64,000 nt of DNA from Anaerolineae bacterium (GTDB lineage: Bacteria > Chloroflexota > Anaerolineae > JACRMK01). How positions within the stretch are numbered: the first letter of the stretch is position 1; the number at the start of each line of letters is the position of its first letter. The translations under genes and the position numbers were made by a program. Positions 1 through 64,000 of this stretch are shown here, one piece after another. The stretch is from assembly GCA_038198935.1 (NCBI GenBank), contig JBBPZQ010000021.1, forward strand, positions 289 to 64,288. Reading direction: 5' to 3'. Below the pieces are notes generated by a model. It saw only the letters and a program-made list of their open reading frames with translations, did not search any database and was not told where the DNA came from.

Positions 1-756
<756 letters not shown>

Positions 757-826
757 TTGTGAATCGCACTTACGTGCGAGTCGTTTCAGGGTTATGAACC
801 TTACTCGCTCTTTCTACCACTCTTCA

Positions 827-839
827 GTTGTTAAGGTGC
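827..839 (-). promoter_or_regulatory. boxA-like antitermination motif in the rRNA leader (tentative)
   Basis: Minus strand reads GCACCTTAACAAC, which resembles the boxA core (G)CTCTTTAACAA. It lies about 75 nt upstream of the 16S 5' end. Confidence 0.3.
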
Positions 840-892
840 GCTCACGACAGGTGCTTATGCTACCCGTCCTGAGGGGTTTTAGTCGAACTTAA

Positions 893-930
893 GAGACAAA
901 AATACCGCCGACCCAACTGCATCGGCGGCA
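893..930 (-). terminator. GC hairpin plus U-run inside the rRNA leader (terminator-like; near copy of the element at 1152-1183)
   Basis: 7-bp stem ccgccga (905-911) / tcggcgg (922-928). On the minus strand it is followed by TATTTTTG. It shares the flanks AAAATACCGCCG...CGGCGGCACA with the second copy. Confidence 0.4.
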
Positions 931-1062
931 CAGAAAGCTGCATACGTTGCAATGACACCAACTTACGACTTCTGCTCTCTGTTGCCTCTCCTTGTTTCTC
1001 AGTTTTAGGATCGTCTCGTGAAAGTTCCACGAGCGAGATCATCAATCGTTGCTGCGAGGTTT

Positions 1063-1091
1063 AATATACCATACCGCGCATTTACTGTCAA
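1063..1091 (-). promoter_or_regulatory. sigma70-type promoter, probably the rRNA operon promoter
   Basis: Minus strand reads TTGACA (1086-1091), a 17-nt spacer, then TATATT (1063-1068). It is preceded by an A/T tract and a second TTGACT, and lies about 300 nt upstream of the 16S 5' end. Confidence 0.6.
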
Positions 1092-1151
1092 GCGGTCGAG
1101 TCAACTTTTTGAAACTCGTTGTCGCGCTCACCGACTCGACAAATTTCAGGG

Positions 1152-1183
1152 GCGAAAATACCGCCGATTAATTGCCGGCGGCA
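1152..1183 (-). terminator. rho-independent terminator downstream of galK
   Basis: Stem ccgccg (1161-1166) / cggcgg (1176-1181). The minus strand is followed by TATTTTCG. Confidence 0.5.
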
Positions 1184-1376
1184 CACATGAACTTCGTCAA
1201 TGTTTACGGGCAGAGTTCTTTGTGTGCTACTTCCTGCTTGCCTCTGAATTTTTCGCTCTCAAGTTTTTGGATTTACTCGCGCATTGCTTGCGAGCGAGAC
1301 CATCCATCGGTCAATGACAAGATCAACTATATCATTGCCTTCATTGCTCGTCAATTTTATTGACGATAGAGTATCA

Positions 1377-2525
1377 TCAGAAAATCTGCGTGCCCGCTTC
1401 CGCAGTGCTCACATAGATTGAGGGCAGCACGCCCGTCTGGTTTAGATACGCATCCGTGAGTTGCCGCGCAAAAACTTCGGCATGTTCCTTTTCAACCAGA
1501 TTGACCGTGCAGCCGCCGAAGCCTGCGCCCGTCATGCGCGCACCGACGATGCCGCGCTGCTCGAAAGCCAAATCCACCATCATATCCAACTCTTTACAAC
1601 TCACGTCGTAGTCATCACGCAGACTAATATGCGACTGCCGCAGCAACTCGCCGACCGCGCTCAGATTTCTTCCTTTGAGCGCTTCCACACACGCCAACAC
1701 GCGCCCATTCTCGGTGATGACATGACGACAGCGGCGCATGATCGCTTCGGGCAACCCAGATTGCTTTTGCTCGAACATTTCAGGCGTGACATCCCGCAGA
1801 CTGACAGCACCGAACAGACGCGCGCCTTCCTCGCACTCGCGTCGCCGCTCATTATATTTTGAATCCACCAGCCCGCGTCCCTTCATAGTATCGGCGATAA
1901 TTATGGCAATATCATCGGGAATCGGCACGGCTTGGTAGTCGAGCGTGCGGCAGTCAATCAGAAGCGCATGTCCCTCTTGCCCCAACGCGGAAATCATCTG
2001 GTCCATGATGCCAACGTTCACGCCGACAAACTCAATCTCCGCGCGCTGCGACATGAGTGCGAGGTCAAGCGGACTGATCTGCAAATCGGAGATGGCTGCG
2101 AACGCATTCGCGCTCGCCACCTCGAGCGCCGCCGAAGAACTCAGCCCCGCGCCCATCGGCACATCGCCCCACACCAATGCATCCATACCGCGCAAGCTGT
2201 GTCCCACATCTTGCAAAATATACGCGACGCCGCGCACGTAGTTACTCCACACCTCCGCGCCTTGCACTCTTTCAATGCGATCCAACGAGAACTCATCGCG
2301 CTTGCTAAAATTTTCCGATTGCAGTACGACCGTGCGGTCGTCTCTCGCTCGTGCCGCAACCCAAGCCGCACGATTGATGGCGAGCGGCATGACGAACCCT
2401 TGATTGTAGTCGGTATGCTCGCCAATCAAGTTCACCCGGCCGGGCGCTCGCACGACGAACGATGGTGTGCTGCCGAAATGCCGCTGGAATGCCGAGCGCA
2501 TCTTGTCAACGACATGCGCGTTCAA
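1377..2525 (-). CDS. galK: galactokinase
   Basis: 382-aa ORF with the galactokinase signature GRVNLIGEHTDYNQGFVMPLAI and the GHMP kinase motif PMGAGLSSSAALEVA. Confidence 0.9.
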   Translation of the reverse strand: MNAHVVDKMRSAFQRHFGSTPSFVVRAPGRVNLIGEHTDYNQGFVMPLAINRAAWVAARARDDRTVVLQSENFSKRDEFSLDRIERVQGAEVWSNYVRGVAYILQDVGHSLRGMDALVWGDVPMGAGLSSSAALEVASANAFAAISDLQISPLDLALMSQRAEIEFVGVNVGIMDQMISALGQEGHALLIDCRTLDYQAVPIPDDIAIIIADTMKGRGLVDSKYNERRRECEEGARLFGAVSLRDVTPEMFEQKQSGLPEAIMRRCRHVITENGRVLACVEALKGRNLSAVGELLRQSHISLRDDYDVSCKELDMMVDLAFEQRGIVGARMTGAGFGGCTVNLVEKEHAEVFARQLTDAYLNQTGVLPSIYVSTAEAGTQIF

Positions 2526-4225
2526 GGGTGCACATCCACTTTCGGCGAATAGCCTAATGCCTGCAAGCGTGTCTGCAATTCCTCAACCTGCTCGGGTGCG
2601 ACGAGCGCAACAGTGGGGGATAGTACTTCGCGGATGTACGTGCTCAGTTCAGGATGATGACGCAACTCGGTCAACAATTTCTGATCGCGCGTGTGCAGCA
2701 CGGCGGCGCGGCGCAGCGTGATCTCGCCGTACTTCTCGTACCACTCGCGCAGCGTAAACTCGACGTTCTTTGGGAACGGCGAGCGCGAGATGCGCCTCAG
2801 GAACTTGAGCAATTGGTCAATCGTGACATTGTGACGCAGCAAGCGCATCGCCGATTCGCGTGTGAGCCGGTACGTGCTGATGCGATCCCACTTCGTGCGC
2901 TCCGTCATCTTCTCCAACTGGAAGCGCGCGAACATAGGCGCATCAATCGGCACGAGCACCTCGAAGTCGCCTTGCACCACAAACTTTGCGGAGCGCGGCT
3001 CGGGCAAATCTTTGTCTGTCAGTCCGAGCGCACGCGCGCCGAACTCCGTGAGCTTGAACGCGCCCGCGCCGTCGTTGCTGCCGCTGCTCACCACGCCTTG
3101 CCACGTGAGTGGACCTTCGAGGATGAACTTGAGCAGCGCGCCTTCCACGTGGTTCCAGTTCGAGAAGCCTGTGAGCAGTCTGCCCGTCTCAGCATCGCGC
3201 AGATGCCAGCGGTCGTAGTCGCCGTCGGGCCGCTGGAAGTCGGGATCGAATTTCTTAATACCGCCGATGAACGAGGCGAGCGCAATCCATTCGTCGCACG
3301 GACACTGCGCCAGATACTTCAATACCGTCGCGCGCGCGAGTCGCGGGTCGTTGCGCCAACCGGTTTCTTCGAGCTTGAGCGTTGGTACGTAGCGCAATTC
3401 GTTCCACGTGCGCTCGCGTTTCCATGCCTCCAACAACTGCACGCGCCGGAGTTGATGCGTCGTACGCAGCCACGCCTTCGCCTCGCTGCCAAGCCGCACA
3501 CCGATCGCCGGAATCGCGCGAATCAGACGGGCCGTGCGCGCCACTCGCACCAGCATCGTCAAGCGCGGCGCGCTCGTGATGTCTTTGCCGACGAATGAAT
3601 CTTTGACCTGCACTTGCTCGTCGAGCGCGCGCAGATCGTCCACGCTCAGCAGTGTGCCTTCGGCGTACGGCGGCTGACGGCGTGCGACGTGCGAGAGCAG
3701 GATGAACGTGTCCCACATCAACTTGTCGCCGTGGGCGAGACCCACGCTCGGCGCAGCGACCGTCCGCACCGTGAAGCCGGCAGGTGCAGCAGGTTTGGGC
3801 AAGTGCGGAAGGATTTCATCGGGGATATAAAAAATTTCGCCGCGCACATCGCTCGCCATCTCGAACGCGCGCTGAATGAGGCCGAGATACCACAGCCGCT
3901 CGGTCGCGTTGGCGGGCGCAAGCCACGGCTTGTCACGCGCAAGCGCGACGGGACCAAATGCGCGAATCTCGCCGTTGTCGCGCACCATCTGAAATGCCTT
4001 CACGCGTCCGCCGCTGAGCACAACCTTGCTGAGTACGTCGCGCTCCGCATCGGTCAACGCTTGCCACGCGCGCTGCACGACTTCAGGACGCGCGAGTTCG
4101 TCGGCGAGCGTCATTGCCGACTGCTCGCGTGACCCGCCTTCGGGCAGCGCGATGTGATGGCCGTCTGCGATGGCGCGCAGCATTTGCGGCGAGTGATCGA
4201 GCAGCGCGTCCTTTAAGGTTTTCAT
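2522..4225 (-). CDS. stand-alone protein with an XPB/Ssl2 N-terminal-type helicase-associated (Helicase_C_3-like) domain
   Basis: 567-aa ORF. The C-terminal part (FVVQGDFEVLVP...YRLTRESAMRLLRHNVTIDQLLKFL...REWYEKYGEITL...LQALGY) matches my recollection of the damage-recognition-like domain found N-terminal to XPB helicases. No helicase motifs are present. The stop overlaps the galK start. Confidence 0.45.
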   Translation of the reverse strand: MKTLKDALLDHSPQMLRAIADGHHIALPEGGSREQSAMTLADELARPEVVQRAWQALTDAERDVLSKVVLSGGRVKAFQMVRDNGEIRAFGPVALARDKPWLAPANATERLWYLGLIQRAFEMASDVRGEIFYIPDEILPHLPKPAAPAGFTVRTVAAPSVGLAHGDKLMWDTFILLSHVARRQPPYAEGTLLSVDDLRALDEQVQVKDSFVGKDITSAPRLTMLVRVARTARLIRAIPAIGVRLGSEAKAWLRTTHQLRRVQLLEAWKRERTWNELRYVPTLKLEETGWRNDPRLARATVLKYLAQCPCDEWIALASFIGGIKKFDPDFQRPDGDYDRWHLRDAETGRLLTGFSNWNHVEGALLKFILEGPLTWQGVVSSGSNDGAGAFKLTEFGARALGLTDKDLPEPRSAKFVVQGDFEVLVPIDAPMFARFQLEKMTERTKWDRISTYRLTRESAMRLLRHNVTIDQLLKFLRRISRSPFPKNVEFTLREWYEKYGEITLRRAAVLHTRDQKLLTELRHHPELSTYIREVLSPTVALVAPEQVEELQTRLQALGYSPKVDVHP

Positions 4226-4313
4226 CAGCTGTCATTATAGTCAATCTTGCGCGGCGCTCTCAACAAAAACGCGGAGGGCGCGGACATGCGGGGATGGATG
4301 AAATAGCGGAGTC

Positions 4314-5027
4314 TTACAATTTCTCCGGCGTGTTCGTGCAAATCGCATCCACATCCAGCGTTCGCAGCACACGCAACTCGTCGTCGCGCTCCTCGTGCCA
4401 GAGCACGATGCCCAATCGCGCCGAGCGCAATGCACGCAGCAAGTCCGGTGTGAGCAGTTGATGCGGATGGGGCGCGCGGTTCTCCCAGCACAAGTGAATA
4501 AAATCCGCGTGCGCCTCGCGCGCGAGTTGCACGAGTTCGGTCGCCGCATACACGCGGCCCACAAGCAGCGACGTGGCTAACTCTGGTGCGCACTGCTTGG
4601 TCTCGCACACCAGTGCTGGATTGAACGAGCCGACGATCACCTGCCGCCGATCTGTGAATTGATTCGCACGCAAGCAGTCCACCGCTGCGCGCGGCGTGCC
4701 TTCGGCGATCAATTCGATGTACAAGCCGTTGCGTCCGCGCACAAGCTCAATCACTTCTGGCAATGTCGGCACGCGCTCGCCGTCGCCCGCATCGAGATGC
4801 TTCAGTTCGGCGAGCGTCAAATCCTTGATCGCGCCTTGCCCATTCGTGGTCTCGTCCACGCTGTCGTTGTGCATCACGATCAGCGCGCCGTCTTTGCTCA
4901 GATGCAAGTCGAGTTCGCTCATGTCCGCGCCGAGTTCGATTGCGCGCTCGAAGGCGCGCAGCGTGTTCTCTGGCGCGTGTGCCGACGCGCCGCGATGCGC
5001 GATATTCAAGTAATGTCGTTGGCTCAC
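4314..5027 (-). CDS. glycerophosphodiester phosphodiesterase
   Basis: GDPD motifs IAHRGASAHAPENTLRAFERAIELGADMSELDLHLSKDGALIVMHND. Start placed at GTG 5027, which forms a GTGA overlap with the upstream stop. The track ORF reaching 5156 overlaps the methyltransferase and is probably too long. Confidence 0.8.
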   Translation of the reverse strand: MSQRHYLNIAHRGASAHAPENTLRAFERAIELGADMSELDLHLSKDGALIVMHNDSVDETTNGQGAIKDLTLAELKHLDAGDGERVPTLPEVIELVRGRNGLYIELIAEGTPRAAVDCLRANQFTDRRQVIVGSFNPALVCETKQCAPELATSLLVGRVYAATELVQLAREAHADFIHLCWENRAPHPHQLLTPDLLRALRSARLGIVLWHEERDDELRVLRTLDVDAICTNTPEKL

Positions 5028-5548
5028 CAACTCACCGCCGAGTAGATTTCTTTCAAGAAACGGCTTGCCACACTCCAAAGCCACCGCGTGTTTGCAAAAC
5101 CGCAGCGCGCAGCGAGCGTCTGCCACGTCGCAAACGAGAGCGGATGTGGCACCCACAGGTTGCCCTGATCCACGTTGTACTCGACGAGGATCAATCGCCC
5201 ATCCGCGCGCACATAATTTTTCAGCAGTCTGATGACGGATTCTTTGTCGCGCTGAAAGTGGAGCGCGTTCGCCATCACGATACCGTCGAGCGATGGCAGG
5301 TCGAGCGGGCGTGTGAAGTCGGCGGCGTGATACTCGACGCGCGCCGACGGGAAGCGCGAGCGCATCACGCGCTCTTGCGCGCGCAGCGACTCGCGCTCTT
5401 GGTCAATCGAGATGATCTGCGCCTCATTGCCAAGCAACTCAGCCAGTGCCAACGTGAACGCGCCGCTGCCCGAACCGAAGTCCGCCCACACACCGTCGCG
5501 CGCATGAATGCCATCGCGCAATAGGCGAACGTGATCGTGGTGATCCAT
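5024..5548 (-). CDS. class I SAM-dependent methyltransferase
   Basis: 174-aa ORF with the SAM-binding motif I VWADFGSGSGAFTLALAELL. Confidence 0.75.
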   Translation of the reverse strand: MDHHDHVRLLRDGIHARDGVWADFGSGSGAFTLALAELLGNEAQIISIDQERESLRAQERVMRSRFPSARVEYHAADFTRPLDLPSLDGIVMANALHFQRDKESVIRLLKNYVRADGRLILVEYNVDQGNLWVPHPLSFATWQTLAARCGFANTRWLWSVASRFLKEIYSAVSW

Positions 5549-5860
5549 GTATGCTCATTATAGATGAACGTCGTGGCGCATAGCGACGCTCTTGCACACA
5601 CAAGCAGTTTTTTTTAGATCCTTTGCGCTCTCTCACCATAATTCCCGAGGCACGGGATGTTACATTCTCGCCGAATATGCAATATGGTTATAGAGAGCGG
5701 TTGACCTATCCATGGTCACAGCGCACTCAAGTGCAGCCGTGCAGACGTCCGCGAAAGGCACCTACGCGTAGGCTTATGCCTTGTATCGCGGTAATCACCG
5801 CAGTTTCGGCACAACTAAACAGATGCAGCGTCGCATTCAACCATCCAAATCAGGAGGAAT

Positions 5861-6763
5861 ATGATGAGACGCAAACTGTTTTACGGACTACTGGGCTTGG
5901 CGATCTACTTCCTATCGAACAGCACGACGTTCGCTCAGGGGCCCGAACCGCAGGGCTCTGATCTGTTCTGGCAGGCGTCTTACTGGAACAATACCAGTCT
6001 GACAGGTAACCCCATCCTGCAACGCCAAGAAGTTTCCATTGACTACAATTGGGGACTCGGATCACCGGACCCCGTCGTGCACAGCGACCAATTCTCCGCA
6101 CGCTGGCAGCGCTATATCGAAACCGGCTCTGGTTGGTATCGCTTCACTGCAACCAGCGACGACGGCATCCGCGTTTATGTGGACGGCGAGTTACTGATTG
6201 ATCAGTGGAACGACCATCCCCCGACGACCTTCAGCGCCAGCAAGAGTCTGAGCAGCGGCCACCATCTGCTCAAGGTCGAGTATTACGAGAACTTCGTGGG
6301 TGCGGTCGCGCGCCTAAATTGGAGTGCCCTGGCCGTATCGGGTGTGGTCGTCGTGGACGATACCAGTGGGGGCTTCTTACAAGGGGGCACCGCGAGTTCG
6401 TGGCGTAGCGCTGTAGACGGATACGGCGGCCATCTCTACTGGACGTTCAACAATGACGTGCTGCGACTCGGTTACAATTATGGGCGCTGGTATCCATCCT
6501 TAACCGCCGGACGGTACGAGGTATTCGCGTACATTCCTGATCGCTATACCACCACCACCAATGCGCGCTACTGGATTTCGCATGCCGACGGCTACACACT
6601 GCATCCCGTCGATCAAAGTCTGCCAGGTCCCCGTTGGGTTTCGCTGGGCACGTTTCGCTTCTCAGGCGCTAGCAGCGATTACGTCTCCCTGTCAGACATC
6701 ACCTACGAGCCGCGCCTGAGTCGCATCGTGGCATGGGATGCGCTGAAATGGGAGCCGCGTTAG
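5861..6763 (+). CDS. secreted PA14 domain protein with an uncharacterised C-terminal half
   Basis: Signal peptide (LLGLAIYFLSNSTTFAQG). PA14-like block FSARWQRYIETGSGWYRFTATSDDGIRVYVDGELLIDQW...LLKVEYYENFVGAVARLNW. RBS AGGAGG upstream. Confidence 0.75.
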   Translation: MMRRKLFYGLLGLAIYFLSNSTTFAQGPEPQGSDLFWQASYWNNTSLTGNPILQRQEVSIDYNWGLGSPDPVVHSDQFSARWQRYIETGSGWYRFTATSDDGIRVYVDGELLIDQWNDHPPTTFSASKSLSSGHHLLKVEYYENFVGAVARLNWSALAVSGVVVVDDTSGGFLQGGTASSWRSAVDGYGGHLYWTFNNDVLRLGYNYGRWYPSLTAGRYEVFAYIPDRYTTTTNARYWISHADGYTLHPVDQSLPGPRWVSLGTFRFSGASSDYVSLSDITYEPRLSRIVAWDALKWEPR

Positions 6764-6994
6764 GCAAGGCGGCTGATCGCATTCGGAATTGAGGGCTGAG
6801 CGAACTGAACGATACTTGCAGTTCCGACGCCCTCTTCTGGTTTCAGCGCAAAAGGTTGTGATGCACGCTGAGCCGCGAGCACGGTAGCGATTGCCGTTTG
6901 ACGTTCAGGCATACAATGAATGTGCCACAGGCCTGTTACAAATTCGCCCTGCCTGCAATATCATGAGTGAGGATTGTGAAGGAGACCCGATGCT

Positions 6995-7588
6995 ATGTTC
7001 ACGGAAACGGTGATCCATCGTGTGGATCAGCCAACGAGCCTGAACGCGAGCACCGACGATGAAGTCCTGGCCGCACAAGCCGCAAGCAGCCGTGCCGCAT
7101 TTGCCGAACTGTACCGTCGTCACGTGGATCACATCTATCGCTACTGTTTGGGTCGCACGGGCAGCGTGCAGGAGGCGCAGGAACTGACAGCGGACACATT
7201 CGTCAGCGCACTAGAATGCATCCGCATGTATCAGTCCGGACACTTCGTCGGTTGGTTATTTGGGATAGCGCGCAATAAAGTCGCGATGTTCTATCGGCAG
7301 CGCCGTGAGAGTGTGTCGCTGGGCGAGCATGAGGTCGATACGCAGCCTCACGCACAGGTGGAAACGGTGGTTGGTGAGCGCTTGCAACTCGAATCCGTCA
7401 TTCGCATCCTGCACAAGCTCTCGCCCGATCGCGCGGAGGCGCTCCGCTTGCGCATTCTGGGCGACGTACCCATTGCGGAGATCGCACACTTAATGGGCAA
7501 GAGTGAAGCCGCGGTGCGCATGCTCATCTCCCGCGCCCTTGACGATATACGCGGTCGGCTCGAATACACGGGGGAGACGTCACGATGA
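6995..7588 (+). CDS. ECF-type RNA polymerase sigma factor
   Basis: Sigma70 region 2 (FAELYRRHVDHIYRYCLGRTG, TFVSAL) and region 4 (SPDRAEALRLRILGDVPIAEIAHLMGKSEAAVRMLISRAL). Confidence 0.85.
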   Translation: MFTETVIHRVDQPTSLNASTDDEVLAAQAASSRAAFAELYRRHVDHIYRYCLGRTGSVQEAQELTADTFVSALECIRMYQSGHFVGWLFGIARNKVAMFYRQRRESVSLGEHEVDTQPHAQVETVVGERLQLESVIRILHKLSPDRAEALRLRILGDVPIAEIAHLMGKSEAAVRMLISRALDDIRGRLEYTGETSR

Positions 7589-8604
7589 ACGATGCGACAC
7601 GAGCAGCTGAACAATTGGAACAGGTGATTGCTGCGCGGCAAATGAGACAGCCTCTTCCCGCTCACGAGGAACTGGATGTGGCCAAGCGAGACAGGGCCGT
7701 GCAGTTGGTGGATGTGGCGCAGGCGACGCGCATAGATCCGGTTTTCGCCGCCAAACTGGAACTCCGATTGAATCAGCTTTACGCGACACAACCGGATGCT
7801 CAGGCGACCTCACGTTGGCAACGCTGGTTCAATGCCTTGACGCAGCACACCAGTCACTCGGTCGGGTTTGCCGTGCTGGCCAGTTTACTATTGGCGTTGG
7901 CATCCTTTGCGATCTTTCGCGCCTTGCAGTCGGGGGCGGGGCAGCCGCTGTCAGCGACTGAAGTGCCACCGACCGTCGTGCCGTTCATATTGGCTGTGAC
8001 GCCGACCGTAACCGCAACGGAGCTAGCGCAAACAGCAACAGCACCGCCGAGTTCTACTCCACAGGTCGTTGTGCTGCCGCCAGCCACGGCGACACCGTTC
8101 CCGTCCGCAACGCGCACACCGATCCTGCCCAGCGCATCGCCGACGCGCACGCCGACGAGAGCGCCCAGCGCGACACCTCAGGCGTCGCCGACCAGTTCGG
8201 CATCGTCACGCGTGAAAATATTCATGTTGGACGTGGATGGCAGCACGCCGGGCAAGCAGATCGGCTGCGGCGATACGGTCGTGGCGGTGGAGCGCAACAT
8301 CGCCCCGACGAGTTCGCCGCTGCAGTCGGCGATCCGTGAACTGCTTAGCGTGCACGATCAGTATTACGGGCAGTCAGGGTTGTTCAACGCGTTGTACCGT
8401 TCGACGTTACAGTTGGACAGTGCCACGATCGTGAATGGCCGCGCTACGATCAATCTAAGCGGCACCATCCGCGTGAACGGTGTGTGCGATAATCCTCGCG
8501 TCATCGCGCAACTACAGGAAACGGCGCTCCAGTTCTCAGCCATCAAGCAGGTTTCGATCTACGTGAACGGCGTGGACATCAACACCGTCCTATCGCAGAA
8601 GTAA
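7585..8604 (+). CDS. membrane protein (putative anti-sigma partner) with a Pro/Thr-rich linker and an extracytoplasmic GerMN-like domain
   Basis: ATGA overlap with the sigma gene. One TM (VGFAVLASLLLALASFAIF). About 90 aa of PT-rich linker. C-terminal block GCGDTVVAVERNI...LQSAIRELLSV...INLSG...QLQETALQFSAIKQVSIYVNG resembles GerMN. Confidence 0.6.
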   Translation: MNDATRAAEQLEQVIAARQMRQPLPAHEELDVAKRDRAVQLVDVAQATRIDPVFAAKLELRLNQLYATQPDAQATSRWQRWFNALTQHTSHSVGFAVLASLLLALASFAIFRALQSGAGQPLSATEVPPTVVPFILAVTPTVTATELAQTATAPPSSTPQVVVLPPATATPFPSATRTPILPSASPTRTPTRAPSATPQASPTSSASSRVKIFMLDVDGSTPGKQIGCGDTVVAVERNIAPTSSPLQSAIRELLSVHDQYYGQSGLFNALYRSTLQLDSATIVNGRATINLSGTIRVNGVCDNPRVIAQLQETALQFSAIKQVSIYVNGVDINTVLSQK

Positions 8605-8850
8605 CCTGTATGCCGGTCTGAGGCGCAAGCGAAAGCCAATTACGACTCAGCGGAGACCATAGCACTCAATCCCGATCCGGCGCATGACATCACGAGAACC
8701 GAGCAGTATTTTGTCGAGCGTGTGATTCCCTATCCTAACATTCGCGCAGCGATACATCGCCTCGGTTAAGGACGCTTACGCCCAACCTGCGCACGCAGCC
8801 GAGGCAGGGAATCGGCCCAAAATTGCCCTTACATGCGAAATCAACGCCGC

Positions 8851-8882
8851 AACAAAAAAGTCCCGCTTATCTACGCGGGACT
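8851..8882 (-). terminator. rho-independent terminator of rplI
   Basis: 8-bp stem agtcccgc (8859-8866) / gcgggact (8875-8882). The minus strand is followed by TTTTTTG. Confidence 0.75.
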
Positions 8883-8887
8883 TTCCC

Positions 8888-8922
8888 AATCGGCTATGTG
8901 CGATCAGCCATCGGCTATTCGC
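8888..8922. repeat. tandem heptamer array (5 units, NATNNGC)
   Basis: aatcggc tatgtgc gatcagc catcggc tattcgc. It overlaps the last codons and the stop of rplI. Confidence 0.6.
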
Positions 8923-9382
8923 TAACTTGCTCTTCGGGCGTGATGTTCACGTTCACCGTGGCGTTCACGTCGCTATGCAGGTGGATATTGACCTTGTGCT
9001 CGCCAACTTGCCTGAGCGGCTCCGCTAACTCGATTTTGCGCCGATCTACGTCCATGCCGAGTTTTTGCTGCAACGCATCGGCGATGTCTTGGCTCGTGAT
9101 CGAGCCATACAGACGGCCCTGCTCGCCAACCTTCGCCTTGAAATCGAGCATCGTCGCGTTCATCTTCTCCGCGAGCGCGCGTGCATCGGCAGAAAGTTTC
9201 GCGTTGCGCTTGGCGTTCGCCTTCCCCATGATCTCGACGTGGCGCATCGCGCCTTCAGTTGGCAGCATCGCCACGCCGCGTGGGAACAAATAGTTGCGCG
9301 CATAGCCGCGTGCCACGCGCTTCACTTCGCCCGCCTTGCCGAGACTGTTCACGTCCTGTGTCAACAATACTTTGATTTGCAC
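8915..9382 (-). CDS. rplI: 50S ribosomal protein L9
   Basis: VQIKVLLTQDVNSLGKAGEVKRVARGYARNYLFPRGVA is a typical L9 N-terminus. Start placed at GTG 9382 with a GGGAG RBS 6 nt upstream. The track start at 9463 adds 27 non-L9 residues. Confidence 0.9.
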   Translation of the reverse strand: MQIKVLLTQDVNSLGKAGEVKRVARGYARNYLFPRGVAMLPTEGAMRHVEIMGKANAKRNAKLSADARALAEKMNATMLDFKAKVGEQGRLYGSITSQDIADALQQKLGMDVDRRKIELAEPLRQVGEHKVNIHLHSDVNATVNVNITPEEQVSE

Positions 9383-9513
9383 GATTCGCTCCCGTGTTAG
9401 CAGTTGGAGATTGGATGAAGGTCGTCCAACATCTGCCATCTCATCGCAAATGAAATGCCGCACGAGCGCGGCAGTATTAGATGATACACGAGAACCCGTT
9501 ATTCACAAAACAT

Positions 9514-9555
9514 TTCCAACGCCGAACGTCCAACGTCCAATTTCCAACTTCCAAT
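9514..9555. repeat. tandem heptamer array (6 direct units, NNCCAA[CT])
   Basis: ttccaac gccgaac gtccaac gtccaat ttccaac ttccaat. Direct repeats only, with no inverted arm. Confidence 0.8.
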
Positions 9556-9570
9556 TCCGCATGTTATAAT
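9542..9570 (+). promoter_or_regulatory. extended -10 promoter for the lipoprotein gene
   Basis: TGTTATAAT at 9562-9570. A weak -35 (TTCCAA, 9542-9547) is supplied by the heptamer array, with a 17-nt spacer. Confidence 0.5.
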
Positions 9571-9597
9571 CGCGCGCACTCTGAGGGAGGTCATCGC

Positions 9598-10359
9598 ATG
9601 TCTGCACGTACGCTGATGGTGGTTTGCGCGTTTTGGCTGTTTGCGCTTTTGATGAATGGCTGCTCGTTCGACTTTCTGGCTCAAGCGCAACCGAGTCCGT
9701 CGCCGACGCGCACGCGCCGGCCCACCCTGACGCTATCGCCTCAAGACACCGAGACGCCAACTGCCACGGCAACCAGCGCGAGCACCGACACGCCGACCGC
9801 CGCACCCGCGACGGCGACCAACACCGAAGCGCCGCAAGCGCCGACGAATACCCCGAAGCCGGTCGTGATCGTGCCGACCAACACGCGTCGCCCATCGCCA
9901 CCCACGGCAACCTTCACGCCCAAGCCCATCGTCCCGACCAATACGCCCGCGCTCGCGTTCCAACTCACATTCAACTGGATCAATCGCAGAGCGTTCTCAA
10001 CCAACAATGAGTGCAATTTTGTCAACGGCACGCATGTTGAAGGCAAGGTATACAGAGCCGACGGCACGCTCCTAACCGGCGCGCGCAATACGGCCGCAAT
10101 GCACATCTCGATCACCGGCGATGCGTCGGGACCCTTTGCCTATCCGGGCAAGTATCTGAACTTCCCAACGGAGAATGATGGTCGCTGGAACGCGGATATT
10201 CCGAAGCGCGCGAGCGACTTTGAATGGAAGATATTCATCAGTCCTCCGCTCTCAGACGAATCAATTTCATATGACTTGACGGCTATTGCCTCGGCCGCCA
10301 GCAAGTGCGGACAGCCCGGCACCTTCAACTGGTTCACCGCTGATTGGGTTGTCCACTAA
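9598..10359 (+). CDS. lipoprotein with a Pro/Thr-rich linker and an uncharacterised C-terminal domain
   Basis: Start at ATG 9598 with a GAGGGAGG RBS. Lipobox LLMNGC. PT-rich linker of about 90 aa. I recognise no family for the C-terminal ~130 aa. Confidence 0.7.
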   Translation: MSARTLMVVCAFWLFALLMNGCSFDFLAQAQPSPSPTRTRRPTLTLSPQDTETPTATATSASTDTPTAAPATATNTEAPQAPTNTPKPVVIVPTNTRRPSPPTATFTPKPIVPTNTPALAFQLTFNWINRRAFSTNNECNFVNGTHVEGKVYRADGTLLTGARNTAAMHISITGDASGPFAYPGKYLNFPTENDGRWNADIPKRASDFEWKIFISPPLSDESISYDLTAIASAASKCGQPGTFNWFTADWVVH

Positions 10360-10377
10360 CCAATGTTCCACCGAACC

Positions 10378-10410
10378 AAAAAGCCGTCTCGCATCGAGAC
10401 GGCTTTTGTA
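10378..10410. terminator. bidirectional rho-independent terminator
   Basis: AAAAA-agccgtctcg-cat-cgagacggct-TTTTG between convergent genes. Confidence 0.8.
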
Positions 10411-10508
10411 TTGCGCGCGAGTTCAAATGGCCCGCTATTCACATCCAAACCCGCAAAGCGGATTTTCTGTTCGATAGCCGTCGGCTTGCAGCCGATGGCG
10501 TGTTTGCT

Positions 10509-11327
10509 TTACGGTGCGACCTTAATCACCACCGTGAGTGGCTGGCCGAACAGCGTTCCGTTCGGCGCGCGCATCCGCCACTTGCCCATGTAGCTGCCAG
10601 CGTTGCGTGGCGCGATCAACGGCACCGTCACCTCGGCGTTCGCGCCCGGCGCAGTGCTCGGCACATTTACTACAGCCAAATCACCCATCTGCGCGCCCTC
10701 GATGAAGGTCGCCTGATAGCCCGCATCCCACGCGCAGTTGCCTCCGTTGCGCACACGCCACGTCTTGTTGATGGTTTCGCCCGCTTTGAACGTCGTGCCA
10801 TCGGGCACGCTCACGTCCGACACAAACACCGCGTCCAACTTGCACGACGCGGGCACGGTGCCGGTGGCGAACGCGGGTGCAACGAACGTCGGCGTGCCAC
10901 TCGGCGTCGAACTGTTCGTACCGATCACGCTGACGCGCACCGTCTGCGGTCCGCTCGCGTTGCCATCCACATTGATCGCTTTCACCATCAACACGTGCGC
11001 GCCCGCATCTTTCGCAACCCACGCTTGCGAAATGGTCGCGTCGCGCGGCGCATCCGTCTCCTTCGCCACGTCGGCGCGATACAGCGCGCCATCCACCCAC
11101 AACTCCACACGCAGCACGCCGCGCGCATCATGTGATGTGCTCTGCACCTGCACGGTCGCGCCCGCGATCACTTGCGCACCGTCGGCCGGCGCGCTGACGA
11201 GCAGCGTGGGACGACTGACCTGTGCCGTCGTGGTCGGCGCGCCCGTCGGCGGCGGCGTGGTCGCGCCACACGCCAACACCCACAGCGCAAGCATCAACAG
11301 TCCACACAATCGTACGCTAAATCTCAT
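10509..11327 (-). CDS. lipoprotein with Ig-like and NBR1-type (N_BRCA1_IG-like) domains
   Basis: Start at ATG 11327 with a GGAGAGGG RBS. Lipobox LWVLAC. C-terminus FVSDVSVPDGTTFKAGETINKTWRVRNGGNCAW...SYMGKWRMRAPNGTLFGQPLTVVIKV fits the NBR1-like Ig domain pattern. Confidence 0.7.
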   Translation of the reverse strand: MRFSVRLCGLLMLALWVLACGATTPPPTGAPTTTAQVSRPTLLVSAPADGAQVIAGATVQVQSTSHDARGVLRVELWVDGALYRADVAKETDAPRDATISQAWVAKDAGAHVLMVKAINVDGNASGPQTVRVSVIGTNSSTPSGTPTFVAPAFATGTVPASCKLDAVFVSDVSVPDGTTFKAGETINKTWRVRNGGNCAWDAGYQATFIEGAQMGDLAVVNVPSTAPGANAEVTVPLIAPRNAGSYMGKWRMRAPNGTLFGQPLTVVIKVAP

Positions 11328-11513
11328 TACCCTCTCCTCGGCTGCAAATCGCGCAAGGCTAGCACGAAAGCGCGTGAGTAGCAAATGGCGGATGGCGCAT
11401 GGCCGATGACAAATAGCCCGTGACCAACCGCGCGTAGCGGATTGCTGAAATTCCTGTGCAGATGGGATTCCGTGTGAACGAGACCTGAACGGAATACGCA
11501 CCACGCACGACGC

Positions 11514-11562
11514 CATCGGCTATCGGCTATCGGCCATTTGCTATTTGCTATCCGCTATCCGC
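11514..11562. repeat. tandem heptamer array (7 direct units, [CT]ATNNGC)
   Basis: catcggc tatcggc tatcggc catttgc tatttgc tatccgc tatccgc. It lies in the divergent promoter region. Confidence 0.85.
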
Positions 11563-11579
11563 AATGTTATAACTCGCCT

Positions 11580-12734
11580 ATGCTGGCTCCGAATTGGCGC
11601 GACACGGTTCCACTGCTGCACGCGCCGCGTCATCCGCTGTGGCTTGATGCGTACAGTGGCGCGTGGGAACTGCTGGCACGCGCGCCGATAGATCACACAC
11701 AGCCTGATGCGCGTCTGCTTGCGATGTGCTTGCGCTACGCGCTGGATGCCGATGCGCTCGCGGACTGGCTCGATCAGTTCGACGCGAACGATCCACTGCG
11801 CCCGTGGTGCGAATGGGAATGCTACCAACACTCGTTCGATGCGGTGCGGCTTGCGCGCGTGCTGCCGCAATTGGTTGAGCAGTTTGCGCTGCGTTCCACA
11901 CATACGCCGCGCTCGTCACTGCGCGCCACAACGCACGAAGCCCTAGCCGCCGAGTGCATCGCGCACGCCGCGCGCGCACTGGGCGATGAAAGACTGGCGC
12001 ACCGCTTCACAGCGGAATGGCGCGCGCGTTGCACTGCGCTCAATCAGCAGTATTGGCAAGAGCCGCTCGGATTTTACATGGACGAGTCGTCAGCCAAAAC
12101 GAGCACAGGCTTCTGGCCGCTGCTCGTGGGCGCACCCTCACAAGCGAACGCAATTACAAAACACCTCGTCAACCCGGACGAGTTCTGGCGCGTGCACGTC
12201 GCGCCATCGCTCAGCGCCGACCAGCCGCGCTATGCCGATCGCGGCGCGGCGCGGCGCGGCTCTGTATACCCGCAAGACAATTATGCAATCATCAAAGGAC
12301 TGGAGCGTTACGCGCAACACCGTCTCGCGTTGCGCGTCGCCGACAATCACATCACGACCGTCTCGCACGTCTTCAAAGAGACGCGCGCGTTGTGGGATAA
12401 CTACGCGCCCGACTACATCGAGCCGGGCAGTATCGCGCATCCAGACGAACCGCTCGCCGCGTTGAGCGCCATCGCCCTGCTGATCGAAACGCTGTTCGGG
12501 CTGCGCGTGGACGCGCCGCAACGCACACTACACTGGATGCCGCGCTTGCGCGAGACGCACGGCATCGAACGCTTGCGCGTGGATGAGGCTATCGTGCGCG
12601 CGCATGTGGTGGAACGCGATGGCGCTCTGCAAGCGCAACTTGCGACGAGTGCGCCGCTGCGCTTGCATTGGTTTGGCCCGAACGGCGAGCAATGGTTGGA
12701 AGTGCAATCTGAATTTCTCGCGCCGATCACGTAG
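11580..12734 (+). CDS. (alpha/alpha)6-barrel glycoside hydrolase, GH63/trehalase-like
   Basis: Blocks FWPLLVGAP, VYPQDNYAIIKGLERY and LWDNYAPDY resemble GH63/GH37-type hydrolases. Start moved to ATG 11580 because the track start lies inside the heptamer array. TGTTATAAC sits 8 nt upstream, so the mRNA may be leaderless. Confidence 0.5.
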   Translation: MLAPNWRDTVPLLHAPRHPLWLDAYSGAWELLARAPIDHTQPDARLLAMCLRYALDADALADWLDQFDANDPLRPWCEWECYQHSFDAVRLARVLPQLVEQFALRSTHTPRSSLRATTHEALAAECIAHAARALGDERLAHRFTAEWRARCTALNQQYWQEPLGFYMDESSAKTSTGFWPLLVGAPSQANAITKHLVNPDEFWRVHVAPSLSADQPRYADRGAARRGSVYPQDNYAIIKGLERYAQHRLALRVADNHITTVSHVFKETRALWDNYAPDYIEPGSIAHPDEPLAALSAIALLIETLFGLRVDAPQRTLHWMPRLRETHGIERLRVDEAIVRAHVVERDGALQAQLATSAPLRLHWFGPNGEQWLEVQSEFLAPIT

Positions 12735-12803
12735 AACCGACGTGAAATAACGGCAATCCTCGCGCCTACCCCGATCACAGTCAACGAAATTTTGAACCAT
12801 CAT

Positions 12804-12832
12804 TTGCAACTTCCATGCGCGCACATTACAAT
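12804..12832 (+). promoter_or_regulatory. sigma70-type promoter
   Basis: TTGCAA (12804-12809), a 17-nt spacer, then TACAAT (12827-12832). About 30 nt upstream of the dksA-like start. Confidence 0.55.
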
Positions 12833-12862
12833 AACGCTCCGCGTATCGAGTGGAGGCATTTA

Positions 12863-13201
12863 ATGGCACGCAAAATCAACACCGTAGAGCGCAAGCGCAT
12901 TCAGGATGAGATTACCAATGTCGAGCATGAATTGCACAATCTCGTTCTGAAACTCGAAAACAAACCTGAGTGGTCATTGGGCGAGGGCGACCCGAGCGTG
13001 CACGAATGGGAGATGAACTTCGCGCTGAAGAGGGAAGTCGAGCGCCGTCTGCACTCGCTGCAAGCCGCTTTGCAAAAAGTAGGCAGCGCCTCGTACGCTA
13101 TCTGCGAAGGCTGCGGCAAGCCGATTGATCCCGAGCGTCTCGCCATCCTACCCGAGGCGACGCGCTGCGTGGACTGCGCACGCAAGAAGATGATACGGTG
13201 A
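12863..13201 (+). CDS. TraR/DksA family C4-type zinc finger protein
   Basis: Coiled-coil N-terminus plus CEGCGKPIDPERLAILPEATRCVDCA. GGAGG RBS before ATG 12863. Confidence 0.8.
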   Translation: MARKINTVERKRIQDEITNVEHELHNLVLKLENKPEWSLGEGDPSVHEWEMNFALKREVERRLHSLQAALQKVGSASYAICEGCGKPIDPERLAILPEATRCVDCARKKMIR

Positions 13202-13265
13202 ACGGGTGATAGGGTGATGAACTCACCGCGCCATCCCGTCACCTTGTCAGTGTATTGAGGTATTC

Positions 13266-14324
13266 GTGACGAACAGCAAACTACGAGTGGGATTGATCGG
13301 CACCGGCTTCGGGCAGAGCACGCAGTTGCCCGGCTTTCAAGCGCGCGCCGATGTAGAAGTCGTCGCCGTGTGCAGCGCACATCTCGCCAAGGCGCAGCGC
13401 GTCGCGGGCGAGCACAGCATCGCAAGCGCATACGACGACTATCGCGCGATGCTCATGCACGAGCGACTCGACATCGTGAGCATCACCACGCCACCGTCCT
13501 TGCACAAAGCCATGACCCTCGCCGCGTTCGACTCGGGCGCGCACGTCTTATGCGAGAAGCCGATGACGCTGGATGCGCACGAGGCGCAGGCGATGTGCGA
13601 CGCGGCGCGCGCCGCAAAGCGCATCGGCATGATTGATCACGAGTTCCGTTATATTCCCGCGCGCCGCTATGTGCAGCAGTTGATCGCGGATGGCTACATC
13701 GGCAAAGCATATCACGTCAGCATCACGAACTTCGGCGGCGGGCGCGCCGATCCGCAGCGCGCCTTCAACTGGTGGGCTGACGCGAGTGCGGGTGGCGGCA
13801 TGCTCGGCGCGATTGGCTCCCATTACGTGGACGCGATTGCAACCTTCGTGAGCGAGATTGTTGACGTGTGCGGCTTGGTGGACGCGCAGATCAAAGAGCG
13901 GCCCGACACGCAGAGCGGTGCGATGCGGCGCGTCACCGCCGACGACAACTGCGCGTTTCTCGCACGACTGGCTAACGGCGCAACCGCGAGCTTGCATCTG
14001 AGCAGCGTCGCACGTCCGGCGAGCGGCGAGCGCATTCAAATCTTCGGCAGCGACGGCTCGCTGCTGATTGACGATCACGGTCGAGTATGGGGCGGCAAGT
14101 CTAGCGACACACACCTGGGCGAGCTGCCGATCCCGGACTCACTCAAACCCGACGGCAAAGGCTTAATCGGACCCTTTACCATTCTGCTCGCGCGCATGAT
14201 GGACGGCATCCGCTCTGGCGCCCAATCCATCTCGCCCAGTTTCGACGACGGACTGAAAGTGCAGCGCGTGCTCGATGCGGTGCGCCAGTCGAGTGAACGT
14301 GCCGGCTGGGTCAAGATTCAATAA
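13266..14324 (+). CDS. Gfo/Idh/MocA family oxidoreductase
   Basis: N-terminal Rossmann motif LRVGLIGTGFGQ and the EKPM motif (VLCEKPMTL). GTG start. Confidence 0.85.
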   Translation: MTNSKLRVGLIGTGFGQSTQLPGFQARADVEVVAVCSAHLAKAQRVAGEHSIASAYDDYRAMLMHERLDIVSITTPPSLHKAMTLAAFDSGAHVLCEKPMTLDAHEAQAMCDAARAAKRIGMIDHEFRYIPARRYVQQLIADGYIGKAYHVSITNFGGGRADPQRAFNWWADASAGGGMLGAIGSHYVDAIATFVSEIVDVCGLVDAQIKERPDTQSGAMRRVTADDNCAFLARLANGATASLHLSSVARPASGERIQIFGSDGSLLIDDHGRVWGGKSSDTHLGELPIPDSLKPDGKGLIGPFTILLARMMDGIRSGAQSISPSFDDGLKVQRVLDAVRQSSERAGWVKIQ

Positions 14325-14449
14325 CGCAACTGCAAACGCAGAGTTCGTCGGCATCACCGCATTTCATCTTTAGCTTCTGAGCGTGTTGGCACGACGTGCC
14401 TTCGCTGCTGCCAACATTAATGTTGGGCTAGCGCTCTGTTCCTGAACTT

Positions 14450-15922
14450 ATGCAAAGAGTCCAGCGGCCGCAACGTCTCGTGTCTTGCCTCGCCACAGGC
14501 ATCGTCCTTTTTTTGTTTCTCAATACATGCAGCACCCGCGCCACATTATCGCCGACACCAACGGTTTTCGCGCCGAAGACCACATCCACGCCAACTCGAC
14601 AAGCGGAACCTACTGCCATATCTACTCCGACTGAAGTGGCGCTCGCCCCGGCCACATTGACAGCGACGGCTACCACGCCGCCAACGCACACGCCCGAACC
14701 GACCAATACGCCCGAACCGACCAGTGCTCCCGAACCGACCGAAACGCCTGAGCCGCCGCCGACGGCCGCGCCAATCAGAAGTGAGCCGGCGATACTGCCC
14801 CCGCCGACGCCCGAAGCAGCGGTTGGCCGCTTGGATATCGCAGAGCCGTTCTTCGCCGAAGCCCTCAAGCTGCGCAGTCGCCGTAGGACAGCGGAGCCGA
14901 ACCTGGCCAATCGCATTGACGAGCGACTGAACGAGAATCGCATCAGCTTCCTGCTGCTCGGCTGCGGCGAAACGTATGAGCCGCCGCTGGCGGTGGATTA
15001 CATCTGCTCGCCGACGCACATCGTCTTGGAGCGCAGACGTTTTGCGAACGGCGCGACGCGAGTTTTCTATACAACGTTTTCATATACGCATGATCTGCGC
15101 GCGCCGGAAATCGAGCGCTATCGCGGAGAGAAGCCGGGTCACAAGAACCCGGTGAAGATTGACCAAGTTTTCCGCTCACGGAAATTCGAGCACGTGCGCG
15201 AAGTGTTTGAAAATGCTAGCGGGCTGTACATTGACTTTCCGCTCGTGATCGAAGATGTGCTCATCCAACGCTACGTTGATCAAGTGCCGGGCACGCTCAC
15301 TGTCTATGCGCCGTGGGAACTGAAAACGCTGCCGATTTATATCAGTGCGAAGCGGCACGATGGACAGACGTATCCGCCCGGCAAGAATGTGCTCAACGGC
15401 TGGCAAACGCTTCAATTCTTAAAAGGACTCGAACCGACGGCGGACAAGCGGAAAGAACCGAACCGCAGAAAAGACATCGTGATGAAAGCGCTGCTCGGCA
15501 CATTGGACGCGAACAAGACGGATGTCGGCTTCTGGGCGCGCAACACCGCCTTCTTCGTGAACCTCGGCGTCAATCCAAACGCATACGGCTTGTATTACGA
15601 CGTTGACGTGCTGGCGATGACGCTGCAAATCGTCCAACGTGCAGTGACGAATCTGAACGAACGAATCGCGATGCCCGTGTCGCAAGCGAATTATTACATC
15701 GTGGATTCGGCCACGGGCGACGGCGGCGTGCTGTGGATCAACGCCAGCCCTAGTCCGATCATCCAAAAAGAAATCGCCGACGGCGTTTACCAAAAGACCA
15801 CGACCGCATTCGAAGTGCCGAGTGGCGCGTTCGTCAATCCGTATGCCGACGACTTGATCAGCGGCTATTGGCGCTCGGTGCGCGAGTTCATCAAAGTGCG
15901 CCTGATGAGACCGGCGTCTTAG
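14450..15922 (+). CDS. exported protein with a PT-rich linker and a divergent LCP (LytR-CpsA-Psr)-like domain (tentative)
   Basis: Signal/anchor segment and a PT-rich linker. The blocks ISFLLLGCGE ... THIVLE ... FSYTHDLRAP ... KIDQVF ... LYIDFPLVIEDVLIQRYVDQVPGTLTV ... LNGWQTLQFLKG are in the same order as LCP family blocks, but the match is weak. Confidence 0.35.
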   Translation: MQRVQRPQRLVSCLATGIVLFLFLNTCSTRATLSPTPTVFAPKTTSTPTRQAEPTAISTPTEVALAPATLTATATTPPTHTPEPTNTPEPTSAPEPTETPEPPPTAAPIRSEPAILPPPTPEAAVGRLDIAEPFFAEALKLRSRRRTAEPNLANRIDERLNENRISFLLLGCGETYEPPLAVDYICSPTHIVLERRRFANGATRVFYTTFSYTHDLRAPEIERYRGEKPGHKNPVKIDQVFRSRKFEHVREVFENASGLYIDFPLVIEDVLIQRYVDQVPGTLTVYAPWELKTLPIYISAKRHDGQTYPPGKNVLNGWQTLQFLKGLEPTADKRKEPNRRKDIVMKALLGTLDANKTDVGFWARNTAFFVNLGVNPNAYGLYYDVDVLAMTLQIVQRAVTNLNERIAMPVSQANYYIVDSATGDGGVLWINASPSPIIQKEIADGVYQKTTTAFEVPSGAFVNPYADDLISGYWRSVREFIKVRLMRPAS

Positions 15923-15980
15923 CGCGCGCCGGATTCATAACTTTATCAATACCACACTTGTACTGATTTTGTGATTGAGA

Positions 15981-16013
15981 AGACCCGCGAGGTCTCGGAG
16001 ACCTCGCGGGTCT
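15981..16013. terminator. perfect 16-bp palindromic hairpin
   Basis: agacccgcgaggtctc g gagacctcgcgggtct, between convergent genes. No clear U-run. Confidence 0.5.
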
Positions 16014-16056
16014 GCCCGCAACTGCCTATCTCCTGTACCGCTCAACCAAATTAAGA

Positions 16057-16091
16057 AAGCCCATCCAGAAGAGGATGGGCTTCGTTATTTT
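16057..16091. terminator. rho-independent terminator
   Basis: aaagcccatcc-agaaga-ggatgggcttc followed by GTTATTTT. Confidence 0.7.
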
Positions 16092-16106
16092 GCACGAACT
16101 TCGCGC

Positions 16107-17090
16107 TCACGCGCGGCTCATCACCGATCCAATCGCCGCTTTGATGTTCGACTCCGGCGTTGGGATGGAAATGACGCAGCCCGCGCTCACGATGTAGCCG
16201 ACACCGCCGCCCGTCTGCGCGATGCTGTCGCGCACTTCGGCGGCAACGTCTTGCGGGTCGCCTTGCAGCAGCGTCGTGTAGCGCTCGACGCCGCCGACGA
16301 GCGCACCGTCAAATTGCGCACGTGCCTCGCGCAGCGACGGCGGCGTGGTGCGGTCGTGCCAGTTCACCGCTTGCACCGGATACTCGCGCGCGAGCTGGAA
16401 CATGATGTCGTCGCCGTGCAGGTGCAAGAGATGGAACCAACCCTCGCGCGCCGCCTCGAAAATTTTCAAGTCATACGGCAACCCGAACTCTCGATATTGC
16501 GCTTCGCTCATCTGCCGATAGGTTGCGGACTGCGTGGCGAAGAACAAACCCGCCGCGCCCGCTTCAATGCTCGCGTGCGCGAAGCGCGCGATGCTGTCGG
16601 TCAGCACTTCGAGTCCCACATGAAAATCGTTCGGCTGCTCGTGCATGTCCACCAGCCATGCATCGCCGCGAATATAGCGCGCGGTCATCAAGGGGTTGAA
16701 GATCGTCTGAATGAACGGCACCTCGTCGCCCCAATGCGCTTTCAACATGCGCAAGCATTGCAGCTGTTTGCCCCACGCACCTTTGGTCACATCGAGTGCT
16801 TGCAATTTGCGCCAGTCGCTCGCGTGCTTCACGGGCCGATCCAGATAATCGCGCGTGCCTTCCATGTTGCCGCGATACGCATGACGCGCGCCCCAATCTT
16901 CGCCCGCGAAACTATTGGAGGGGCTGACCTTCACGAAATCGAAATTGTAGCGTTCCTGAAACGCAATGGTCGCCTGCGCTAAATCTTCGGCGCGCTGATC
17001 GTCGCCAGGGAAATGTCGCCAGAACGCAATCGGAATGCGATCCATAGGCTCACGGCGGCTGGCGGCCAGAAGGCGTTCGCGTTTGTTCAT
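16107..17090 (-). CDS. uroporphyrinogen decarboxylase (URO-D) family protein
   Basis: 327 aa. The N-terminus RERLLAASRREPMDRIPIAFW and the overall pattern are typical of URO-D-like / methylcobamide-type enzymes. Confidence 0.7.
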   Translation of the reverse strand: MNKRERLLAASRREPMDRIPIAFWRHFPGDDQRAEDLAQATIAFQERYNFDFVKVSPSNSFAGEDWGARHAYRGNMEGTRDYLDRPVKHASDWRKLQALDVTKGAWGKQLQCLRMLKAHWGDEVPFIQTIFNPLMTARYIRGDAWLVDMHEQPNDFHVGLEVLTDSIARFAHASIEAGAAGLFFATQSATYRQMSEAQYREFGLPYDLKIFEAAREGWFHLLHLHGDDIMFQLAREYPVQAVNWHDRTTPPSLREARAQFDGALVGGVERYTTLLQGDPQDVAAEVRDSIAQTGGGVGYIVSAGCVISIPTPESNIKAAIGSVMSRA

Positions 17091-17137
17091 TGGGCTCCTC
17101 TTGAGACTTCAGATTTGCTTTACTCTTCAATCTGAAA

Positions 17138-20100
17138 TTATGGCCGGTATCCGTTCCACTGATACAACACAATCTGATCGCGCCCTTTGGCTTTAGCGCG
17201 ATACAACATGCGGTCAGCCAGATCAACCAAATGGTCGAGCGCGAGCGCGTGATCGGGGAACACGGCGATGCCTTGACTGACGGTCGGCTTCTCAATCGGC
17301 TGCTCGTCCTCGTCGCGCAGCGGGAATGCGGCGAGCGTCTCACGTATACGCTCGGCGACGAGCATGGCTTGCTCGGCTGTGGTGTTGGGCAGCGCGACGC
17401 CGAACTCTTCGCCGCCCCAACGGCCCACGATGTCGTCGCGCTTGATATTCTGGCGAATGGCTTGCGCCGCCGCTTGCAGCACGCGGTCGCCCATCACGTG
17501 ACCGTAGCGGTCATTGTACTGCTTGAAGTGATCAATGTCGAGCATGATGAGCGCGAGGTGGTGCTCACGCTGACGGCTGTTCACGACAGCGTCGCCCAGC
17601 GACTGCAAGAAGCAACCGTGATTGTAAACTTGCGTCAGACTATCGGTGCGCGCCTGATACTCGACGGCCGCGTGCAGCTCGGCATTGCTCATCGCCGCCG
17701 CCAGTTGATTGGCGAGCGTCTGCATGATCTGTGCGTCGTCGTCCGTGAACGCACCGCGCCGCCGCGCCTGTACGTCGAGCGCTCCCAGCACGCGCCCGGC
17801 GACGCGAATGGGCACGACCAACTCGGACTCGATCTCGTTCATGCGCGGGTGCGCGAAGTAGGCGGGATTGGCGCGCACGTTGTTTTCGAGAATCGGTCGC
17901 TGCTCCGCGAGCGACTTTCCCACTAGGCCCTGCTCGCCGATGCGCAGCACGAATCCCTCCGCGCCAGATAGATGAGGAGTGCCAGCACCGGCGGCCAGCC
18001 GCGCCGCGCCCTGCGGCTCGTCGCACAGAAAGATGTGCACCGCATCATAGTTGAAGCGCTCTTGGATCAGCGCCGCCGTATGCTCCAGCAAATCGTCCAG
18101 ATTCAACAGCGCGGTGATCTCGCTGCCGATCTGCGAGACCATCTTCATATATTGCGCGCGCCGCTGCTCATTTTCGTAGGCGCGCACATTGACGATGGCT
18201 TGCGCCGCCTGATCGGCGACGGTTTCGAGCGTGGTGATGTTATCCGCGCTGAACGCGTTCAGCACCGTCGCCGAGACCGCCAGCACGCCGAGCACCTGCT
18301 CGCCGTAGCGCAGCGGCACGCCGAGTTCGGAGCGAATGCCGCTGTGGACGCGATCTACGTAATACGGATCGGTCGTCACGTCCTGCGCGACATAAGTCTG
18401 GCCCGTGCGCGCAACCCATCCAACAATGCCGTCTTGCAGCGATTGCTCGTACTGCGGCGGCAGCTGATCAGCCAGCGAGCCGGCACACCCTTTCATCACC
18501 AGACAATCACCTTCGATCAGGAACGTCACCGCCAGATGATGTTCAGGTGATTCGACCACCGCCGACGCAATCGCCTGCGTGAGCGCGTTCAAGTTGTTGA
18601 TGCTCAGGATGCGGCGCGCCACACGATTGACCAGCAACAACTGTTGTCGTCCCTGCCGCTCACGCTCGTACAGCCGCGCATTCGCGACGGCTTGCGCGAC
18701 TTGATCGGCGACCGTGCCGAGCAGCACGACGTCGGACTCCGTGAACTGATTGGGCTGATTGCTGGCCGCGTCCAAGACGCCGATCACCTCGCCGCGCGAG
18801 ATCAGCGGCACGGCGATTTCGGATTGAATCCCGATCCCTTCGGGGTCAATGAACTCAGCATCCGTCGCGACCTCGTTAGTCAGACGCGGCGCACGGTTGC
18901 GCGCGACCCAGCCGATCACGCCTTCGCGGATAGATTGGCGATAGCCGAGCGTGGCGGACATCCCGCCGGCGACAGTTTGCAAGTGCAGCTCATCGGCTTC
19001 GATCGTGAACAGCGCGATGGTATGGTAATTTAATTGCGCGCGAATGAACTCGATCAATTCTGGCAGCAGCACTTTCAATTCGAGCGACGCAGCCGCGCGT
19101 TGGCCCACCTGGCTGATCACTTCTAGTTGCGCGCGGCTAATGCGCTCCGTTTCGACCAAGCGCGCGTTCTCGATGGCGAGCGCCGCCTGCCGAGCGAACA
19201 CTGCCAACAACTCACCGTCGCGCAAGCTGAACGGCGTACGGTCGGCGCGATTGGCGACGATGATAATGACGCCGAGCAAACCGTCGCGTCCGTGCATCGC
19301 CGCGCCCATGAAGTGTTGAGTCTTTAAGCGCAACGTGCGCGCGCGCAGTTTCGCGCTCAACTGTTCAGGCTCGTTGACGATCCAGAACGGCTTCATATTC
19401 GGGTCCCGCACCGACAGCGCGGTTTCGTCTAGTGCATACGAGTAGCCCCGCGCCTCCTCGTCCGGCAAGCCGAATGCCGGCAGTTGTGCGCGCATCTCGT
19501 TGCACTGCGCATCGTAGCGCAGGATCATCGCGCCGCGCGCGTTGAAGATAAGCGCGATGCGCTGTGTGACGTCGGCATACGTCGCGCGCACGTCGCCCAT
19601 TTTGGCGAAGGCTTGCGAGACCTCGTGCAGACCCTGCAACTCGAACGTGCGCTGCCGCTCCAATTCGCGCGAGCGTGCGCTCTGCAGTGCCGCCGCCAAC
19701 TGGGCGCACAGCGTCCCGACGAATTGCTCGTCGCGTTCGCTGAAAGCGTCCAGCTGCGTGCTCTCGATATTGAGCACGCCCAACAACTGCTCGTGCAGCA
19801 TGATAGGCAAACACAACTCCGAGCGGATGTCCACGCGGCCGCGATAGCGCCGCTCGGCGCGCACATCGCCGATCCGGACTGCCTCGCGGTGATTCAGCAC
19901 CCAACCGATCACGCCGTTCTGCTCATTCACGCCGACCTCGCGCAGCAACTTTGCTTCCAGTTCCGGCGAGACCAGCATGTGATCGCGGATCACGGCGAGC
20001 GGAGAGATGCGCGGCGGCTCGCCATTGTAGAGGATGACGCTCAACAGGTGCGCGCCCAGCACTTTGTCGCACGCGCTTAACGCGGCGACGCCCAGCAGAT

Positions 20101-22282
20101 ACGAATCGAAGGTCTGCGCTGCCTTGTCGCCGAACTCGAAGAGCGCGTCGGCTTCCTGCAAGTTGCGGCGCGTCGTTTCGTACAGCCGCGCGTTTTCGAT
20201 GGCGAGCGCAATTTGATCGCCGAGCGTCAGAAACAGATCGAGGTCTTCTTCGTCGAATGCGGACGTGCGCTCGTAGTGCTGCACCACCATCACGCCGATT
20301 ACACGCGCGCCTTTGACGAGCGGCACGCCCATCCACGAGCACGCCAGCAAGCCCGGCCGCAGTGCGTGTTCATCTGCGAATTCAGCCATGTGCTCTTTGA
20401 TGAGCAGCGGCTTGCGCGTGCGAATCACGTATTCGGTCAGCCCATTGCCGCCGCGCCGCCGCTCGCGCGATTGCAGACGGCCCTGATCGAAGTAATAAGC
20501 GAATTCCACTTCGTCAAGTCTGTCATCGTACAGCGCAACATAAAAATCACGATAGTCCATCAACTGCTCGACTTGCTCGTGCACGGCGCGCAGCATCTGA
20601 GTCAATTCCAGCGCGGAACTGGTGGCTTGCGCCACACGATTGAGCGCACTCAACTGCGTGAGACGGCGCTGCGCTTGTTGGAACAACTGCGCGCGCTCGA
20701 TGGCGGCGGCGCCTTGCGCGGCGAAAATGGAGAGTAGTTCGACGTGCTCTGGTTTGATGGCATTCGGCTCGGCGCAGTCGAGATTGAGCGAGCCGATCAT
20801 CGTGCCGCGATTCCACAGCGGCAAGCCGACCCAACTGCGAATGTATTCGTAGCCCGTTTTACTTTGCCAGTTTGGATCGCTGCGCGTGTCGGCGACGACG
20901 ACTGCTTTGCCGTCGCGCATTATCTGCGCCAAGTGCGTGTTGCTCGCCACATCGAAGTGGATCGCGTGCACATCCGCCTCGGGCGGATAGCCCCGCGCAG
21001 CGCGCACGTGCAGATGGTCGTCTTGCAGCAGCAGGATGGCTGCGCTACGATAGTTGAACACGCCCTGCAATTCACTCAACACACTGTCGAGTAGCGTGTC
21101 CAGATCGAAACTCGTGTTCAGCGCCTGCGCGACACGGTTCAGCGTCTGCGCCCATTCGCGCTGCCGCTGCTCTTGAGCGAAGTAGCGCGCCCGCAACAGC
21201 GCCAAGCCGACCTGCTCTCCGATGGCTTCGACGAACGACAGCTCATTCGTGTCAGGGGTGTGTGGCGCGGACGAGAGCGCGCTCAGGACGCCAATCACCT
21301 GCTCCCCGACCGTGAGTGGAATGGCAATCGCCGAGTGATAGCCCGCGTTCGCCAGCAGCCGCCCTGCCGCACGCGAGTCGTGCGCGATGTCTGCGCTGAA
21401 GATCGGCGCGCGATTTTCAATCGCCAGTCCGACCAAGCCTTCGCCCACGCTCAATGGTGAATGCGCGAGTTGCTGCGCGAGCGATTCGGAGAAGCCAGAC
21501 TGCACTTCGAGGCGCACATCCTGATCGTCGCCATCCACGAGCGCGATGAAACCCGCGTCCATGTTCAACGCTTCAATCGTCTTGCGCACGGCGAGCGTGA
21601 GCACTTCGCGCAAGTCGAGCGACGAGCCGACGGCCGTGGCGAGTTCGTAGAGCGTCTGCATTTCGTGCAGCTGTTGCGCGGTTTGCGACGATCGCTGCTC
21701 GGCGCGCTGGGACGCCGCACGCCAAGTGCCAATCGCGCGCTCCATCACCGTCCAGACGATCACGCCCATCGCGCCGAAGACGACGAAGCGCACCACCGCT
21801 TCGATCCCGCCAGCCAGCAGATCGGTCATCGCCGCGTCGAAGGCGAACGTGACGAGGCTGCTCAACAGCGCAGCGTACAGCGACACTCTGCGCCCGCCGA
21901 CAATCGCCGCCATGATGACGTAGAGTGCCAGCACGATGTCCAGCAACGGCTGCAAGAACGTCAGCAACTCGCCCCAGCCCAGCACGATGAGCGCGGTGAA
22001 CGTGGCGAAGACGTAAAGCAGCCAGCGGTTGCCGCGATAGCGCGCGATCACGTAGTGCAGGACGATATAGTTGTACAGGCTTGTGCCGACCATCAGCAGC
22101 ATACCCTGCCAACGGCGTTCTGTATCGAGGGGGATGAGCAACAGCGCAATGATGAGAACGAACGAAATCGCCCCCACGACTAACTCGAGCAGTCGCAGGT
22201 ACGGCTTCAGATATTCGAGAGGAAGGAGAGCAGTTCGCATGACTCTATGTTCGATGTGGTGACGTCCACCGGTTCGCTGCAT
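17138..22282 (-). CDS. membrane-anchored diguanylate cyclase with eight tandem GAF domains
   Basis: About 190 aa of multi-TM N-terminus. Eight GAF-sized units, each ending in a (A)(I/L)ENARLYE-like helix. C-terminal GGDEF domain (RWGGEEFGV, YNDRYGH). Confidence 0.85.
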   Translation of the reverse strand: MQRTGGRHHIEHRVMRTALLPLEYLKPYLRLLELVVGAISFVLIIALLLIPLDTERRWQGMLLMVGTSLYNYIVLHYVIARYRGNRWLLYVFATFTALIVLGWGELLTFLQPLLDIVLALYVIMAAIVGGRRVSLYAALLSSLVTFAFDAAMTDLLAGGIEAVVRFVVFGAMGVIVWTVMERAIGTWRAASQRAEQRSSQTAQQLHEMQTLYELATAVGSSLDLREVLTLAVRKTIEALNMDAGFIALVDGDDQDVRLEVQSGFSESLAQQLAHSPLSVGEGLVGLAIENRAPIFSADIAHDSRAAGRLLANAGYHSAIAIPLTVGEQVIGVLSALSSAPHTPDTNELSFVEAIGEQVGLALLRARYFAQEQRQREWAQTLNRVAQALNTSFDLDTLLDSVLSELQGVFNYRSAAILLLQDDHLHVRAARGYPPEADVHAIHFDVASNTHLAQIMRDGKAVVVADTRSDPNWQSKTGYEYIRSWVGLPLWNRGTMIGSLNLDCAEPNAIKPEHVELLSIFAAQGAAAIERAQLFQQAQRRLTQLSALNRVAQATSSALELTQMLRAVHEQVEQLMDYRDFYVALYDDRLDEVEFAYYFDQGRLQSRERRRGGNGLTEYVIRTRKPLLIKEHMAEFADEHALRPGLLACSWMGVPLVKGARVIGVMVVQHYERTSAFDEEDLDLFLTLGDQIALAIENARLYETTRRNLQEADALFEFGDKAAQTFDSYLLGVAALSACDKVLGAHLLSVILYNGEPPRISPLAVIRDHMLVSPELEAKLLREVGVNEQNGVIGWVLNHREAVRIGDVRAERRYRGRVDIRSELCLPIMLHEQLLGVLNIESTQLDAFSERDEQFVGTLCAQLAAALQSARSRELERQRTFELQGLHEVSQAFAKMGDVRATYADVTQRIALIFNARGAMILRYDAQCNEMRAQLPAFGLPDEEARGYSYALDETALSVRDPNMKPFWIVNEPEQLSAKLRARTLRLKTQHFMGAAMHGRDGLLGVIIIVANRADRTPFSLRDGELLAVFARQAALAIENARLVETERISRAQLEVISQVGQRAAASLELKVLLPELIEFIRAQLNYHTIALFTIEADELHLQTVAGGMSATLGYRQSIREGVIGWVARNRAPRLTNEVATDAEFIDPEGIGIQSEIAVPLISRGEVIGVLDAASNQPNQFTESDVVLLGTVADQVAQAVANARLYERERQGRQQLLLVNRVARRILSINNLNALTQAIASAVVESPEHHLAVTFLIEGDCLVMKGCAGSLADQLPPQYEQSLQDGIVGWVARTGQTYVAQDVTTDPYYVDRVHSGIRSELGVPLRYGEQVLGVLAVSATVLNAFSADNITTLETVADQAAQAIVNVRAYENEQRRAQYMKMVSQIGSEITALLNLDDLLEHTAALIQERFNYDAVHIFLCDEPQGAARLAAGAGTPHLSGAEGFVLRIGEQGLVGKSLAEQRPILENNVRANPAYFAHPRMNEIESELVVPIRVAGRVLGALDVQARRRGAFTDDDAQIMQTLANQLAAAMSNAELHAAVEYQARTDSLTQVYNHGCFLQSLGDAVVNSRQREHHLALIMLDIDHFKQYNDRYGHVMGDRVLQAAAQAIRQNIKRDDIVGRWGGEEFGVALPNTTAEQAMLVAERIRETLAAFPLRDEDEQPIEKPTVSQGIAVFPDHALALDHLVDLADRMLYRAKAKGRDQIVLYQWNGYRP

Positions 22283-22330
22283 TCTATGCGGTACTGGTTA
22301 CATCGTCAAACAGGTGGGACAGCTCGTGTT

Positions 22331-22407
22331 CATGCGTGATACGTGATGCGTGATGCGTGACGCGAAATGCATGATGCGAAAATTACGGATTACGCATCAC
22401 GCACCAC
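22331..22407. repeat. heptamer-built hairpin (GATGCGT-type units / GCATCAC-type units)
   Basis: catgcgt gatacgt gatgcgt gatgcgt gacgcga ... ggattac gcatcac gcaccac. Immediately downstream of the ABC ATPase gene. Confidence 0.8.
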
Positions 22408-22433
22408 GCCGCAAAGTTGATCATGCATTCCGT

Positions 22434-23186
<753 letters not shown>

Positions 23187-23265
23187 AGGTTCATGCTCAT
23201 TCCATCCATTGAACTCACCCCCGTTGCCATCTCACGCGCGGTGAGGGAGAGCTTCACAACCTCGT

Positions 23266-24444
23266 TCAACGTTCGCCCACCCCCAACGTCCGCTCCAAGC
23301 GGCGGCTCGCCCACGACATGCTGAACGCGCACACGAAGTAGATCGCCGCAATGAATAGATAGACTTCGCGCTGCAAGCCGAGAAATGCTTGCTGCTGCAC
23401 GACCGCGTTAGCAATGCCCGTCAGCTCAATCAAGCCGACAATGGCGACGAGCGACGTATCCTTGAACAATGAGATGAATTGACCGACGAGTGCGGGGATG
23501 ACGGCGCGCAAGGCTTGCGGCAAAACGATGAACCACAAAATTTGTAAGCTGTTCAAAGCAAGTGCTTTGGCCGCTTCGCTCTGCCCACGCCCGACGCTTT
23601 GCAAGCCGCCGCGCACGACTTCTGCGAGATACGCCGCCGTGAAAATCGTGAACCCGATGATGACGCGCACGACGCGCTCGACGCTGATGCTTTCGGGTAA
23701 GAATAATTGCAACATGATCTGCATCATGAACAAGATCGTGATGAGCGGCACGCCGCGAATGATTTCGATGAACAGCGTGCAGAAGACGCGCATCACGGGA
23801 TAGCTGCTCTGTCGTCCGACAGCCAACGCGACGCCGAGCGGAAACGAGAGCACGATGCCGCTGACCGCGAGCGTGAATGTGAGCAGCAGTCCGCCCCACA
23901 AGTCCGTCGGCACGGTCGGCAGCGCATCGGCCACGCCATACAGCAGCACCGCCGTGAGCGGCAGCGAGGCGAGCCACGCGAGTGTGACGAGCCGCCGCGC
24001 GCGCATCACGTATGCCACGCCAAAGCCAGCGCCGATGAGCGCGATGTTGGCTGCGAGCCACAGCCGCGTATTCAATTCAAAGGGCAAGAGCGCGAGTGTG
24101 AGGAACAACGCGCCGATGCCCACGGCGACGGTGCGCATGATGCCGCGCCACGCGCCCCAACTCGCGCCGATCAGCAGCGAGAGCATGGACACGACGACTT
24201 GCACGCGCCACGCTTGTTCCAATGGATAGCGGCCGATCATAAACAGCCGCAAGTTCACCGTGACCACGTTCCAATTTGCCGTCGTGATCGCGTTCCACAG
24301 CGTCGTGGCGACGATGGCCACCAGCCACAGCACGAGCACGCTCAACAGCGCGTTGTACCAAGTGCTGAACAGGTTTTTGCGCAGCCAGCCGAGGACGCCG
24401 ATTGACACGGCGGGCGGGCGGAGCGTCTCGGTCAGGATGGACAT
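23266..24444 (-). CDS. aapM: general L-amino acid ABC transporter permease (AapM/BztC-like)
   Basis: 392 aa, long-form permease. N-terminus LRKNLFSTWYNALLSVLVLWL and EAA-loop region SEAAKALALNSLQILWFIVLPQALR. Confidence 0.8.
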   Translation of the reverse strand: MSILTETLRPPAVSIGVLGWLRKNLFSTWYNALLSVLVLWLVAIVATTLWNAITTANWNVVTVNLRLFMIGRYPLEQAWRVQVVVSMLSLLIGASWGAWRGIMRTVAVGIGALFLTLALLPFELNTRLWLAANIALIGAGFGVAYVMRARRLVTLAWLASLPLTAVLLYGVADALPTVPTDLWGGLLLTFTLAVSGIVLSFPLGVALAVGRQSSYPVMRVFCTLFIEIIRGVPLITILFMMQIMLQLFLPESISVERVVRVIIGFTIFTAAYLAEVVRGGLQSVGRGQSEAAKALALNSLQILWFIVLPQALRAVIPALVGQFISLFKDTSLVAIVGLIELTGIANAVVQQQAFLGLQREVYLFIAAIYFVCAFSMSWASRRLERTLGVGER

Positions 24445-24452
24445 GCAACATC

Positions 24453-24506
24453 AATGCGTAGTGCGTGATGCGTAAACGTTTTGCCGGATAATAGATTACG
24501 CATTAG
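24453..24506. repeat. heptamer-built imperfect hairpin (A/G-TGCGT units)
   Basis: aatgcgt agtgcgt gatgcgt ... attacgcatta, between the two permease genes. Confidence 0.5.
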
Positions 24507-24510
24507 ACGA

Positions 24511-25683
24511 TTATCTCTCTATCAGCTTGAACCGTGCATTCACAAAATTCATCACAACCGAAATCGTCAGGCTCATCAGCAAGTACGCGCCCATCACCAG
24601 CACGATCACTTGCACGGTCTGGCCCGTTTGATTGAAGATGGTGCTGCTGACGTAAAATAAATCCGCGTAGCCGATGGCAACCGCGAGCGACGAGTTCTTC
24701 GTCAAATTGAGATATTGATTGGTGAGTGGCGGGATGATGACGCGCAAGGCAAGCGGCACGGTGACGAGCCGCAGCGTCTGCGCGTAACTGAGACCCAGCG
24801 CGCGCGAGGCTTCGTTCACGCCGCGCGGCACGGCGAGGATGCCCGCGCGCACAATCTCGGCGATGAACGCGCCGGTGTACATCACGAGCCCGAATAGCAG
24901 CGCGACATATTCGGGTGAGAGCGACAACCCACCGTTGAAGTTGAAGCCTTGCAGAGTCGGCACAGTTGGCGTGAATGGGTCGAGGACGATTGCACTCACG
25001 CTGGCGACGGCCAAGACGCTGAGCGCCGCCCACAAGACACGCTGGCTGAGATGGCGCTCGGCTTGCCAGCGCCGCCCGACGAGTTCATAGAGGACGATGC
25101 CAACGACCAAACCTGCGCACGCGGTGAGCAGCCATGTCGTGAACGAGTCTTTCGTCTCGAACCATGGCACGGTCAAGCCGCGATTGTTCAGGAAGACCGA
25201 GCCCGGCAGCTCAATGCTCTGACGCACGGCGGGCAACTTCAAAATAACAGCCAGATACCAGAACAGCAATTGAATGAGCAGCGGCGTGTTGCGGAACGCC
25301 TCCACGTACACGCGCGCAAGATTGGCGAGGAGCCAATTGGACGAGAGCCGCGCAATGCCCATGAGGAGTCCGAGCAGCGACGCGAGCACGATGCCGACGA
25401 CGGCGACGCGCAGCGTGTTCAGCGCGCCGACGACGAACGCATAGCCGTAGGACTTGTCCGTGTCATAGGGGATGGGCGATTCGGCGAGCGCGAATGACGC
25501 CGCGCTCTGCAAAAAATCAAAACTGAATTTACTGCCCATGCGCGTCAGTCCGCGCGACATGTTGTCGGCGAACCACCAGCCCACGAGCAGAACGACGGCG
25601 ATAAAAATAATTTGCGCGGCGATGCGCAGCACGCGCACGTCGCGCCAAAGCGGAACGGCGGGGGAACGGGAGAGGGACGCCAT
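24511..25683 (-). CDS. aapQ: general L-amino acid ABC transporter permease (AapQ/BztB-like)
   Basis: 390 aa. ARLSSNWLLANLARVYVEAFRNTPLLIQLLFWY and NEASRALGLSYAQTLRLVTVPLALR. Confidence 0.8.
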   Translation of the reverse strand: MASLSRSPAVPLWRDVRVLRIAAQIIFIAVVLLVGWWFADNMSRGLTRMGSKFSFDFLQSAASFALAESPIPYDTDKSYGYAFVVGALNTLRVAVVGIVLASLLGLLMGIARLSSNWLLANLARVYVEAFRNTPLLIQLLFWYLAVILKLPAVRQSIELPGSVFLNNRGLTVPWFETKDSFTTWLLTACAGLVVGIVLYELVGRRWQAERHLSQRVLWAALSVLAVASVSAIVLDPFTPTVPTLQGFNFNGGLSLSPEYVALLFGLVMYTGAFIAEIVRAGILAVPRGVNEASRALGLSYAQTLRLVTVPLALRVIIPPLTNQYLNLTKNSSLAVAIGYADLFYVSSTIFNQTGQTVQVIVLVMGAYLLMSLTISVVMNFVNARFKLIER

Positions 25684-25684
25684 A

Positions 25685-25759
25685 CTCAGTCGTCAGTCAT
25701 CAGTCGCCAGTCGCCAGACATGTACATCTGATGACTGACGACTGACGACTGACAACTGC
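25685..25759. repeat. heptamer-built hairpin (NNCAGTC x5 / ACTGACG x4)
   Basis: ctcagtc gtcagtc atcagtc gccagtc gccagac atgtaca tctgatg actgacg actgacg actgaca actgc. It fills the aapJ-aapQ spacer. Confidence 0.9.
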
Positions 25760-25761
25760 TT

Positions 25762-27018
25762 TTAGCGGAACGGCGGCGAGTACTGGATGCCGCCCTTATT
25801 GTACGGTTGATTGAGACCGCGCGGCACGTTGAACTTCGTCGAGGGTCCGAGCGTGCGGTCGTAAATTTCGCCGTAGTTGCCGACAAGTTTGATGACCTGA
25901 TAGAACGCATCGTTGGTCAGCGCCATGTCCTTGCCGAGCGTGCCTGTCGCACCGAGAAGGCGTTTGACGTTAACGTCGTCGCTGCTCTTCATCTGATCTA
26001 CGTTCTTGGAAGTCACACCCAACTCTTCGCCGTACCACGTCGCGTACACGACCCACGTGACGACATCTTTCCACTGGCTGTCGTTCTGCGCGATCATGGG
26101 CGTGAGCGGCTCTTTCGAGAGCGTGTCGTCCATGATCGTGTGATCGTCGGGCGTCTTCAACAGGCTCGCGCGCTGGCCCGCCAACTGCGACTTGTCGCTC
26201 GTGACGGCATCGCAGCGTCCCTGTTCGTATGCCTGATAGAGTGGCGCGGCGTCGTTGAACGTCAGCGGTGTGTATTTGATATTGCGCGCCTTGAACACGT
26301 CGGCGAGCACTTGCTCGTTGGTCGTGCCAGTCAGCACGCAGATAGTCGCGCCGTTCAAGTCTTCGAGTTTCTTGATGTTGTTCTTCTTTGGCACCATCAT
26401 GCCGCCGCCGTCGTAGAACGTCGTGGGTCCGAAGTCCACGCCAACGGCGCTGTCGCGGTTCAGCGTGTAGGTCGTGTTGCGGAACACCACGTCCACTTCG
26501 CCGTTCTGGATCGCGGCGAAGCGCTCGGTCGTATTGAGCTTGCGATACTCGACGGCTTTGGGATCATTGAACAGCGCCGACGCAATCGCTTTGCAAAATT
26601 CCACGTCGAGCCCGCTGTAGTCGCCGCTCGCTTCGAGCGTGCTAAAGCCCGCCAGCGAGCCATTGATGCCGCAGACTAACTTCTTGCGATTGAGCACTGT
26701 CGCCAAGCGTCCACGCGCGACGACGGGCGTGGGCGAGCCTGCGGGCGCGGTGGCTTGCGCGCCGCTCGGCGTGCTTGCTGCGGGTGTGGTTTGAGACGCA
26801 ACCGTCGTGCCCGCGCTGGTAGCAGCACTGGTTGCCGCACCCGATGGTGTCGTCTGCGCCGAAGCGCTGGTTGCCGCGCGTGTAGGCGCGGTCGTGGCTG
26901 CCGTCGTCGGCGCGCTGGTTGGCGCGGTCGTCGTCGCCGCCGGTGAGGGGGCGCCGCCGCAGGCAGCCAACGCAAGCACGGCAGCGATAACGAGCAAAAG
27001 TAGAATGGGTTTGCGCAT
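25762..27018 (-). CDS. aapJ: amino acid ABC transporter substrate-binding lipoprotein with a long Ala/Thr/Ser/Pro tether
   Basis: Start at ATG 27018 with an AGGAG RBS. Lipobox LALAAC. About 110 aa of low-complexity tether, followed by a family-3 SBP fold (KLVCGINGSLAGFS ... DVVFRNTTYT). Confidence 0.8.
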   Translation of the reverse strand: MRKPILLLLVIAAVLALAACGGAPSPAATTTAPTSAPTTAATTAPTRAATSASAQTTPSGAATSAATSAGTTVASQTTPAASTPSGAQATAPAGSPTPVVARGRLATVLNRKKLVCGINGSLAGFSTLEASGDYSGLDVEFCKAIASALFNDPKAVEYRKLNTTERFAAIQNGEVDVVFRNTTYTLNRDSAVGVDFGPTTFYDGGGMMVPKKNNIKKLEDLNGATICVLTGTTNEQVLADVFKARNIKYTPLTFNDAAPLYQAYEQGRCDAVTSDKSQLAGQRASLLKTPDDHTIMDDTLSKEPLTPMIAQNDSQWKDVVTWVVYATWYGEELGVTSKNVDQMKSSDDVNVKRLLGATGTLGKDMALTNDAFYQVIKLVGNYGEIYDRTLGPSTKFNVPRGLNQPYNKGGIQYSPPFR

Positions 27019-27140
27019 AGAGTCTCCTGTGAATGATCTTGTCGAATGCCGCGCCATTGTAACATCGCGGCATACGAGCGTCAAAGTGATGCACGCGTAA
27101 CGATGTGGAACTGCATGCAACGAAATGAACATTCGCGATT

Positions 27141-30100
27141 TCATTGCCTAGGCACCCACGGGAAGTACAGCACTACGCCCGGTATGCTCGTGCGCGCGCT
27201 GCGCGTGAACACGATGCCTTCGCCGTCGTCCACGCGCATTGTCGTCGTGAACGTGCTGCCGACGCCGAGCGCAGGATTGACCTGCACGGTAAATTGCAAT
27301 GAGGGCGGTATGCTCACGTCTCCTTGCCAATAGAGTGTTCGCGCGGTTTCATCATAATTGAAAGGGAAAGGTTGAGATGAGGATGCAAGTGTAACTTCGG
27401 CGGGCAGCGTGATGCTGATGCGCGCGCTCGGCACGAAGCTCAGATTGCTGCTGCTCAACTGCACCTGATATGCAAAGCGTGCGTTCGGTCTGACGAACAG
27501 CGGCGCGTTCAATGTCGAATCGCCGAGCGGCGAGAGCCAGCCGACGATGCTGCGCATGACCGTTGGTTGTGCCGTGTTCTTGATCGCTTCAAATGGGAAC
27601 GCGAAAAATACGGTCTTGAAGTTATTGCTCGTGTCGTGATAAATCAGCGCAGACGCGGCGACATCGTTGCCGATGAACGTCGGCTGCGCGCTCACGGTCG
27701 GCGTGAGGTAATCACTGAAGTTGCGATATGGATAGAGCAAGGGATACGGGCCCAATCCATCCGCGATGATGTTGCCTGGCACGCCGCTGACCGTCGTGAT
27801 GGTCATGTCGTTGGTGTACGTGAGCACGCCGAAGTATTGACGCGCGAAGTTCGAGACGTTGCCGCGCACGTACAAATAATCTTGCGCGGAGTAAAACAAG
27901 CGGCCGCCTGCGTCGAGGTAAGCGCGCAGATTATTTTCGTCGTTGTCGCTCAGTGGATCGAACCAATCGTAGCCGCTCGTCCAAACGACGACGGGATACA
28001 TCTGCAAGCGCGCGAGCGGCGGCCCCGCATAGCCGTGCGTGTCGAACTTGTCGAACGGTGCGCCATTCGCGTTTAGCGCGGCTTGATACAGCGGATCAAT
28101 GTCGTACCAACGGTCATCGTCAACGAGCAGCACCGTCGCGGGCGTCTTGCTCGTGAGCGCGCGCGTCTGCGTCGCGTTCGTGCTGGCGGCCAGCACCGCG
28201 AGCGTGAGTGTGTCCGAGACATTGCGCGCGGCGTTGGCCGGAATGTCGCTGCGGATGCCGACACTCTGCCGCGCACACGGCGCGAGCGTGAAGTTGCTGG
28301 CGAGCGTGTTCGTGAATGCGCCGTTCCAGAACGTATTCGTCCACGCATTGCCCGACGGCAGCAATGCAAACGAATCGGTGAGCGCGCCCGTGTTGCGCAG
28401 CGCGAGCGCATGCGTCACGCTCTGTGTGGGCAAGCCAACGGCAATGTTATCGTCGTAACTCAGCGCGAAGTCGTGTATGGGCGGCGGTGACATGAACCAC
28501 GTGATGAGGTTGTCCAATGCCGCCGCGCGCGCGCCGATAGGTCCTACCCCTTCGAGACCGAATCCGATATACGCGGCACGATATGGCAGGCACGTCGCCA
28601 CCGCTAGCCCAGCCAACTCGCCCCCAGCATAGGTGGCGAGCGGCTTGGCTGTTTCATCGAGCAGCGCGATTTGATCCATCGTGGTCTGGTTGCGAGCGCT
28701 GTCGGTGATATTGACGGTGAGCGTGATGCCCGCGAACGCACTGCCATCCGTGCCGCGCACGAGCGGCGACGCGACGGTGTCGCCGACGTAGTGCGCGAAG
28801 AGCCGCTGCGGGAAGTACGTCGGCGGGAAGAACAGTGCGCCTCCCCCATCCCAGAACGCCACGTCTTGGCCGCTCAAGAACAAGCGGCCGCCTTGATCCA
28901 TATATTGAATCAGTGTACCGCCCGCGCCGACGTATTCGGGCGAGTCCAGCGGCGACGACCACAGTGTGATGCTATACGCAGCCATCTCGGTGATGATCGG
29001 CGCAGCCGAGATGGGATTGGTGATCGTGTGCAGCGTATATGGATAGCCGAGCGCGTCGAGCGGCTGCGTGTAATACTGAATCTGACTGTCGTTGTACCAC
29101 GCGCCGCTATCCACCAGCAAGATGCTCGGCGCAGGCGTGAGCGCGAAGTCGCGTGTCAGCACGTCACCCGCGAACAGCGTCACCGTCGTCGTGATGGCGC
29201 GGTGGGTTGGGTTGGAGGCGCGCAAGATGTAATTGCCAATCGGCAGCGTGAAGCTGTAGTTGCCCAGCGCATCGGTCGGCGCGCTGGTCGGCGTGTTGAG
29301 CGCGCGGATCGTCGCGCTCAATGGTGCGTTCGTGCTCAGTTCGCTCACGCGCCCGCGCACAGTCGCCGTCGGCGCAATACTGAGGTCAACATCATAGCGC
29401 GTGACTTGATTGCTCGTGATGAGCACGGAGTTATTTAGTATCGGCGCGTAGCCGAACGCGCTCACCGTGATCGAGTAGCGTCCTTCGCTCAACGGCAACT
29501 CGTACGTGCCAGCGCCGTTGCTCGTCGTCTGCGTCGTGCGCGTGAAGCGGTCGGTAGCGACGATGCTGGCATTGGCAATAGGCGCGCCGCCTGACGTGAC
29601 GGTACCGCTCAACGTGCCGCGCGTGTTGACACGCAAGACGGCGGCATACGCATCCACGCGCCCCCAACCCGTCGCGTTGTTCGGCACGGTCGTGCTGAGT
29701 GGCGCGGCCGTCGAGGTGATGACGAACAGCGTGTCGCCGATACTGATGCTCGGCTGTGCCTGCATGATGAGCGCGGCCACGCCGGCGATGTGCGGCGTCG
29801 CCATGGAGGTGCCGCTCATATTGCGATAGCCGCCGCCCGGCGTGCTCGACGGGACGTTCACGCCGGGCGCAGATACGTCGGGCTTGATGTCGCCCGTGAT
29901 CGGCGAGGGACCTCGCGCCGAGAAATACGCGACCACATCGTTGCTATCTACCGCGCCGACGCCGATGCTCTCCGCGTAACTCGCGGGCGAGCCGACCGTG
30001 CCCGCGCCGTTGATGCCGTTGTTGCCGTTAGCAAATACCATGAAGATGTTTGCCGCGCGCATGGTTTGCACGTCGGCGAGGAATGTGGTGACCGTCCCGT

Positions 30101-31172
30101 TGTCATCACCCCACGAGTTCGATACAATGTCGGGCGCGAGCGAGGGGTCGCCGGCCGGCGCGAGCGTCCATTGAAACGCGGCATGAATCCACGAGTCGGT
30201 GGCATAACCCGCGTTGGTGAAAATCTTTGCGGAGATCCACTGTGCGCCGGGTGCAACGCCGATGGCGTGATCCGCAGCGCTGCCGACGAGCGTGCCCATC
30301 GTGTGCGTGCCGTGACCGTAATCGTCAATCGGATACTGCGCGCCAAGCGTGGTTGCGTCGAACCAGTTGCCGTTGTGCACCGCGGGCCCGTTCGCGCGAT
30401 AGCCGCGATATTTCGACTGCAAAGCTGGATGCTGCCAGTCCACACCCGTGTCGAGCGTCGCGACGACGACACCGCTGCCATCAATGTTAAAAGCGTTCCA
30501 CACCTGATCGGCGCGAATTTTGGCGATGTTCCATTCGACGGTTGCAGGCGTCGTCGTATTCGAGTTTGGATCCGACGGTGGACCAAAGACGGTGGACGGC
30601 AGTTGAGCCGTGACTTCCGTGTCCTGTCTTCCGTCTTCAGTCATGTCGCCGTGATCGTCATCAATGACTAACGTCTCGTTGAACAACTTACGCGTGTGAT
30701 CGGCTTTGACGACGAGCACTTCGGGGCGCGCAGCCACATCGAAAATCGTTTGCCGATCCGCGCGCGCGGCGATGGCGTTCGTGACCCAGAAGGCGCGAAT
30801 GTTATTCGCTTTGCCGTTGCGTGCGCGCGCGTCAAGCAACGAGCGTACGTCACGCTGCGTGCGCTCGGCGTGCGCTTGCAGTTTTGCGACGAGCGCGCGA
30901 CGCTGCTCGACACGACTCACGGTCTTCGCTGTGGTGAGATCAGTCGGCGCGAACTGCGCGATGAATGGGATGATCCCGTTCTTATCTTCCAGAATTTGTT
31001 TGAGCAGCGCAGGTTCGAGTTTGCGCGCCACGTCGGGCGGGATGGGCGTGGCTTGCGCGGGCGCGGCAGCGGGCGAGGCAGCGCGTGCATCGGGCGGTGT
31101 AGGTGCAAATAGAAAGATGAATGGAATGCAGAACAGCGCGAGGAGTAACCACCACGAGCGGCGTACGTACAT
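27141..31172 (-). CDS. S8 (subtilisin-like) serine protease, 1343 aa, with a large C-terminal extension
   Basis: Signal peptide and I9-like propeptide. Catalytic triad contexts VVATLDTGVD, HGTHTMGT and SGTSMATPHIAGVAAL. Two CarboxypepD_reg-like beta-sandwiches. Two tandem repeats of about 230 aa of an unassigned domain. Confidence 0.9.
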   Translation of the reverse strand: MYVRRSWWLLLALFCIPFIFLFAPTPPDARAASPAAAPAQATPIPPDVARKLEPALLKQILEDKNGIIPFIAQFAPTDLTTAKTVSRVEQRRALVAKLQAHAERTQRDVRSLLDARARNGKANNIRAFWVTNAIAARADRQTIFDVAARPEVLVVKADHTRKLFNETLVIDDDHGDMTEDGRQDTEVTAQLPSTVFGPPSDPNSNTTTPATVEWNIAKIRADQVWNAFNIDGSGVVVATLDTGVDWQHPALQSKYRGYRANGPAVHNGNWFDATTLGAQYPIDDYGHGTHTMGTLVGSAADHAIGVAPGAQWISAKIFTNAGYATDSWIHAAFQWTLAPAGDPSLAPDIVSNSWGDDNGTVTTFLADVQTMRAANIFMVFANGNNGINGAGTVGSPASYAESIGVGAVDSNDVVAYFSARGPSPITGDIKPDVSAPGVNVPSSTPGGGYRNMSGTSMATPHIAGVAALIMQAQPSISIGDTLFVITSTAAPLSTTVPNNATGWGRVDAYAAVLRVNTRGTLSGTVTSGGAPIANASIVATDRFTRTTQTTSNGAGTYELPLSEGRYSITVSAFGYAPILNNSVLITSNQVTRYDVDLSIAPTATVRGRVSELSTNAPLSATIRALNTPTSAPTDALGNYSFTLPIGNYILRASNPTHRAITTTVTLFAGDVLTRDFALTPAPSILLVDSGAWYNDSQIQYYTQPLDALGYPYTLHTITNPISAAPIITEMAAYSITLWSSPLDSPEYVGAGGTLIQYMDQGGRLFLSGQDVAFWDGGGALFFPPTYFPQRLFAHYVGDTVASPLVRGTDGSAFAGITLTVNITDSARNQTTMDQIALLDETAKPLATYAGGELAGLAVATCLPYRAAYIGFGLEGVGPIGARAAALDNLITWFMSPPPIHDFALSYDDNIAVGLPTQSVTHALALRNTGALTDSFALLPSGNAWTNTFWNGAFTNTLASNFTLAPCARQSVGIRSDIPANAARNVSDTLTLAVLAASTNATQTRALTSKTPATVLLVDDDRWYDIDPLYQAALNANGAPFDKFDTHGYAGPPLARLQMYPVVVWTSGYDWFDPLSDNDENNLRAYLDAGGRLFYSAQDYLYVRGNVSNFARQYFGVLTYTNDMTITTVSGVPGNIIADGLGPYPLLYPYRNFSDYLTPTVSAQPTFIGNDVAASALIYHDTSNNFKTVFFAFPFEAIKNTAQPTVMRSIVGWLSPLGDSTLNAPLFVRPNARFAYQVQLSSSNLSFVPSARISITLPAEVTLASSSQPFPFNYDETARTLYWQGDVSIPPSLQFTVQVNPALGVGSTFTTTMRVDDGEGIVFTRSARTSIPGVVLYFPWVPRQ

Positions 31173-31248
31173 TGCTCCATGTTACAGGCAATTGGGCGAA
31201 GGGGCAAAAATTTACAACTTACACGGGCCATTCACAACAGGGGAGAGA

Positions 31249-32310
31249 CTAACGCAGCTGCTTACTGATCTCGCTTGCGGCAGAGCGTATGTTGAGGCGC
31301 AGTGTGCCGAACGGGATGTCGTTGCGGCAGACCGTCACCAACAAGACGCTCTCGCTCACATCATACGCATATAAATGATAGCGGTCGCCTTCGAGGTTCG
31401 ATTGCTGGAAGCGGCTGCGCTCGCCGACGAACGACGACAACTCGCTCGCGGCTTTGCGCCAACGCACGATGCGCTCGACAAACATCTCGACGCGCGCACC
31501 GTTGAAGTTGCTGCGCTGCGCCAGCACCGCTGCGTCTTTGATCACGAGCACCGCTTCGGCTCGAATTTCGTTCGCCAGTTTCAGCAAGATCACGTCCAGC
31601 GCGCCGTCGCCGCTGCGCGCGGCGGGTGCTGCATTGGGCGGAAGCGCCGCCGTGAAAGTTGGGGTTGCGCGCGTGGGGGACGTGCTTGGGCGCACGCGCG
31701 GGCGTGCGAGCGATGTGTTGATGAGTGGTTCAGGTTGGCGCGTCTCAGGCACGAGCGGCGCGCGCGTGGGTGGCTCGGACTTGTGGCCATTCCCCTTGCC
31801 ATTGGTTGGCGCAGCGGCCGTGGAACGCGTCGGCGTCGGCGTGCGCTGACGTAGGCGTGGTTTGCCTTTTGCCGTGCCTCGTTGCAGCACAGAAAAAGGC
31901 TTGCTCGCGTCGCTTATCTTTTCGGGTGGCGGCGGCAGCTCGACGAGCGGCCTGACAGGAATGCCAAGCACGTTCGCTATTTGCTCGCCGAGGTCGCCGA
32001 TGAAGAACGGCTTGGTGAGCGTGCCCTGCACGTCGAGCGATTGCGCGTTGTTGGGCAATGCATCGCCCAACGGAATCAACATCACCCGCGTCTGCGGCGA
32101 CGCGTGGCGAATGGACGCGACGAGCGTGGACACATCGGCAATTGCCATATCGGCGATGAGCAAGTCAGGGCTTTGCTTCTGCGCGGCAGCAACCGCAGCC
32201 GCACTCGTGCTGGCGTGCTCGGCGCTATAGTCGCCGTTCAGCTCCAGCACTTGCTTCAACATCAGCCCGAAGGCTTCGTCGGGATCGGCAATTAGAATAC
32301 GCGGCAGCAT
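31249..32310 (-). CDS. response regulator: REC domain, Pro/Thr/Arg-rich linker, Roadblock/LC7-like C-terminal domain (tentative)
   Basis: REC motifs ILIADPD, LLIADMAI and TLTKPF. The C-terminal ~115 aa (AEAVLVIKDAAVLAQ ... HLYAYDVSESVLLVTVC ... FGTLRLNIRSAASEISKQL) follow the MglB/Roadblock pattern. Confidence 0.6.
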   Translation of the reverse strand: MLPRILIADPDEAFGLMLKQVLELNGDYSAEHASTSAAAVAAAQKQSPDLLIADMAIADVSTLVASIRHASPQTRVMLIPLGDALPNNAQSLDVQGTLTKPFFIGDLGEQIANVLGIPVRPLVELPPPPEKISDASKPFSVLQRGTAKGKPRLRQRTPTPTRSTAAAPTNGKGNGHKSEPPTRAPLVPETRQPEPLINTSLARPRVRPSTSPTRATPTFTAALPPNAAPAARSGDGALDVILLKLANEIRAEAVLVIKDAAVLAQRSNFNGARVEMFVERIVRWRKAASELSSFVGERSRFQQSNLEGDRYHLYAYDVSESVLLVTVCRNDIPFGTLRLNIRSAASEISKQLR

Positions 32311-32387
32311 CTTTCACTCCAACGGCGAGATTGTACCGATAAGCAGCCCACATTGGCAAGAGTACTTTTAGCGCGGACGTGACGCGG

Positions 32388-33233
32388 CTAACGCAGGGTG
32401 ACGCGCATGATGACGAGCGCACTCACGCCGAGGAGCGCAAGCGCGAGCAGGCTCAGTTCGATCGGGTGCAGGTCGAAGGTGTTCGGTGCTGAGGTGGAAG
32501 GCACAGACTCGGCAGGAATGGCTGTGCGCGTCGGCGCGGTGGTCGGCACTGCGGTTGGCACGTTCGTAGCAGTCGCCGTGGGTGCGCGTGTGTTCGTCGG
32601 CACGGCGGTCGGGCTTGCAGTTGACGTGGGCGTGCTGCTCACGCTGGCGCTGGCGACGATGGGCGAGCGCGTTGTGGGTATCGTCGGCGTGGCAGCCAGT
32701 GTGGGCGCACTCGTCGGCGCGGCGGCTGCGCTGGTTGGTTGCGACGGCTGCTGCGGTGCAGTGGTCGCCGCCAGTGCGCCCGCCGGTGCGCTGGTCGAGG
32801 CTTTCGATTCATTCGTCGCCGAATCAGCAGCCTGTGCTGCGGCAGCCAGCGTCGGCGCCGATGCTATTTGTGGCGCCGATGCGCGAGTCGCAGAGTTCGA
32901 TGAACGGTTGACCGCGAACACATCCGCGCCGACGACGACGACCAGCAGCAACACGGCGAGCGCGGTCATGCCTTGCAGCGCGCGATAGCCCCAACTGCTC
33001 TGCCAGCGCGGCAAGGTGTGCGCCGCCGTTTCGGGCGAGAGCGTGAACGAGCGCGGCGCGCGCACGGCTGGCATCGCCGCGACGAGCCGCTGTGTATATT
33101 GCAGCGATGCGAGGTCGCGCTGACACGCGGCACACGCGCGCAGGTGCTGGGCGACGCGCGAGCGTTCCGACGCGCTCAACTGGTTGTCGAGGTACGCCGA
33201 TAATTGATCGGTGATATGCTTAGCGTTACTCAT
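32388..33233 (-). CDS. zf-HC2 anti-sigma factor with a long low-complexity ectodomain and a C-terminal hydrophobic helix
   Basis: HLRACAACQRDLASL zinc-finger motif. TM1 is LQGMTALAVLLLVVVVGADVF. About 150 aa rich in Ala/Thr/Ser/Pro. C-terminal LSLLALALLGVSALVIM. Start overlaps the sigma gene stop. Confidence 0.75.
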   Translation of the reverse strand: MSNAKHITDQLSAYLDNQLSASERSRVAQHLRACAACQRDLASLQYTQRLVAAMPAVRAPRSFTLSPETAAHTLPRWQSSWGYRALQGMTALAVLLLVVVVGADVFAVNRSSNSATRASAPQIASAPTLAAAAQAADSATNESKASTSAPAGALAATTAPQQPSQPTSAAAAPTSAPTLAATPTIPTTRSPIVASASVSSTPTSTASPTAVPTNTRAPTATATNVPTAVPTTAPTRTAIPAESVPSTSAPNTFDLHPIELSLLALALLGVSALVIMRVTLR

Positions 33234-33859
33234 AATCGTTCACTGCTTAGACGAAACTGTTCGGGCAAATGTTCCTGTCGCTCCAGCAGCCAATCGCGCA
33301 GGCGCAGCCGCGCGCGATTGAGGCGTGACTTGACCGTGCCGAGATTGGTCTGCGTCGCCGATGCAATCTCTTCATACGATAAACCCTGCACGTCTGCCAA
33401 CACGAGCACGATGCGCTGGTCGTCCGGCAGTTGGCTAATACCGTGCTGCAATAAGCGGTGCAACTCCGCGCGCGCCGCGTGCTCTTCGGGACCTTCGCGC
33501 GAGTCTACGAAGTCGGGCGGCTCGCGCTCCTCGTCGCTGTTCAGCATGTCTTCGAGCGAATCGGCGGGCCGACGCTTGCGCGCGCGCACGTAATCGTAGC
33601 AGGCGTTGGTCACGATGCGCAGCAGCCACGCTTTGAACGAACCGTCGCGATAATCTTTGAGGTGTTTGTATGCGGAGATGAACGCTTCTTGGGTCGTGTC
33701 TGCCGCCGAGTCGCCGTCGCCGAGGATGCGATACGCGGTGTAGTACAGCGCGTCTTGATATAATTCGACCAGACGATTGAATGCGCGCAGGTCGCCGCGC
33801 TTGGCGGATTGAATTAGTTCGCGTTCGACGCGCGCTTGGGCTTCACTCATGGGGGGCAC
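33230..33859 (-). CDS. ECF-type RNA polymerase sigma factor
   Basis: Region 2 (FNRLVELYQDALYYTAYRILGD, EAFISAYKHL) and region 4 (LPDDQRIVLVLADVQGLSYEEIASATQTNLGTVKSRLNRAR). Confidence 0.88.
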   Translation of the reverse strand: MPPMSEAQARVERELIQSAKRGDLRAFNRLVELYQDALYYTAYRILGDGDSAADTTQEAFISAYKHLKDYRDGSFKAWLLRIVTNACYDYVRARKRRPADSLEDMLNSDEEREPPDFVDSREGPEEHAARAELHRLLQHGISQLPDDQRIVLVLADVQGLSYEEIASATQTNLGTVKSRLNRARLRLRDWLLERQEHLPEQFRLSSERL

Positions 33860-33884
33860 AAGGGGGGCGAGATTCGCATTTTGT

Positions 33885-33913
33885 TTGACAGCGCAACTGT
33901 CCTCGCGTATACT
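33885..33913 (+). promoter_or_regulatory. consensus sigma70 promoter of tRNA-Leu
   Basis: TTGACA (33885-33890), a 17-nt spacer, then TATACT (33908-33913), 28 nt before the tRNA. Confidence 0.65.
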
Positions 33914-33940
33914 TGCTTTCGTTCTTCGTTGCGCCGCGAT

Positions 33941-34026
33941 GCCGAGGTGGCGGAACTGGCAGACGCGCTGGACTCAAAATCCAGTGCCTCGAAAGAGGCG
34001 TGTGGGTTCGATTCCCTCCCTCGGCA
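33941..34026 (+). tRNA. tRNA-Leu (anticodon CAA), class II with a long variable arm
   Basis: GCCGAGG acceptor stem paired with CCTCGGC. Anticodon stem-loop CTGGA-CTCAAAA-TCCAG. Long variable arm TGCCTCGAAAGAGGCGT. T-loop TTCGATT. One U-U mismatch in the T stem. CCA is not encoded. Confidence 0.88.
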
Positions 34027-34041
34027 CTGTGCTTATCCTCA

Positions 34042-34079
34042 CGCTCAACCCGTTGCAGCAACTTCAGGGTTGAGCGTTT
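34042..34079 (+). terminator. rho-independent terminator after tRNA-Leu
   Basis: Stem cgctcaaccc (34042-34051) / gggttgagcg (34067-34076), followed by TTTG. Confidence 0.6.
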
Positions 34080-34277
34080 GCATTATATCATAGCCCTCGT
34101 CCCTCCTTAATAAGCTAAGCCTCTGAGCCTCCACTCGCGTTTATCTGCCGATTCGTCCGTCTAACTCCACAGAGCAGCAGCCTCTCAGCGTATAGCCTGT
34201 AGTTCTCAGTTACACCGCGCTTGTCCATGCTTATACTGTTCGCGGCGCATTGAACTTTGAACGGAAGGCGATGACTG

Positions 34278-35309
34278 ATGGACGAACAGATAACCCCGAC
34301 GCGGCGTTTTTATGTCATTTTGCTGAGCTTGGTGCTGTTTGCGCTGGTGGATGGATTCGTGTTCGGCGTGTTCGCGGCGCTGTCCGCCCAACCAGCCAGC
34401 GCGGCGACAGACACGCAAGCGGAGACGGACGATTACATCGCGCTCATCAGTGCGACGTTCCAATTCGATCAAGACCTTGCCGCAGCGATGCAGCGGTTGA
34501 GCGCGCTCAATCGGGATGCCAATGTCGCGAGCAAACTGGTCGTGGCGGCGCGGACACGCGCGACTGCTCACCACCTTACACAGCGCGCCGAGTCCATCGC
34601 GGCGCTCGCACAGGCTCTGCGTGCCGCCACTGCGTTGAATGAAGTCTCGCCCGAAACGCCCACGCCTACCTTCACACCTTTCGTGCTCGCTGCTTTGGAT
34701 CTGGCTGCGCCTGCGCCGAGCACGCCGACACCGCAAAATACGCTGACGAGCGCGCCAGCCACGACCACTCGAACGAACACGCCAACGCGCGCGCCGGCCG
34801 CCACGCGCACGGCGACGCCGACACGCCTGCCAACTTCGACGCGCACGCCACGACCGAAGGCGACGGCGACGCAAGTCGTCGTTCCACAGAGCACGGCGAC
34901 GGCGACGCCCAGCGTGGATTACAAAATTACACTCGTGCGCCAACTCACGCCGTGCGAGAACGAAGGCAATCACAACATCTACGTGCTCGTGCTCGATCAG
35001 CAGGGCAACGGCATCGCTGGCGTGCAAGTCGAAGCCGTGTGGTCGCCCGGCTCGATGCGTGCGTTCACAGGGCAGAAGGTCGAATACATTCCGTCGCTTG
35101 GCGTAAACGCGCAGACGACGGCGGGTTTCGTAAACCTGCCGATGTATAAAGGCAGCTATCGGGTGCATGTGCTGGGCGCGGTCAGCGAGTGGACAGACTG
35201 GCTGACAGTGGACATCCCGCGCGACGAGTTGTGCGCGGCGACCGATAACCCGCAAGCCAACTCGCTGTTCCATTATTCATATTTGGTGGTTTTCCAAAAA
35301 GTGAGGTAA
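34278..35309 (+). CDS. paralog 1: signal-anchored protein (TM, helical juxtamembrane module, PT linker, orphan C-terminal domain)
   Basis: 343 aa. TM is FYVILLSLVLFALVDGFVFGVFAAL. Helical module DDYIALISATFQFDQDLAAAMQRLSAL. C-terminal domain VDYKITLVRQLTPCENEGNHNIY...TGQKVEYIP...NSLFHYSYLVVFQKVR, shared with 37543-40410. Confidence 0.8.
   Translation: MDEQITPTRRFYVILLSLVLFALVDGFVFGVFAALSAQPASAATDTQAETDDYIALISATFQFDQDLAAAMQRLSALNRDANVASKLVVAARTRATAHHLTQRAESIAALAQALRAATALNEVSPETPTPTFTPFVLAALDLAAPAPSTPTPQNTLTSAPATTTRTNTPTRAPAATRTATPTRLPTSTRTPRPKATATQVVVPQSTATATPSVDYKITLVRQLTPCENEGNHNIYVLVLDQQGNGIAGVQVEAVWSPGSMRAFTGQKVEYIPSLGVNAQTTAGFVNLPMYKGSYRVHVLGAVSEWTDWLTVDIPRDELCAATDNPQANSLFHYSYLVVFQKVR
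34911..35306 (+). other. orphan C-terminal domain, copy 1 (~132 aa)
   Basis: Roughly 60% amino-acid identity by eye to copy 4 (40015-40407). Two conserved Cys. Confidence 0.7.
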
Positions 35310-35313
35310 AAGA

Positions 35314-35362
35314 TTCACGCATGACGTATTCGTCAATCGTAATGCGTAATGCGTGATGCGTA
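35314..35362. repeat. heptamer-built element (ATGCGTA-type units) with a short inverted match
   Basis: ttcacgc atgacgt attcgtc aatcgta atgcgta atgcgtg atgcgta. tcacgcat pairs with atgcgtga. Confidence 0.7.
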
Positions 35363-35382
35363 ATTTAACTCAGGACTACTGA

Positions 35383-36435
35383 ATGAACCGTGTACTTGGT
35401 CCCGTGCTTGGGTTGATACTATTGGGCATCGTCATCGGCTTTGTGCTGGGCGTGGTGGTCGGTGTGTTTGTGCTGCCCGTGTCGTTTACCAATACCGACG
35501 TTTCCAATCTGCGTCCCGCGCAGAAAGATGATTACGTCGTAATGGTCAGCGCGGCGTATGCGCTCGACAACAATTTGTCGGATGCGAAGCAGCGACTTGC
35601 GCGGCTTGATAACGACCAGAGCGCGGCGGCAAAATACGTCGCCGATGTCGCACAGCGCTCGATTGACAAGAACGACACGCGCAACGCTCGAAACATCGCC
35701 GCGCTTGCTATCGCGCTCGGCGCGGGCACATCGTCGCTGCGCAATTATGTGAACGCTGCGTCGTCGCCTGCGCCGACGCCCATCGCCACGTTCACGCCAA
35801 CAGCCGCCGCAACCGCCAAACCTGCCGCACTGCTCGAGGACAGGCAAACGCCGACGCCAACCACCGCCGACACCGACACCCCTTCGCCGACGAAGACAGC
35901 CGTGAAAGCGACCAGCACCGCGCGCCCGCCGACGGCAACATTCACGCCCGCGCCGCCAAAGGCGACCGCCACATCCGTGCCGCCGACCAAAGCGCCCCAA
36001 CCTGCCGTTGCGTTCAAGGTCATCGAGCAGCGCATGTTGAGCATTACGGAGAATGGCGGCTGCGCCGGCAATCATACGTTCTACATCAAAGCGGTTGACA
36101 TCAATGGCGTGCCTCTCCCGAACATCATCGTCGAACGTCGCTATGTGGCACAAGTGGCAGTGCCGCCGACGGGCGCTAAAGGGCCAGGGCGCACCGAAGA
36201 CGAAGCGGGCGATGGCAATGCCTATCACGTGCTGCGCGATACTGGCGGCACGGCATTTACGAGCGATTGGACGCGCGAGATGAGCACGATTGACGAAGCC
36301 ATCCCGAACAGCGACCTTATCGCGTCGGGTTATTGCGCAAACGACGCCGATTGCAACGCGCGCAAGGGCGTCACGGTCAACCTACTGTGCCGACGGCATT
36401 ATTCGTATAGCGTGACGTTCCAGCGGCAGTGGTAA
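35383..36435 (+). CDS. paralog 2: signal-anchored protein with the same architecture and a divergent C-terminal domain
   Basis: 350 aa. TM, helical module DDYVVMVSAAYALDNNLSDAKQRLARL, PT linker, then C-terminus FKVIEQRML...CAGNHTFYIKAVDINGVPLPNIIV...HYSYSVTFQRQW. Confidence 0.75.
   Translation: MNRVLGPVLGLILLGIVIGFVLGVVVGVFVLPVSFTNTDVSNLRPAQKDDYVVMVSAAYALDNNLSDAKQRLARLDNDQSAAAKYVADVAQRSIDKNDTRNARNIAALAIALGAGTSSLRNYVNAASSPAPTPIATFTPTAAATAKPAALLEDRQTPTPTTADTDTPSPTKTAVKATSTARPPTATFTPAPPKATATSVPPTKAPQPAVAFKVIEQRMLSITENGGCAGNHTFYIKAVDINGVPLPNIIVERRYVAQVAVPPTGAKGPGRTEDEAGDGNAYHVLRDTGGTAFTSDWTREMSTIDEAIPNSDLIASGYCANDADCNARKGVTVNLLCRRHYSYSVTFQRQW
36013..36432 (+). other. orphan C-terminal domain, copy 2 (divergent, with inserted Cys-rich loop)
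   Basis: Retains GNH...(Y/F)(I/V)...D..G.(P/G)(I/L), and its HYSYSVTFQ end matches the HYSYLVVFQ end of copies 1 and 4. Confidence 0.5.
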
Positions 36436-36439
36436 AAAT

Positions 36440-36513
36440 GGTCGTCAGTCATGAGTCGCTAGTCGTTAGTTGCATATCGGGCTAACGACTAATGACGAGC
36501 GACGAACGACTAC
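36440..36513. repeat. heptamer-built hairpin (AGTCNNN x4 / NNNNCGA-CT x5)
   Basis: ggtcgtc agtcatg agtcgct agtcgtt agttgca tatcggg ctaacga ctaatga cgagcga cgaacga ctac. It ends at the ATG of paralog 3. Confidence 0.85.
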
Positions 36514-37374
36514 ATGAAATACGTTCTCGCCTTTCTGTTCGGCGTTGCGCTCGGACTGGCGACGGCGCTGGCGATTGTGTGGGGACTGCTCACGCCAGAG
36601 CCAACGCAAATCGTCACCGACCCGTCAGGCTTAACCACCGAATCAAAAGAAGAGTACATCCTGCTGGTCAGCATGACGTTCGTGCAGGATGGCGACCTCG
36701 AACGCGCGAAGCAGCGGCTGGTGCTGCTGAACGACCTCAACTTGCAGACCACGCTCGCGCGCTTGGCGGAACGCTACATCTCAGACTTGCGACCCGAACC
36801 GCAGCGGCGCGCGCTGGCGAAGATGGCAGTGGCAATGGGCGCAGACTCGGCGGCGCTGCGCGTCTATATCATCACGCCGACGCCGACGATGACGCTGCCG
36901 CCCACACCGACGTCTCCACCGACGAACACACCCGAACCACTCACGCCGACCCCGACCGCAACACTCACGCCGACGCCGACCAGTACCCGAATACCAACGG
37001 CGACGCCAACGCAAGCGCCGCGCGTGACGTTCCGCTTGTTCGAGCAAGCGCGCGTGCCGTGCGATCAGGACAAGACTGGTCGCGCGCAATTGTTGATCTA
37101 CGTCCAAGACCTAGCGGGCAAGGGCATCCCCGGCGTGAAGGTGCGCGTGCAGTGGGGCGAGGGTCAAGACGAGTTCTTCACCGGACTGAAAGGCACGGAT
37201 CCCGGCTACGCCGACTACGATCTGCTGCCCGCCAAAAGCTACAGCGCGCTCGTCGTGGACGGCACCAGTCAGATTGCGTTTAACTTGGACAGCGATCAAC
37301 TCGATCCCGAATGTCCCAACGACGGCAAGTCGCACTTCCGCGCGTGGCGCGTTGTCTTTCGCCGCAACAATTGA
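36514..37374 (+). CDS. paralog 3: signal-anchored protein with the same architecture and the most divergent C-terminal domain
   Basis: 286 aa. TM, helical module EEYILLVSMTFVQDGDLERAKQRLVLL, PT linker, then C-terminus VTFRLFEQARVPCDQ...LLIYVQDLAGKGIPGVKVRVQW...FTG...ECPNDG...FRAWRVVFRRNN. No clear RBS. Confidence 0.65.
   Translation: MKYVLAFLFGVALGLATALAIVWGLLTPEPTQIVTDPSGLTTESKEEYILLVSMTFVQDGDLERAKQRLVLLNDLNLQTTLARLAERYISDLRPEPQRRALAKMAVAMGADSAALRVYIITPTPTMTLPPTPTSPPTNTPEPLTPTPTATLTPTPTSTRIPTATPTQAPRVTFRLFEQARVPCDQDKTGRAQLLIYVQDLAGKGIPGVKVRVQWGEGQDEFFTGLKGTDPGYADYDLLPAKSYSALVVDGTSQIAFNLDSDQLDPECPNDGKSHFRAWRVVFRRNN
37024..37371 (+). other. orphan C-terminal domain, copy 3 (divergent)
   Basis: Same order of landmarks: Cys near the start, (Y/F)V.D..GKGIP.V.V...W, TG, a second Cys, and a terminal hydrophobic strand. 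Confidence 0.5.
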
Positions 37375-37542
37375 GACAGGAGAGAAGTCAGACTTCTTGA
37401 CCAGTCTGCCTTCTGCTCTCGAGACTGGGACAATCGTACTAAAACAGAATATCTGTTCGCACCGACGGCTTGACCGATTTGCACATTTTCGCATTTACTG
37501 TCACAATCCCAACCTGAATCTGACGCTTGAGGTTAAACAACG

Positions 37543-40410
37543 ATGAAAGAGACGTTCATCTCGAACGCCCCGTTGTTCTCATCGCTCTCGCTCGACGAGC
37601 AATCGTTGATCGGCGGTGCGATGAAAGCGCAGACCTTTGCCAATGGTGAACGACTGCTATTGCAAGGTCAGCCCGTGCAGCAGTTGTACCTTATCCAAGC
37701 AGGCTGGATCAAGCAGACGACTGCGCTGGATGGTGGTCGTACGCTCGTCAACAATCTCGGACCCGGCAGCCTCGTGGCCGAGATGGACGCACTCTTAGAT
37801 CAGCCTGCGACCAGCAGTGCCGAAGCGCATAGCGATGTGTCGCTTTGGGCACTCAGCAAGACCGACCTTGATGAAATCCTCGCACAGCACCCGCTCATTG
37901 CCTTGAAGTTCAGCACCGCACTCGGCACACGGCTCCAACAAGTGGATCGCTATCTGATCAATCAGCGTCTGCGCGCCGCCCCGCTCTTCGCCGAACTGGG
38001 CGACGACGAGTTGAGCGCGATTGCCGCAAAACTGTCGCCGCTCGAAGTGCGGCGCGGCGGCATGATCTTCCGCGCCGGCACTGCCAGCGATGCGCTGTTC
38101 CTGATCGAAGACGGCGATGTGCTGCTCAGCACCGCACGCATCGAAGGCAACGACACGCGCACACTTCACGCCGGCGAACTGCTGGGCGAGATGGCGGTGC
38201 TGACCAACAAGCCTTACGACGGCGCGGCACGCGCTTCGTCCGAGTGCGTGTTGTGGATGCTGCGCCGCGAAGACTTCGGCGCGCTTACCGAACAGTATCC
38301 AAAGATTCGCGCCGCGTTGAGTGCACGACTCTCGCAGCCGCTCGGTCAAACCGATCGCGCGCTGGCGCGGCAGCAACTCGCCAAACTTACGTTGTTCGCA
38401 GACCTACCCGCCGAAGTTGTGGATGGCGTGGCGAGCGTGATCGTGCTGCGCCATGTCCCGTCGGGCGAGAAAATCTTCAGCGCGGGCGACAGCGGCGACT
38501 CGCTCATCATCGTCGAGCAGGGCGAGGTGCAGCTCGTCGGCGATGCGAAACTGATGACCCTGCGCGCGGGCGACTACTACGGCGAGCAGAGCTTGCTCAC
38601 GGGCAAGACGCGCACCGAGAGCGCGCTCGCCGCGAGCGATTGCAACCTCTGGATTCTCTCGCGCAGCGATTACGATGAGCTGCTGGCACGCTTCCCCGCG
38701 CTCGGCACGGCGTTGAGCAAAGCCGTGAGCGCGCGACTGAGCGACGGCAGCAACTCCGCGTTCCTCCATCAGCAATTGAAACACATGCCGCTGTTCGCCA
38801 ACTTGGGCGAGGCGGAACTGCAAGAGATCGCGTGTGCGCTCTACGCGCAGACCTATCGGCGCGGCGAAGTCATCTTCGCCGAAGGGCAGCGCGCCGACGC
38901 CGCGTTCCTCATCGAATCCGGCGAAGTCCAGTTGGCGACGCGCGTTGGCGATTCGTATCAGATGCACTTCGAGCGCATGGGCGCGGGCGACTTCTTCGGC
39001 GAGATTGCATTGCTCGCGGAAGGCGCGCGCAAATCCACCGCGCGGTCCATCGGCGACGAGACGCAAGTGTGGGTGTTGTACAAGAGCGACTTTGATCGCA
39101 TCCTTGCCAAGTTCCCGCAGCTCGCGTCGCAGTTGAGCAAGGTGATGAGTGAGCGACTGGCGCGCGCCGATGAGCGTCCCGCCCCGCGACGGCAAGTCAC
39201 GCCGCCGAGCAATGGCGCACGCCCAATCGCGCCGCGTCCGGTCAGCGTCAGGGCTTCGACCACGCCAGCGGTGAAGCGACCTAGCGCGCAGCCAAATAGT
39301 GCGCGCCCGACGCCACTAACATTGAAGCCGACGAGTGAGCCGAAGCCCGCGCGTCCAGTCGCGGGACAGCGGCAGACAACAGCCGTGTCTGCGCGACCGC
39401 TTGCAGGGGGTGTGCCACAAGCGATGCCCGTGCCCGCACGGCCACAACCGCGCAGCATGTCTGAGCGCGCCGTGACCCCGCTGCTGGTTGCCGGTTCCTC
39501 AGCAGCGCGTGCCGTGGCACCCCGAGCCGCCGCATCGCGCACCGCGGTGGTCACGGCGAGCAGCCATCAGGCGCAGAGCAGTCCAGTCACGCTTGCCGTG
39601 TATAACAGCATGAACTGGATGAAGGCGCGTTCGCTCGGTTTCAAATTCCGCATGGTCGCGGTCACGATGTTGTTCGTGTGGCTATGCGGCATTACCGCGC
39701 CCGTCGCGGTGCTGTCCGCGCTCAACTCACCGCAATCGGCGAACGCGCTCTCCGTTGGAGGTCTGGCTGTCGTGCTCGGCGATGGCTCGTCAGCCAATCA
39801 AGCAAACGCGTTAGCCACCTTCACCGCCACACCGCCCGCCGCATCCGGTCAGCAGCGCAACGCGCCGCCCGTCAGCGCGACGAAGGCAGTAGCGCAAGTA
39901 GCCGGCAAGACGCCGACGAAAGTTGCGGCTCGACCTACGCAGGGATCACCGACGAACTCAGCGCAGACGCTCAATCCGGTTCCGGCGGACGTGCAGCAAC
40001 CGACCTCGACGCCGAGCGTGGATTACAAACTGGTGAAGGTGCGCCAGCTCACGCCGTGCGAGAACAACGGCAACCATCACATCTTCGCGCTCGTGCTCGA
40101 CAAAGATGGCAAGGGCATTCCGAACGTAGATGTCGAGTTCATTTGGGACAGCGGCTCGTTCAAGGATCGCACAGGGCAGAAGGTCGAATACATTCCCGCG
40201 CTCGGCATCACGAATCAAACCACCACTGGCTACGTCAACTGGCCCATCTACAAGGGCCGCACGCGCGTGCGTGTTTCAAACAGCGCGAGCGATATGACCG
40301 ATTGGCTGCGCGTGGACTTGCCCGACCAGCGCTGCGACGCGAACGACAACCCGATCGGCAACTCGCTGTTCCATTATTCGTATCTGGTTGTATTCCAAAA
40401 GGTACGCTGA
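37543..40410 (+). CDS. paralog 4: four cNMP-binding domains, low-complexity linker, TM helix, PT linker, orphan C-terminal domain
   Basis: 955 aa. Four CAP_ED-like units, each opening (A/M/T)(P/L)LF(S/A)(S/E/D/N)L and containing G(E/D)..GE(M/Q/I). TM is FRMVAVTMLFVWLCGITAPVAVLSAL. C-terminus VDYKLVKVRQLTPCENNGNHHIF...TGQKVEYIP...NSLFHYSYLVVFQKVR. Confidence 0.85.
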   Translation: MKETFISNAPLFSSLSLDEQSLIGGAMKAQTFANGERLLLQGQPVQQLYLIQAGWIKQTTALDGGRTLVNNLGPGSLVAEMDALLDQPATSSAEAHSDVSLWALSKTDLDEILAQHPLIALKFSTALGTRLQQVDRYLINQRLRAAPLFAELGDDELSAIAAKLSPLEVRRGGMIFRAGTASDALFLIEDGDVLLSTARIEGNDTRTLHAGELLGEMAVLTNKPYDGAARASSECVLWMLRREDFGALTEQYPKIRAALSARLSQPLGQTDRALARQQLAKLTLFADLPAEVVDGVASVIVLRHVPSGEKIFSAGDSGDSLIIVEQGEVQLVGDAKLMTLRAGDYYGEQSLLTGKTRTESALAASDCNLWILSRSDYDELLARFPALGTALSKAVSARLSDGSNSAFLHQQLKHMPLFANLGEAELQEIACALYAQTYRRGEVIFAEGQRADAAFLIESGEVQLATRVGDSYQMHFERMGAGDFFGEIALLAEGARKSTARSIGDETQVWVLYKSDFDRILAKFPQLASQLSKVMSERLARADERPAPRRQVTPPSNGARPIAPRPVSVRASTTPAVKRPSAQPNSARPTPLTLKPTSEPKPARPVAGQRQTTAVSARPLAGGVPQAMPVPARPQPRSMSERAVTPLLVAGSSAARAVAPRAAASRTAVVTASSHQAQSSPVTLAVYNSMNWMKARSLGFKFRMVAVTMLFVWLCGITAPVAVLSALNSPQSANALSVGGLAVVLGDGSSANQANALATFTATPPAASGQQRNAPPVSATKAVAQVAGKTPTKVAARPTQGSPTNSAQTLNPVPADVQQPTSTPSVDYKLVKVRQLTPCENNGNHHIFALVLDKDGKGIPNVDVEFIWDSGSFKDRTGQKVEYIPALGITNQTTTGYVNWPIYKGRTRVRVSNSASDMTDWLRVDLPDQRCDANDNPIGNSLFHYSYLVVFQKVR
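40015..40407 (+). other. orphan C-terminal domain, copy 4
   Basis: Shares exact nucleotide runs with copy 1, for example cacagggcagaaggtcgaatacattcc and aactcgctgttccattattc. Confidence 0.7.
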
Positions 40411-40421
40411 AGCAGAACGTG

Positions 40422-40457
40422 AAAAAAGCGGCGGAGAAAATTCTCCGCCGCTTTTTT
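40422..40457. terminator. bidirectional rho-independent terminator
   Basis: AAAAAA-gcggcggaga-(loop)-tctccgccgc-TTTTTT between convergent genes. Confidence 0.85.
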
Positions 40458-40466
40458 ATTTCTCCG

Positions 40467-40501
40467 TCTGACGACTAATTACTGACGACTGCCCACTGCC
40501 T
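40467..40501. repeat. tandem heptamer array (ACTGNCN units) overlapping the lysA 3' end
   Basis: tctgacg actaatt actgacg actgccc actgcct. The last six codons and the stop of lysA lie inside it. Confidence 0.6.
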
Positions 40502-41735
40502 CCCGCTCCGCCATCTGCTCATATGTCTCACGTTGAGTGACGACGCGCCACTGATCACCCTGCACCACGACTTCGGCAGGCAGCGGCTGCTGGTTGTAGC
40601 GCGATGCCATGCTGAAACCATATGCGCCCGCGTCCATGATCGCCACCAAGTCGCCGCGTTTCAATAGGGGCAACTCGCGATCTTTGCCCAGCACGTCCGC
40701 GCTCTCGCAAATCGGACCCACCACGTCCATCGGTAGGGGCGCAATGAATTGCGCCCCTACACTGATCGCCCGAATCTCGTGATATGCACCGTACAGCGAC
40801 GGACGCATCAGTACGTTCATGCCCGCATCGAGCACCAGAAAGTTTTTCGTCGGCGTGCGTTTTAGATGGACAACGCTCGCGACCAACGTGCCCGCCGATG
40901 CGACGATGCTACGGCCGGGTTCCAGCACCAGCTGCGCCTGGAGAGACGTTGCACGCAACGTCTCTACTACAACTTCCGCCCACTCGCGCGGCGTGAGCGG
41001 GCTCTCGTCGCGATAGGTGATGCCGAGTCCACCGCCGAGATTGACGAGCGAGAGCACGATGCCGTCGTCGCGCAAGCTCATCACGAAATTGCATACCGAC
41101 TGCGCCGCCTCGCGCAACGGGCCCGCTTGGGTGATCTGCGAGCCGATGTGGCAGTGCACGCCGACGATTTGCAACTCGCCATGCTCGCGCGCGGCGACAT
41201 ACAATTCCTCCGCCTCGCCAATCGGCACGCCGAACTTCGACTTCTTCAAACCTGTGCTGATGTACGGATGCGTCTGCGGGTCAATGTCGGGATTGACGCG
41301 GAACGAGATGCGCGCGGTTTTGTTTTGCGCTCGCGCGACTTCCGCGACAAGTTCCAGTTCCTCCGCGCTGTCCACGTTAATGCACAGCACATCACTCTCA
41401 ATCGCATAGGCGATCTCGGCCGCGGACTTGCCGTTGCCATTGAACACGATCTGGCTCGGCGGCGTGCCGACTTTCAGCGCGCGCCACAACTCGCCGCCGC
41501 TCACCACGTCCGCGCCAATGCCCAACGAGACGAGATGGCGAAGAATGGTCAGATTCGCATTCGCCTTGTACGCATACGCGATCAGCGCATTCGGAAACGC
41601 ATCACGGTACGCGCGCGCGCGCCGCTCGATCTCGTCGAGCGAATAGACGTAGAACGGCGTGCCCACCTCGCGCGCGATGGCCGAAAGCGGAACGGATTCG
41701 CAGAAGAGTTCGTCAGCCTGATCGTGGAAATTCAT
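40479..41735 (-). CDS. lysA: diaminopimelate decarboxylase
   Basis: PLP-binding YAYKANAN, HCHIGSQ and GGGLGI motifs. 418 aa. Confidence 0.92.
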   Translation of the reverse strand: MNFHDQADELFCESVPLSAIAREVGTPFYVYSLDEIERRARAYRDAFPNALIAYAYKANANLTILRHLVSLGIGADVVSGGELWRALKVGTPPSQIVFNGNGKSAAEIAYAIESDVLCINVDSAEELELVAEVARAQNKTARISFRVNPDIDPQTHPYISTGLKKSKFGVPIGEAEELYVAAREHGELQIVGVHCHIGSQITQAGPLREAAQSVCNFVMSLRDDGIVLSLVNLGGGLGITYRDESPLTPREWAEVVVETLRATSLQAQLVLEPGRSIVASAGTLVASVVHLKRTPTKNFLVLDAGMNVLMRPSLYGAYHEIRAISVGAQFIAPLPMDVVGPICESADVLGKDRELPLLKRGDLVAIMDAGAYGFSMASRYNQQPLPAEVVVQGDQWRVVTQRETYEQMAEREAVGSRQ

Positions 41736-42397
41736 GGGCGCGTCGTAGCAGTATTTTGCACCAAGAGTTTGCCCAACCGCTTTTCTTTTTCGATGCGGTC
41801 ACGAATCGCGATTGGCGCAGCAAGATGACGACGGATCGTTGTCTCATTCAGATCAGGAGCATAGAAGTCCCGGTAGAGTTCGATGGCTGCCAGAGGTTCA
41901 CCTTGGTAATGTTCGAGCATCACCGCATCGCCAATCTGAACATATCCCTCTGCAAGGACTCGGCAGTACAGTCCCGGACGCTCCGCTTCGCGAAAATGTT
42001 TGAGAAACGCCGGGTCGCCCATCCGTGCCGCAAGTGTCCTGCACGGAATACGCGGCGCCGTTACTTCCAAAATCACGGAGCCGATGTGCAAGCGATCGCC
42101 GATGAGCCTTTCAGCACTTTCCAATTCTGTGATCGTCAAATTTTCGCCAAAGGTGCCTGGCGTTAGCGCGCGCCCCAAAGCTCGTGACCACCACGCGTAG
42201 TCCGGAGCGCCATAGACATACACAGCCTGATCGGGGCCGCCATGATTTTCAATGTCGCAGACCGCATCGCCGTTGAGTCCATGCTGCGTAACCTGAACTG
42301 GTACGCTCACGGGAATTTTGTAGATACCCGTCTTACCTGACGACTTGGCGTTCTGAATCGTCCGCTCCTGACCAAGATTGACGCTGGAAAGTTGCAT
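41732..42397 (-). CDS. MOSC domain-containing protein
   Basis: GENLTITEL...GSVILEVTAPRIPCRTLAARMGDPAFLKHF...PGLYCRVLAEG. The stop overlaps the lysA start. Confidence 0.8.
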   Translation of the reverse strand: MQLSSVNLGQERTIQNAKSSGKTGIYKIPVSVPVQVTQHGLNGDAVCDIENHGGPDQAVYVYGAPDYAWWSRALGRALTPGTFGENLTITELESAERLIGDRLHIGSVILEVTAPRIPCRTLAARMGDPAFLKHFREAERPGLYCRVLAEGYVQIGDAVMLEHYQGEPLAAIELYRDFYAPDLNETTIRRHLAAPIAIRDRIEKEKRLGKLLVQNTATTRP

Positions 42398-42569
42398 TTC
42401 AATTTCTGCCTCTCAAGTTCGTTCGCTGAAGAAGATGGTTCAGTCTGCGAAGCGTTCAACGAGCGTGGGAGTCACGCCTGCAACCTCACCCTGCCGAATG
42501 CCACACTACGCTTTCAAGTGCGCAAGCAGCGCCTGCACTAACCTACCCTTAAAAATGTCGCGCGCCCAC

Positions 42570-43178
42570 TCACGCGCGATACAATCCTTGCTCGGTGATG
42601 AACTCGCGCACGGCGTCGGGCACGAGGTAGCGGATGCTCTGCCCGTGCCGAACGCGCTGCTGCAAATCGCTCGCGGCGATGGCTAACTCCGGCATCTCGA
42701 CGAAGGTGAGCCGCTGCGACAGTGCGGGCAACTTGTGCAGCAGTGCAAGCATGTGTCCCACATCCATCTGGAACCCTGGCCGCGCGCACACAACCAGTTG
42801 TGCGAGATGCACAATCTCGTCCGCGCTGTGCCAGTTACCGAGATCGTGCAGGGAGTCAAGTCCCATAATGAAGAACAATTCGCCTTCGGGATTTTGCTCA
42901 CGCAGCAAGCGCAGCGTCTCGAACGTGTACGAAGGCGGCACGCGATCCACGTCCACGCGCGAGAGTTGGAAGTGCGGATTGTCGGCGATGGCGCGCTGCA
43001 CCATCTCGACGCGCTGCTCGGTCGTGCTCATTTCTTTCGTCATCTTCCACGGCGAGCGATTGGTCGGCACGAACAATACGCAGTCGAGCGATAACGTGAC
43101 GCGCGCCATCTCCGCCGCCGTCAAGTGACCGACGTGCGGCGGATCAAACGTGCCGCCCATAATGCCGATGCGACGCAT
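42570..43178 (-). CDS. nadD: nicotinate-nucleotide adenylyltransferase
   Basis: IGIMGGTFDPPHVGHL (HxGH motif). 202 aa. Confidence 0.9.
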   Translation of the reverse strand: MRRIGIMGGTFDPPHVGHLTAAEMARVTLSLDCVLFVPTNRSPWKMTKEMSTTEQRVEMVQRAIADNPHFQLSRVDVDRVPPSYTFETLRLLREQNPEGELFFIMGLDSLHDLGNWHSADEIVHLAQLVVCARPGFQMDVGHMLALLHKLPALSQRLTFVEMPELAIAASDLQQRVRHGQSIRYLVPDAVREFITEQGLYRA

Positions 43179-43180
43179 TG

Positions 43181-43250
43181 CAGTCCTGAGTGCTGAGTGC
43201 TGAGTCTTGAGTTGAGTTTTGTACTCAGCACTCAGGACTCAGCACTCAGG
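43181..43250. repeat. heptamer-built hairpin (GAGTNNN x4 / ACTCAGN x4)
   Basis: cagtcct gagtgct gagtgct gagtctt gagttga gttttgt actcagc actcagg actcagc actcagg. It fills the obg-nadD spacer. Confidence 0.9.
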
Positions 43251-43253
43251 ATT

Positions 43254-44516
43254 TCACTCTGCCCACTCCAATTCGCCATCGCCGATATGAACCATGTCGC
43301 CTTCGTGCACGCCGGCTTCGCGCAGCGCAGCGAACACGCCCATCTGCTTGAGGATGCGCTGCAAACGTTCGACGGATTCGGGTTCGTTCCAATACGTCAT
43401 CGCCATCAGCCGCTCGGCTTTTTTGCCGCGCACGCGCCAGCCATCGTGCGCGCGCTCGACCGTGAACACCTCTTCCGGCAGTTCGGGACGGAGCACGGGC
43501 AACTCCTCCGTGTGCTCAATGGGCAATGTGGCTAAGGTTTCGGCAATGGTTTGCAGCAGCTCGCGCACGCCTTTGCTCGTCGCCGCCGAAATGGCTAGCA
43601 CGGGGATGTTCTTGTTTTCCAACGTGCGCTCCACACGCTGCCACGCTTTGCGCGCCGACGGCAAATCCATTTTGTTCAGCACGACGATCTGCGGTTTGCG
43701 TGCCAGCGCAGGACTGAAGGCTTCGAGTTCAGCGTTGATCGTTTTGAAGTCGCGCAGTGGATTCTCGGATGCGCCGTCCAGCAGATGCACTAGCAAGCGC
43801 GTGCGCTCGACGTGGCGCAGAAACTTGTCACCGAGTCCTTGCCCTTCATGTGCGCCTTCGATCAGGCCGGGAATATCCGCAACGACGAACGACGTTTTGT
43901 CGTCGAGTTGCACGACGCCCAGATTCGGCGCGAGCGTCGTGAACGGATAATCGGCGATTTTCGGGTGCGCGTTGGAGATGACGGAGAGCAGCGTGGACTT
44001 ACCGGCATTCGGCATGCCGACCAGACCGACATCCGCGATCAACTTCAATTGCAATTGCAGCGCGCGTTCCTCGCCGGGCGCACCGTGTTCGGCAATACGC
44101 GGCGCTTGGTTGGTAGGTTTGGCAAAGGCTGAGTTACCGCGTCCGCCGCGTCCGCCGCGCGCAGCCAGAAATTCTTGTCCTTCGTCCACGAGATCAGCCA
44201 ATAGTTCGCCGTTCTTGGGATCGCGCACCATTGTGCCGAGCGGCACCAGCAAGTGCAAGTCCGCGCCGTCTTTACCGTGCTTGTTGCGGCCCGCACCGTT
44301 GCCGCCTGCCGCCGCTTTGTAGTGCGCATTGCGCTGGAACGTCGTGAACGTGTTCAGGCTCTTGTCGGCCACCAGCAGCACGTCTCCGCCGCGCCCGCCG
44401 TGTCCGCCGTCGGGTCCGCCGAGTGGAATATATTTCTCGCGGCGGAACGAGACGACGCCATCGCCGCCGTCGCCCGCTTTGAGGTGAATTGTTACTTCGT
44501 CGAGGAAATCAGGCAT
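43254..44516 (-). CDS. obg: GTPase Obg/CgtA
   Basis: Gly-rich Obg fold (GGDGGDG..., GGRGGRG). G1 is GMPNAGKST and G3 is DIPGLIEGA. C-terminal OCT domain. Confidence 0.93.
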   Translation of the reverse strand: MPDFLDEVTIHLKAGDGGDGVVSFRREKYIPLGGPDGGHGGRGGDVLLVADKSLNTFTTFQRNAHYKAAAGGNGAGRNKHGKDGADLHLLVPLGTMVRDPKNGELLADLVDEGQEFLAARGGRGGRGNSAFAKPTNQAPRIAEHGAPGEERALQLQLKLIADVGLVGMPNAGKSTLLSVISNAHPKIADYPFTTLAPNLGVVQLDDKTSFVVADIPGLIEGAHEGQGLGDKFLRHVERTRLLVHLLDGASENPLRDFKTINAELEAFSPALARKPQIVVLNKMDLPSARKAWQRVERTLENKNIPVLAISAATSKGVRELLQTIAETLATLPIEHTEELPVLRPELPEEVFTVERAHDGWRVRGKKAERLMAMTYWNEPESVERLQRILKQMGVFAALREAGVHEGDMVHIGDGELEWAE

Positions 44517-44530
44517 AGCATGTGTTTTTT

Positions 44531-44714
44531 AGTCGTTCGTCGTTCGTCATTGGTCATTAGTGCATCTTTAACATGGTTGTTGTGATTAAAGGTAGCAGGG
44601 CAGCCGTGCGGCCCGTATCCGCCCAGCACAGCTGGGCTACTACCCGATGCACAATGAGTTTGTTAAACATGCATTAAGCAATTGACAAACGACTAATGAG
44701 CAACGACTAACGAC
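44531..44714. repeat. composite long hairpin: heptamer arms (44531-44572 / 44662-44714) around a ~90-nt loop containing a GC-rich structured core
   Basis: Left arm agtcgtt cgtcgtt cgtcatt ggtcatt ag-tgcatctttaac. Right arm gttaaacatgcatta ... aattgac aaacgac taatgag caacgac taacgac. The loop holds ggtag...cccagcacagctggg...ctacc. Confidence 0.6.
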
Positions 44715-44785
44715 TACGTTACTGTAAATCAAAATACCTGTCAATGCGTTTGGTGCTTGTGTGTGATTGTGCTAAACTTTTTTTC

Positions 44786-45442
44786 ATGCAGAGACGGAAC
44801 GGCTCAAGCCTTAGCACTGCGAACGACATTCCCGACATTGCGATTCAGCGCCTGCCCTTGTACCTGCGCGCACTCTCGCAGTTGCACGAGCATGGACAGC
44901 GTATCACGTCGTCGCAAGAATTGGCGCGCCACTTGCACATCAGCTCGGCGCAGATACGCAAAGACCTTTCGTACTTCGGCGAGTTCGGCAAGCAGGGTAC
45001 GGGCTACGAGATTCCCTATCTCATCGAGCAACTCAAAGACATTTTGCATCTGTATCACGACTGGGGCATGGCGCTCGTCGGCGCGGGCGATCTCGGTCAT
45101 GCGCTCGTGCATTACAACGGCTTTCGCTCGCGCGGCTTCGTCGTCGCTGCGGTGTTCGACAATAACCCCGCAAAAGTGGGCCAGCACATCGGCGAGCTCA
45201 CCATTCAGGACAGCACGCGCATTCCGAAAGCAGTGTCGGAAATGGGCTTGAAGATTGGCGTGATCGCGGTGCCGCCTGCCAATGCGCAAGCCGTCGCCGA
45301 AGCATTGGTCAAGGGCGGCGTGCGCGCATTGCTAAACTATGCACCGATCACGTTGAGTTTATCCGACGACATTCACATCCACTACATTGATCCCGTGATT
45401 GGTTTGCAGGCGATGACGTACTACTTGAATCAGAAACGTTAG
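44786..45442 (+). CDS. rex: redox-sensing transcriptional repressor Rex
   Basis: IAIQRLPLYLRAL winged-helix region and Rossmann motif LVGAGDLGHAL. Start moved to ATG 44786. Confidence 0.88.
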   Translation: MQRRNGSSLSTANDIPDIAIQRLPLYLRALSQLHEHGQRITSSQELARHLHISSAQIRKDLSYFGEFGKQGTGYEIPYLIEQLKDILHLYHDWGMALVGAGDLGHALVHYNGFRSRGFVVAAVFDNNPAKVGQHIGELTIQDSTRIPKAVSEMGLKIGVIAVPPANAQAVAEALVKGGVRALLNYAPITLSLSDDIHIHYIDPVIGLQAMTYYLNQKR

Positions 45443-45600
45443 TGACAATCGCATTCACTTGATGGACGGGTCAACTCACAGTTGACCCGTCTTTGTTTAT
45501 CGAGTGATTTCATTGCCAAAGTTTTCTTGCGGCGAATTACACGAGTTCACACGAATAACAATCTCAAAATTCGTGAGCATTCGTGTAATTGGTGGCAAAG

Positions 45601-46440
45601 ATGGAGATAGTCGGCGTGACATACGACCTCGCAATTGACTTCGGCGGCTCGACCACCAAACTGATTGTCGCGCGCGAGCAGCGCATCGTTCAGCGCAAAG
45701 TGATTACGACCGTCGCGCGGCCAGACCCACAGACGGTGCAGCAATTGATTGCCGACGCCGGCTTGAGCATTGCAGACGTCGCGACGCTCTTCGTCACCGG
45801 CGGTCTCAGCCGTCATCTGCCCAAGACGCTAGACGACATCCGGTTTACATATGTCGGCGAAGTCGAAGCGATTGGGCGCGGCGGCTTGCGGGCAGCGGGT
45901 GTGAGCGAAGCACTGGTCGTGAGTTTGGGCACCGGCACAGCAATGGTCTTGTCGCGCGGCGATACGTTTCAGCACATGGGCGGCAGCGCAGTTGGCGGCG
46001 GCACGCTGATCGGACTCGGACGATTGCTGTTGAACACGAGCGACGCACGCGAGATCGCGCAACTCGCATCACACGGCGATCTCGCGCGCGTTGACCTCAC
46101 CGTCGGCGACATCATCGGCGGTCCCATCGGGCGCGTACCCGCCGAATTCGCCGCCGCACACTTCGGCAAATTAATGCGCGCCGATGCAGCGCCCTCGCGT
46201 GAGGACATCGCGGCGGGCTTGTGCAACCTGATTGGCCAAGCAATTGCGACGACGGTGCTACCGACCGCGACGACCACACAACAGTCTGCCATCGTGCTGA
46301 CCGGACATCTGATTGAAGCGCCTGCCGTGCGCGCCGCTCTCGAAGCAGTGGACGCACTCGGCGCTGGCAACCGCTTCCGCGTGCCGCCGCTGCCCGGCTT
46401 CGCGACGGCGCTTGGCGCGTTCAGTTACAAGCCACAATAG
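45601..46440 (+). CDS. coaW: type II pantothenate kinase
   Basis: Collinear with staphylococcal-type PanK: IDFGGSTTKL, VSLGTGTAM, GGSAVGGGTLIGLGRLLL, HGDLARVDLTVGDI. Confidence 0.75.
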   Translation: MEIVGVTYDLAIDFGGSTTKLIVAREQRIVQRKVITTVARPDPQTVQQLIADAGLSIADVATLFVTGGLSRHLPKTLDDIRFTYVGEVEAIGRGGLRAAGVSEALVVSLGTGTAMVLSRGDTFQHMGGSAVGGGTLIGLGRLLLNTSDAREIAQLASHGDLARVDLTVGDIIGGPIGRVPAEFAAAHFGKLMRADAAPSREDIAAGLCNLIGQAIATTVLPTATTTQQSAIVLTGHLIEAPAVRAALEAVDALGAGNRFRVPPLPGFATALGAFSYKPQ

Positions 46441-46574
46441 TCTTTTGCTTGGTGTCCTTGTAGGGCGCGTTCGTTGCGTCGAAGCAATCTCCCATTGGCA
46501 GCCAGAAGATAGCCTCACTAGCCTGCGGCTCCAAAGCGCAGCCTCTGCGTTCCCCATGACTGAGGTGTATCCCA

Positions 46575-47021
46575 TCAAAACGTGATGTCCAACTCTTTAG
46601 CCAGTCCGTCCAGATCAGGAAAAATGGTCGTGTGCGTAATGCCGAGCATCTTCAAATCGTCGAGGATGTTTTCGACTTCGCTGGTCGGAAAAATATATTT
46701 GCGGAAGAAGCCTTTCTGTACGAGCGGCGCGACCACGAATAACTCTTCAAAGTTTCGTGTGTCCTTGCCGTGAATGGTGAACGACGCTTTCTGCGCGCGC
46801 AGCCGCTCATGGACGTACGTCGGCTGGATGGCGATGGGTAAGTCGCCTGCGTGACCATCTTTGAACGCAAGCCCGACACGCTCCGCAAATTCTTTGTTAC
46901 TCGCGGCGGGAATGTGGCGCTTGCCGTTGGCGGTGCTGATGAATTGCTCGACGGAGTTCACGTGCTCGAACGGAAACTGATTTGGCATTTGTGCTCCATC
47001 AATTTCAACCGCAGAGGGCAC
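46575..47021 (-). CDS. hypothetical protein resembling the C-terminal half of FRG-domain proteins (possibly 5'-truncated)
   Basis: HERLRAQKASFTIHG and the C-terminal IFPDLDGLAKEL recall FRG family ends. The N-terminal FRG/QHYG.PT blocks are absent. GC is lower than the flanks by eye. Confidence 0.35.
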   Translation of the reverse strand: MPSAVEIDGAQMPNQFPFEHVNSVEQFISTANGKRHIPAASNKEFAERVGLAFKDGHAGDLPIAIQPTYVHERLRAQKASFTIHGKDTRNFEELFVVAPLVQKGFFRKYIFPTSEVENILDDLKMLGITHTTIFPDLDGLAKELDITF

Positions 47022-47070
47022 AGCGATGGATAAGATTAAATCTGCGTTCTCGGCGGCTCAAAAAGTACGT

Positions 47071-47106
47071 CAAACAAAATGCGCCAGTGTCGAATCACTG
47101 GCGCAT
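47071..47106 (-). terminator. rho-independent terminator of mreB
   Basis: Stem atgcgccagtg / cactggcgcat. The minus strand is followed by TTTTGTTTG. Confidence 0.8.
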
Positions 47107-47134
47107 CTTAAATTCATTGTAACACGAATCAACA

Positions 47135-48142
47135 TCATGCCACAGGCAGACTCGTTTCCAGCGCGGTCGGGTTTTCGAGCGCGCGACCCGCGCCAAGCGC
47201 GACACACGCAATGGGATTCTCCGCGACGTAGCACGGCACGCCCGTCGCTTGCGCCAGCATCACGTCCATGTTGCGCAAGAGCGCGCCGCCGCCGGTCAGC
47301 ACCATGCCGCGATCAATCACGTCGGAGGCGAGTTCGGGCGGCGTTTTCTCCAACACCGACTTGACCACGCTCACGATGGTCGCCAGCGTCTCCGCAATCG
47401 CTTCGGTCACTTCATCCGAGTTGATGGTGATCGTCTTCGGCAGTCCGGCCACCTGATCGCGCCCGCGCACGTCAATCGTCAACTTCTCTTCCAGCGGCAG
47501 CGCACTGCCGATCTGAATCTTGATGTCCTCCGCTGTCTGCTCGCCGACCATCAAATTGTATTTGCGGCGGATGTAACTAGAGATCGCCTCGTCCAACTTC
47601 AAGCCGCCGACGCGCACCGACGACGCCACGACGATACCATTCAACGCGACGACCGCCGCCTCGCTCACGCCCCCGCCAATATCTACGATCATGTTGCCCG
47701 TCGGCGTTTCGACCGGCAACCCGGCGCCAATCGCAGCCGCGAGCGGCTCTGGAATCAGGTGCGCCGTGCGGCCGCCCGCCTGAATCGCCGCATCGTGCAC
47801 AGCGCGGCTCTCGACGCTCGTCACGCCGACGGGCACGCTCACCATCAAGTCGGGTTTGGGCAACGCGAAGCGACCACAAATTTTTTCGATGAAGTAGCGC
47901 AGCATCGCTTCGGTAATCATGTAATCGGCAATCACGCCGTCGCGCATCGGGCGTGCGATCTCGATGTTCTCTGGCGTGCGTCCGAGCATCGCCCGCGCCT
48001 CTTCGCCAATCGAGACAATCTTGCTGTCGCTGATGCGCAGCGCGACTACCGACGGCTCCTGCAGCACAATGCCTCTGCCTTTGACGTGAATAATCGTATT
48101 CACCGTGCCGAGGTCAATGCCAATCTGCTTTGCAAACAGCAT
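47135..48142 (-). CDS. mreB: rod shape-determining protein MreB
   Basis: [31 protein letters not shown]. 335 aa actin-like ATPase. Confidence 0.95.
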
Positions 48143-48224
48143 AGTTCTCCACTTCAGTTCCCATCACAACCGCACCACAATTGCATCGCATTGTATCTGA
48201 AATCGGTCATTCGCCCAAACGTCG

Positions 48225-48270
48225 AAACAAAAAGGCAGGGCGACGATCACAGCAGCGTCGCACCTGCCTT
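48225..48270 (-). terminator. rho-independent terminator of the small basic protein gene
   Basis: Stem aggcagg(g)cgacg / cgtcgc(a)cctgcct. The minus strand is followed by TTTTTGTTTCG. Confidence 0.7.
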
Positions 48271-48296
48271 TCATTAACTGCATTCCCAACACGAAC

Positions 48297-48437
48297 TTAC
48301 TTCTTCTTTGGCCCCTTGCCGGGCTTGGGTGTGGTTGGGTTCTGCTTCTTGCCACCCTTGCCATATCCGCCGCCGGGCGGATTGTTGCCACGATCACTCT
48401 GCGATGGATTCGGTTTTCCGGGATTCTTTTCGGGCAT
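48297..48437 (-). CDS. 46-aa lysine/glycine/proline-rich basic protein (below the ORF-track size cut-off)
   Basis: MPEKNPGKPNPSQSDRGNNPPGGGYGKGGKKQNPTTPKPGKGPKKK. GAGGAG RBS 7 nt upstream of the ATG, and its own terminator downstream. Confidence 0.55.
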   Translation of the reverse strand: MPEKNPGKPNPSQSDRGNNPPGGGYGKGGKKQNPTTPKPGKGPKKK

Positions 48438-48604
48438 CTCACTCTCCTCTGGGGGTTTCAAATTGGAAAATTGAAGTCTGAAGAACCTGTTTGGTTAGCG
48501 ATTTCTTCGAGCCTTTGCTCGGCTTCAGCCTCGCGGCGCGCGTGGCGCACTGCTTGTTGGGATCGCCGCCGCGTTTGAGCGTCGTCGGTTTCTTGGCAGG
48601 CAGC

Positions 48605-49039
48605 TCATTCTCCGAGTTGATCGCCGCGCGGGCGATGCCGACGCGCGACGCGCACACGCACTTCGGCGCGGCGCAGTGCGATTTCGAGTGCAGCCATCTG
48701 CGCCGCATCGGATGGCGGCGTCTCGCGCAAGACTTCTGCGGCGCGTTGGCGCGCTTCTTCGGCACGCGCGACGTCAATCTCGTCGGCGTGCTCGGCGGTA
48801 TCGGCGAGGATCGTTACTTTATCGGGGCGCACCTCCATGAAGCCGCCACCAATGGCGACCAACTGATCGGGCAAGCCGCGCTTTTTGATGCGCAACTCGC
48901 CCGGCTTCAAGCCGGTCATCAACGGCGCATGGTGCGGCAAGATGCCGAGCATACCTTCGGTGCCCGGCGCGACGACCATATCCACGTCGTCAGAATAGAC
49001 TTGGCGTTCGACGGTTACGATGTCTAATCGGATGGGCAT
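48605..49039 (-). CDS. atpC: F1 ATP synthase epsilon subunit
   Basis: MPIRLDIVTVERQVYSDDVDMVVAPGTEGMLGILPHHAPL. Start at ATG 49039; the track extension reads through the heptamer repeat. Confidence 0.9.
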   Translation of the reverse strand: MPIRLDIVTVERQVYSDDVDMVVAPGTEGMLGILPHHAPLMTGLKPGELRIKKRGLPDQLVAIGGGFMEVRPDKVTILADTAEHADEIDVARAEEARQRAAEVLRETPPSDAAQMAALEIALRRAEVRVRVARRHRPRGDQLGE

Positions 49040-49046
49040 AAGGCTT

Positions 49047-49109
49047 CGTGACGGCGGACGGTGGACGAGAGACGACTTGCTGCCGTCCACCGTCCGTCGT
49101 CCACCGTCG
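49047..49109. repeat. heptamer-built hairpin (NNNGACG x4 / NNCGTCC x4)
   Basis: cgtgacg gcggacg gtggacg agagacg acttgct gccgtcc accgtcc gtcgtcc accgtcg. It fills the atpD-atpC spacer. Confidence 0.92.
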
Positions 49110-49111
49110 CA

Positions 49112-50614
<1,503 letters not shown>

Positions 50615-51022
50615 TCACATCAATTTCAATTTTGTGGCGCGCGGATCAACGTGAATCTCGTCATGTTCAAAATCGAGCGTAATGCGCCACTTCTGCATTG
50701 TCGTTGCGCCGATGATGACTGCTTCCGACAAATTCGGCACAATCATGAATTCATCAGTAAGGCGGACTTCATTCAAGTAGAAATCAAGTGTAACGCGATG
50801 CGTAATTCGCACATAGTGTTCTTCATCAGCTGTTTCTAGGTTGATCGGTCTTGGAAGCGGCACGGGTTGGTCAAGCGGACTCACTTCACTCGGATGAATG
50901 CATGAGTACGTCGCGCCACTGTCGAACAACGCTTGCAACTGCGCCTCGCCCTTCGAGCCTTCAAACCGAAGCGTGCGTTCGAGAATCATCTGCTTTCGCT
51001 TGTCGTGCACACTGACACTCAT
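50615..51022 (-). CDS. retropepsin-like (clan AA) aspartic protease-like protein
   Basis: 135 aa. Active-site-type motif LFDSGATYSCI and a distal IIGATTMQKW flap/dimer block. Markedly lower GC than the atp genes by eye. Lies between atpG and atpD on the same strand. Confidence 0.65.
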   Translation of the reverse strand: MSVSVHDKRKQMILERTLRFEGSKGEAQLQALFDSGATYSCIHPSEVSPLDQPVPLPRPINLETADEEHYVRITHRVTLDFYLNEVRLTDEFMIVPNLSEAVIIGATTMQKWRITLDFEHDEIHVDPRATKLKLM

Positions 51023-51032
51023 ACATTTTTCG

Positions 51033-51920
51033 CTAACTTCTATCCCGACTTTGCTTCAGCGCTTCCACGCCGCCGGTGATGTCGAGCATCTCGCGCGTGA
51101 TGGCGGCTTGCCGTACAGTGTTCAATGTCAGCGTATAACTGCTCACCAGATCTTTCGCGTTGTTGGTCGCGTTGCGCATCGCCATCATGCGCGCACTGTG
51201 CTCGCTGGCGAGCGATTCGAGCAAGCCTTGATATAACTGCGACTCGATCAAGCGCGGCATTAATTCTTCGAGCAGCGTCTCTTCGTCAGGTTCGTAGATG
51301 TAACTCGGATAGAACGTCGCGCCCCCAGTCTCTTCCGGATTCACCGGCTGCACGGGCAAGATTTGCCGCACGACGGGCCGCTGCTGCGATGGGCTGATGA
51401 AGTCCGTATAGCCGAGATAGACCGAGTCGAATTCGTGTTTCAGAAAGGCATCAATCACTAAGCGCGAGATGGGCGTGACCTTCGACAGTGGTGGATTGTC
51501 GCCCAAGCGCGTGAACTCGGCGACGATGCCGCCGCCGTAGCGCGCGAAGAAGTCGCGTCCCTTGCGCCCGACCGTAATCAAACCGAGCGGCTTCGTTTGC
51601 TGGCGCTTAAAGTTGTTCGCCGCGCGAATGATGTTCGCCACCATGCCGCCCGCCAGACCTTTGTCCGGCGTGATGATGACGAAGCCGACGCGCTGCACCT
51701 CGCGCTGTTCGAGCAGCGAGTGCGGCGCGCGTCCTTTCTGTGCCTGCCGCGCGAGGAACGATGCGATCTCCCACGCCTTCGTCGCGAAGGGGCGCGTTGC
51801 CAGCACTTGCGCCTGCGCGCGGCGCATCTTCGACGCGGAGACCGCTTCCATCGCGCGGGTCACTTGCGAAATATTTTTGACGCTCTTGATGCGGCGTCTG
51901 AGTTCACGAGGAGTAGCCAT
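51033..51920 (-). CDS. atpG: F1 ATP synthase gamma subunit
   Basis: MATPRELRRRIKSVKNISQVTRAMEAVSASKMRRAQ and C-terminal ITREMLDITGG. Confidence 0.95.
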   Translation of the reverse strand: MATPRELRRRIKSVKNISQVTRAMEAVSASKMRRAQAQVLATRPFATKAWEIASFLARQAQKGRAPHSLLEQREVQRVGFVIITPDKGLAGGMVANIIRAANNFKRQQTKPLGLITVGRKGRDFFARYGGGIVAEFTRLGDNPPLSKVTPISRLVIDAFLKHEFDSVYLGYTDFISPSQQRPVVRQILPVQPVNPEETGGATFYPSYIYEPDEETLLEELMPRLIESQLYQGLLESLASEHSARMMAMRNATNNAKDLVSSYTLTLNTVRQAAITREMLDITGGVEALKQSRDRS

Positions 51921-51941
51921 AGTTCAATGCGTGAGTTGCAA

Positions 51942-52382
51942 TTACGCTTTACGGATTGCACGATTGACGCGCTTAACTTTGCTGACTGATTGATCGGGGT
52001 GGGCGGGATTGGGCATCAGGCGTTGACCGCGCGCATCCACAAATAGGTCGAGCTTTCCCAAAATCGTCTGTCCGATCAACACTTCGTCACCCAACACCAA
52101 TGCTTCGTCGTTCGTGTGTCTGCCCATGATTTCGATGCTCACAGGCTCAGTCACGCCCACCGTTTCGAAGCGACCATCTGCATATTGCGCGACCTCCTGA
52201 TGCGGTTGCGCTAATCCGAGTTGTTCGACCACTAATGCGGGCAGCACCAGCCGCACCGCGCCCGTATCCACCAATGCCATCACATCCATCGCGCGCAGTT
52301 TGTCGGGCGCGAGTTGGTCGCGTCGCGCCAACATTTCATCCAGCGCGCTAGCAATTTTGACTTTGACTCGCACTTCGCCCAT
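51942..52382 (-). CDS. retropepsin-like (clan AA, AF_0612-type) aspartic protease-like protein
   Basis: About 146 aa from ATG 52382 (GAGGAGG RBS). MALVDTGAVRLVLP and VLIGQTILGKLDLFVD. Lies between atpA and atpG on the same strand. Confidence 0.65.
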   Translation of the reverse strand: MGEVRVKVKIASALDEMLARRDQLAPDKLRAMDVMALVDTGAVRLVLPALVVEQLGLAQPHQEVAQYADGRFETVGVTEPVSIEIMGRHTNDEALVLGDEVLIGQTILGKLDLFVDARGQRLMPNPAHPDQSVSKVKRVNRAIRKA

Positions 52383-52486
52383 TGGCTCGTCCTCCTCTGT
52401 CTCTACGACGCGCCAGTTGGGTCGTGCTTTCGATTTTACCTTGATTTTTGAAACGTGAGCACTTTTCACTTGACACCTGACACGAC

Positions 52487-54004
<1,518 letters not shown>

Positions 54005-54014
54005 ATTTCTCCTC

Positions 54015-54077
54015 TTACGACGACAGACGGCAGACGGCGGACGGCGATTCGCGGTCTGCCGTCTGCCGTCGAGCGTC
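54015..54077. repeat. heptamer-built hairpin (NNNNGAC x4 / NNNNGTC x4)
   Basis: ttacgac gacagac ggcagac ggcggac ggcgatt cgcggtc tgccgtc tgccgtc gagcgtc. It fills the atpH-atpA spacer. Confidence 0.9.
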
Positions 54078-54510
54078 ATCTCGCGCCCAACAACATTTCC
54101 TGCATGGCGTTCAGTCGGCTGGCGAGCGAGCCGTCAATGATCTTGTCGCCGACCTTCGCCACGATACCGCCCAGCAGCGACGGATCGGTGCGATACTCGA
54201 ACGTGAGGTCGCGCCCGAACTTCGCGCCCAACTTCTGCTCGATGGCGCGCCGCTCATCGGGCGTGAGCGCAACCGCGCTCGTAATCTGCGCCATGCTTTG
54301 GTCGCCGCCGCGCAGCATCTCGTCGAGTTGACGCAGCACGTCGCGCTGCAAGTTCGGGTCATGCGTCGCCTGCAACTGCTTGACCGTCTCGTTGTAAATG
54401 GCGTGCGCGACACTCGCCGAATCATGCTGGCTCGTCGTGCCGCGCCCTTCGACCGGAGTTTGCGAGCGCATGGTATCCGCGTTGGGCGGTTGGACTGGCT
54501 GGCTCATCAT
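54076..54510 (-). CDS. atpH: F1 ATP synthase delta (OSCP) subunit, short form with an atypical N-terminus
   Basis: C-terminal OSCP block [53 protein letters not shown]. The N-terminal ~70 aa are not OSCP-like. Confidence 0.75.
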
Positions 54511-55001
54511 GCCCTCTCGACTTCGTTCAGGAACTGCTGCACGAGCGCGCGATGCTTCGCGTCGTCCACGCCGCCGTTCGCCAGCACCTTGCGCGTGATC
54601 GCGAGCGACAAGTCCGCCACATCGCGCTGCAACTGCACCATCGCCTGCTTGCGCTCATATTCGGCGTCGGATAATGCTTTTGCTTTGATCTGCGTCGCCT
54701 CTTCGTTCGCCTTGTTGATGATTTCCTGACGAACTTTTTCGGCTTGCGCTGTCGCGCTCGTGACGGCTTGCTGACGTTCGCGGCGCTCGGCTTCGAGTTG
54801 CTGCTCGAATTTTGCGCGCTCCGCCGCCGCATCCTCGCGCACCTTCTCTGCGTTGGCCAGCGCGTTGGCGATGTCCTGCTTGCGCTTGTCCATCATAGCC
54901 AACAGCGGCTTGTACGCATAGCGCTGCAAGACGAACAGCACCACTAAGAAACTGATCAGCTGTGTCAGCAGCCATGGCAGGCTGACGCCAAGTTTATCCA
55001 T
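54507..55001 (-). CDS. atpF: Fo ATP synthase subunit b
   Basis: One TM (LLTQLISFLVVLFVL) followed by a long charged helix. Start at ATG 55001 with a GGAGGG RBS. Confidence 0.88.
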   Translation of the reverse strand: MDKLGVSLPWLLTQLISFLVVLFVLQRYAYKPLLAMMDKRKQDIANALANAEKVREDAAAERAKFEQQLEAERRERQQAVTSATAQAEKVRQEIINKANEEATQIKAKALSDAEYERKQAMVQLQRDVADLSLAITRKVLANGGVDDAKHRALVQQFLNEVERA

Positions 55002-55030
55002 CGAATCCCTCCGAGAGTGACGAGTGATAG

Positions 55031-55118
55031 GGATACAGGTAGGCAGGTACACGGGCAGACAAGCACGGTCAGTTGATTACCTGTGTACCTGTCTAACCGT
55101 GCACCGCTGTACCGATAA
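55031..55118. repeat. imperfect inverted repeat in the atpE-atpF spacer (weak 7-nt periodicity)
   Basis: acaggtaggcaggtaca ... ttacctgtgtacctgt. Less regular than the other elements. Confidence 0.45.
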
Positions 55119-55120
55119 CG

Positions 55121-55458
<338 letters not shown>

Positions 55459-55463
55459 ATTCT

Positions 55464-56462
55464 TTAATGATGTTCTTCTGCCGTGTGCGGCGCCGTCGTC
55501 GCCTGCGTCATGAATACGAGCGTCAGCACCGCGAACACAAATGCTTGAATCGCGCCGACCATCAGTTCGAGAAAGTAGAACGGCAAGGGTAGCAGCGGGA
55601 ACAGCACGAACATGACGAGCAGCAGCACTTCGCCTGCAAAAATGTTGCCGAACAGACGGAAGCTCAGTGAGATCAGTTTGGACACTTCCGAGATCGCTTC
55701 GAGGACGCCGACCAGCAAATCCAGAATGCCGAATCCGATGTTGCCTTTGCGCAATTTGTCGAGCACGATGTATTTGCTCAGGAACGTCCGCACGCCGAGG
55801 CTGCGGATACCGTACGCCTGCGTCATCACCCACGAAATGATGGCGAACGCGAGCGGGGTGTTGAAGTCCGAGGTCGGCGCGCGGAAGAACGGGAAGAATT
55901 CTGCCTTGTGTGGCTCAGTCGTTTCCGTCGCGGGCGCAGTCTCCGTCCCGCACTTGGACGGCACATGCGCCTCACACGGCACGTCGAACGCTTTGGGCAA
56001 GTCGAACAAAGCTACGACGCCAGCGGGCGGAACCTCGCGCTCATTCTCGAAATGCACGACGCCGATCGGTCCGAAGCCCGGCACCAAGCCGAGCAAATTA
56101 GCGACCAAGATGTATAAGAGGAACGTCATCACGAACGGGAAGAACCAGCGCACCAATTTCTCGTTGCCACCCGTCGTTTGCCGCACGAGGTTGCTGATTG
56201 TTTCGATGGCGATCTCGAACAGATTCTGCAAGCCGCTCGGAATGAGTTGGGGGTTGCGTCCGACCGCGAACGCGGCCAGCATCAGCAGCAGCGCGACGAA
56301 CCAACCCACCAGAATGGAGTTCGAGACGGCATAGCTGCCGATCATGAATACCGGCTCGGCGACGACGGACGGGCCAATGCGATCGGCCGGCAATAGCAGC
56401 TTGATGGCAAAGCCGATCAGTAGAAAAATTAGGATGGTTCCCCAAAGTCTAGGGTTTCTCAC
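55464..56462 (-). CDS. atpB: Fo ATP synthase subunit a (with a ~60-aa insertion)
   Basis: LSFRLFGNIFAGEVLL with the essential Arg. 332 aa, which I judge longer than usual. Confidence 0.92.
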   Translation of the reverse strand: MRNPRLWGTILIFLLIGFAIKLLLPADRIGPSVVAEPVFMIGSYAVSNSILVGWFVALLLMLAAFAVGRNPQLIPSGLQNLFEIAIETISNLVRQTTGGNEKLVRWFFPFVMTFLLYILVANLLGLVPGFGPIGVVHFENEREVPPAGVVALFDLPKAFDVPCEAHVPSKCGTETAPATETTEPHKAEFFPFFRAPTSDFNTPLAFAIISWVMTQAYGIRSLGVRTFLSKYIVLDKLRKGNIGFGILDLLVGVLEAISEVSKLISLSFRLFGNIFAGEVLLLVMFVLFPLLPLPFYFLELMVGAIQAFVFAVLTLVFMTQATTAPHTAEEHH

Positions 56463-56692
56463 GACTTCCCTCCACCCAGTTGGGCGTATGCGTCTTTCAC
56501 GATGCGATACACGGCGAGCGAGCCAATCGTCAGACCAATCGCCACGACAATCACGATTGCAATCGGTCCTAACTTAAACGTGCTACTAATCCAAATGCCA
56601 ATCAACAATGGCACCACAATCGAAGTGACGATGGCGAAACTCAACTGCGCCAGAATGCCCGCGCTGACAATGGTCGGCGGCTTGTTGCTCAT
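56459..56692 (-). CDS. atpZ: AtpZ/AtpI family small membrane protein
   Basis: 77 aa, two TM helices. First gene of the atp operon; its stop overlaps the atpB start. Confidence 0.7.
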   Translation of the reverse strand: MSNKPPTIVSAGILAQLSFAIVTSIVVPLLIGIWISSTFKLGPIAIVIVVAIGLTIGSLAVYRIVKDAYAQLGGGKS

Positions 56693-56695
56693 AAC

Positions 56696-56748
56696 TTAGA
56701 CGGCGCACAGTGGACGACGGACGGTGGTCTGCCGTCTGCCGCCTGTGG
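56696..56748. repeat. heptamer-built hairpin (NNGGACG / GCCGTCT units)
   Basis: ttagacg gcgcaca gtggacg acggacg gtggtct gccgtct gccgcct. It fills the nuoN-atpZ spacer. Confidence 0.8.
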
Positions 56749-58218
56749 TCAACTCTTGAAGATTGCCTTGACCGATTCTTGGGCAAACGTGATGAACGGC
56801 TGCGGCACGATACCCATCAGCAGCGTCATCGCCGTCGCGAACGCGAGCGACACGTTCAGCGTCGGCGTAACGCGCACCGGCGTCATCTCTTTCGGCGGCA
56901 TGAAGAACATGTAGCGCACGATGTTGAAGTAGTAGCCGACCGAGACGACACTGTTGACGGCGCCGATGATGGCAAGCCAGATTAGCAGTTGACTAGGCCC
57001 GCCCGCCTTCGCCGCGTCGAGCGCCGCGCCGAACACCAGAAACTTGCCGATGAAGCCCGCCGTCGGCGGAATGCCGGCCAGCGACAGGAAGAAGATCACC
57101 ATCGCGAGCGCGAGCGCCGGCGCGCGGCGAACCATACCGGCATAGTCGGCAATCTCGTCCGAGTGGATCGCGTTCGAGTATGCGATGACCGCGATGAACA
57201 GGCCGAGGTTGGTGAAGATGTACGCGATCAGGTAAACCAAAATGCCGCGCAAGCCTTCACCCGTCGCGACGTTCGCGACGATGCCGATCAGCATATAGCC
57301 CGTCTGCGCGATGGACGAGTACGCGAGCAGGCGCTTGATGTTCGTCTGGCGCAGCGCGACCAGATTGCCAAGCGTCATGCTGATGGCGGCGATTGCCCAC
57401 AGCAGGTTCGTCCAGTCGGATGCAAAGTGCGGCAGTGCGGTAATCATCACGCGCGCGAGCACGGCGAAGCCGGCCACTTTTGGACCGACCGAGATGAATG
57501 CAGTTACGGGCGTCGGCGCGCCTTCGTATGCTTCAGGCGACCACTGATGGAACGGCGCGAGCGCAATCTTAAAACCGAAGCCGACGATGGTCAGGATGAT
57601 CGCGATGACTATCAAGTTGCTGGTGCCGGCAGGTGCGTTGGCGAACGCTGCCGCGATGCGCACGAGGTTCGTCTCGCCGTTGCTCGCGCCGTACAGCAGC
57701 GACATGCCGTACAGCATGATGGCTGACGCGACCGAGCCATACAAGAAATACTTGATCGAGCCTTCGGACGATTTCACGTCGTCGCGTAAGTAGCCGACCA
57801 TGATGTACGACGTGATGCTCAGGAACTCGAACGACAGGAAGATCATGATCAGGTCAATCGAGCCTGCGAGCAATATGATCGAAAGCGTGACGAACAGGAG
57901 CAGTGCGTAGAACTCGGCAACGTACTTCGTGCGCTGTTCGACGTACTCTTTGGACGCGAACACGATCAGCGCAGCGATAACGAGCGAGGCGATGCGAAAG
58001 AACGACAGGAACTCGTCCACCGTGTATGTGTTGCCGAACACATTCTGCCGCGCGTAGAAATACCACGCCGCGTCGGCGATGCCGAGCACGAGCGCGAGCA
58101 GCGTCAGCCATGGTGCCCACGTCCGCCCCGCGCGATCCGACACGAGGTCCACCGTTAGCACCAGCATTGCGGCGGCGGTCACGATGATTTCAGGACCGAG
58201 GAGGAGGAGTTGATCCAT
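56749..58218 (-). CDS. nuoN: NADH-quinone oxidoreductase subunit N
   Basis: MDQLLLLGPEIIVTAAAMLVLTVDL and the antiporter-like fold. Start at ATG 58218; the track extension (MAACNQPSNQQTNQRIL) is encoded by the heptamer hairpin. Confidence 0.9.
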   Translation of the reverse strand: MDQLLLLGPEIIVTAAAMLVLTVDLVSDRAGRTWAPWLTLLALVLGIADAAWYFYARQNVFGNTYTVDEFLSFFRIASLVIAALIVFASKEYVEQRTKYVAEFYALLLFVTLSIILLAGSIDLIMIFLSFEFLSITSYIMVGYLRDDVKSSEGSIKYFLYGSVASAIMLYGMSLLYGASNGETNLVRIAAAFANAPAGTSNLIVIAIILTIVGFGFKIALAPFHQWSPEAYEGAPTPVTAFISVGPKVAGFAVLARVMITALPHFASDWTNLLWAIAAISMTLGNLVALRQTNIKRLLAYSSIAQTGYMLIGIVANVATGEGLRGILVYLIAYIFTNLGLFIAVIAYSNAIHSDEIADYAGMVRRAPALALAMVIFFLSLAGIPPTAGFIGKFLVFGAALDAAKAGGPSQLLIWLAIIGAVNSVVSVGYYFNIVRYMFFMPPKEMTPVRVTPTLNVSLAFATAMTLLMGIVPQPFITFAQESVKAIFKS

Positions 58219-58222
58219 AAGT

Positions 58223-58288
58223 ATTCGTTGGTTGGTTTGCTGGTTTGATGGTTGGTTACAAGCAGCCAACCATCAAACCAGCAAACTT
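58223..58288. repeat. heptamer-built near-perfect hairpin
   Basis: attcgtt ggttggt ttgctgg tttgatg gttggtt acaagca gccaacc atcaaac cagcaaa. It fills the nuoM-nuoN spacer. Confidence 0.9.
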
Positions 58289-58291
58289 ACT

Positions 58292-59872
58292 TCATCCCAT
58301 CAAATTGATGATACTCACCGCAGCGCCGTTGATGATGTCAATAATCGGCTTCGGGTACAAGCCGATCAGAATCATGAACACGGCGAGCGGTACCATCGAG
58401 ACGACTTCCCACGGTGTCATATCTTTCATGCGCCCCGTCGCACGTTCCCAATACTCCGCGACTACTTGCGGTGTCAGGTGATGTTCCATCTCGGAATATT
58501 TTTCTTGATCGAGCGGACCGAGGAACACCATCTGAATAATTTTCCACAGGATGAACGCCGCCGTGATGACGATGCCGAGCACGCCGATGGCAGCCAGGCC
58601 TGGGATGATGGCGAACGCCCCGCGAAAGATCATAAACTCCGAGACGAAGCCGGCCAGCGCAGGCAAACCGAGCGACGCGAACGCAGTCAGCATCATCAAG
58701 CCGTAATAGCGTGGCACGGCCGCTGCCAATCCGCCGAACGCATCCACGCGCCGTGTGTGCGCGCGCTCGTACAACATGCCGACGAGCAGGAACAAGCCGC
58801 CGGTGATGATGCCGTGATTGAACATCTGCAAGACCGCGCCGTTCAGCGCAATCGCGCGCGCGTCGGCGATACCGGGCGCGGTATTGCCGACCGCAATCGC
58901 AGCCGCGCCGATACCGAGCATCGTGTAGCCCATGTGGTTAACCGACGAGTACGCAATCAATCGCTTGAGGTCGGTCTGCGCCATCGAGACGAACGCGCCA
59001 TACACGATGCTGATCACAGCCAGCACCGCAATGATCATGCCTGCATAACTGGCGAGCACGCCGGGAAAGACCGGCATGAGGATGCGAATGAAACCGTATG
59101 CGCCCAACTTCAACAGCACGCCGGCCAGAATAACAGAGCCGGCCGTCGGCGCGGCGGTGTGCGCGTCGGGCAGCCACGTGTGGAAGGGCCACATCGGCAC
59201 TTTGATGGCGAACGCGGCGAAGATGCCCCAGAACGCCAGATTGAGCACGAGCGGATCGGTGACTGCTTTGATTTTCAACGGCAACAGCAAGAGATCGAAT
59301 GTGCCTGTCTGGAAATAGAGTCCGAGAATTGCCAGCAGCATCAGTACCGAGCCGATCAAGGTGTAGATGAAGAACTTCAGCGCGGAATACTGCGGGCGGT
59401 CTTCAGCGTGGCCCCAAATGCCGATCAGGAAGTACATCGGCACGAGTCCGATTTCCCAGAAGATGTAGAACAGGAAGAAGTCGAGCGAGCAGAAGACGCC
59501 CAACATGCCCGTCTCGAGTAAGAGGAAGAGCGCGAAGTATTCCTTCACGCGATTGTTAATCACATACGATGAGTAGAAGAGCGCGATCACGGTGAGCAGC
59601 GTCGTGAGGAAGACCATCGGCACACTCACGCCGTCCACGCCAAGATGGTAGTTGATGTTCAGCGTCGGGATCCACGGTGCTACTTCTTCCTGCTGCATCG
59701 TGCCATTCGGCGTAAAGCCGAACCACAGCAGCACCGACAGCACCAGCGGCACGAGACTGACCAGAATCGCCCAGCGTTTGATGAGCGACTCGCTGCGCAT
59801 GAACAAAATCGGCAGCGTGCCGAGGATGGTCGGGATGAAGATGATGTACGTGAGCAGGTATGGAATATACAT
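58292..59872 (-). CDS. nuoM: NADH-quinone oxidoreductase subunit M
   Basis: 526-aa antiporter-like subunit. FYIFWEIGLVPMYFLIGIWG, WLPDAHTAAPTAGSVILAG. Confidence 0.92.
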   Translation of the reverse strand: MYIPYLLTYIIFIPTILGTLPILFMRSESLIKRWAILVSLVPLVLSVLLWFGFTPNGTMQQEEVAPWIPTLNINYHLGVDGVSVPMVFLTTLLTVIALFYSSYVINNRVKEYFALFLLLETGMLGVFCSLDFFLFYIFWEIGLVPMYFLIGIWGHAEDRPQYSALKFFIYTLIGSVLMLLAILGLYFQTGTFDLLLLPLKIKAVTDPLVLNLAFWGIFAAFAIKVPMWPFHTWLPDAHTAAPTAGSVILAGVLLKLGAYGFIRILMPVFPGVLASYAGMIIAVLAVISIVYGAFVSMAQTDLKRLIAYSSVNHMGYTMLGIGAAAIAVGNTAPGIADARAIALNGAVLQMFNHGIITGGLFLLVGMLYERAHTRRVDAFGGLAAAVPRYYGLMMLTAFASLGLPALAGFVSEFMIFRGAFAIIPGLAAIGVLGIVITAAFILWKIIQMVFLGPLDQEKYSEMEHHLTPQVVAEYWERATGRMKDMTPWEVVSMVPLAVFMILIGLYPKPIIDIINGAAVSIINLMG

Positions 59873-59957
59873 TACGACTCCAGCACGGTACTCAGCCGTT
59901 CACCCTGCGCTACAGCCATTCGGCTGTCCGCACGCGATTGCGTGCAGCGCAGAGCAT

Positions 59958-60013
59958 GTCGCCGGTAGCCAGATCGTTCACATGCTGGCGACTGACGACT
60001 GACGACTGGCTAC
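59958..60013. repeat. heptamer array CTGNCGA x4 with a partial upstream inverted partner
   Basis: gtcgccggtagccag ... ctggcga ctgacga ctgacga ctggcta. It overlaps the nuoL stop codon. Confidence 0.65.
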
Positions 60014-62349
60014 TTCTCTATTGGCCTCGGTGGTTCCTCTTTGGTCGCGCGCGAGAACACGTACGCACCCACGCCGAACAGTCCAAGGATCACAAGGGCA
60101 AACAGCATCAATTCAATATTGCCGCTCATGATACGATAGCCCGCGAGCGCGATGACGGCGAGCACGACGACGAGCATATAGTTCTGCGTGTGGCCCGTCT
60201 GGATGCCGCGCAGCAGTTGTCCGCCGCGCACCGACAGTTTGCCCGCGCCGTTGACCAGACCTTCGATCACGAGCGTATCGAAGTAGTCGCGCAGATCGAG
60301 CGCAATCGCGCGCCCCGCTTCGCCGACGGTATTCACGCTGCCATCAATGATGTCGTGGTCGAAGCGCGACGACACATTTGCAATCGCATAGGTCAGCGCG
60401 ACGAACGTGCGCTGATACAATTCGTCAATGTACCATTTGTTCTTCAGGAAGTGATAGCCCGGCATCCGCGCCAGCGGGTCGGGTGCGCCCACGCGCAAGC
60501 CGCGATAGATCACGAAGCCCAATCCGAGTCCAAGCACCGCAGCCGCCGTCGAGATGCCCGCGACGACGAGGTTGAACGGCGTCGCCTCAAAGTCTGCCAC
60601 GCCCTTGATTTCACTCGACTCGAACACCGTCGCAATCATGCGATGCAGGAAGCCGCCGAGCGGAGCGGGTACGACGTTCTCAGGCAAGTTCATCGCGCCG
60701 AGCACCAGCGTAAACAGCGCGAGCACGATGAGCGGCAACGTCATCGTGAGCGGCGATTCTTTGGCGGCTGCTGATGCTTCGTGGCGCGCCCTGCCGAAGA
60801 ACGTCAGCGCAATCTGTCGTCCCGTGTAGAACGCCGTCAGGAACGCGGCGATGGTGCCGAGCAGCCACACGAAGAACGGCAGACTGAGCGCGCCCTGCGT
60901 CGTGAATTGCTCGAAAGCGTGCGCGAGAATTTCGTCTTTGCTCCAGAAGCCCGCCAGCGGGAAGATGCCGGCCAGCGCGAGCGCGCCGATAATAAACGTC
61001 CAGCCCGTCTGCGGCATGCGGCTCAGCAGCCCGCCCATATTCAGCATATCGTTCGGGTCGAACGGCGCGGGATGCGGCTGCGGCGGATTCGGCTCGTGGC
61101 CTGCGGGCAGAATCTCTGCCTTGTGCTGGTCCGCTTCGTGACCCAATGCGGGATGCGCGGTGTGCTTGCGCTGCGCTTCGCTCTGGCGCTCGGCCGTGTG
61201 GCTGGTGTGTCCCGCTTCGGCGAGGTGATGCCCGCGCTCCATGCCGATGATGACCGAGCCTGAGCCCATGAACAAGAGCGCCTTGAAGAACGCGTGCGTC
61301 AGCAGGTGGAAGATCGCCGCTATGAATCCACCCACGCCCAGCGCCATCACCATATAGCCGAGTTGCGAGATCGTCGAGTACGCCAGCACGCGCTTGATGT
61401 CGTTTTGCGCAACGGCGATGGTGGACGCGAACAACGCCGTGAACGCGCCAAGCGCGCCGACGACCAGCAGCGGTGTCGAGCCTTCCAGTCCGCTCGCAGC
61501 GAAGATGGGCATCATGCGCGCGATCAGATAAACACCCGCCGCCACCATTGTCGCCGCGTGAATGAGCGCGGAGACAGGTGTTGGACCTTCCATCGCGTCG
61601 GGCAGCCAGACGTGCAGCGGGAACTGCGCGCTCTTGCCGACCGCGCCGCCGAAGATGAGCAGCGCAATCAGTGTGGCGGCGCTCATGCCAAAGATGGTCG
61701 CCGTCGTCAGTTTGCTCAATACGTCGGGTTTGAAGATTTCAGGAAACGTGAGTGTACTCGTCTGACTGTAGAGGAAGAGCATGCCCATGAACAGCAGCAC
61801 GTCGCCGATGCGCGTCGTCAGGAACGCTTTCTTGGCCGCGTTCATCGCGCTGGGTTTCTCGAACCAGAAGCCGATCAGCAGGTATGAGCATAAGCCCATG
61901 ATTTCCCACGCGACGAACAGCACGAACAAATTATTCGCCACCACCAGCGTCAACATGCCTGCGGCGAACAGCGAGATGTAGGCAAAGAAGCGTGAGTAGC
62001 GCGGGTCGGTGTGCAGGTCGGGCGGGTTCATGTAGCCGCGCGCGTAGATGAAAATCAGCAAGCACACGAACGGCACCATGAACAGCATCGCCGCCGTGAA
62101 GCCATCCACCATGAAGCCAATGTCAAACCTGCTCCTGCCCATCGGAATCCATTCAAAGGGAACGTTGCGAAACTTGTCGCCGCCTAGCACCTGCGCGACG
62201 ATGAGCCACGACAGAATCCACGACAGCCCGATAGCGAGGATAGCAATGGATGAACTCAGTTGTTTATTCGGATTGGTGAAAAAAACGATCAGCGCAAACG
62301 CGAGGAGCGGGAATAGAGGAACGAGATACGCCAGACTCATGAAGTCCAT
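60010..62349 (-). CDS. nuoL: NADH-quinone oxidoreductase subunit L (with a His-rich insertion)
   Basis: Start at ATG 62349 with a GGAGGAG RBS. WEIMGLCSYLLIGFW, WLPDAMEGPTPVSALIHAATMV. C-terminal lateral helix region. Confidence 0.92.
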   Translation of the reverse strand: MDFMSLAYLVPLFPLLAFALIVFFTNPNKQLSSSIAILAIGLSWILSWLIVAQVLGGDKFRNVPFEWIPMGRSRFDIGFMVDGFTAAMLFMVPFVCLLIFIYARGYMNPPDLHTDPRYSRFFAYISLFAAGMLTLVVANNLFVLFVAWEIMGLCSYLLIGFWFEKPSAMNAAKKAFLTTRIGDVLLFMGMLFLYSQTSTLTFPEIFKPDVLSKLTTATIFGMSAATLIALLIFGGAVGKSAQFPLHVWLPDAMEGPTPVSALIHAATMVAAGVYLIARMMPIFAASGLEGSTPLLVVGALGAFTALFASTIAVAQNDIKRVLAYSTISQLGYMVMALGVGGFIAAIFHLLTHAFFKALLFMGSGSVIIGMERGHHLAEAGHTSHTAERQSEAQRKHTAHPALGHEADQHKAEILPAGHEPNPPQPHPAPFDPNDMLNMGGLLSRMPQTGWTFIIGALALAGIFPLAGFWSKDEILAHAFEQFTTQGALSLPFFVWLLGTIAAFLTAFYTGRQIALTFFGRARHEASAAAKESPLTMTLPLIVLALFTLVLGAMNLPENVVPAPLGGFLHRMIATVFESSEIKGVADFEATPFNLVVAGISTAAAVLGLGLGFVIYRGLRVGAPDPLARMPGYHFLKNKWYIDELYQRTFVALTYAIANVSSRFDHDIIDGSVNTVGEAGRAIALDLRDYFDTLVIEGLVNGAGKLSVRGGQLLRGIQTGHTQNYMLVVVLAVIALAGYRIMSGNIELMLFALVILGLFGVGAYVFSRATKEEPPRPIEK

Positions 62350-62429
62350 TACGGTGACTCCTCCGACACCACACTGACGAGTGGAACAAAGCGCGACATG
62401 AGTAGAGACAATATGACCGCAAGGCAAGC

Positions 62430-62530
62430 GAAAGCCGCGCCCTCAATTAGTCGTTCGTTATTCGTTGTTAGTCGCTAGTCACTTACGGCCCATCGCTAAT
62501 GACGAATGACTAATTGAGGGCGCGGCTTTC
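62430..62530. repeat. GC-clamped long hairpin with heptamer-built arms
   Basis: Clamp gaaagccgcgccctca / tgagggcgcggctttc encloses attagtc gttcgtt attcgtt gttagtc gctagtc ... gctaatg acgaatg actaatt. Confidence 0.85.
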
Positions 62531-62730
62531 ACGTCCGCCCAAATTATAACATAGGGCTATGCGGCTTGCCAAGCAAGAAATTTCACAAACTCTGGATTTT
62601 AAGGTTGACGGTGCACGCATGCTTTGCCGGTGGGCGGCAGACGCTGCACTGCGGTTCGTACCAACACATCGGAAACAGATGAGCGCGAAGCCGCTGTAAG
62701 GTAAAATATAAATGTATTACTTTTTTATCT

Positions 62731-62759
62731 TTGACTTACAAATCTATCTGTGGTATATT
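62731..62759 (+). promoter_or_regulatory. sigma70-type promoter of the vapBC pair
   Basis: TTGACT (62731-62736), a 17-nt spacer, then TATATT (62754-62759). Confidence 0.6.
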
Positions 62760-62779
62760 TCAGTTCTTCAGGAGGAGTT

Positions 62780-63004
62780 ATGGAAACCACTTCAACTACC
62801 AAGGGGCAAATCGTGATTCCATCACGTCTGCGCAAGAAGTATGGCATCAAGGAAGGCACGCGCATTCGGATCGTGGACGATGGCGAACGCATCATCCTGC
62901 AACCCATCACACGCGAATACATTCACAGGTTGCGCGGTTCGTTGCGCGGCAACGGAGGCATGAAAGCGTTGATTGAAGATAGGCGCAGGGAAAGAGAGGT
63001 TTAA
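62780..63004 (+). CDS. vapB: AbrB/SpoVT-type antitoxin
   Basis: TKGQIVIPSRLRKKYGIKEGTRIRIVDDGERIILQP swapped-hairpin domain. AGGAGG RBS before ATG 62780. Confidence 0.8.
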   Translation: METTSTTKGQIVIPSRLRKKYGIKEGTRIRIVDDGERIILQPITREYIHRLRGSLRGNGGMKALIEDRRREREV

Positions 63005-63409
63005 GTGGCAAAGCGACCGCGAGTGCTTGACAGTTGGGCTGTGATTGAATTCTTTGAAGATCACCCAGCCGCCGAGAAAGTGGAAGACCTGATCGCAGAG
63101 GCACACGAATCTGATATACCCCTACTGATGACCGTCGTGAATCTGGGTGAGGTTTGGTACAACATCACACGCGGCCACTCCGCCGCGCAAGCCGATAGAG
63201 TAATTCAAGAAATTGAGCACTTGAGAGTTGAGGTCATTAGCGCGGATTGGGAGTTGACAAAGCAGGCGGCGATGTTTAAAGCCAAAGGCAATATTGCGTA
63301 TGCGGATTGCTTCGCCGCCGCTCTTGCAAAATTGCGCCGCGCGGAGTTGGTGACCGGCGACAAGGAATTCAAACAACTTGAGGGAGAGGTGAGGATACTA
63401 TGGCTATAG
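63005..63409 (+). CDS. vapC: PIN-domain toxin
   Basis: GTG start directly after the antitoxin stop. VLDSWAVIEFF, LMTVVNLGEVWY and ADCFAAALA...LVTGDKEF carry the PIN acidic residues. Confidence 0.8.
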   Translation: MAKRPRVLDSWAVIEFFEDHPAAEKVEDLIAEAHESDIPLLMTVVNLGEVWYNITRGHSAAQADRVIQEIEHLRVEVISADWELTKQAAMFKAKGNIAYADCFAAALAKLRRAELVTGDKEFKQLEGEVRILWL

Positions 63410-63446
63410 CTCCAACGGGTGTAAAGAGCACAGACACAACGAATAT

Positions 63447-63956
63447 ATGCCCCATTGTCAATTCGGCAACGCGGCTGGCGTCTCAGTTTGCGCGAACTGT
63501 GGGAAGAAAATGTACACTGAGCCGCGAACAGTATGGCGTGCCAGAATTGACGAGGTAGCTAAGGGGTATCGCCAACCACCAGCCAAAGGCATTCCACACG
63601 GCGTTCAGAAAGACGCTATCCAAAATGACTGGGGAGCGCGTCAAAAAACCTCGGGCTGGGGCATGTCGTTCGAGCAGCTGACAGGCCGTGATGGCGTAAC
63701 CTACCTTGCTATGTCTGATTGGGGCACGACTGGACTTACGGGGCAAGTATACGACGACCCGGACAGCATCCCTGATGATCTTCCGCCAGAGGAAAAACTC
63801 GCCCGTTTTGAAAACATGAACTTCTCGGGCGGCAATATCGGCGCAGGGTTATATGGGCGCGGCAAGCTCATTTTTCAAGCCGCCTCGAAAACGCGACAAA
63901 TCATCTATGACTCACTGACGACTAAGGGCATTGGTCACAAGTTAGGGGTTGCTTGA
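63447..63956 (+). CDS. hypothetical protein with an N-terminal Cys/His knuckle and GHKL-ATPase-like motifs (tentative)
   Basis: HC..x12..CANC, then DAIQNDWGA (N-box-like), SDWGTTGLTG (G1-like) and GGNIGAGLYGRGKLIF (G2-like) at GHKL-like spacing. Another ATG at 63959 opens an ORF that leaves the window. Confidence 0.3.
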   Translation: MPHCQFGNAAGVSVCANCGKKMYTEPRTVWRARIDEVAKGYRQPPAKGIPHGVQKDAIQNDWGARQKTSGWGMSFEQLTGRDGVTYLAMSDWGTTGLTGQVYDDPDSIPDDLPPEEKLARFENMNFSGGNIGAGLYGRGKLIFQAASKTRQIIYDSLTTKGIGHKLGVA

Positions 63957-64000
63957 ATATGTCAACTCCGGAGCGGCGCGTGTTTTTGGTTTGCGTTTGC

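Follow-up and report, generated by a model that had tools for sequence, protein, structure and literature searches.

The STRR1-3 repeats of Calothrix and Anabaena are said to consist of the units CCCCAGT, TTGGTCA and CAACAGT. Nostoc heptamers include TTGTCAG, ACTGACT and ATTGCGA (PMC2408588), and STRR hairpins of 7-bp repeats have been described in the hupS-hupL gap, where transcript stability or translational coupling was proposed (PMC2670836). TAACTGA direct repeats are known from Beggiatoaceae, Cyanobacteria and Bacteroidetes (MacGregor 2015, PMC4679880), and indels between strains change these arrays in 7-nt steps (PMC4679880). Xanthomonas carries GGGAATC heptamers and Nostoc GGGGAYT heptamers (Rehm 2015, PMC4692102). 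In general, intergenic heptamer repeats are over-represented in many prokaryotes (PMC4692102; bioRxiv 10.1101/309039), and among the periodic repeats of intergenic DNA in prokaryotes, heptamers rank first in abundance, with no accepted function (bioRxiv 10.1101/309039).

The 64-kb stretch of DNA analyzed here (the window) carries elements of the STRR repeat class in another phylum; the kind itself is already known. STRR hosts are heterocystous cyanobacteria, whereas the host here belongs to the Chloroflexota (Anaerolineae), has 60% GC, and has Anaerolineae MAGs as its nearest relatives. The arrays hold 3–7 imperfect 7-nt (occasionally 8-nt) units, and opposite an array there usually lies an inverted one made of the complementary unit. 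The STRR-like reading made in an initial annotation of this DNA is upheld by the tandem 7-nt units, their dispersal over many intergenic loci, and the few unit families per genome. Additionally, inverted arrays fold into hairpins within operons in both systems. The Nostoc units resemble GTCAGTC and ACTGACG of the window and CTGACTACTGAC of the syntenic locus L002, which matches a Nostoc PCC 7120 repeat over 12 nt. With the STRR1-3 units given above, there is no identity and only a partial resemblance, in an ACTG/CAGT core. The hairpin form is not new, since STRR hairpins have already been reported (PMC2670836), but hairpins are the rule here and the exception in STRR, and octamer variants occur here.

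The TAACTGA repeats are similar in being intergenic heptamer arrays (2–6 copies in TAACTGA sets), in their nACTGAT-type units, and perhaps in having “forward” arrays a few nucleotides from start codons that often lack an SD. Two exact TAACTGA units are present in locus L033, and no TAACTGA array was found in the window. Beggiatoa uses one dominant unit, with 1 of 170 sets inverted, whereas many units, mostly in inverted pairs, are used here. The heptamers of Xanthomonas and Nostoc are likewise intergenic SSRs that vary in length and sequence between relatives at the same spacers, and some form convergent inverted pairs and potential stem-loops. However, they contain quadruplex-capable G-tracts, while the units here are not quadruplex-prone and have about one minor-kind G or C each (exactly one in 67% of units against a background of 43%). 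The initial annotation was aware of no equivalent description for a Chloroflexota genome. No paper describing these elements in that phylum was found in the literature, but in a 2014 survey table the median 7n3-pattern score of Chloroflexi was already positive, which marks heptamer repeats as over-represented (PMC4060949). The window extends the known STRR puzzle of filamentous cyanobacteria to the Chloroflexota, as an unusually dense, hairpin-dominated heptamer example in a phylum with no prior description of such repeats.

A self-match scan with a threshold of 14 of 16 matches yielded 13 period-7 arrays in the window, against 0–4 at the other periods from 4 to 14 and a mean of 0.02 period-7 arrays in the shuffled window (50 dinucleotide shuffles). 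When a strict test (12/14 matches) was applied to 37 intergenic spacers (5,025 nt), shuffled spacer by spacer, 11 were positive at period 7 and the shuffles gave 0.02; one spacer was positive at period 8 and none at the remaining periods. The expected enrichment over shuffled intergenic controls is thus present in the window. Of the roughly 37 spacers that measure 45 nt or more, 19 contain arrays, around half of the intergenic gaps, which agrees with the earlier count of about 20. The elements are restricted to non-coding DNA, and the array density in the pooled loci is 4.3 per 10 kb in non-coding DNA and 0.15 in coding DNA, a 28-fold excess. An assembly artefact is excluded because the independent Logan assemblies of two runs (SRR24807095, SRR19962011) show 100% identity over nine elements.

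Four recurrent unit families account for 15 of the 19 elements, and the remainder are singletons. Members of Fam1 (GACTAAC/GACTGAC) lie at 25686, 36440, 44529, 59985 and 62446, those of Fam2 (GCCATC/GCTATC) at 8888, 11385–11565 and 50536, those of Fam3 (CACGCAT) at 22332, 24453 and 35338, and those of Fam4 (GACGGCA) at 49047, 54019 and 56699. The elements, together with one promoter-like site, are as follows.

E1, 8888–8925, no strand assigned: weak Fam2 array (ATCGGCT/GCCATCGGCTAT) in a convergent spacer, directly past a classical terminator; z -2.1.
E2, 9512–9556, + strand: direct array of TCCAACG x ~6, no hairpin; z +0.8.
E3, 11385–11565, no strand assigned: Fam2 arrays in a divergent spacer, with ATGGCGG x3.4 at 11385–11408 and inverse arrays (ATCGGCT, ATTTGCT, ATCCGCT) at 11511–11565 that terminate at TGTTATAAC.
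E4, 22332–22409, - strand: Fam3 hairpin, ATGCGTG x6.7 with a CACGCAT arm, in the gap between an ABC ATPase gene and a GAF-GGDEF gene; dG -39, z -4.5.
E5, 24453–24510, - strand: Fam3 array and weak hairpin with an ABC permease gene on either side, its 3' arm 4 nt upstream of an ATG with no SD; z -0.9.
E6, 25686–25759, - strand: Fam1 hairpin of 32 bp, TCAGTCG x4.6 / CTGACGA x4.4, spanning from 3 nt past the stop to 3 nt short of the ATG, no SD; dG -56.9, z -11.4.
E8, 35315–35365, no strand assigned: Fam3 hairpin, CGTAATG x3.9, in a divergent spacer, of the opposite, C-first chirality; z -3.9.
E9, 36440–36513, + strand: Fam1 hairpin, GTCGTCA.. / CTAACGA.., its 3' end 1 nt upstream of an ATG with no SD; dG -35.8, z -5.3.
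E10, 43181–43251, - strand: hairpin of GAGTGCT x4 / ACTCAGC x4 with several folding registers, in the obg-nadD gap; dG -44.5, z -9.1.
E11, 44529–44716, no strand assigned: two inverted Fam1 arrays (44529–44561 and 44684–44716) in the divergent obg/rex spacer, 135 nt apart and enclosing a separately structured core.
E12, 49047–49109, no strand assigned: Fam4 hairpin, GGACGGT / CCGTCCA, in the convergent spacer past atpD; dG -43.7, z -5.1.
E13, 50535–50611, - strand: Fam2 hairpin, ATGGCTG x3.9, after which comes atpD's SD, GAGGAGG; z -5.2.
E14, 54015–54077, - strand: Fam4 hairpin, GACGGCA x3.9 / GTCTGCC, in the atpH-atpA gap, its stem overlapping the atpH stop codon and the SD lying 3' of the stem; dG -42.2, z -5.0.
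E15, 55035–55100, - strand: period-8 hairpin of the ACAGGTAC type in the atpE-atpF gap; z -5.3.
E16, 55403–55458, - strand: AT-rich heptamer hairpin, ATTTTTG/TTTGATT, in the atpB-atpE gap; z -6.4.
E17, 56696–56748, - strand: Fam4 array and weak hairpin in the gap from nuoN to a 77-aa ORF, no SD; z -1.8.
E18, 58223–58288, - strand: period-8 hairpin (GTTTGNTG) in the nuoM-nuoN gap, whose 21-bp stem is perfect; z -7.6.
E19, 59945–60014, - strand: Fam1 array, CTGACGA x3.4, in the nuoL-nuoM gap, whose partner arm is degenerate; z -2.0.
E20, 62430–62532, - strand: long hairpin where the nuoL mRNA is predicted to have its 5' end, combining a 25-bp outer stem free of repeats with an imperfect heptamer core of Fam1; dG -58.8, z -9.4.
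Promoter-like site, 62543–62572, - strand: TTGGCA-18-TATAAT, TG-extended, 11/12, directly upstream of E20.

The unit sequences cited earlier read as described, and the AT-rich version (E16) was borne out. Two generalizations had to be narrowed. The elements had been called mostly arm-loop-arm hairpins; 12 of the 18 folded regions form strong stem-loops (z -3.9 to -11.4 against 200 shuffles, of which 0–1 were equally stable), but four give weak hairpins (24446–24510, 56690–56748, 59945–60012, 8880–8935) and two are direct arrays with no structure (9505–9570, 11505–11575). A constant 7-nt period had also been stated. It applies to most elements, but 58223–58288 and 55035–55100 have period 8. Among the cited sites, TRF returned period 7 except at 58223–58288 and 62446–62515, and the latter holds an imperfect heptamer core only, inside the longer hairpin of E20. 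The hairpins are chiral: the G-rich arm lies 5' in 26 cases against 4, on either strand. The antisense strand has the better dG in seven elements and the sense strand in four, and G·U-compatible mismatches show no excess on the sense strand (4 vs 9). This lack of a sense-strand advantage leaves selection at the RNA level conjectural.

Members of one family have a common order of unit variants over up to 31 nt, as seen for E9/E11 (31 nt, 90%), E5/E8 (23 nt, 96%), E6/E19 (24 nt, 96%) and E12/E17 (18 nt, 100%). The similarity is limited to the unit families, and the loops and flanks are unrelated. Copying between loci fits this shared order better than purely local slippage. The unit had been thought to differ from locus to locus. 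There are indeed at least seven unrelated unit sequences in the window, plus period-8 variants, but most elements fall into the four families, and because these share unit order, the contrast drawn with sequence-conserving repeat families is weakened. The elements are not copies of a single IS remnant.

The stem-loops that REP/BIME/REPIN sequences form in mRNA stabilize the upstream cistron. These sequences resemble the present elements as dispersed intergenic imperfect palindromes within operons, but REPs have a conserved 20–40 nt sequence, a RAYT partner and no internal periodicity, whereas it is the period that is conserved here. This assignment was rejected as no 20–40 nt palindrome is common to all copies. 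CRISPR was likewise rejected, the units being contiguous and 7–8 nt long, as opposed to 24–48 nt repeats with unique spacers. As for MITEs, inspection of the borders of two elements, E6 and E9, a weak test, found no conserved ends or target-site duplications. At the gathering score, Rfam matched only 16S rRNA and one tRNA.

The placement of the elements relative to genes is regular. Without exception, the 12 co-directional spacers have a stem whose start lies at -3 to +7 nt relative to the stop codon upstream and whose end lies 0–36 nt ahead of the next start. Of the 12 genes downstream, six carry an SD immediately 3' of the stem and six carry none; for five of the latter (starts 24444, 25683, 36514, 56692, 58218), 0–12 nt separate the start codon from the foot of the stem. 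Where stems of -40 to -57 kcal/mol abut SD-less start codons, they cannot be neutral for translation. Elsewhere, E20 starts about 4 nt downstream of the predicted transcription start, the promoter-like site TTTCCA-18-TGnTATAAT (9541–9570) has its -35 overlapped by E2, and both E2 and E3 are situated over promoter DNA. Array density is similar in divergent and convergent spacers. For this reason, given also the two arrays in promoter DNA, a single function cannot cover all elements. The suggested role as terminators or attenuators found no support: none of the heptamer hairpins in 43000–62600 was flagged as a terminator, only E12 has a T-rich tail (+ strand), and ordinary A-tract/stem/T-tract terminators are present elsewhere in the genome. 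Intrinsic termination, for which a GC-rich stem with a T-tract behind it is required, was rejected.

The elements are best read, with a probability of about 50% and from sequence evidence, as slippage-driven repeat palindromes that may act as intercistronic or 5'-UTR RNA stem-loops. Slipped-strand mispairing would make the arrays grow and shrink, given a bias toward heptamers in this lineage like that known in other phyla, and the complementarity of the arms would be maintained by selection or by templated repair inside the palindrome. Transcribed arrays would form 20–35 bp stem-loops within operon mRNAs and at one 5' end, and stop and start codons would thereby come to lie close to each other. 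By terminating at the 5' foot, a ribosome could melt the stem and expose the start site buried at the 3' foot; such melting would amount to translational coupling, as in E. coli atpHA. The stem-loops might also shield neighbouring cistrons from exonucleases or supply double-strand processing sites. Against this reading, the stop-to-start geometry could arise if arrays just expanded until they met essential signals. For the atpHA mRNA of E. coli, a hairpin in the atpH-atpA gap reportedly keeps the atpA start region occluded until the upstream cistron has been translated (Rex et al. 1994). E14 is located at exactly this junction, but it is a repeat array and its E. coli counterpart a unique sequence, and coupling is suggested by analogy.

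The trait is lineage-wide in the Chloroflexota, whose loci contain 75 arrays in 745 kb compared with 1 in 540 kb for other phyla. The orthologous atpG/atpD spacers of about 17 species carry YACTGAT, YACCGAT or ACTGTTC arrays right before the SD, in blocks of identical neighbouring units, as slippage predicts. In Anaerolineae and Caldilineales, elements persist at orthologous spacers, while their unit sequence and copy number (2–17 per arm, varying continuously) turn over. They are kept at the same spacers in genomes with only 50–71% AtpG identity, and the arms co-vary from CAGT/ACTG to CGGT/ACCG (rho 0.79, p 8e-4, n 14). The change of units under a persisting element, suggested earlier as a check, was seen, with both arms changing together. 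Between the window and L002, elements occur at nearly all syntenic spacers in both, and E16 has a related element in the orthologous spacer. Units are unrelated at several other orthologous spacers, and the same unit families appear at different spacers. Three regularities can be tested: stems span the distance from the stop codon upstream to the start site downstream, the G-rich arm comes first and gives hairpins a chirality that holds on either strand, and arms co-vary across species with no G·U signature. If cyanobacterial STRRs follow the same rules, the old question of the reason for a 7-nt period and of the repeats' role would be narrowed.

A neutral or selfish by-product is a rather unlikely account. 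A lineage-specific mutational bias (heptamer slippage and fold-back copying) would litter tolerant non-coding DNA with hairpins that have no selected function, and positions would persist as existing arrays mutate in place. The similar density in all spacer classes, the lack of G·U or strand asymmetry, and the unrelated units at several window/L002 orthologous spacers are consistent with this, as are the many relatives with short, plain atpG/atpD spacers and the heptamer excess in many prokaryotes with no known role (PMC4692102; bioRxiv 10.1101/309039; PMC4060949). However, the chirality bias, the covariation of the arms across species, the retention at the same spacers despite AtpG divergence, and the strong stems at SD-less starts all speak against it.

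It is improbable that the elements are protein-binding arrays, in which each 7-nt unit would be the site of a heptad-reading nucleic-acid-binding protein and the inverted array would act as an antagonist or supply another set of half-sites. An RNA reader could belong to the cold-shock-domain or S1 type, following the proposal made for the TAACTGA repeats, and a candidate DNA reader is an omega-type ribbon-helix-helix protein. Beside the start codon, the array is in most cases of the “forward” (C>G) type, like TAACTGA in Beggiatoaceae, and similar units recur across phyla, including the exact TAACTGA units of L033 and the Nostoc repeat in L002. The constrained unit composition and the position of E2 and E3 over promoter elements also agree with binding. 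On the other hand, a sequence-specific reader is at odds with the unrelated units and period-8 variants within 64 kb, no protein emerged as a candidate, and arrays with no partner arm are only 11 forward against 6 reverse.

More doubtful still is that the hairpins are the footprint of a dedicated cross-phylum system that both generates and uses the arrays and is exchanged among filamentous mat-forming bacteria. Such a system could be a heptad-reading RNA/DNA-binding protein or a specialized slippage/fold-back repair activity, and Cyanobacteria, Beggiatoaceae, some Bacteroidetes and Anaerolineae would take part in it. If this were true, G-first chirality and stop-to-start geometry would reflect programmed cistron-by-cistron translation control.

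Miniature mobile elements of the REPIN/MITE type, with a transposase encoded elsewhere and a secondary heptamer sub-structure, are very unlikely: dispersed copies share unit-variant order, and the same families occupy different spacers in the window and L002, but E6 and E9 lack mobile-element borders, loops and flanks are unrelated, per-arm copy number is continuous, elements persist at orthologous sites, and the 64-kb window contains no transposase or RAYT (Y1 transposase) gene.

In practical terms, these elements will cause short-read assemblies to break and start codons to be mispredicted. Several longest ORFs in the window extend into the arrays.

The initial annotation had reported about 20 spacers with tandem arrays; 19 of the roughly 37 spacers in the window that are 45 nt or longer were counted, and their sequences agree with its description. 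The spacers without arrays contain ordinary features, among them classical A-tract/stem/T-tract terminators. It had also proposed a comparison with shuffled controls, and the excess of period 7 is confirmed within the window. When 37 intergenic spacers (5,025 nt in total) were each shuffled on their own, period 7 was passed by 11 spacers, period 8 by one and the other periods by none, with the shuffles giving 0.02. A self-match scan of the window found 13 period-7 arrays vs. 0–4 for each other period from 4 to 14, and window dinucleotide shuffles contained 0.02 on average. Tandem Repeats Finder reported period-7 arrays at every position named in the annotation except 58223-58288 and 62446-62515. 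The period had been described as constant; period 7 is indeed dominant, but the elements at 55035-55100 and 58223-58288 repeat every 8 nt. The hairpin architecture stands for most of the folded regions: 12 of 18 were far more stable than their shuffles (dG -21 to -59 kcal/mol, z -3.9 to -11.4), while the others comprise four weak hairpins and two unstructured direct arrays. An assembly artefact is ruled out because the independent Logan assemblies of two public sequencing runs, SRR24807095 and SRR19962011, agree over nine elements with 100% identity. When 7-nt indels between strains were sought, the Logan contigs with NadD and AtpE were 100% identical to the window, and an AtpA scan of metagenomes for close strains gave a best match of only 72% identity. 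No Rfam family matched the repeat elements, the sole matches in the window being a 16S fragment and one tRNA.

The host is an Anaerolineae-type Chloroflexota whose nearest species representative is a MAG (AtpG 71% identical). The main genes and ORFs considered here are as follows:

1-756, minus strand: 5' half of a 16S rRNA gene, at the window edge
17138-22282, minus strand: protein of 1,714 aa, encoded downstream of hairpin E4, that has a C-terminal GGDEF domain in addition to about eight GAF domains
33941-34026, plus strand: the single tRNA gene in the window
49112-62349, minus strand: nuoL-M-N, a 77-aa ORF and atpB-E-F-H-A-G-D with two inserted ORFs
50615-51022 and 51942-52382, minus strand: aspartyl-protease-like ORFs (weak PF13975/PF13650/PF00077 matches)
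62750-63409, plus strand: PIN-domain ORF (63005-63409) and the preceding 84-aa ORF

Elements also occur inside an ABC-transporter operon, in the gap separating obg from nadD, and in spacers flanked by divergent or convergent genes. Where neighbouring genes are co-directional (12 spacers), the main stem invariably begins at -3 to +7 nt relative to the stop codon of the upstream gene, and 0–36 nt separate its end from the following start codon. A GGAG-type Shine-Dalgarno (SD) site is found directly past the stem in six of the 12 downstream genes, and the other six have none. Five of these SD-less genes (starts 24444, 25683, 36514, 56692 and 58218) have their start codon 0–12 nt from the stem foot. 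Automatic start-codon prediction will be misled by the repeat hairpins. Several longest-ORF calls on the minus strand are spurious or reach into arrays (55077-55448, 49112-50611, 52487-54079 and 56749-58269); the true atpE is 55121-55381, in a different frame from the first of these.

A terminator role, which the initial annotation had raised as one option, was rejected for lack of T-tails: no T-tract was flagged after the heptamer hairpins in a check of 43000-62600. The organism has conventional terminators, separate from the repeat hairpins, and two promoter-like sites adjoin or overlap elements:

40422-40457, 10380-10407, 8858-8890, 15981-16013, 16047-16092 and 45464-45492: classical intrinsic terminators, several bidirectional (A-tract/stem/T-tract)
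62543-62572, minus strand: strong extended -10 promoter-like site that would make the long hairpin E20 the 5'-terminal part of the nuoL-atp transcript
9541-9570, plus strand: strong extended -10 promoter-like site with its -35 within the direct TCCAACG array E2

The transcription start that the former site (62572-62543) predicts lies about 4 nt upstream of E20.

The arrays are not confined to the window. Around atpG, 75 period-7 arrays were found in 745 kb of Chloroflexota (45 loci plus the window) vs. one in 540 kb of other phyla (36 loci). Their density per 10 kb is 4.3 in non-coding vs. 0.15 in coding DNA, and they are present in co-directional, divergent and convergent spacers. Period 7 is also dominant in unclassified metagenome loci around atpA (24 arrays vs. 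1–5 for other periods). In the orthologous atpG|atpD spacers of about 17 species, arrays of 2–17 units per arm stand directly upstream of a GGAGGA SD site, with identical units grouped in adjacent blocks. The 3'-arm units are YACTGAT, YACCGAT, ACTGTTC or GACTAnn, and the 5' arm is their complement; in the remaining species the spacer is short and plain or holds an ordinary hairpin. The two arms covary between CAGT/ACTG and CGGT/ACCG (Spearman 0.79, p 8e-4, n = 14, uncorrected for phylogeny). The identity of units across species was discarded as a sign of constraint, being confounded by orthology. The closest relative (locus L002) is syntenic with the window and has elements in nearly all common spacers. 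Between the two, the units show no relationship at nuoM|N, nuoN|orf77 and atpE|F or in the spacer that follows atpD; related units are found at nuoL|M and atpB|E and in the spacer preceding obg.

The label "STRR-like" proves apt and the finding real: the elements belong to a kind that is already known and is itself unexplained. For STRR hairpins, stability or translational coupling has been put forward as a role (PMC2670836). Nostoc PCC 7120 has dispersed TTGTCAG, ACTGACT and ATTGCGA repeats (PMC2408588), to one of which L002 has a 12-nt match. In Beggiatoaceae, Cyanobacteria and Bacteroidetes, TAACTGA repeats are found directly upstream of SD-less start codons and are oriented forward, with a single inverted set among 170 (PMC4679880); exact units are present in another compared locus (L033), and the window holds no TAACTGA arrays. 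The GGGAATC repeats of Xanthomonas include inverted pairs (PMC4692102). A 2014 survey table gives the 7n3 pattern a Chloroflexi median score of +1 (PMC4060949), and our literature search found no paper on such elements in Chloroflexota.

The most likely account, with a probability of about one half, combines three steps. Slippage would generate the arrays, these would be retained as inverted pairs, and the transcribed arrays would fold into intercistronic or 5'-terminal stem-loops. Such stem-loops may couple or insulate neighbouring cistrons in translation, and may also protect the mRNA or take part in its processing. Selection at the RNA level was not demonstrated, because neither dG nor G·U-compatible mismatches (4 vs. 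9) favoured the sense strand; selection via G·U pairs was rejected on both tests. A neutral mutational by-product is possible, if doubtful.

Of 34 clean hairpins from the window and relatives' loci (among them window 43184-43251 and L032 19981-20095), 26 have G>C in the 5' arm, four have C>G and four are tied. This chirality is seen for either strand and every spacer class, and once the atpG|atpD orthologues are collapsed, the ratio is about 18 to 4. Restated, the array adjoining a start codon has C>G in the sense of that gene. The palindrome is the same on both strands, and therefore every transcript reaches the G-rich arm first. The bias was dropped as a marker of transcription direction, since a strand-independent chirality cannot tell which strand matters. 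Partner-less arrays are oriented 11 forward and 6 reverse relative to genes, a weak trend with crude gene calls. That the arrays are sites for a heptad-reading protein appears unlikely.

The unit sequence had been said to differ between loci; an all-against-all comparison showed instead that units recur in four families, {8888, 11385-11565, 50536}, {22332, 24453, 35338}, {25686, 36440, 44529, 59985, 62446} and {49047, 54019, 56699}, leaving singletons at 43181, 55403 and 9512 and the two octamer elements. Members of a family have the same order of non-identical units over 18–31 nt, which looks like copying between loci and would suit miniature mobile elements, but an origin as such elements is very improbable, as loops and flanks are unrelated and the window holds no transposase or RAYT gene.

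Several minor observations were made. The inverted arrays of E11, located in the divergent obg|rex spacer, are separated by a 135-nt "loop" (44562-44683) with a strongly paired GC-rich core of its own; this loop has no Rfam match and could be promoter DNA, a nested element or a small RNA. A 350-nt hairpin with about 17 units per arm (dG -173 kcal/mol) precedes atpD in the locus of one relative (L034 10864-11214), and a metagenome contig (L102) carries two arrays longer than 100 nt, with GCAATCT arrays exceeding 20 units. The two small retropepsin-like ORFs split the ATP synthase operon (atpA-asp-atpG-asp-atpD), while L002 lacks them at those spots and has repeat hairpins in the spacers instead. 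The 84-aa and PIN-domain ORFs are probably a VapBC-type toxin-antitoxin pair.

Follow-up and report, generated by a model that had tools for sequence, protein, structure and literature searches.

Four neighbouring genes of an Anaerolineae bacterium, here called P1 to P4 (Table 1), encode paralogous membrane proteins that all end in one common domain, and this domain is no orphan but represents a previously uncatalogued family. Both the domain and the gene cluster, which lies in a window of 64,000 nucleotides (the whole stretch of DNA analysed here), are conserved across filamentous members of the Anaerolineae, a class of Chloroflexota. We tentatively propose that the domain may be a non-catalytic ligand-binding module in an envelope sensing or anchoring complex, its ligand most probably being a glycan of the wall or sheath.

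Table 1. The P1-P4 cluster and adjacent features, with nucleotide positions in the window.
Feature	Position	Strand	Description
S8 peptidase	27141-31172	-	two CarboxypepD_reg domains; neighbour, no conserved part of the module
Receiver-domain protein	31249-32310	-	Response_reg E 2e-8; weak Robl_LC7 C-terminus (E 0.005, below cut-off)
zf-HC2 anti-sigma factor	32388-33233	-	PF13490 E 2e-10; TM aa 90-108
ECF sigma factor	33230-33859	-	Sigma70_r2, Sigma70_r4_2, Sigma70_ECF; divergent from cluster
Sigma-70-type promoter of tRNA-Leu	33885-33913	+	TTGACA-17-TATACT, 11/12 consensus positions
tRNA-Leu(CAA)	33941-34027	+	ARAGORN; Rfam tRNA 56 bits; upstream of cluster, same strand
Candidate sigma-70-type promoter	34209-34237	+	GTTACA-17-TATACT; weak, 9/12, consensus scan only; ~40 nt upstream of P1
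P1	34278-35309	+	TM aa 13-31 (nt 34314-34370); TPR-like N-module nt 34311-34658
P1 Pro/Thr linker	about 34659-34904	+	
P1 C-terminal domain	34905-35303	+	
P2	35383-36435	+	TM aa 8-26 (nt 35404-35460); TPR-like N-module nt 35395-35754; Pro/Thr linker
P2 C-terminal domain	35995-36432	+	insertions and extra cysteines
P3	36514-37374	+	TM aa 4-22 (nt 36523-36579); TPR-like N-module to 36876; Pro/Thr linker
P3 C-terminal domain	37015-37368	+	degenerate; lacks E17, N18, H22
P4	37543-40410	+	four CNB domains (about nt 37543-39180), then disordered Pro/Ala/Ser region; TM aa 705-723 (nt 39655-39711); Pro/Thr/Ala linker
P4 CNB3 phosphate-binding cassette	38575-38631	+	YYGEQSLLTGKTRTESALA
P4 C-terminal domain	40009-40404	+	

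Family, fold and display of the C-terminal domain

The domain comprises 118-144 aa and lies C-terminal to the Pro/Thr linker in P1-P4. The first-pass annotation had read the four genes as paralogs sharing an unassigned domain, and both points were confirmed. An independent family profile built without P1-P4 matched all four at 73-133 bits (shuffled sequences ≤4.7), no model of Pfam 2025 or NCBIfam 2026 covers the domain, and a search of PDB sequences with it gave no significant match. Far from being confined to the source genome, the domain was found in 881 representative clusters at E≤1e-3 and in 155 at E≤1e-10 in a full HMMER scan. Single full-length matches made up 121 of the 150 best ones, with the domain at the extreme C-terminus in 107 of these 121 (88%). 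Where at least 40 aa preceded the domain (106 matches), a TM segment was located upstream in 89 and a linker with at least 35% Pro+Thr in 63. All of the 79 genome loci belong to Chloroflexota.

The AlphaFold model of the domain (pLDDT 85) is all-beta with eight strands, and Foldseek returned prealbumin-like sandwiches only, namely transthyretin/HIUase, carboxypeptidase regulatory domains, CnaB pilins and dioxygenase cores, the best of these matches being weak (E ≥ 2e-3, TM 0.33-0.44). No characterised family matched the whole domain at a probability above 95%; the best, an hhalign comparison with nine CarboxypepD_reg domains, reached 88.7% (E 2.6e-6) over only 55 of 127 columns (query 25-83) and left the N- and C-terminal thirds unmatched. 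The part that aligns is the core (residues about 23-92), to which the V-x-D-x-x-G-x-P-x-x-G-V hairpin belongs, and for this core the earlier impression of a transthyretin/CarboxypepD_reg-like sandwich was supported by AlphaFold, Foldseek and hhalign alike. P1-P4 gave no match to PF13620 (Pfam gathering threshold 32.3 bits), and the matches in 11 of 44 family members were all sub-threshold (best E 6.6e-4). Since the core is CarboxypepD_reg-like, we regard the domain as a new family inside a known superfamily and not as a new fold; as modelled, it is an uncatalogued offshoot of the CarboxypepD_reg/prealbumin-like superfamily.

The family-specific N- and C-terminal elements hold R11, E17, N18, H22, the pair C16-C109, N118, H122 and S124. 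Conservation of at least 77-99% among 128 domains was found for R11, E17, N18, G20, H22, D30, G33, W45, T54, K57, G73, S93, C109, H122, S124 and F129, and the complete E-N-H-H-S set is present in 95 of the 128. From the order of strands and loops, and not from measured distances, we propose a spatial grouping of these conserved positions. Because both histidines are substituted in relatives fused to anti-sigma factors or glycoside hydrolases (GH), the putative site is not uniform.

Judged from their sequences, P1-P4 are predicted to be type-II (N-in) single-pass membrane proteins holding the domain outside on long Pro/Thr stalks, and the C16/C109 pair would fit an oxidising extracytoplasmic location. 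These topology signals agree with the display outside the membrane that had been suggested before. The second module noted in the three short paralogs was likewise recovered as a juxtamembrane module common to P1-P3. The AlphaFold model of the P2 copy (pLDDT 88) shows five helices C-terminal to the TM segment and its Foldseek matches are weak (IpgC, a designed TPR and LpoP; E about 0.1, TM about 0.3), while Pfam TPR models did not match the module in P1-P3; the model thus weakly suggests a TPR-like helical bundle.

The gene cluster and its neighbourhood

The genes of the cluster are spaced by 15-170 nt, consistent with an operon. Orthologues of P2 occur in about 25 loci and P3-type orthologues are kept in about 25 loci, whereas P1-type genes were confined to the window and to L001 and L003 of the locus survey; P1 is a lineage-specific extra paralog, and its C-terminal domain resembles that of P4. 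The recurring unit consists of an ECF sigma factor and anti-sigma factor, tRNA-Leu(CAA), two to three short paralogs and a CNB paralog, is found at 20 or more loci and spans Anaerolineales, Caldilineaceae and Ardenticatenia. Its minimal form, with a 2xCNB paralog downstream of a P3-like gene, is seen at L018, L046 and L060.

The N-terminal region of P4 matches PF00027 in four stretches (E 5.2e-73, 241 bits), and the architecture recurs in P0008, P0019, P0029 and in 36 loci. According to an alignment of 22 P4 orthologues, the canonical GE...R-T motif, which we take to be a cNMP contact, is conserved only in the third of the four CNB domains (consensus yFGEmALLTGKtRtvtA); CNB1, CNB2 and CNB4 have no conserved Arg at the cassette position.

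The association with an ECF, anti-sigma, response regulator and S8 protease neighbourhood across Chloroflexota, raised in the first-pass annotation, was upheld in part. The ECF gene adjoins the cluster at 23 loci, the anti-sigma gene recurs, and tRNA-Leu occupies the same place at 22 of 23 cluster loci, with a TTGACG-N17-TATACT arrangement kept upstream of it in other loci. The S8 peptidase, on the other hand, is syntenic at 1 of 81 loci (L001), and the receiver protein accompanies the cluster at seven, in some lineages only. Assignment of the ECF/anti-sigma pair relies on Sigma70_r2 and r4 without r3 next to a membrane protein with N-terminal zf-HC2; in the window anti-sigma factor, hydropathy indicates a long extracytoplasmic stretch rich in Pro, Thr and Ala and, at the very end of the protein (aa 258-276), another hydrophobic segment. 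An ECF-type promoter motif was not found upstream of the cluster in the window and other loci, where the conserved elements are sigma-70-like, and the ECF gene is missing at three evaluable loci (L075-L077); therefore, the ECF link may reflect synteny without co-regulation.

A proposed role and its alternatives

Relatives of P1-P4 carry the domain fused to GH5/GH39/GH42-like TIM barrels (P0055, P0057, P0061, P0085, P0146), to an N-acetylmuramoyl-L-alanine amidase (Amidase_2; P0120), to Dockerin and CarboxypepD_reg (P0020), or in the combination of zf-HC2 anti-sigma, SAF, P1-P4-type domain and GH5-like module (P0060, P0082). By analogy, such partners are typical of carbohydrate- or wall-binding modules and suggest a glycan-binding role, so that the function, first considered not inferable, is partly so through the GH, amidase and anti-sigma fusions, the glycan being a suggestion. 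Because inert spacers of CarboxypepD_reg-like or Ig-like type are found beside glycoside hydrolases too, the fusions can do no more than suggest such a role, and neither Foldseek nor Pfam/NCBIfam models nor PDB sequences linked the domain to an established CBM.

In the mechanism we propose, each of P1-P4 would use its long "wall-spanning" Pro/Thr linker to keep one disulfide-stapled beta-sandwich off the membrane and would contact the putative ligand through E17, N18, H22, W45, Y84, N118, H122 and S124. P2, P3 and the recent duplicate P1 would add a TPR-like juxtamembrane protein-interaction module, with P3 presumably carrying a degenerate binding site. P4 may connect the domain on the outside with a cyclic-nucleotide receptor in the cytoplasm, CNB3 being the likely functional site, and the divergent ECF sigma factor and membrane anti-sigma factor are the probable transcriptional arm.

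An unlikely, but still the strongest, competing explanation is a structural or oligomerisation module without ligand or glycan specificity, which together with the TPR-like module would build a hetero-oligomeric envelope scaffold, e.g. one underlying filament or sheath architecture; the role of the conserved residues would be to stabilise the fold or a protein-protein interface. Several paralogs, including the degenerate P3, are always co-encoded, as is typical of hetero-oligomers, protein contacts are what TPR-like modules mediate, and CarboxypepD_reg-like domains are frequently spacers. Furthermore, "simple" family members adjoin rpoD, a housekeeping context, followed by another protein with TM segment, Pro/Thr stretch and beta-domain. 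However, high conservation over deep divergence extends to roughly ten polar residues (E, N, H, D, K, S, N, H, S), more than fold maintenance normally needs, and the domain also occurs singly on enzymes, where oligomerisation is less obvious.

The same invariant-looking set of Glu-Asn, His and His-x-Ser in disulfide-stapled loops could alternatively form the active site of a small extracytoplasmic enzyme, possibly metal-dependent (E17, H22, H122), acting on an envelope polymer or small molecule with P3 as pseudoenzyme partner. Prealbumin-like folds do host active sites, with HIU hydrolase and intradiol dioxygenases among the Foldseek matches, and only P3 among the paralogs has lost the site. 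We nevertheless consider an enzyme improbable: the sequence shows neither a C-terminal YRGS nor a Tyr/Tyr/His/His iron ligand pattern, several otherwise intact relatives have both histidines substituted, TM-scores are only 0.35-0.43, and, as binding modules are, the domain is typically attached to domains that are themselves catalytic. Slightly more improbable still are surface adhesins (cell-cell, filament-filament or substrate) without signalling and with an ECF/tRNA adjacency that is inherited gene order: despite a Gram-positive adhesin architecture of long Pro/Thr stalk and distal beta-sandwich, Foldseek matches to pilus adhesin/pilin domains (SpaC, RrgA, FbaB) and phage tail-fibre domains, and the ECF promoter result, the membrane anchor is N-terminal, a sortase signal and the isopeptide Lys/Asn pattern of CnaB domains are absent, and in every cluster P4 links the domain to four cytoplasmic CNB domains, for which a passive adhesin would have no use.

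Comparison with known systems

The ligand-binding module proposed here is closest to CarboxypepD_reg (PF13620): the core strands of the two align, the Foldseek matches all fall into this fold class, and both occur in similar multidomain proteins outside the cytoplasm. It differs by an added strand and short helix at the N-terminus, which contain R..L(T)PCEN.GNH, by a further ~40 aa at the C-terminus with C109, N118 and H-x-S...F, by a conserved disulfide, by lying preferentially, and strongly so, at the very end of the protein and by a restriction to Chloroflexota/Anaerolineae in all genomes found. Transthyretin-related HIU hydrolase has catalytic His/Arg/His and a C-terminal Tyr-Arg-Gly-Ser; this identity was ruled out, since the domain ends in H-Y-S-Y-L-V-V-F-Q-K-V-R without YRGS (Foldseek TM to 3qva 0.40).

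CnaB/SpaA isopeptide pilins possess a Lys in the first strand, an Asn/Asp in the last, a catalytic Glu and LPXTG. Such pilins and adhesins rank high in the Foldseek search (2x5p, 6m7c, 2ww8; TM ≤0.42), with a related reverse-Ig/prealbumin-like topology and stalk display outside the wall in common. The domain, in contrast, has R11 in place of the Lys, shows neither the isopeptide Lys/Asn pattern nor LPXTG nor a SpaA (PF17802) match, and the proteins end with it, an N-terminal membrane anchor replacing sortase attachment; CnaB/SpaA identity was therefore rejected.

Membrane proteins with cytoplasmic CNB domains are known from MloK1-type CNG channels and CNB-regulated transporters. P4 likewise has genuine PF00027 domains in its cytoplasmic part, but four in tandem with a canonical cassette in the third only, combined with a single TM helix, no channel, transporter or enzymatic output domain, and no further folded part except the extracellular beta-sandwich.

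RsgI-type anti-sigma factors of Clostridium (Acetivibrio) thermocellum carry extracellular CBM/GH sensing modules. P0060, P0082 and P0146 are similarly built from an N-terminal anti-sigma part, one TM segment and an extracytoplasmic P1-P4-type domain with GH5/GH42-like modules, and the window cluster adjoins a sigma/anti-sigma pair. Unlike RsgI, the anti-sigma factor here is zf-HC2 with an ECF sigma factor instead of RsgI_N with SigI, and in the window the domain resides on separate membrane proteins and not on the anti-sigma factor. If the analogy is true, a glycan module on the outside would inform an alternative sigma factor through a putative regulatory link.

The shared C-terminal domain and its display on a membrane stalk

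The genes of the four paralogous membrane proteins P1-P4 are co-directional, with gaps of 73, 78 and 168 nt between successive genes. A six-frame scan of the whole 64-kb window recovered exactly four copies of their common C-terminal domain (C-domain) and three copies of the juxtamembrane module of P1-P3 (N-module), in agreement with the first-pass annotation, which had described both from the sequence alone. The C-termini of P1 and P4, judged there by eye to be about 60% identical, share 64.7% identity over 136 aa (BLASTP, E 5e-59). Those of P2 and P3 are ~27-33% identical to P1/P4 (BLASTP), and their assignment to the same domain was confirmed by an independent profile built from 101 members of other organisms, each <48% identical to any window copy, which scored P1, P4, P3 and P2 with 133, 119, 92 and 73 bits, respectively, compared with a maximum of 4.7 bits for shuffled P2/P3 domains (n=400). 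Horizontal transfer of the four genes was rejected because their GC and GC3 equal those of the neighbouring genes. The antisense frame overlapping P1, which is longer than P1, Arg-rich and without homology support, is a high-GC shadow ORF of the usual kind, liable to mislead gene callers.

Positions of the features in the window and in homologous genome loci (L numbers) from the C-domain scan; P1-P4 are taken from the ORF list
Feature	Sequence	Position	Strand	Remark
16S rRNA gene, 5' half	window	1-756	-	cut at window edge; Rfam SSU_rRNA_bacteria, 689 bits
S8 peptidase	window	27141-31172	-	two CarboxypepD_reg domains; divergent from P1-P4
Receiver-domain protein	window	31249-32310	-	divergent from P1-P4
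zf-HC2 anti-sigma factor	window	32388-33233	-	divergent from P1-P4
ECF sigma factor	window	33230-33859	-	divergent from P1-P4
Sigma-70-like tRNA promoter	window	33885-33913
tRNA-Leu(CAA)	window	33941-34027	+	upstream of P1-P4
Antisense ORF	window	34206-35273	-	355 aa
P1	window	34278-35309	+	343 aa
P2	window	35383-36435	+	350 aa
P3	window	36514-37374	+	286 aa
P4	window	37543-40410	+	955 aa
Gene listed with the second conserved C-domain locus	L009	7585-8823	-
~600-aa protein gene	L009	10387-12201	+	equivalents in 21 loci
~110-nt element	L048	3735-3845	+
~110-nt element	L051	72-190	+
~110-nt element	L055	3676-3785	+
~110-nt element	L065	3517-3616	+
~110-nt element	L067	3562-3675	+
~110-nt element	L069	3633-3750	+
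~110-nt element	L071	3510-3635	+

Each protein contains one strong hydrophobic segment (P1 aa 13-31, P2 aa 8-26, P3 aa 4-22, P4 aa 705-723), and the basic residues ahead of it predict an N-in, C-out topology. The segment is followed in P1-P3 by the helical N-module of ~95 aa (consensus ...L.P...E(D/E)Y(V/I).MV(A/S)A.Y..D.DL..A..RL..L...(L/V)AERYI...R...L..LA.ALG), which is kept in orthologues at >20 loci, and by a Pro/Thr-rich linker of ~45-100 aa leading to the C-domain. The AlphaFold model of the N-module (38 sequences, pLDDT 88) consists of the TM helix and five helices, for which Foldseek returned weak TPR-like matches only (IpgC, Nup358 TPR, designed TPRs and LpoP, E ~0.1). Given that the metagenomic proteins P0197-P0231 (~126-136 aa) comprise a membrane anchor and an N-module only, up to 74% identical to that of P2, the module exists also without the beta-sandwich domain; a part of these proteins may be short-contig fragments. 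P4 carries four PF00027 cyclic-nucleotide-binding domains (CNB1-CNB4; Pfam, E 5e-73) on the cytoplasmic side. A disordered Pro/Ala/Ser region connects these to the TM helix, from which a Pro/Thr/Ala linker leads to the C-domain. Among 22 aligned P4 orthologues, only CNB3 has the canonical conserved phosphate-binding cassette, FGEmALLTGKtRT.tA, which we take to be the cNMP contact; CNB1, CNB2 and CNB4 have no conserved Arg at the corresponding position. All four proteins thus display a conserved beta-sandwich, probably disulfide-bonded, on a membrane-anchored stalk beyond the cytoplasm.

The C-domain had been left unassigned at first reading, and indeed no covering family was found in Pfam-A (2025) or NCBIfam (2026) for the window proteins, 44 family members or the family profiles, while a PDB sequence search returned nothing for a single copy and nothing below E 0.007 for the family profile. 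Weak NCBIfam matches to the gliding-motility proteins GltJ/GltG, to MXAN_5187 and to DnaX were discarded because they sit on the Pro/Thr low-complexity linkers. Word-indexed protein searches gave 3, 48 and 36 matches, every one a 'hypothetical protein' without Pfam domains, and a cluster look-up added one further name, a hypothetical protein of an Anaerolineaceae MAG. The domain is by no means confined to this genome: when 1.84 billion cluster representatives were scanned exhaustively with HMMER, 881 proteins passed E <= 1e-3, of which 155 also passed 1e-10 and 30 passed 1e-30. Among the best 150 of these 881, 121 have a single full-length C-domain, located at the extreme C-terminus in 107; where at least 40 aa precede a full-length domain (106 proteins), a TM segment lies upstream in 89 and a Pro/Thr-rich linker immediately N-terminal in 63. 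The rest of this set, multi-repeat proteins of the CarboxypepD_reg, Big_1 or SdrD type, covers profile positions ~12-90 only.

The AlphaFold model of the P1 C-domain (pLDDT 85, pTM 0.82) comprises eight strands and a single short helix with C16, E17 and N18 (numbering of the 133-aa P1 domain, P1 aa 211-343). Foldseek against the PDB and viral models found prealbumin-like sandwiches only (E >= 2e-3, TM 0.33-0.44), namely transthyretin/HIU hydrolase, carboxypeptidase regulatory domains, CnaB pilins/adhesins, intradiol-dioxygenase cores and phage fibre domains, with no established carbohydrate-binding module among them. The likeness to transthyretin/CarboxypepD_reg sandwiches noticed at first reading was borne out by hhalign of the family profile with nine CarboxypepD_reg domains (88.7% probability, E 2.6e-6), which covers residues 23-92 only and is therefore not a confident whole-domain match to a characterised family. 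Pfam placed sub-threshold Big_1 (22) and CarboxypepD_reg (11) matches on the V.D..G.P..GV hairpin of the 44 members. We conclude that the core is CarboxypepD_reg-like and that the C-domain is a new, uncatalogued family in the known CarboxypepD_reg/prealbumin-like superfamily. Two elements are specific to the family, an N-terminal strand and helix (R..L(T)PCEN.GNH) and a C-terminal extension of ~40 aa with C109, N118 and H-x-S...F, and they hold the majority of its conserved polar residues. Over 128 domains, conservation is highest for G73 (99%), C109 (97%), G33 (96%), D30, S124 and F129 (95% each) and E17 and N18 (91% each), followed by S93 (88%), V28 (87%), R11 and H122 (86% each), T54 (84%), L13 (81%), G20 and K57 (80% each), W45 (79%), H22 (77%), N118 (68%) and C16 (62%). 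Judging from the strand order, E17, N18, H22, the C16-C109 disulfide, N118 and H122 should be located in loops at one end of the sandwich.

Two conserved loci in Chloroflexota

The genome scan, seeded with 12 P1/P4-like domains and hence biased to such sequences in its taxonomic survey, identified 79 loci, all in Chloroflexota MAGs or genomes (Anaerolineae, Anaerolineales, Caldilineaceae including Caldilinea aerophila, and Ardenticatenia). Occurrence beyond this phylum was rejected, since the sole 'Propionibacteriaceae' contig (DMIX01000121.1, MAG UBA8946, L040) matches an Anaerolineae MAG contig (L039) at 97.9% identity along its entire 6.6 kb and was probably mis-binned. The best identity to P1 was 59%, and the species of the window itself is therefore absent among the representatives.

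Synteny was assessed by ORF clustering and by searching the loci with the window modules (tblastn). The conserved unit consists of tRNA-Leu(CAA), two to three short paralogs (P2-type, at times with a second one of P3-type) and a P4-type CNB paralog, divergent from an ECF sigma gene, an anti-sigma gene and, in some cases, a receiver gene; it ends at P4, as the genes downstream vary by clade. P4-type genes are present at 36 loci, and many of the remaining loci end at a contig edge; three complete loci (L075-L077) have no ECF gene. Linkage to the divergent neighbours is conserved in part: the ECF sigma (23 loci) and anti-sigma (20 loci) genes recur, whereas the receiver gene does so at only seven loci and the S8 protease only in L001, the nearest relative of the window, so that we rejected the protease as a functional partner. 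P1-type genes occur in the window, L001 and L003 only, which makes P1 a recent duplicate joining a P2/P3-like N-terminal half to a P4-like C-domain. A reduced form, with a P3-like gene and then a paralog with two CNB domains, was found at L018, L046 and L060. The paralog set is co-inherited, includes a CNB-bearing member and is linked to the ECF/anti-sigma pair.

The receiver protein of the window combines its receiver domain with a Pro-rich linker and a C-terminal domain with a weak Roadblock/LC7 match (E 0.005, below cut-off), and has no DNA-binding output domain. In its anti-sigma neighbour, zf-HC2 and a TM segment (aa 90-108) precede a long extracytoplasmic region rich in Pro/Thr/Ala, and another hydrophobic segment (aa 258-276) lies at the extreme C-terminus; orthologues of other clades (L023, L031, L050, L057 and L073) end instead in a ~100-aa beta-rich domain without Pfam match, and that of L071 has both.

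Most frequent in the family are 'simple' proteins of ~245 aa, composed of a TM segment, a Pro/Thr linker and the C-domain. At 21 of 35 loci, a protein of ~600 aa (TM, Pro/Thr linker and beta domains, no Pfam match) is encoded downstream of the simple member, and at 13 of 35 the simple member is divergent beside an rpoD-like primary sigma factor, a housekeeping context. Besides the locus at the ECF sigma/anti-sigma pair, the C-domain has a second conserved one next to rpoD.

The tRNA-Leu(CAA) gene lies directly upstream on the same strand at 22 of the 23 cluster loci, in several orders and also at loci without the ECF gene (window, L001, L003, L018, L023-L025, L030, L031, L046, L048, L050, L055, L057, L060, L065, L067, L069, L071, L073, L076, L077 and L080). 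A dyad and k-mer search of 14 intergenic regions recovered the tRNA itself, its conserved sigma-70-like promoter TTGAC(A/G)-N17-TATACT and, past the tRNA, a TATA-like box, and found no ECF-type promoter motif. Control of the bldA kind is unlikely because TTG accounts for 20-25% of Leu codons in all window genes, and a riboswitch or known RNA in the leader was rejected, as no Rfam match was obtained. Caldilineaceae loci have a conserved ~110-nt element between the tRNA and the first paralog gene, composed of a ATTATAAC box, ATGTGCTAG, two hairpins, GGCCACYTC...GRRGCGGCC and a U-tract (terminator-like). This element, which has no Rfam match and is not recognisable in the window, shows compensatory changes at three to four pairs and may represent either a leader/attenuator or a small RNA.

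Possible function of the cluster

A Pfam scan of family members with other architectures found the C-domain joined to GH5/GH39/GH42-like TIM-barrels (P0055, P0057, P0061, P0085, P0146), to N-acetylmuramoyl-L-alanine amidase (P0120), to CarboxypepD_reg, dockerin and TIG domains (P0020, P0028, P0055), and to zf-HC2 anti-sigma, SAF and GH5-like domains (P0060, P0082, P0146). E17, N18 and S124 are kept in the enzyme-fused copies and the histidines mostly so; in the anti-sigma-fused copies H22, and sometimes H122, is replaced. Fusion pattern and residue retention are as would be expected for a carbohydrate- or wall-binding module, although a spacer would fit them too. The complete E17-N18-H22-H122-S124 set is present in 95 of 128 domains and lost in P3. 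We regard a role that is purely structural or in oligomerisation as rather unlikely; as a mere structural spacer, the C-domain would be an ordinary domain of unknown function. Two further alternatives, a small metal-dependent enzyme and a passive adhesin, seem improbable to us.

We hypothesize here that the C-domain binds an envelope glycan, that P2, P3 and P4 would form a complex via their TPR-like modules and/or ectodomains with P3 as a non-binding partner, that CNB3 may bind cAMP or cGMP and so connect the ectodomain, bound to the wall or sheath, with the second-messenger status of the cytoplasm, and that the ECF system would act as the transcriptional arm. As a whole, this proposal is held tentatively, being slightly more apt to fail than to stand. 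If it holds for glycan binding, the domain would provide a handle on Anaerolineae envelope polymers, and CAZy-type annotation would gain a new family of binding modules. Filamentous and abundant in sludge, sediments and hot springs, the Anaerolineae are bacteria whose envelope biology and signalling are, to our knowledge, almost unstudied. The lineage-specific C-domain family is large, comprising hundreds of 50%-identity clusters, and has no entry in Pfam, NCBIfam or the PDB.

A broader reading takes the unit of tRNA-Leu(CAA), TPR-like/beta-sandwich paralogs and a 4xCNB/beta-sandwich paralog, usually divergent from the ECF sigma/anti-sigma genes, as a signalling device, not described before, that acts across the envelope of filamentous Chloroflexota throughout the class. 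A single TM helix and a Pro/Thr stalk crossing the wall would physically join a cytoplasmic cAMP/cGMP receptor to a glycan-binding domain outside the cell. P4 and its paralogs would couple the condition of the wall or sheath and the second-messenger status, in one direction or the other, and feed ECF-dependent transcription; in this full form we consider the reading unlikely.

The full-text literature searched, including the ECF re-classification paper PMC7826278, mentions neither the C-domain nor the cluster. Display of the C-domain on a membrane stalk is a familiar design. Less ordinary are the class-wide conserved paralog array, in which one single-pass protein carries four CNB domains but lacks an output domain, and the array's fixed association with tRNA-Leu(CAA) and usually also with the ECF/anti-sigma pair. 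The P4 architecture would be an unusual link of cyclic-nucleotide signalling to the cell surface, and we know of no characterised counterpart of such a receptor without enzymatic or channel output. The closest functional analogy to the proposed mechanism is RsgI/SigI, the polysaccharide-sensing anti-sigma factors of cellulolytic clostridia; unlike that system, the cluster described here uses zf-HC2 and ECF proteins and carries its sensor domains on separate proteins.

Follow-up and report, generated by a model that had tools for sequence, protein, structure and literature searches.

Results

Two small genes for retropepsin-like aspartic proteases, here named X and Y, are located between F1 subunit genes of the ATP synthase operon in the 64,000-nucleotide stretch of DNA that was analysed (the window), giving the gene order atpA–X–atpG–Y–atpD, with the whole set on the minus strand. 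We favour, with moderate confidence, the explanation that they are two independent nomadic accessory cassettes, each encoding a protease, that are lodged in F1 spacers and transcribed passively with the operon. This explanation draws on the identity and predicted fold of the two proteins, the selection acting on them, their presence or absence in related operons, the alternative cargo that these slots carry elsewhere, the range of contexts in which their relatives occur and their association with toxin–antitoxin (TA) genes.

Operon organisation

The open reading frames and the sequence of the window agree with the first-pass annotation, which had reported two retropepsin-like genes interrupting atpA–atpG–atpD on the same strand (Table 1). 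The gaps to atpG were also reported correctly: 21 nt separate the stop codon of X from the start of atpG, and 10 nt separate the stop codon of atpG from the start of Y. The outer gaps measure about 104 nt between atpA and X and about 90 nt between Y and atpD. No terminator-like sites were found on the coding strand across the four spacers, and co-transcription of X and Y with the F1 subunit genes, as had been proposed, would be the default expectation. The protease ORF is the sole content of each slot in the window. The slots contain no mobility genes, and a search for direct repeats, inverted repeats and target-site duplications on either side of X and of Y found none. An Rfam scan of the spacers for structured RNA (E ≤ 1) gave nothing above threshold. 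Elsewhere in the operon, sub-threshold matches to Rfam hairpin (miRNA) models fall on REP-like palindromes.

Table 1. Coordinates of the ATP synthase genes, the two inserted genes and the associated features in the window.
Feature	Coordinates	Strand	Basis
atpI-like	56459-56692	-	ORF listing
atpB	55464-56462	-	ORF listing
atpE	55121-55441	-	ORF listing
atpF	54507-55052	-	ORF listing
atpH	54076-54510	-	ORF listing
atpA (F1 alpha), upstream flank of X slot	52487-54079, likely start 54004	-	96.5% amino acid identity to L005
Possible 29-codon N-terminal extension of X, else atpA–X leader	52383-52469	-	in-frame GTG at 52469
X, stand-alone retropepsin-like (clan AA) aspartic protease gene, 146 aa	51942-52382	-	motifs, profiles, predicted fold
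atpG (F1 gamma), between both inserts	51033-51920	-	ORF listing, relatives
Y, stand-alone retropepsin-like aspartic protease gene, 135 aa	50615-51022	-	motifs, profiles, predicted fold
Y–atpD spacer, ~90 nt, with the atpD Shine-Dalgarno sequence GAGGAGG at its end	50525-50614	-	
atpD (F1 beta), downstream flank of Y slot	49112-~50524	-	ORF listing, relatives
atpC	48605-49090	-	ORF listing

Identity and predicted fold of X and Y

The motifs quoted in the first-pass annotation are all present: LVDTGAV and LIGQTILGKLDLFVD in X, FDSGAT (containing DSGA) and IIGATTMQKW in Y. X has a catalytic DTGA motif, an IGQT motif and a carboxy-terminal PNPAHPDQ that is invariant; about 65% of the positions of X are near-invariant in the family. 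The catalytic aspartate is invariant in both families (D39 in 24 sequences for X, D34 in 17 sequences for Y), and full-length homologues with invariant catalytic motifs number in the hundreds to thousands.

Profile searches, whose failure would have spoken against a retropepsin fold, gave matches above the Pfam cut-offs for both proteins. X matches PF13975 with 28.7 bits (cut-off 28.2) and PF13650 with 26.8 bits (cut-off 24.3), and Y matches the RVP family PF00077 with 23.9 bits (cut-off 20.7). The NCBIfam model TIGR03698 has a cut-off of 57.35 bits and scores X at 52.4 and Y at 15.4, both below; because its score lies under the NCBI threshold, X is regarded as a near relative rather than a member. 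The profile of the Y family matches PDB chains of ASPRV1 (E = 3.5e-10). AlphaFold models were obtained with pLDDT values of 85.5 for X and 87.3 for Y. When these were searched with Foldseek, the top match of the X model was HIV-1 protease (E = 4e-6, target TM-score 0.72), and the top matches of the Y model were the Ddi1 RVP domain or XMRV protease (E = 3.5e-5). Judged by motif, profile and predicted fold together, X and Y are clan AA retropepsin-like proteins, as the D-T/S-G-A motifs had initially suggested. They are only distant kin, as was also claimed for them, with an HHalign probability of 91% and 19% sequence identity.

Translation starts, composition and selection

X has a GGAGGA Shine-Dalgarno sequence 8 nt upstream of its ATG. 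Its reading frame continues upstream for 29 codons, from the GTG at 52469 (MKSAHVSKIKVKSKARPNWRVVETEEDEP), and the closest relative, L005, has an in-frame extension of equal length, in which PNWRV is kept through synonymous differences; the true start of X is therefore uncertain. The remaining members of the X family begin at MGEVRV. Upstream of many X copies there are -10-like boxes that might serve as promoters for the gene itself. Y has no strong Shine-Dalgarno sequence upstream of its start and, since it begins so closely behind the stop codon of atpG, its translation is likely to be coupled to that of atpG.

The GC3 values of Y and X are 0.559 and 0.619, respectively, against 0.72–0.83 for every atp gene; relative to the window mean of 0.737 (standard deviation 0.061), Y lies 2.9 and X 1.9 standard deviations below. 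The AT-richness that had been remarked upon for Y is thus borne out by GC3 and extends to X, supporting a foreign-looking composition. With dN/dS values of about 0.1 for X (compared with L005) and about 0.05 for Y (compared with L004), both genes are, by this sequence measure, under purifying selection.

The same slots in related ATP synthase operons

Among related operons, X and/or Y are present in L005, L004 and L001, and both are absent from L093. L005, in which atpA and atpG are about 96% identical to those of the window, contains X; L004 contains a Y that is 81% identical. In L001, X is present and the site of Y holds a DUF4160 gene and a broken DUF2442 gene. In L093 (atpG 89% and atpD 96% identical), the atpA–atpG and atpG–atpD spacers are 50 and 48 nt long, and in the latter about 40 nt from the 3' end of Y survive as a relic. 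Further relatives carry other genes: the atpG–atpD slot is occupied by RelB-YafQ in L095, where a Uma2 remnant is also among the operon cargo, by Uma2 and a 996-aa gene in L096, and by two genes of 442 and 555 aa in L094. The atpA–atpG slot holds two small unknown ORFs in L096 and is empty in L094. A 460-aa gene is present as cargo in L102, L115 and L117, and in L102 the atpA–atpG slot holds an ORF other than X. In distant atp operons, mostly with about 40% atpG identity, the gaps are mostly 0–20 nt. Varying cargo, or none, between the same conserved flanks in close relatives is the pattern expected of minimal mobile element-like sites.

Along the alignment of the window with L005, identity drops sharply from about 0.90 to about 0.70 at one edge of X and returns as sharply to 0.91 at the other. 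Exchange by homologous recombination in the conserved flanks might leave such a pattern, and codon-usage constraint on the atp genes could give rise to it as well. The pS value of X is 0.70, compared with 0.35–0.40 for its flanks, which may likewise just reflect such constraint. The three X copies located in atp operons cluster together, though weakly, and repeated, separate insertion of X at this site is therefore not supported.

Genomic contexts of the two families elsewhere

A scan of 185,579 species genomes located the X family at 324 loci, from more than 10 phyla and with 55–68% identity. Its sites in core operons include sdhC-X-sdhA, nuoG-X-nuoH, hisC-X-hisB, X-hypD, xdhC-X, ispG-X and sufB-X. 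The neighbours of X are almost all unrelated among loci, and no recurrent small partner ORF was found beside it in the 94 loci examined. An atp operon is the context of none of the 80 loci listed from the species-genome scan (324 loci in total). X lies tightly between two same-strand genes at 22 of 69 loci according to crude gene calls, and because this is not clearly above the average gene, no operon preference is claimed. The Y family is found as porA-Y-porB and as sufD-Y-sufS, the latter with Phd-YoeB or PemK modules alongside. It also occurs in a Desulfomonile island that contains HEPN/MNT, HigB, PemK and DUF2442 genes; none of the other seven independent Y contexts examined is an atp operon. 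Contexts of the two families further include tilS, uvrB and gyrB. A classical type II TA pair was considered and rejected, given the lack of a recurrent partner and the fact that the neighbours in the window are atp genes.

Within the sdh clade of the Acidobacteriota, X tracks SdhA roughly vertically. Taken with the weak clustering of the atp-located copies, this means that movement is rare, and the long retention suggests host benefit or addiction. A recent copy pair is seen in two Firmicutes (L017 and L018), whose copies are 93% identical over 444 nt and have unrelated flanks; the sequence in common begins with a 13-nt Shine-Dalgarno leader ahead of the ATG and extends about 20 nt past the stop codon. 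X copies of Rokubacteria have a leader of about 85 nt in common. Apart from these two cases, homology between copies in differing contexts ends at the ORF edges, which at most divergences would be expected anyway from purifying selection on the gene and neutral decay of its flanks.

A search of IMG/VR gave no relatives of either family, neither family was found in the INPHARED phages, and phage origin or carriage was rejected. Plasmids contained no Y, and X only as relatives of 32–38% identity on Synechocystis plasmids. PADLOC gave nothing significant (X against PDC-M52B, E = 0.0017, 16 bits over 38 residues; no match for Y), and membership of a known anti-phage defence system was likewise rejected.

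X and Y are located close together in three unrelated lineages: in the atp operon of the window, in the suf operon of L175 and L048 (sufB-X ... sufD-Y), and in L012 as an X-Y-Y tandem. Three of the eight independent Y contexts have X nearby. The two proteins might thus act jointly, for example in a heterodimeric retropepsin or with one as the protease and the other regulating it, making up one two-gene system split by atpG, and such repeated proximity despite the overall rarity of X would be in keeping with this. However, just one of the 80 listed X loci (324 in total) has Y within 5 kb, five of the eight Y contexts have no X within 4–8 kb, and the L001 operon has X without Y. Moreover, each protein has a complete catalytic motif, as homodimers would have, and common permissive hosts and insertion hot spots could account for the proximity. 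We regard joint action as improbable. A broader proposal is that X/Y-type proteases are an unrecognised class of single-gene nomadic elements that occupy spacers in the best-conserved operons (atp, sdh, nuo, suf, por, his, hyp and even cmr), sometimes beside TA modules, and that X and Y form a functional pair (a heteromeric protease or a protease plus modulator) whose addiction, stress or defence activity explains their retention. This is a speculation to which we give a low probability.

Discussion

In the nomadic-cassette explanation that we favour, each cassette would encode a cytoplasmic stand-alone retropepsin-like aspartic protease, presumably dimeric when active, with one catalytic aspartate in each subunit. 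The cassettes would have settled in the two F1 spacers and would be co-transcribed with the atp operon. Translation of Y would probably be coupled to that of atpG, and X would use the Shine-Dalgarno sequence that precedes it. The cassettes would belong to a common floating pool of small genes, which may also include TA modules, Uma2 endonucleases and DUF4160/DUF2442 pairs, and which would fill core-operon spacers in this Chloroflexi lineage, in some Acidobacteriota and in other phyla. Entry or exchange of a cassette would take place by recombination; after insertion, it could persist for long under purifying selection, with later deletion possible. Rather than serving the ATP synthase, it would have a part in self-maintenance, defence or the response to stress. 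Set against the cassette explanation is that no repeats, target duplications or recombinase genes were found.

The first-pass annotation had suggested selfish or addiction-type inserts. In spirit this idea fits the presence and absence of the genes among relatives, the TA genes in the same slots, the many operons occupied and the TA islands; its classical form, an addiction pair, is not supported, because no antitoxin-like partner exists. What could be retained is a single-gene addiction or toxin element, a protease that restrains itself, for example by autoinhibition through its own amino- or carboxy-terminus, and whose loss or deregulation is harmful, which would account for long retention without host benefit. 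The location among classical TA modules and the long persistence under purifying selection without a partner gene fit such an element, and the invariant carboxy-terminal tail of X, its lineage-specific amino-terminal extension and the possible promoters formed by the -10-like boxes of many X copies may be read in the same way. Clean loss has nevertheless occurred in L093, and neither an antitoxin-like ORF nor an antitoxin-like RNA was detected, so that we consider single-gene addiction unlikely, though not negligible.

Ordinary housekeeping or stress proteases that benefit the host, and whose position drifts by rearrangement without being selfish or mobile, would explain the very strong conservation of X, its roughly vertical descent with sdh in Acidobacteriota and the lack of mobility signatures. 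They would not explain the extreme patchiness of the X family (324 matches in 185,579 species genomes), the differences in presence between close relatives, the atypical composition, or the recent, nearly identical copies with unrelated flanks in two Firmicutes. Neither would they explain insertion between subunit genes of operons of otherwise fixed order. Housekeeping proteases of this kind appear rather doubtful to us.

A dedicated assembly or regulatory factor had been another early suggestion. In the form considered here, X and Y would help in F1 assembly, processing or regulation, and both genes would have been recruited to the operon for stoichiometric co-expression. Tight spacing to atpG on a common strand, an arrangement kept in several related assemblies, and purifying selection on both genes would be compatible with it, and many of the other sites are also in energy or redox operons (sdh, nuo, suf, por and hyp). 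The operon of L093 is intact without either gene and keeps only the deletion relic of Y, however, and the Y slot is filled by DUF4160/DUF2442 in L001 and by RelB-YafQ in L095. No atp operon occurs among the 80 listed X loci, and the families also reside at his, tilS, uvrB and gyrB and in a TA island. A dedicated ATP synthase factor is unsupported because both genes are missing from a close relative and the two families lie almost entirely outside atp operons. As far as these comparisons go, nothing ties X or Y to the ATP synthase, and we consider such a role very improbable. Finally, for a reading of the ORFs as non-coding spacers or as pseudogenes in decay, nothing but their small size and missing functional annotation could be cited. 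This reading is refuted by the low dN/dS values (0.05–0.1), by full-length homologues in the hundreds to thousands whose catalytic motifs are invariant, and by the confident fold predictions, and it has practically no chance of being correct.

Few gene orders in bacteria are as well conserved as that of the F1 genes in atp operons. In the window it is broken by foreign protease genes that look expressed, and in other phyla members of their two families interrupt sdh, nuo, suf, por and his operons; core operons can therefore harbour accessory genes in the long term. Literature searches on retropepsins or aspartic proteases in connection with atp operons, TA systems or operon insertion returned nothing on this arrangement, which is thus not documented as common in the literature searched. 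With the nomadic-cassette explanation, a large, uncharacterised prokaryotic branch of retropepsin-like proteases gains a testable genomic lifestyle, that of travelling with TA genes. For annotation, the case advises caution, operon membership being a poor guide to function in these lineages. If the X–Y link or self-maintenance were true, a protease-based type would be added to the small selfish and defence modules.

Comparison with known systems

X and Y resemble the stand-alone prokaryotic clan AA proteases (TIGR03698 'clan_AA_DTGF', gag-asp_proteas, Asp_protease_2 and RVP) in having the size of a monomer, the D-T/S-G-A motif, the predicted fold and no signal peptide, and databases already list their homologues under the names 'clan AA aspartic protease' and 'retropepsin-like aspartic protease'. 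Within this set, X falls just under the TIGR03698 cut-off and Y far under it. The characterised bacterial retropepsin-like enzymes named in the literature searched have features that X and Y do not share: RloA is secreted or periplasmic, and RimB is partnered with RimK. The same holds for Rickettsia APRc, which is membrane-anchored.

Free-standing homing endonuclease genes are small, single genes located between highly conserved phage genes and variably present. They are similar to X and Y in their intergenic position between conserved genes and in their variability among relatives, but X and Y have no nuclease domain, being predicted to adopt a retropepsin fold, and were not found in phage collections.

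Small retropepsin-domain proteins ('Asp_prot') of Sulfolobales are linked to type III CRISPR-Cas loci (PMC3973734). A clan AA protease gene is also located inside the cmr operon of Synechocystis pSYSA, and in Synechocystis PCC 7338 the cmr operon that contains a retropepsin-like gene also includes a Uma2 gene. Like X and Y, these are small stand-alone genes embedded in another multi-gene operon, and Uma2 belongs to the guild found in the atp slots as well. The cmr-associated proteins are, however, only 32–38% identical to X, and their genes are oriented opposite to the cmr genes; in the window, neither X nor Y has cas genes at its flanks.

Chromosomal type II TA modules, taken as small mobile passengers (RelB-YafQ, Phd-YoeB, PemK, HigB and HEPN/MNT), share neighbourhoods with X and Y and, in relatives, even the slots themselves. 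They are similarly small, patchily spread across phyla and atypical in composition. Unlike these modules, X and Y each consist of one gene that lacks a conserved partner and encodes a predicted protease rather than an RNase or kinase.

The minimal mobile elements of Neisseria (Saunders & Snyder 2002; Snyder et al. 2007; the concept is used as defined in PMC3787668) show the same combination as the atp slots: conserved flanks, differing cassettes or none, no transposase or integrase, and TA-like and restriction-like cargo. Transformation and exchange through flank homology would be carried over to the atp slots by analogy, their hosts being uncultured Chloroflexota. Unlike the sites in Neisseria, the atp slots are located inside an essential operon, between subunit genes, and for this reason their cargo would be co-transcribed with the ATP synthase genes.

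Retropepsin-like genes within the atp operon

The minus strand of the window contains a complete F-type atp operon, in the order AtpI-like ORF, atpB, atpE, atpF, atpH, atpA, X, atpG, Y, atpD and atpC, where X and Y are two small retropepsin-like genes (see table). Their outer gaps measure about 104 nt (atpA to X) and about 90 nt (Y to atpD). X is preceded by the Shine-Dalgarno sequence GGAGGA; Y lacks one, and the closeness of its start to the atpG stop codon suggests translational coupling to atpG. On the coding strand, a terminator-like hairpin with a trailing T-run was not found in the spacers around X and Y, and one promoter-like site occurs close to the 3' end of Y, no more than expected by chance. 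Since no such terminator-like site is present, we infer co-transcription of X and Y with the F1 genes, as proposed in the first-pass annotation, as the default reading. X can be extended upstream in frame, as can its counterpart in the closest relative, L005. Within the extension, PNWRV is kept through synonymous changes between the two, and MGEVRV is the start of all other members of family X.

A hairpin is present in most atp operon spacers that do not adjoin X or Y. REP-like palindromes of one family (GACGGCAGACGGCGGACGG...CCGTCTGCCGTC) occur three times in the window, and Rfam gave only sub-threshold miRNA-hairpin matches there. Outside the operon, a 148-aa ORF in a low-GC patch (0.52-0.55), flanked by a Fumble/BadF-type kinase gene and mreB, has no Pfam match and may be another acquired small gene.

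Positions of X, Y and other features in the window and in the loci compared with it
Feature	Locus	Position (strand)	Details
X	window	51942-52382 (-)	146 aa; 21 nt upstream of atpG
Y	window	50615-51022 (-)	135 aa; starts 10 nt past the atpG stop
Extension of X	window	52383-52469 (-)	29 codons; GTG start at 52469
Extension of X	L005	about 1357-1443	same length as in the window
REP-like palindrome	window	49049-49106	atpD/atpC spacer
REP-like palindrome	window	54018-54077	atpH/atpA spacer
REP-like palindrome	window	56698-56755	spacer upstream of AtpI-like gene
Strong hairpin	window	55035-55100	atpE/atpF spacer; arms 28 nt, 75% complementarity
Strong hairpin	window	55412-55456	atpB/atpE spacer; arms 21 nt, 90% complementarity
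ORF of 148 aa	window	46575-47021 (-)	
Spacer hairpin	L093	about 277-329	atpA-atpG spacer; perfect 15-bp stem
Two overlapping ORFs	L096	3409-3934	atpA-atpG slot; 87 and 117 aa
15-nt tandem repeat	L113	about 4913-5077	fills atpG-atpD spacer
suf operon inserts	L173	2103-2605	
suf operon inserts	L175	4381-5239	
suf operon inserts	L048 (Blastocatellia)		
Third retropepsin-like gene	L008/L009	10541-10984	147 aa; PF13650 and PF13975
Clan AA protease gene	L177 (pSYSA)	83501-83881	between cmr3 and cmr4, opposite strand
Clan AA protease gene	L178		between cmr3 and cmr4, opposite strand

The X and Y proteins are retropepsin-like. All the motifs quoted for them in the first-pass annotation are found in the sequence, and profile searches and fold models both bear out its assignment. 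X scores just over the curated Pfam cut-offs of gag-asp_proteas and Asp_protease_2 and reaches 52.4 bits with NCBIfam TIGR03698, slightly below the cut-off, while Y is over the curated RVP cut-off. The family Y profile matches solved chains of ASPRV1 ('Retroviral-like aspartic protease 1') at E=3.5e-10, and the X sequence matches Ddi1 weakly. AlphaFold models built on the family alignments are confident (pLDDT 85.5 for X and 87.3 for Y), with best PDB fold matches to HIV-1 protease for X and to the retropepsin domains of Ddi1 or XMRV for Y. The catalytic aspartate is invariant in both family alignments; across phyla, about 65% of the positions in X are nearly invariant, including a C-terminal PNPAHPDQ motif. 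With an HHalign probability of 91% and an identity of 19%, X and Y are related at the fold level only. As neither has a hydrophobic N-terminus, both should be cytoplasmic.

Measured against orthologous copies from related assemblies, X has a dN/dS of about 0.1 and Y one of about 0.05, values like those of the atp genes themselves, and both are functional genes. Y had been noted as AT-rich, and its GC3 of 0.559 is indeed below that of every atp gene (0.72-0.83); X is also low, at 0.619 (window mean 0.737, sd 0.061). This codon signature looks either foreign or weakly expressed. Between the window and L005, a nucleotide identity of about 0.90 drops to about 0.70 and returns to 0.91, with steps exactly at the edges of X, and pS is 0.70 in X versus 0.35-0.40 in the flanks. 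Allele exchange via recombination in the conserved flanks fits these values; codon-usage constraint on the highly expressed atp genes fits them also.

The F1 spacers of related operons

Related operons were retrieved by exact-protein look-ups and by scanning metagenomes with AtpG. The Chloroflexi MAG L005, whose atpA and atpG are 96% identical to those of the window, carries X in the corresponding slot at a protein identity of just 67%, and L004 has Y between atpG and atpD (81% identical). In L001 (atpG 79%), X is present and the Y slot is taken by a DUF4160 gene together with a DUF2442 gene that a stop codon interrupts. The close relative L093 (atpG 89%, atpD 96%) has neither, its spacers being 50 and 48 nt. 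About 40 nt of the latter, between atpG and atpD, match the final codons of Y together with its stop codon, so Y was present in the common ancestor of the window and L093 and was later deleted in the L093 lineage. The 'empty' atpA-atpG spacer of L093 consists almost entirely of one hairpin (GGAAGGTGCAAGCTG-caacg-CAGCTTGCACCTTCC).

Other related operons, whose atpG is 48-74% identical, have different cargo in the same two spacers: a RelB-YafQ toxin-antitoxin (TA) pair and a Uma2 remnant in L095; a Uma2 endonuclease, a 996-aa gene and two small ORFs of unknown kind in L096; 442-aa and 555-aa genes in L094; and a 460-aa gene in L102, L115 and L117. The small ORFs of L096 have no Pfam match and may be an unrecognised two-gene module. 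In L113, the repeat filling one spacer translates as MFSVQCSVFSVQC... Among operons further removed, most of them with an AtpG identity of about 40%, the gaps are mostly 0-20 nt. The F1 spacers of this lineage are slots that gain and lose small accessory genes, and X and Y are two among several possible occupants.

Distribution and mobility of the two families

Database relatives of family X number more than 4,400. A pattern-based scan, with one genome for each GTDB species, yielded 324 loci at 55-68% identity to the window protein, of which the best 80 were returned. Hosts include Acidobacteriota, Rokubacteria/Methylomirabilota, Planctomycetota, Verrucomicrobiota, Cyanobacteria, Firmicutes, Bipolaricaulota, Thermotogae, KSB1, Ignavibacteria and Thiotrichaceae. 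When nearest neighbours of at least 100 aa, called with a simple longest-ORF gene caller, were clustered at the best 80 of the 324 loci, nearly all were singletons, one group apart; a recurrent small ORF family beside X was searched for and not found. Pfam annotation of tight same-strand neighbours placed X in sdhC-X-sdhA (at least 13 Pyrinomonadales/Blastocatellia genomes), nuoG-X-nuoH and hisC-X-hisB, directly ahead of hypD, downstream of xdhC, of ispG and of a molybdopterin oxidoreductase gene, and between acyl-CoA and alcohol dehydrogenase genes, among further contexts. According to these crude calls, tight same-strand embedding on both sides holds for only about a third of the loci, so a statistical preference for operons is not claimed; the unusual point is the spacers used, between subunit genes of otherwise fixed order.

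Some genomes have several retropepsin-like paralogues, as seen in a Pyrinomonadaceae genome (L008/L009) where a third such gene, which has no BLAST relationship to X or Y, lies 4 kb from the X copy embedded in sdh. Distant X relatives (32-38% identical) lie within the type III-B cmr operon carried by Synechocystis plasmids, pSYSA among them; in Synechocystis PCC 7338, a Uma2 gene is located between cas10 and cmr3 of the same operon. In Sulfolobales, small retropepsin-domain proteins have been reported beside type III CRISPR loci (PMC3973734).

Family Y has 543 database relatives. Its contexts include porA-Y-porB, positions downstream of uvrB and of gyrB, sufD-Y-sufS in two kinds of suf operon with Phd-YoeB or PemK modules also between suf genes, and a Desulfomonile TA island with HEPN/MNT, HigB, DUF2442, MNT/HepT and PemK genes. 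The suf operons of L173, L175 and L048 contain many inserts: Phd-YoeB, an RHH-like ORF with PemK, DUF3817, a YjgF-family gene and copies of X and Y. X is rare overall and lies near Y in three of eight independent Y contexts, namely the window, the Blastocatellia-type suf operon (L175, L048) and the Sumerlaeota MAG L012 (X-Y-Y tandem); shared permissive hosts, co-transfer or a real partnership are possible explanations. Both families are absent from the phage and viral collections searched, and PADLOC has no significant model for either. The loci are mostly from MAGs or metagenome contigs, with the key arrangements repeated in independent assemblies.

X and Y do move, but rarely. Among copies in differing contexts, the youngest pair, from two Peptococcaceae/Desulfotomaculum genomes (L017 and L018), is 93% identical over 444 nt, from 13 nt before the ATG, including the Shine-Dalgarno sequence, to about 20 nt past the stop codon, and the flanks are unrelated. 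With homology confined to the gene and its short edges, the transferred unit would be essentially the bare gene. Rokubacteria X copies in differing contexts have an extra common leader of about 85 nt, and many X copies have upstream -10-like boxes that may serve as promoters for X itself. Between more divergent X copies, DNA homology is restricted to the ORF, as is expected in any case. The sdh-embedded X follows SdhA roughly vertically (X 75-93% where SdhA is 84-98%, rho 0.38), and the three atp-embedded copies form a weak clade.

Interpretation

Overall, we consider it a little better than even that X and Y are nomadic accessory cassettes in operon spacers resembling minimal mobile elements. 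They would encode stand-alone cytoplasmic retropepsin-like proteases, ride on atp transcription and share a guild with TA modules, Uma2 and DUF4160/DUF2442. The neighbouring genes point to a role in stress response, defence or self-maintenance, and the tests made here favour none of these over the others. X copies are long-lived without a partner gene; a selective force maintains X, either host benefit or self-addiction. That the two are dedicated ATP synthase assembly or regulatory factors, as had also been proposed, is very improbable; no functional tie to ATP synthase was found in this analysis.

Both families are already named in databases, with a function described for neither in the literature found. 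In agreement with the first-pass annotation, the literature searched gave no role for such proteins in ATP synthase operons, and nothing on retropepsin-like genes located within core operons, atp included, or on their association with TA modules. Stand-alone clan AA proteases are a known kind, and so are accessory cassettes that occupy conserved slots. In the 'minimal mobile elements' of Neisseria, flanking genes are conserved, cargo is variable and mobility genes are absent (PMC3787668); the atp spacers are like them in their conserved flanks, varying cargo and lack of mobility genes.
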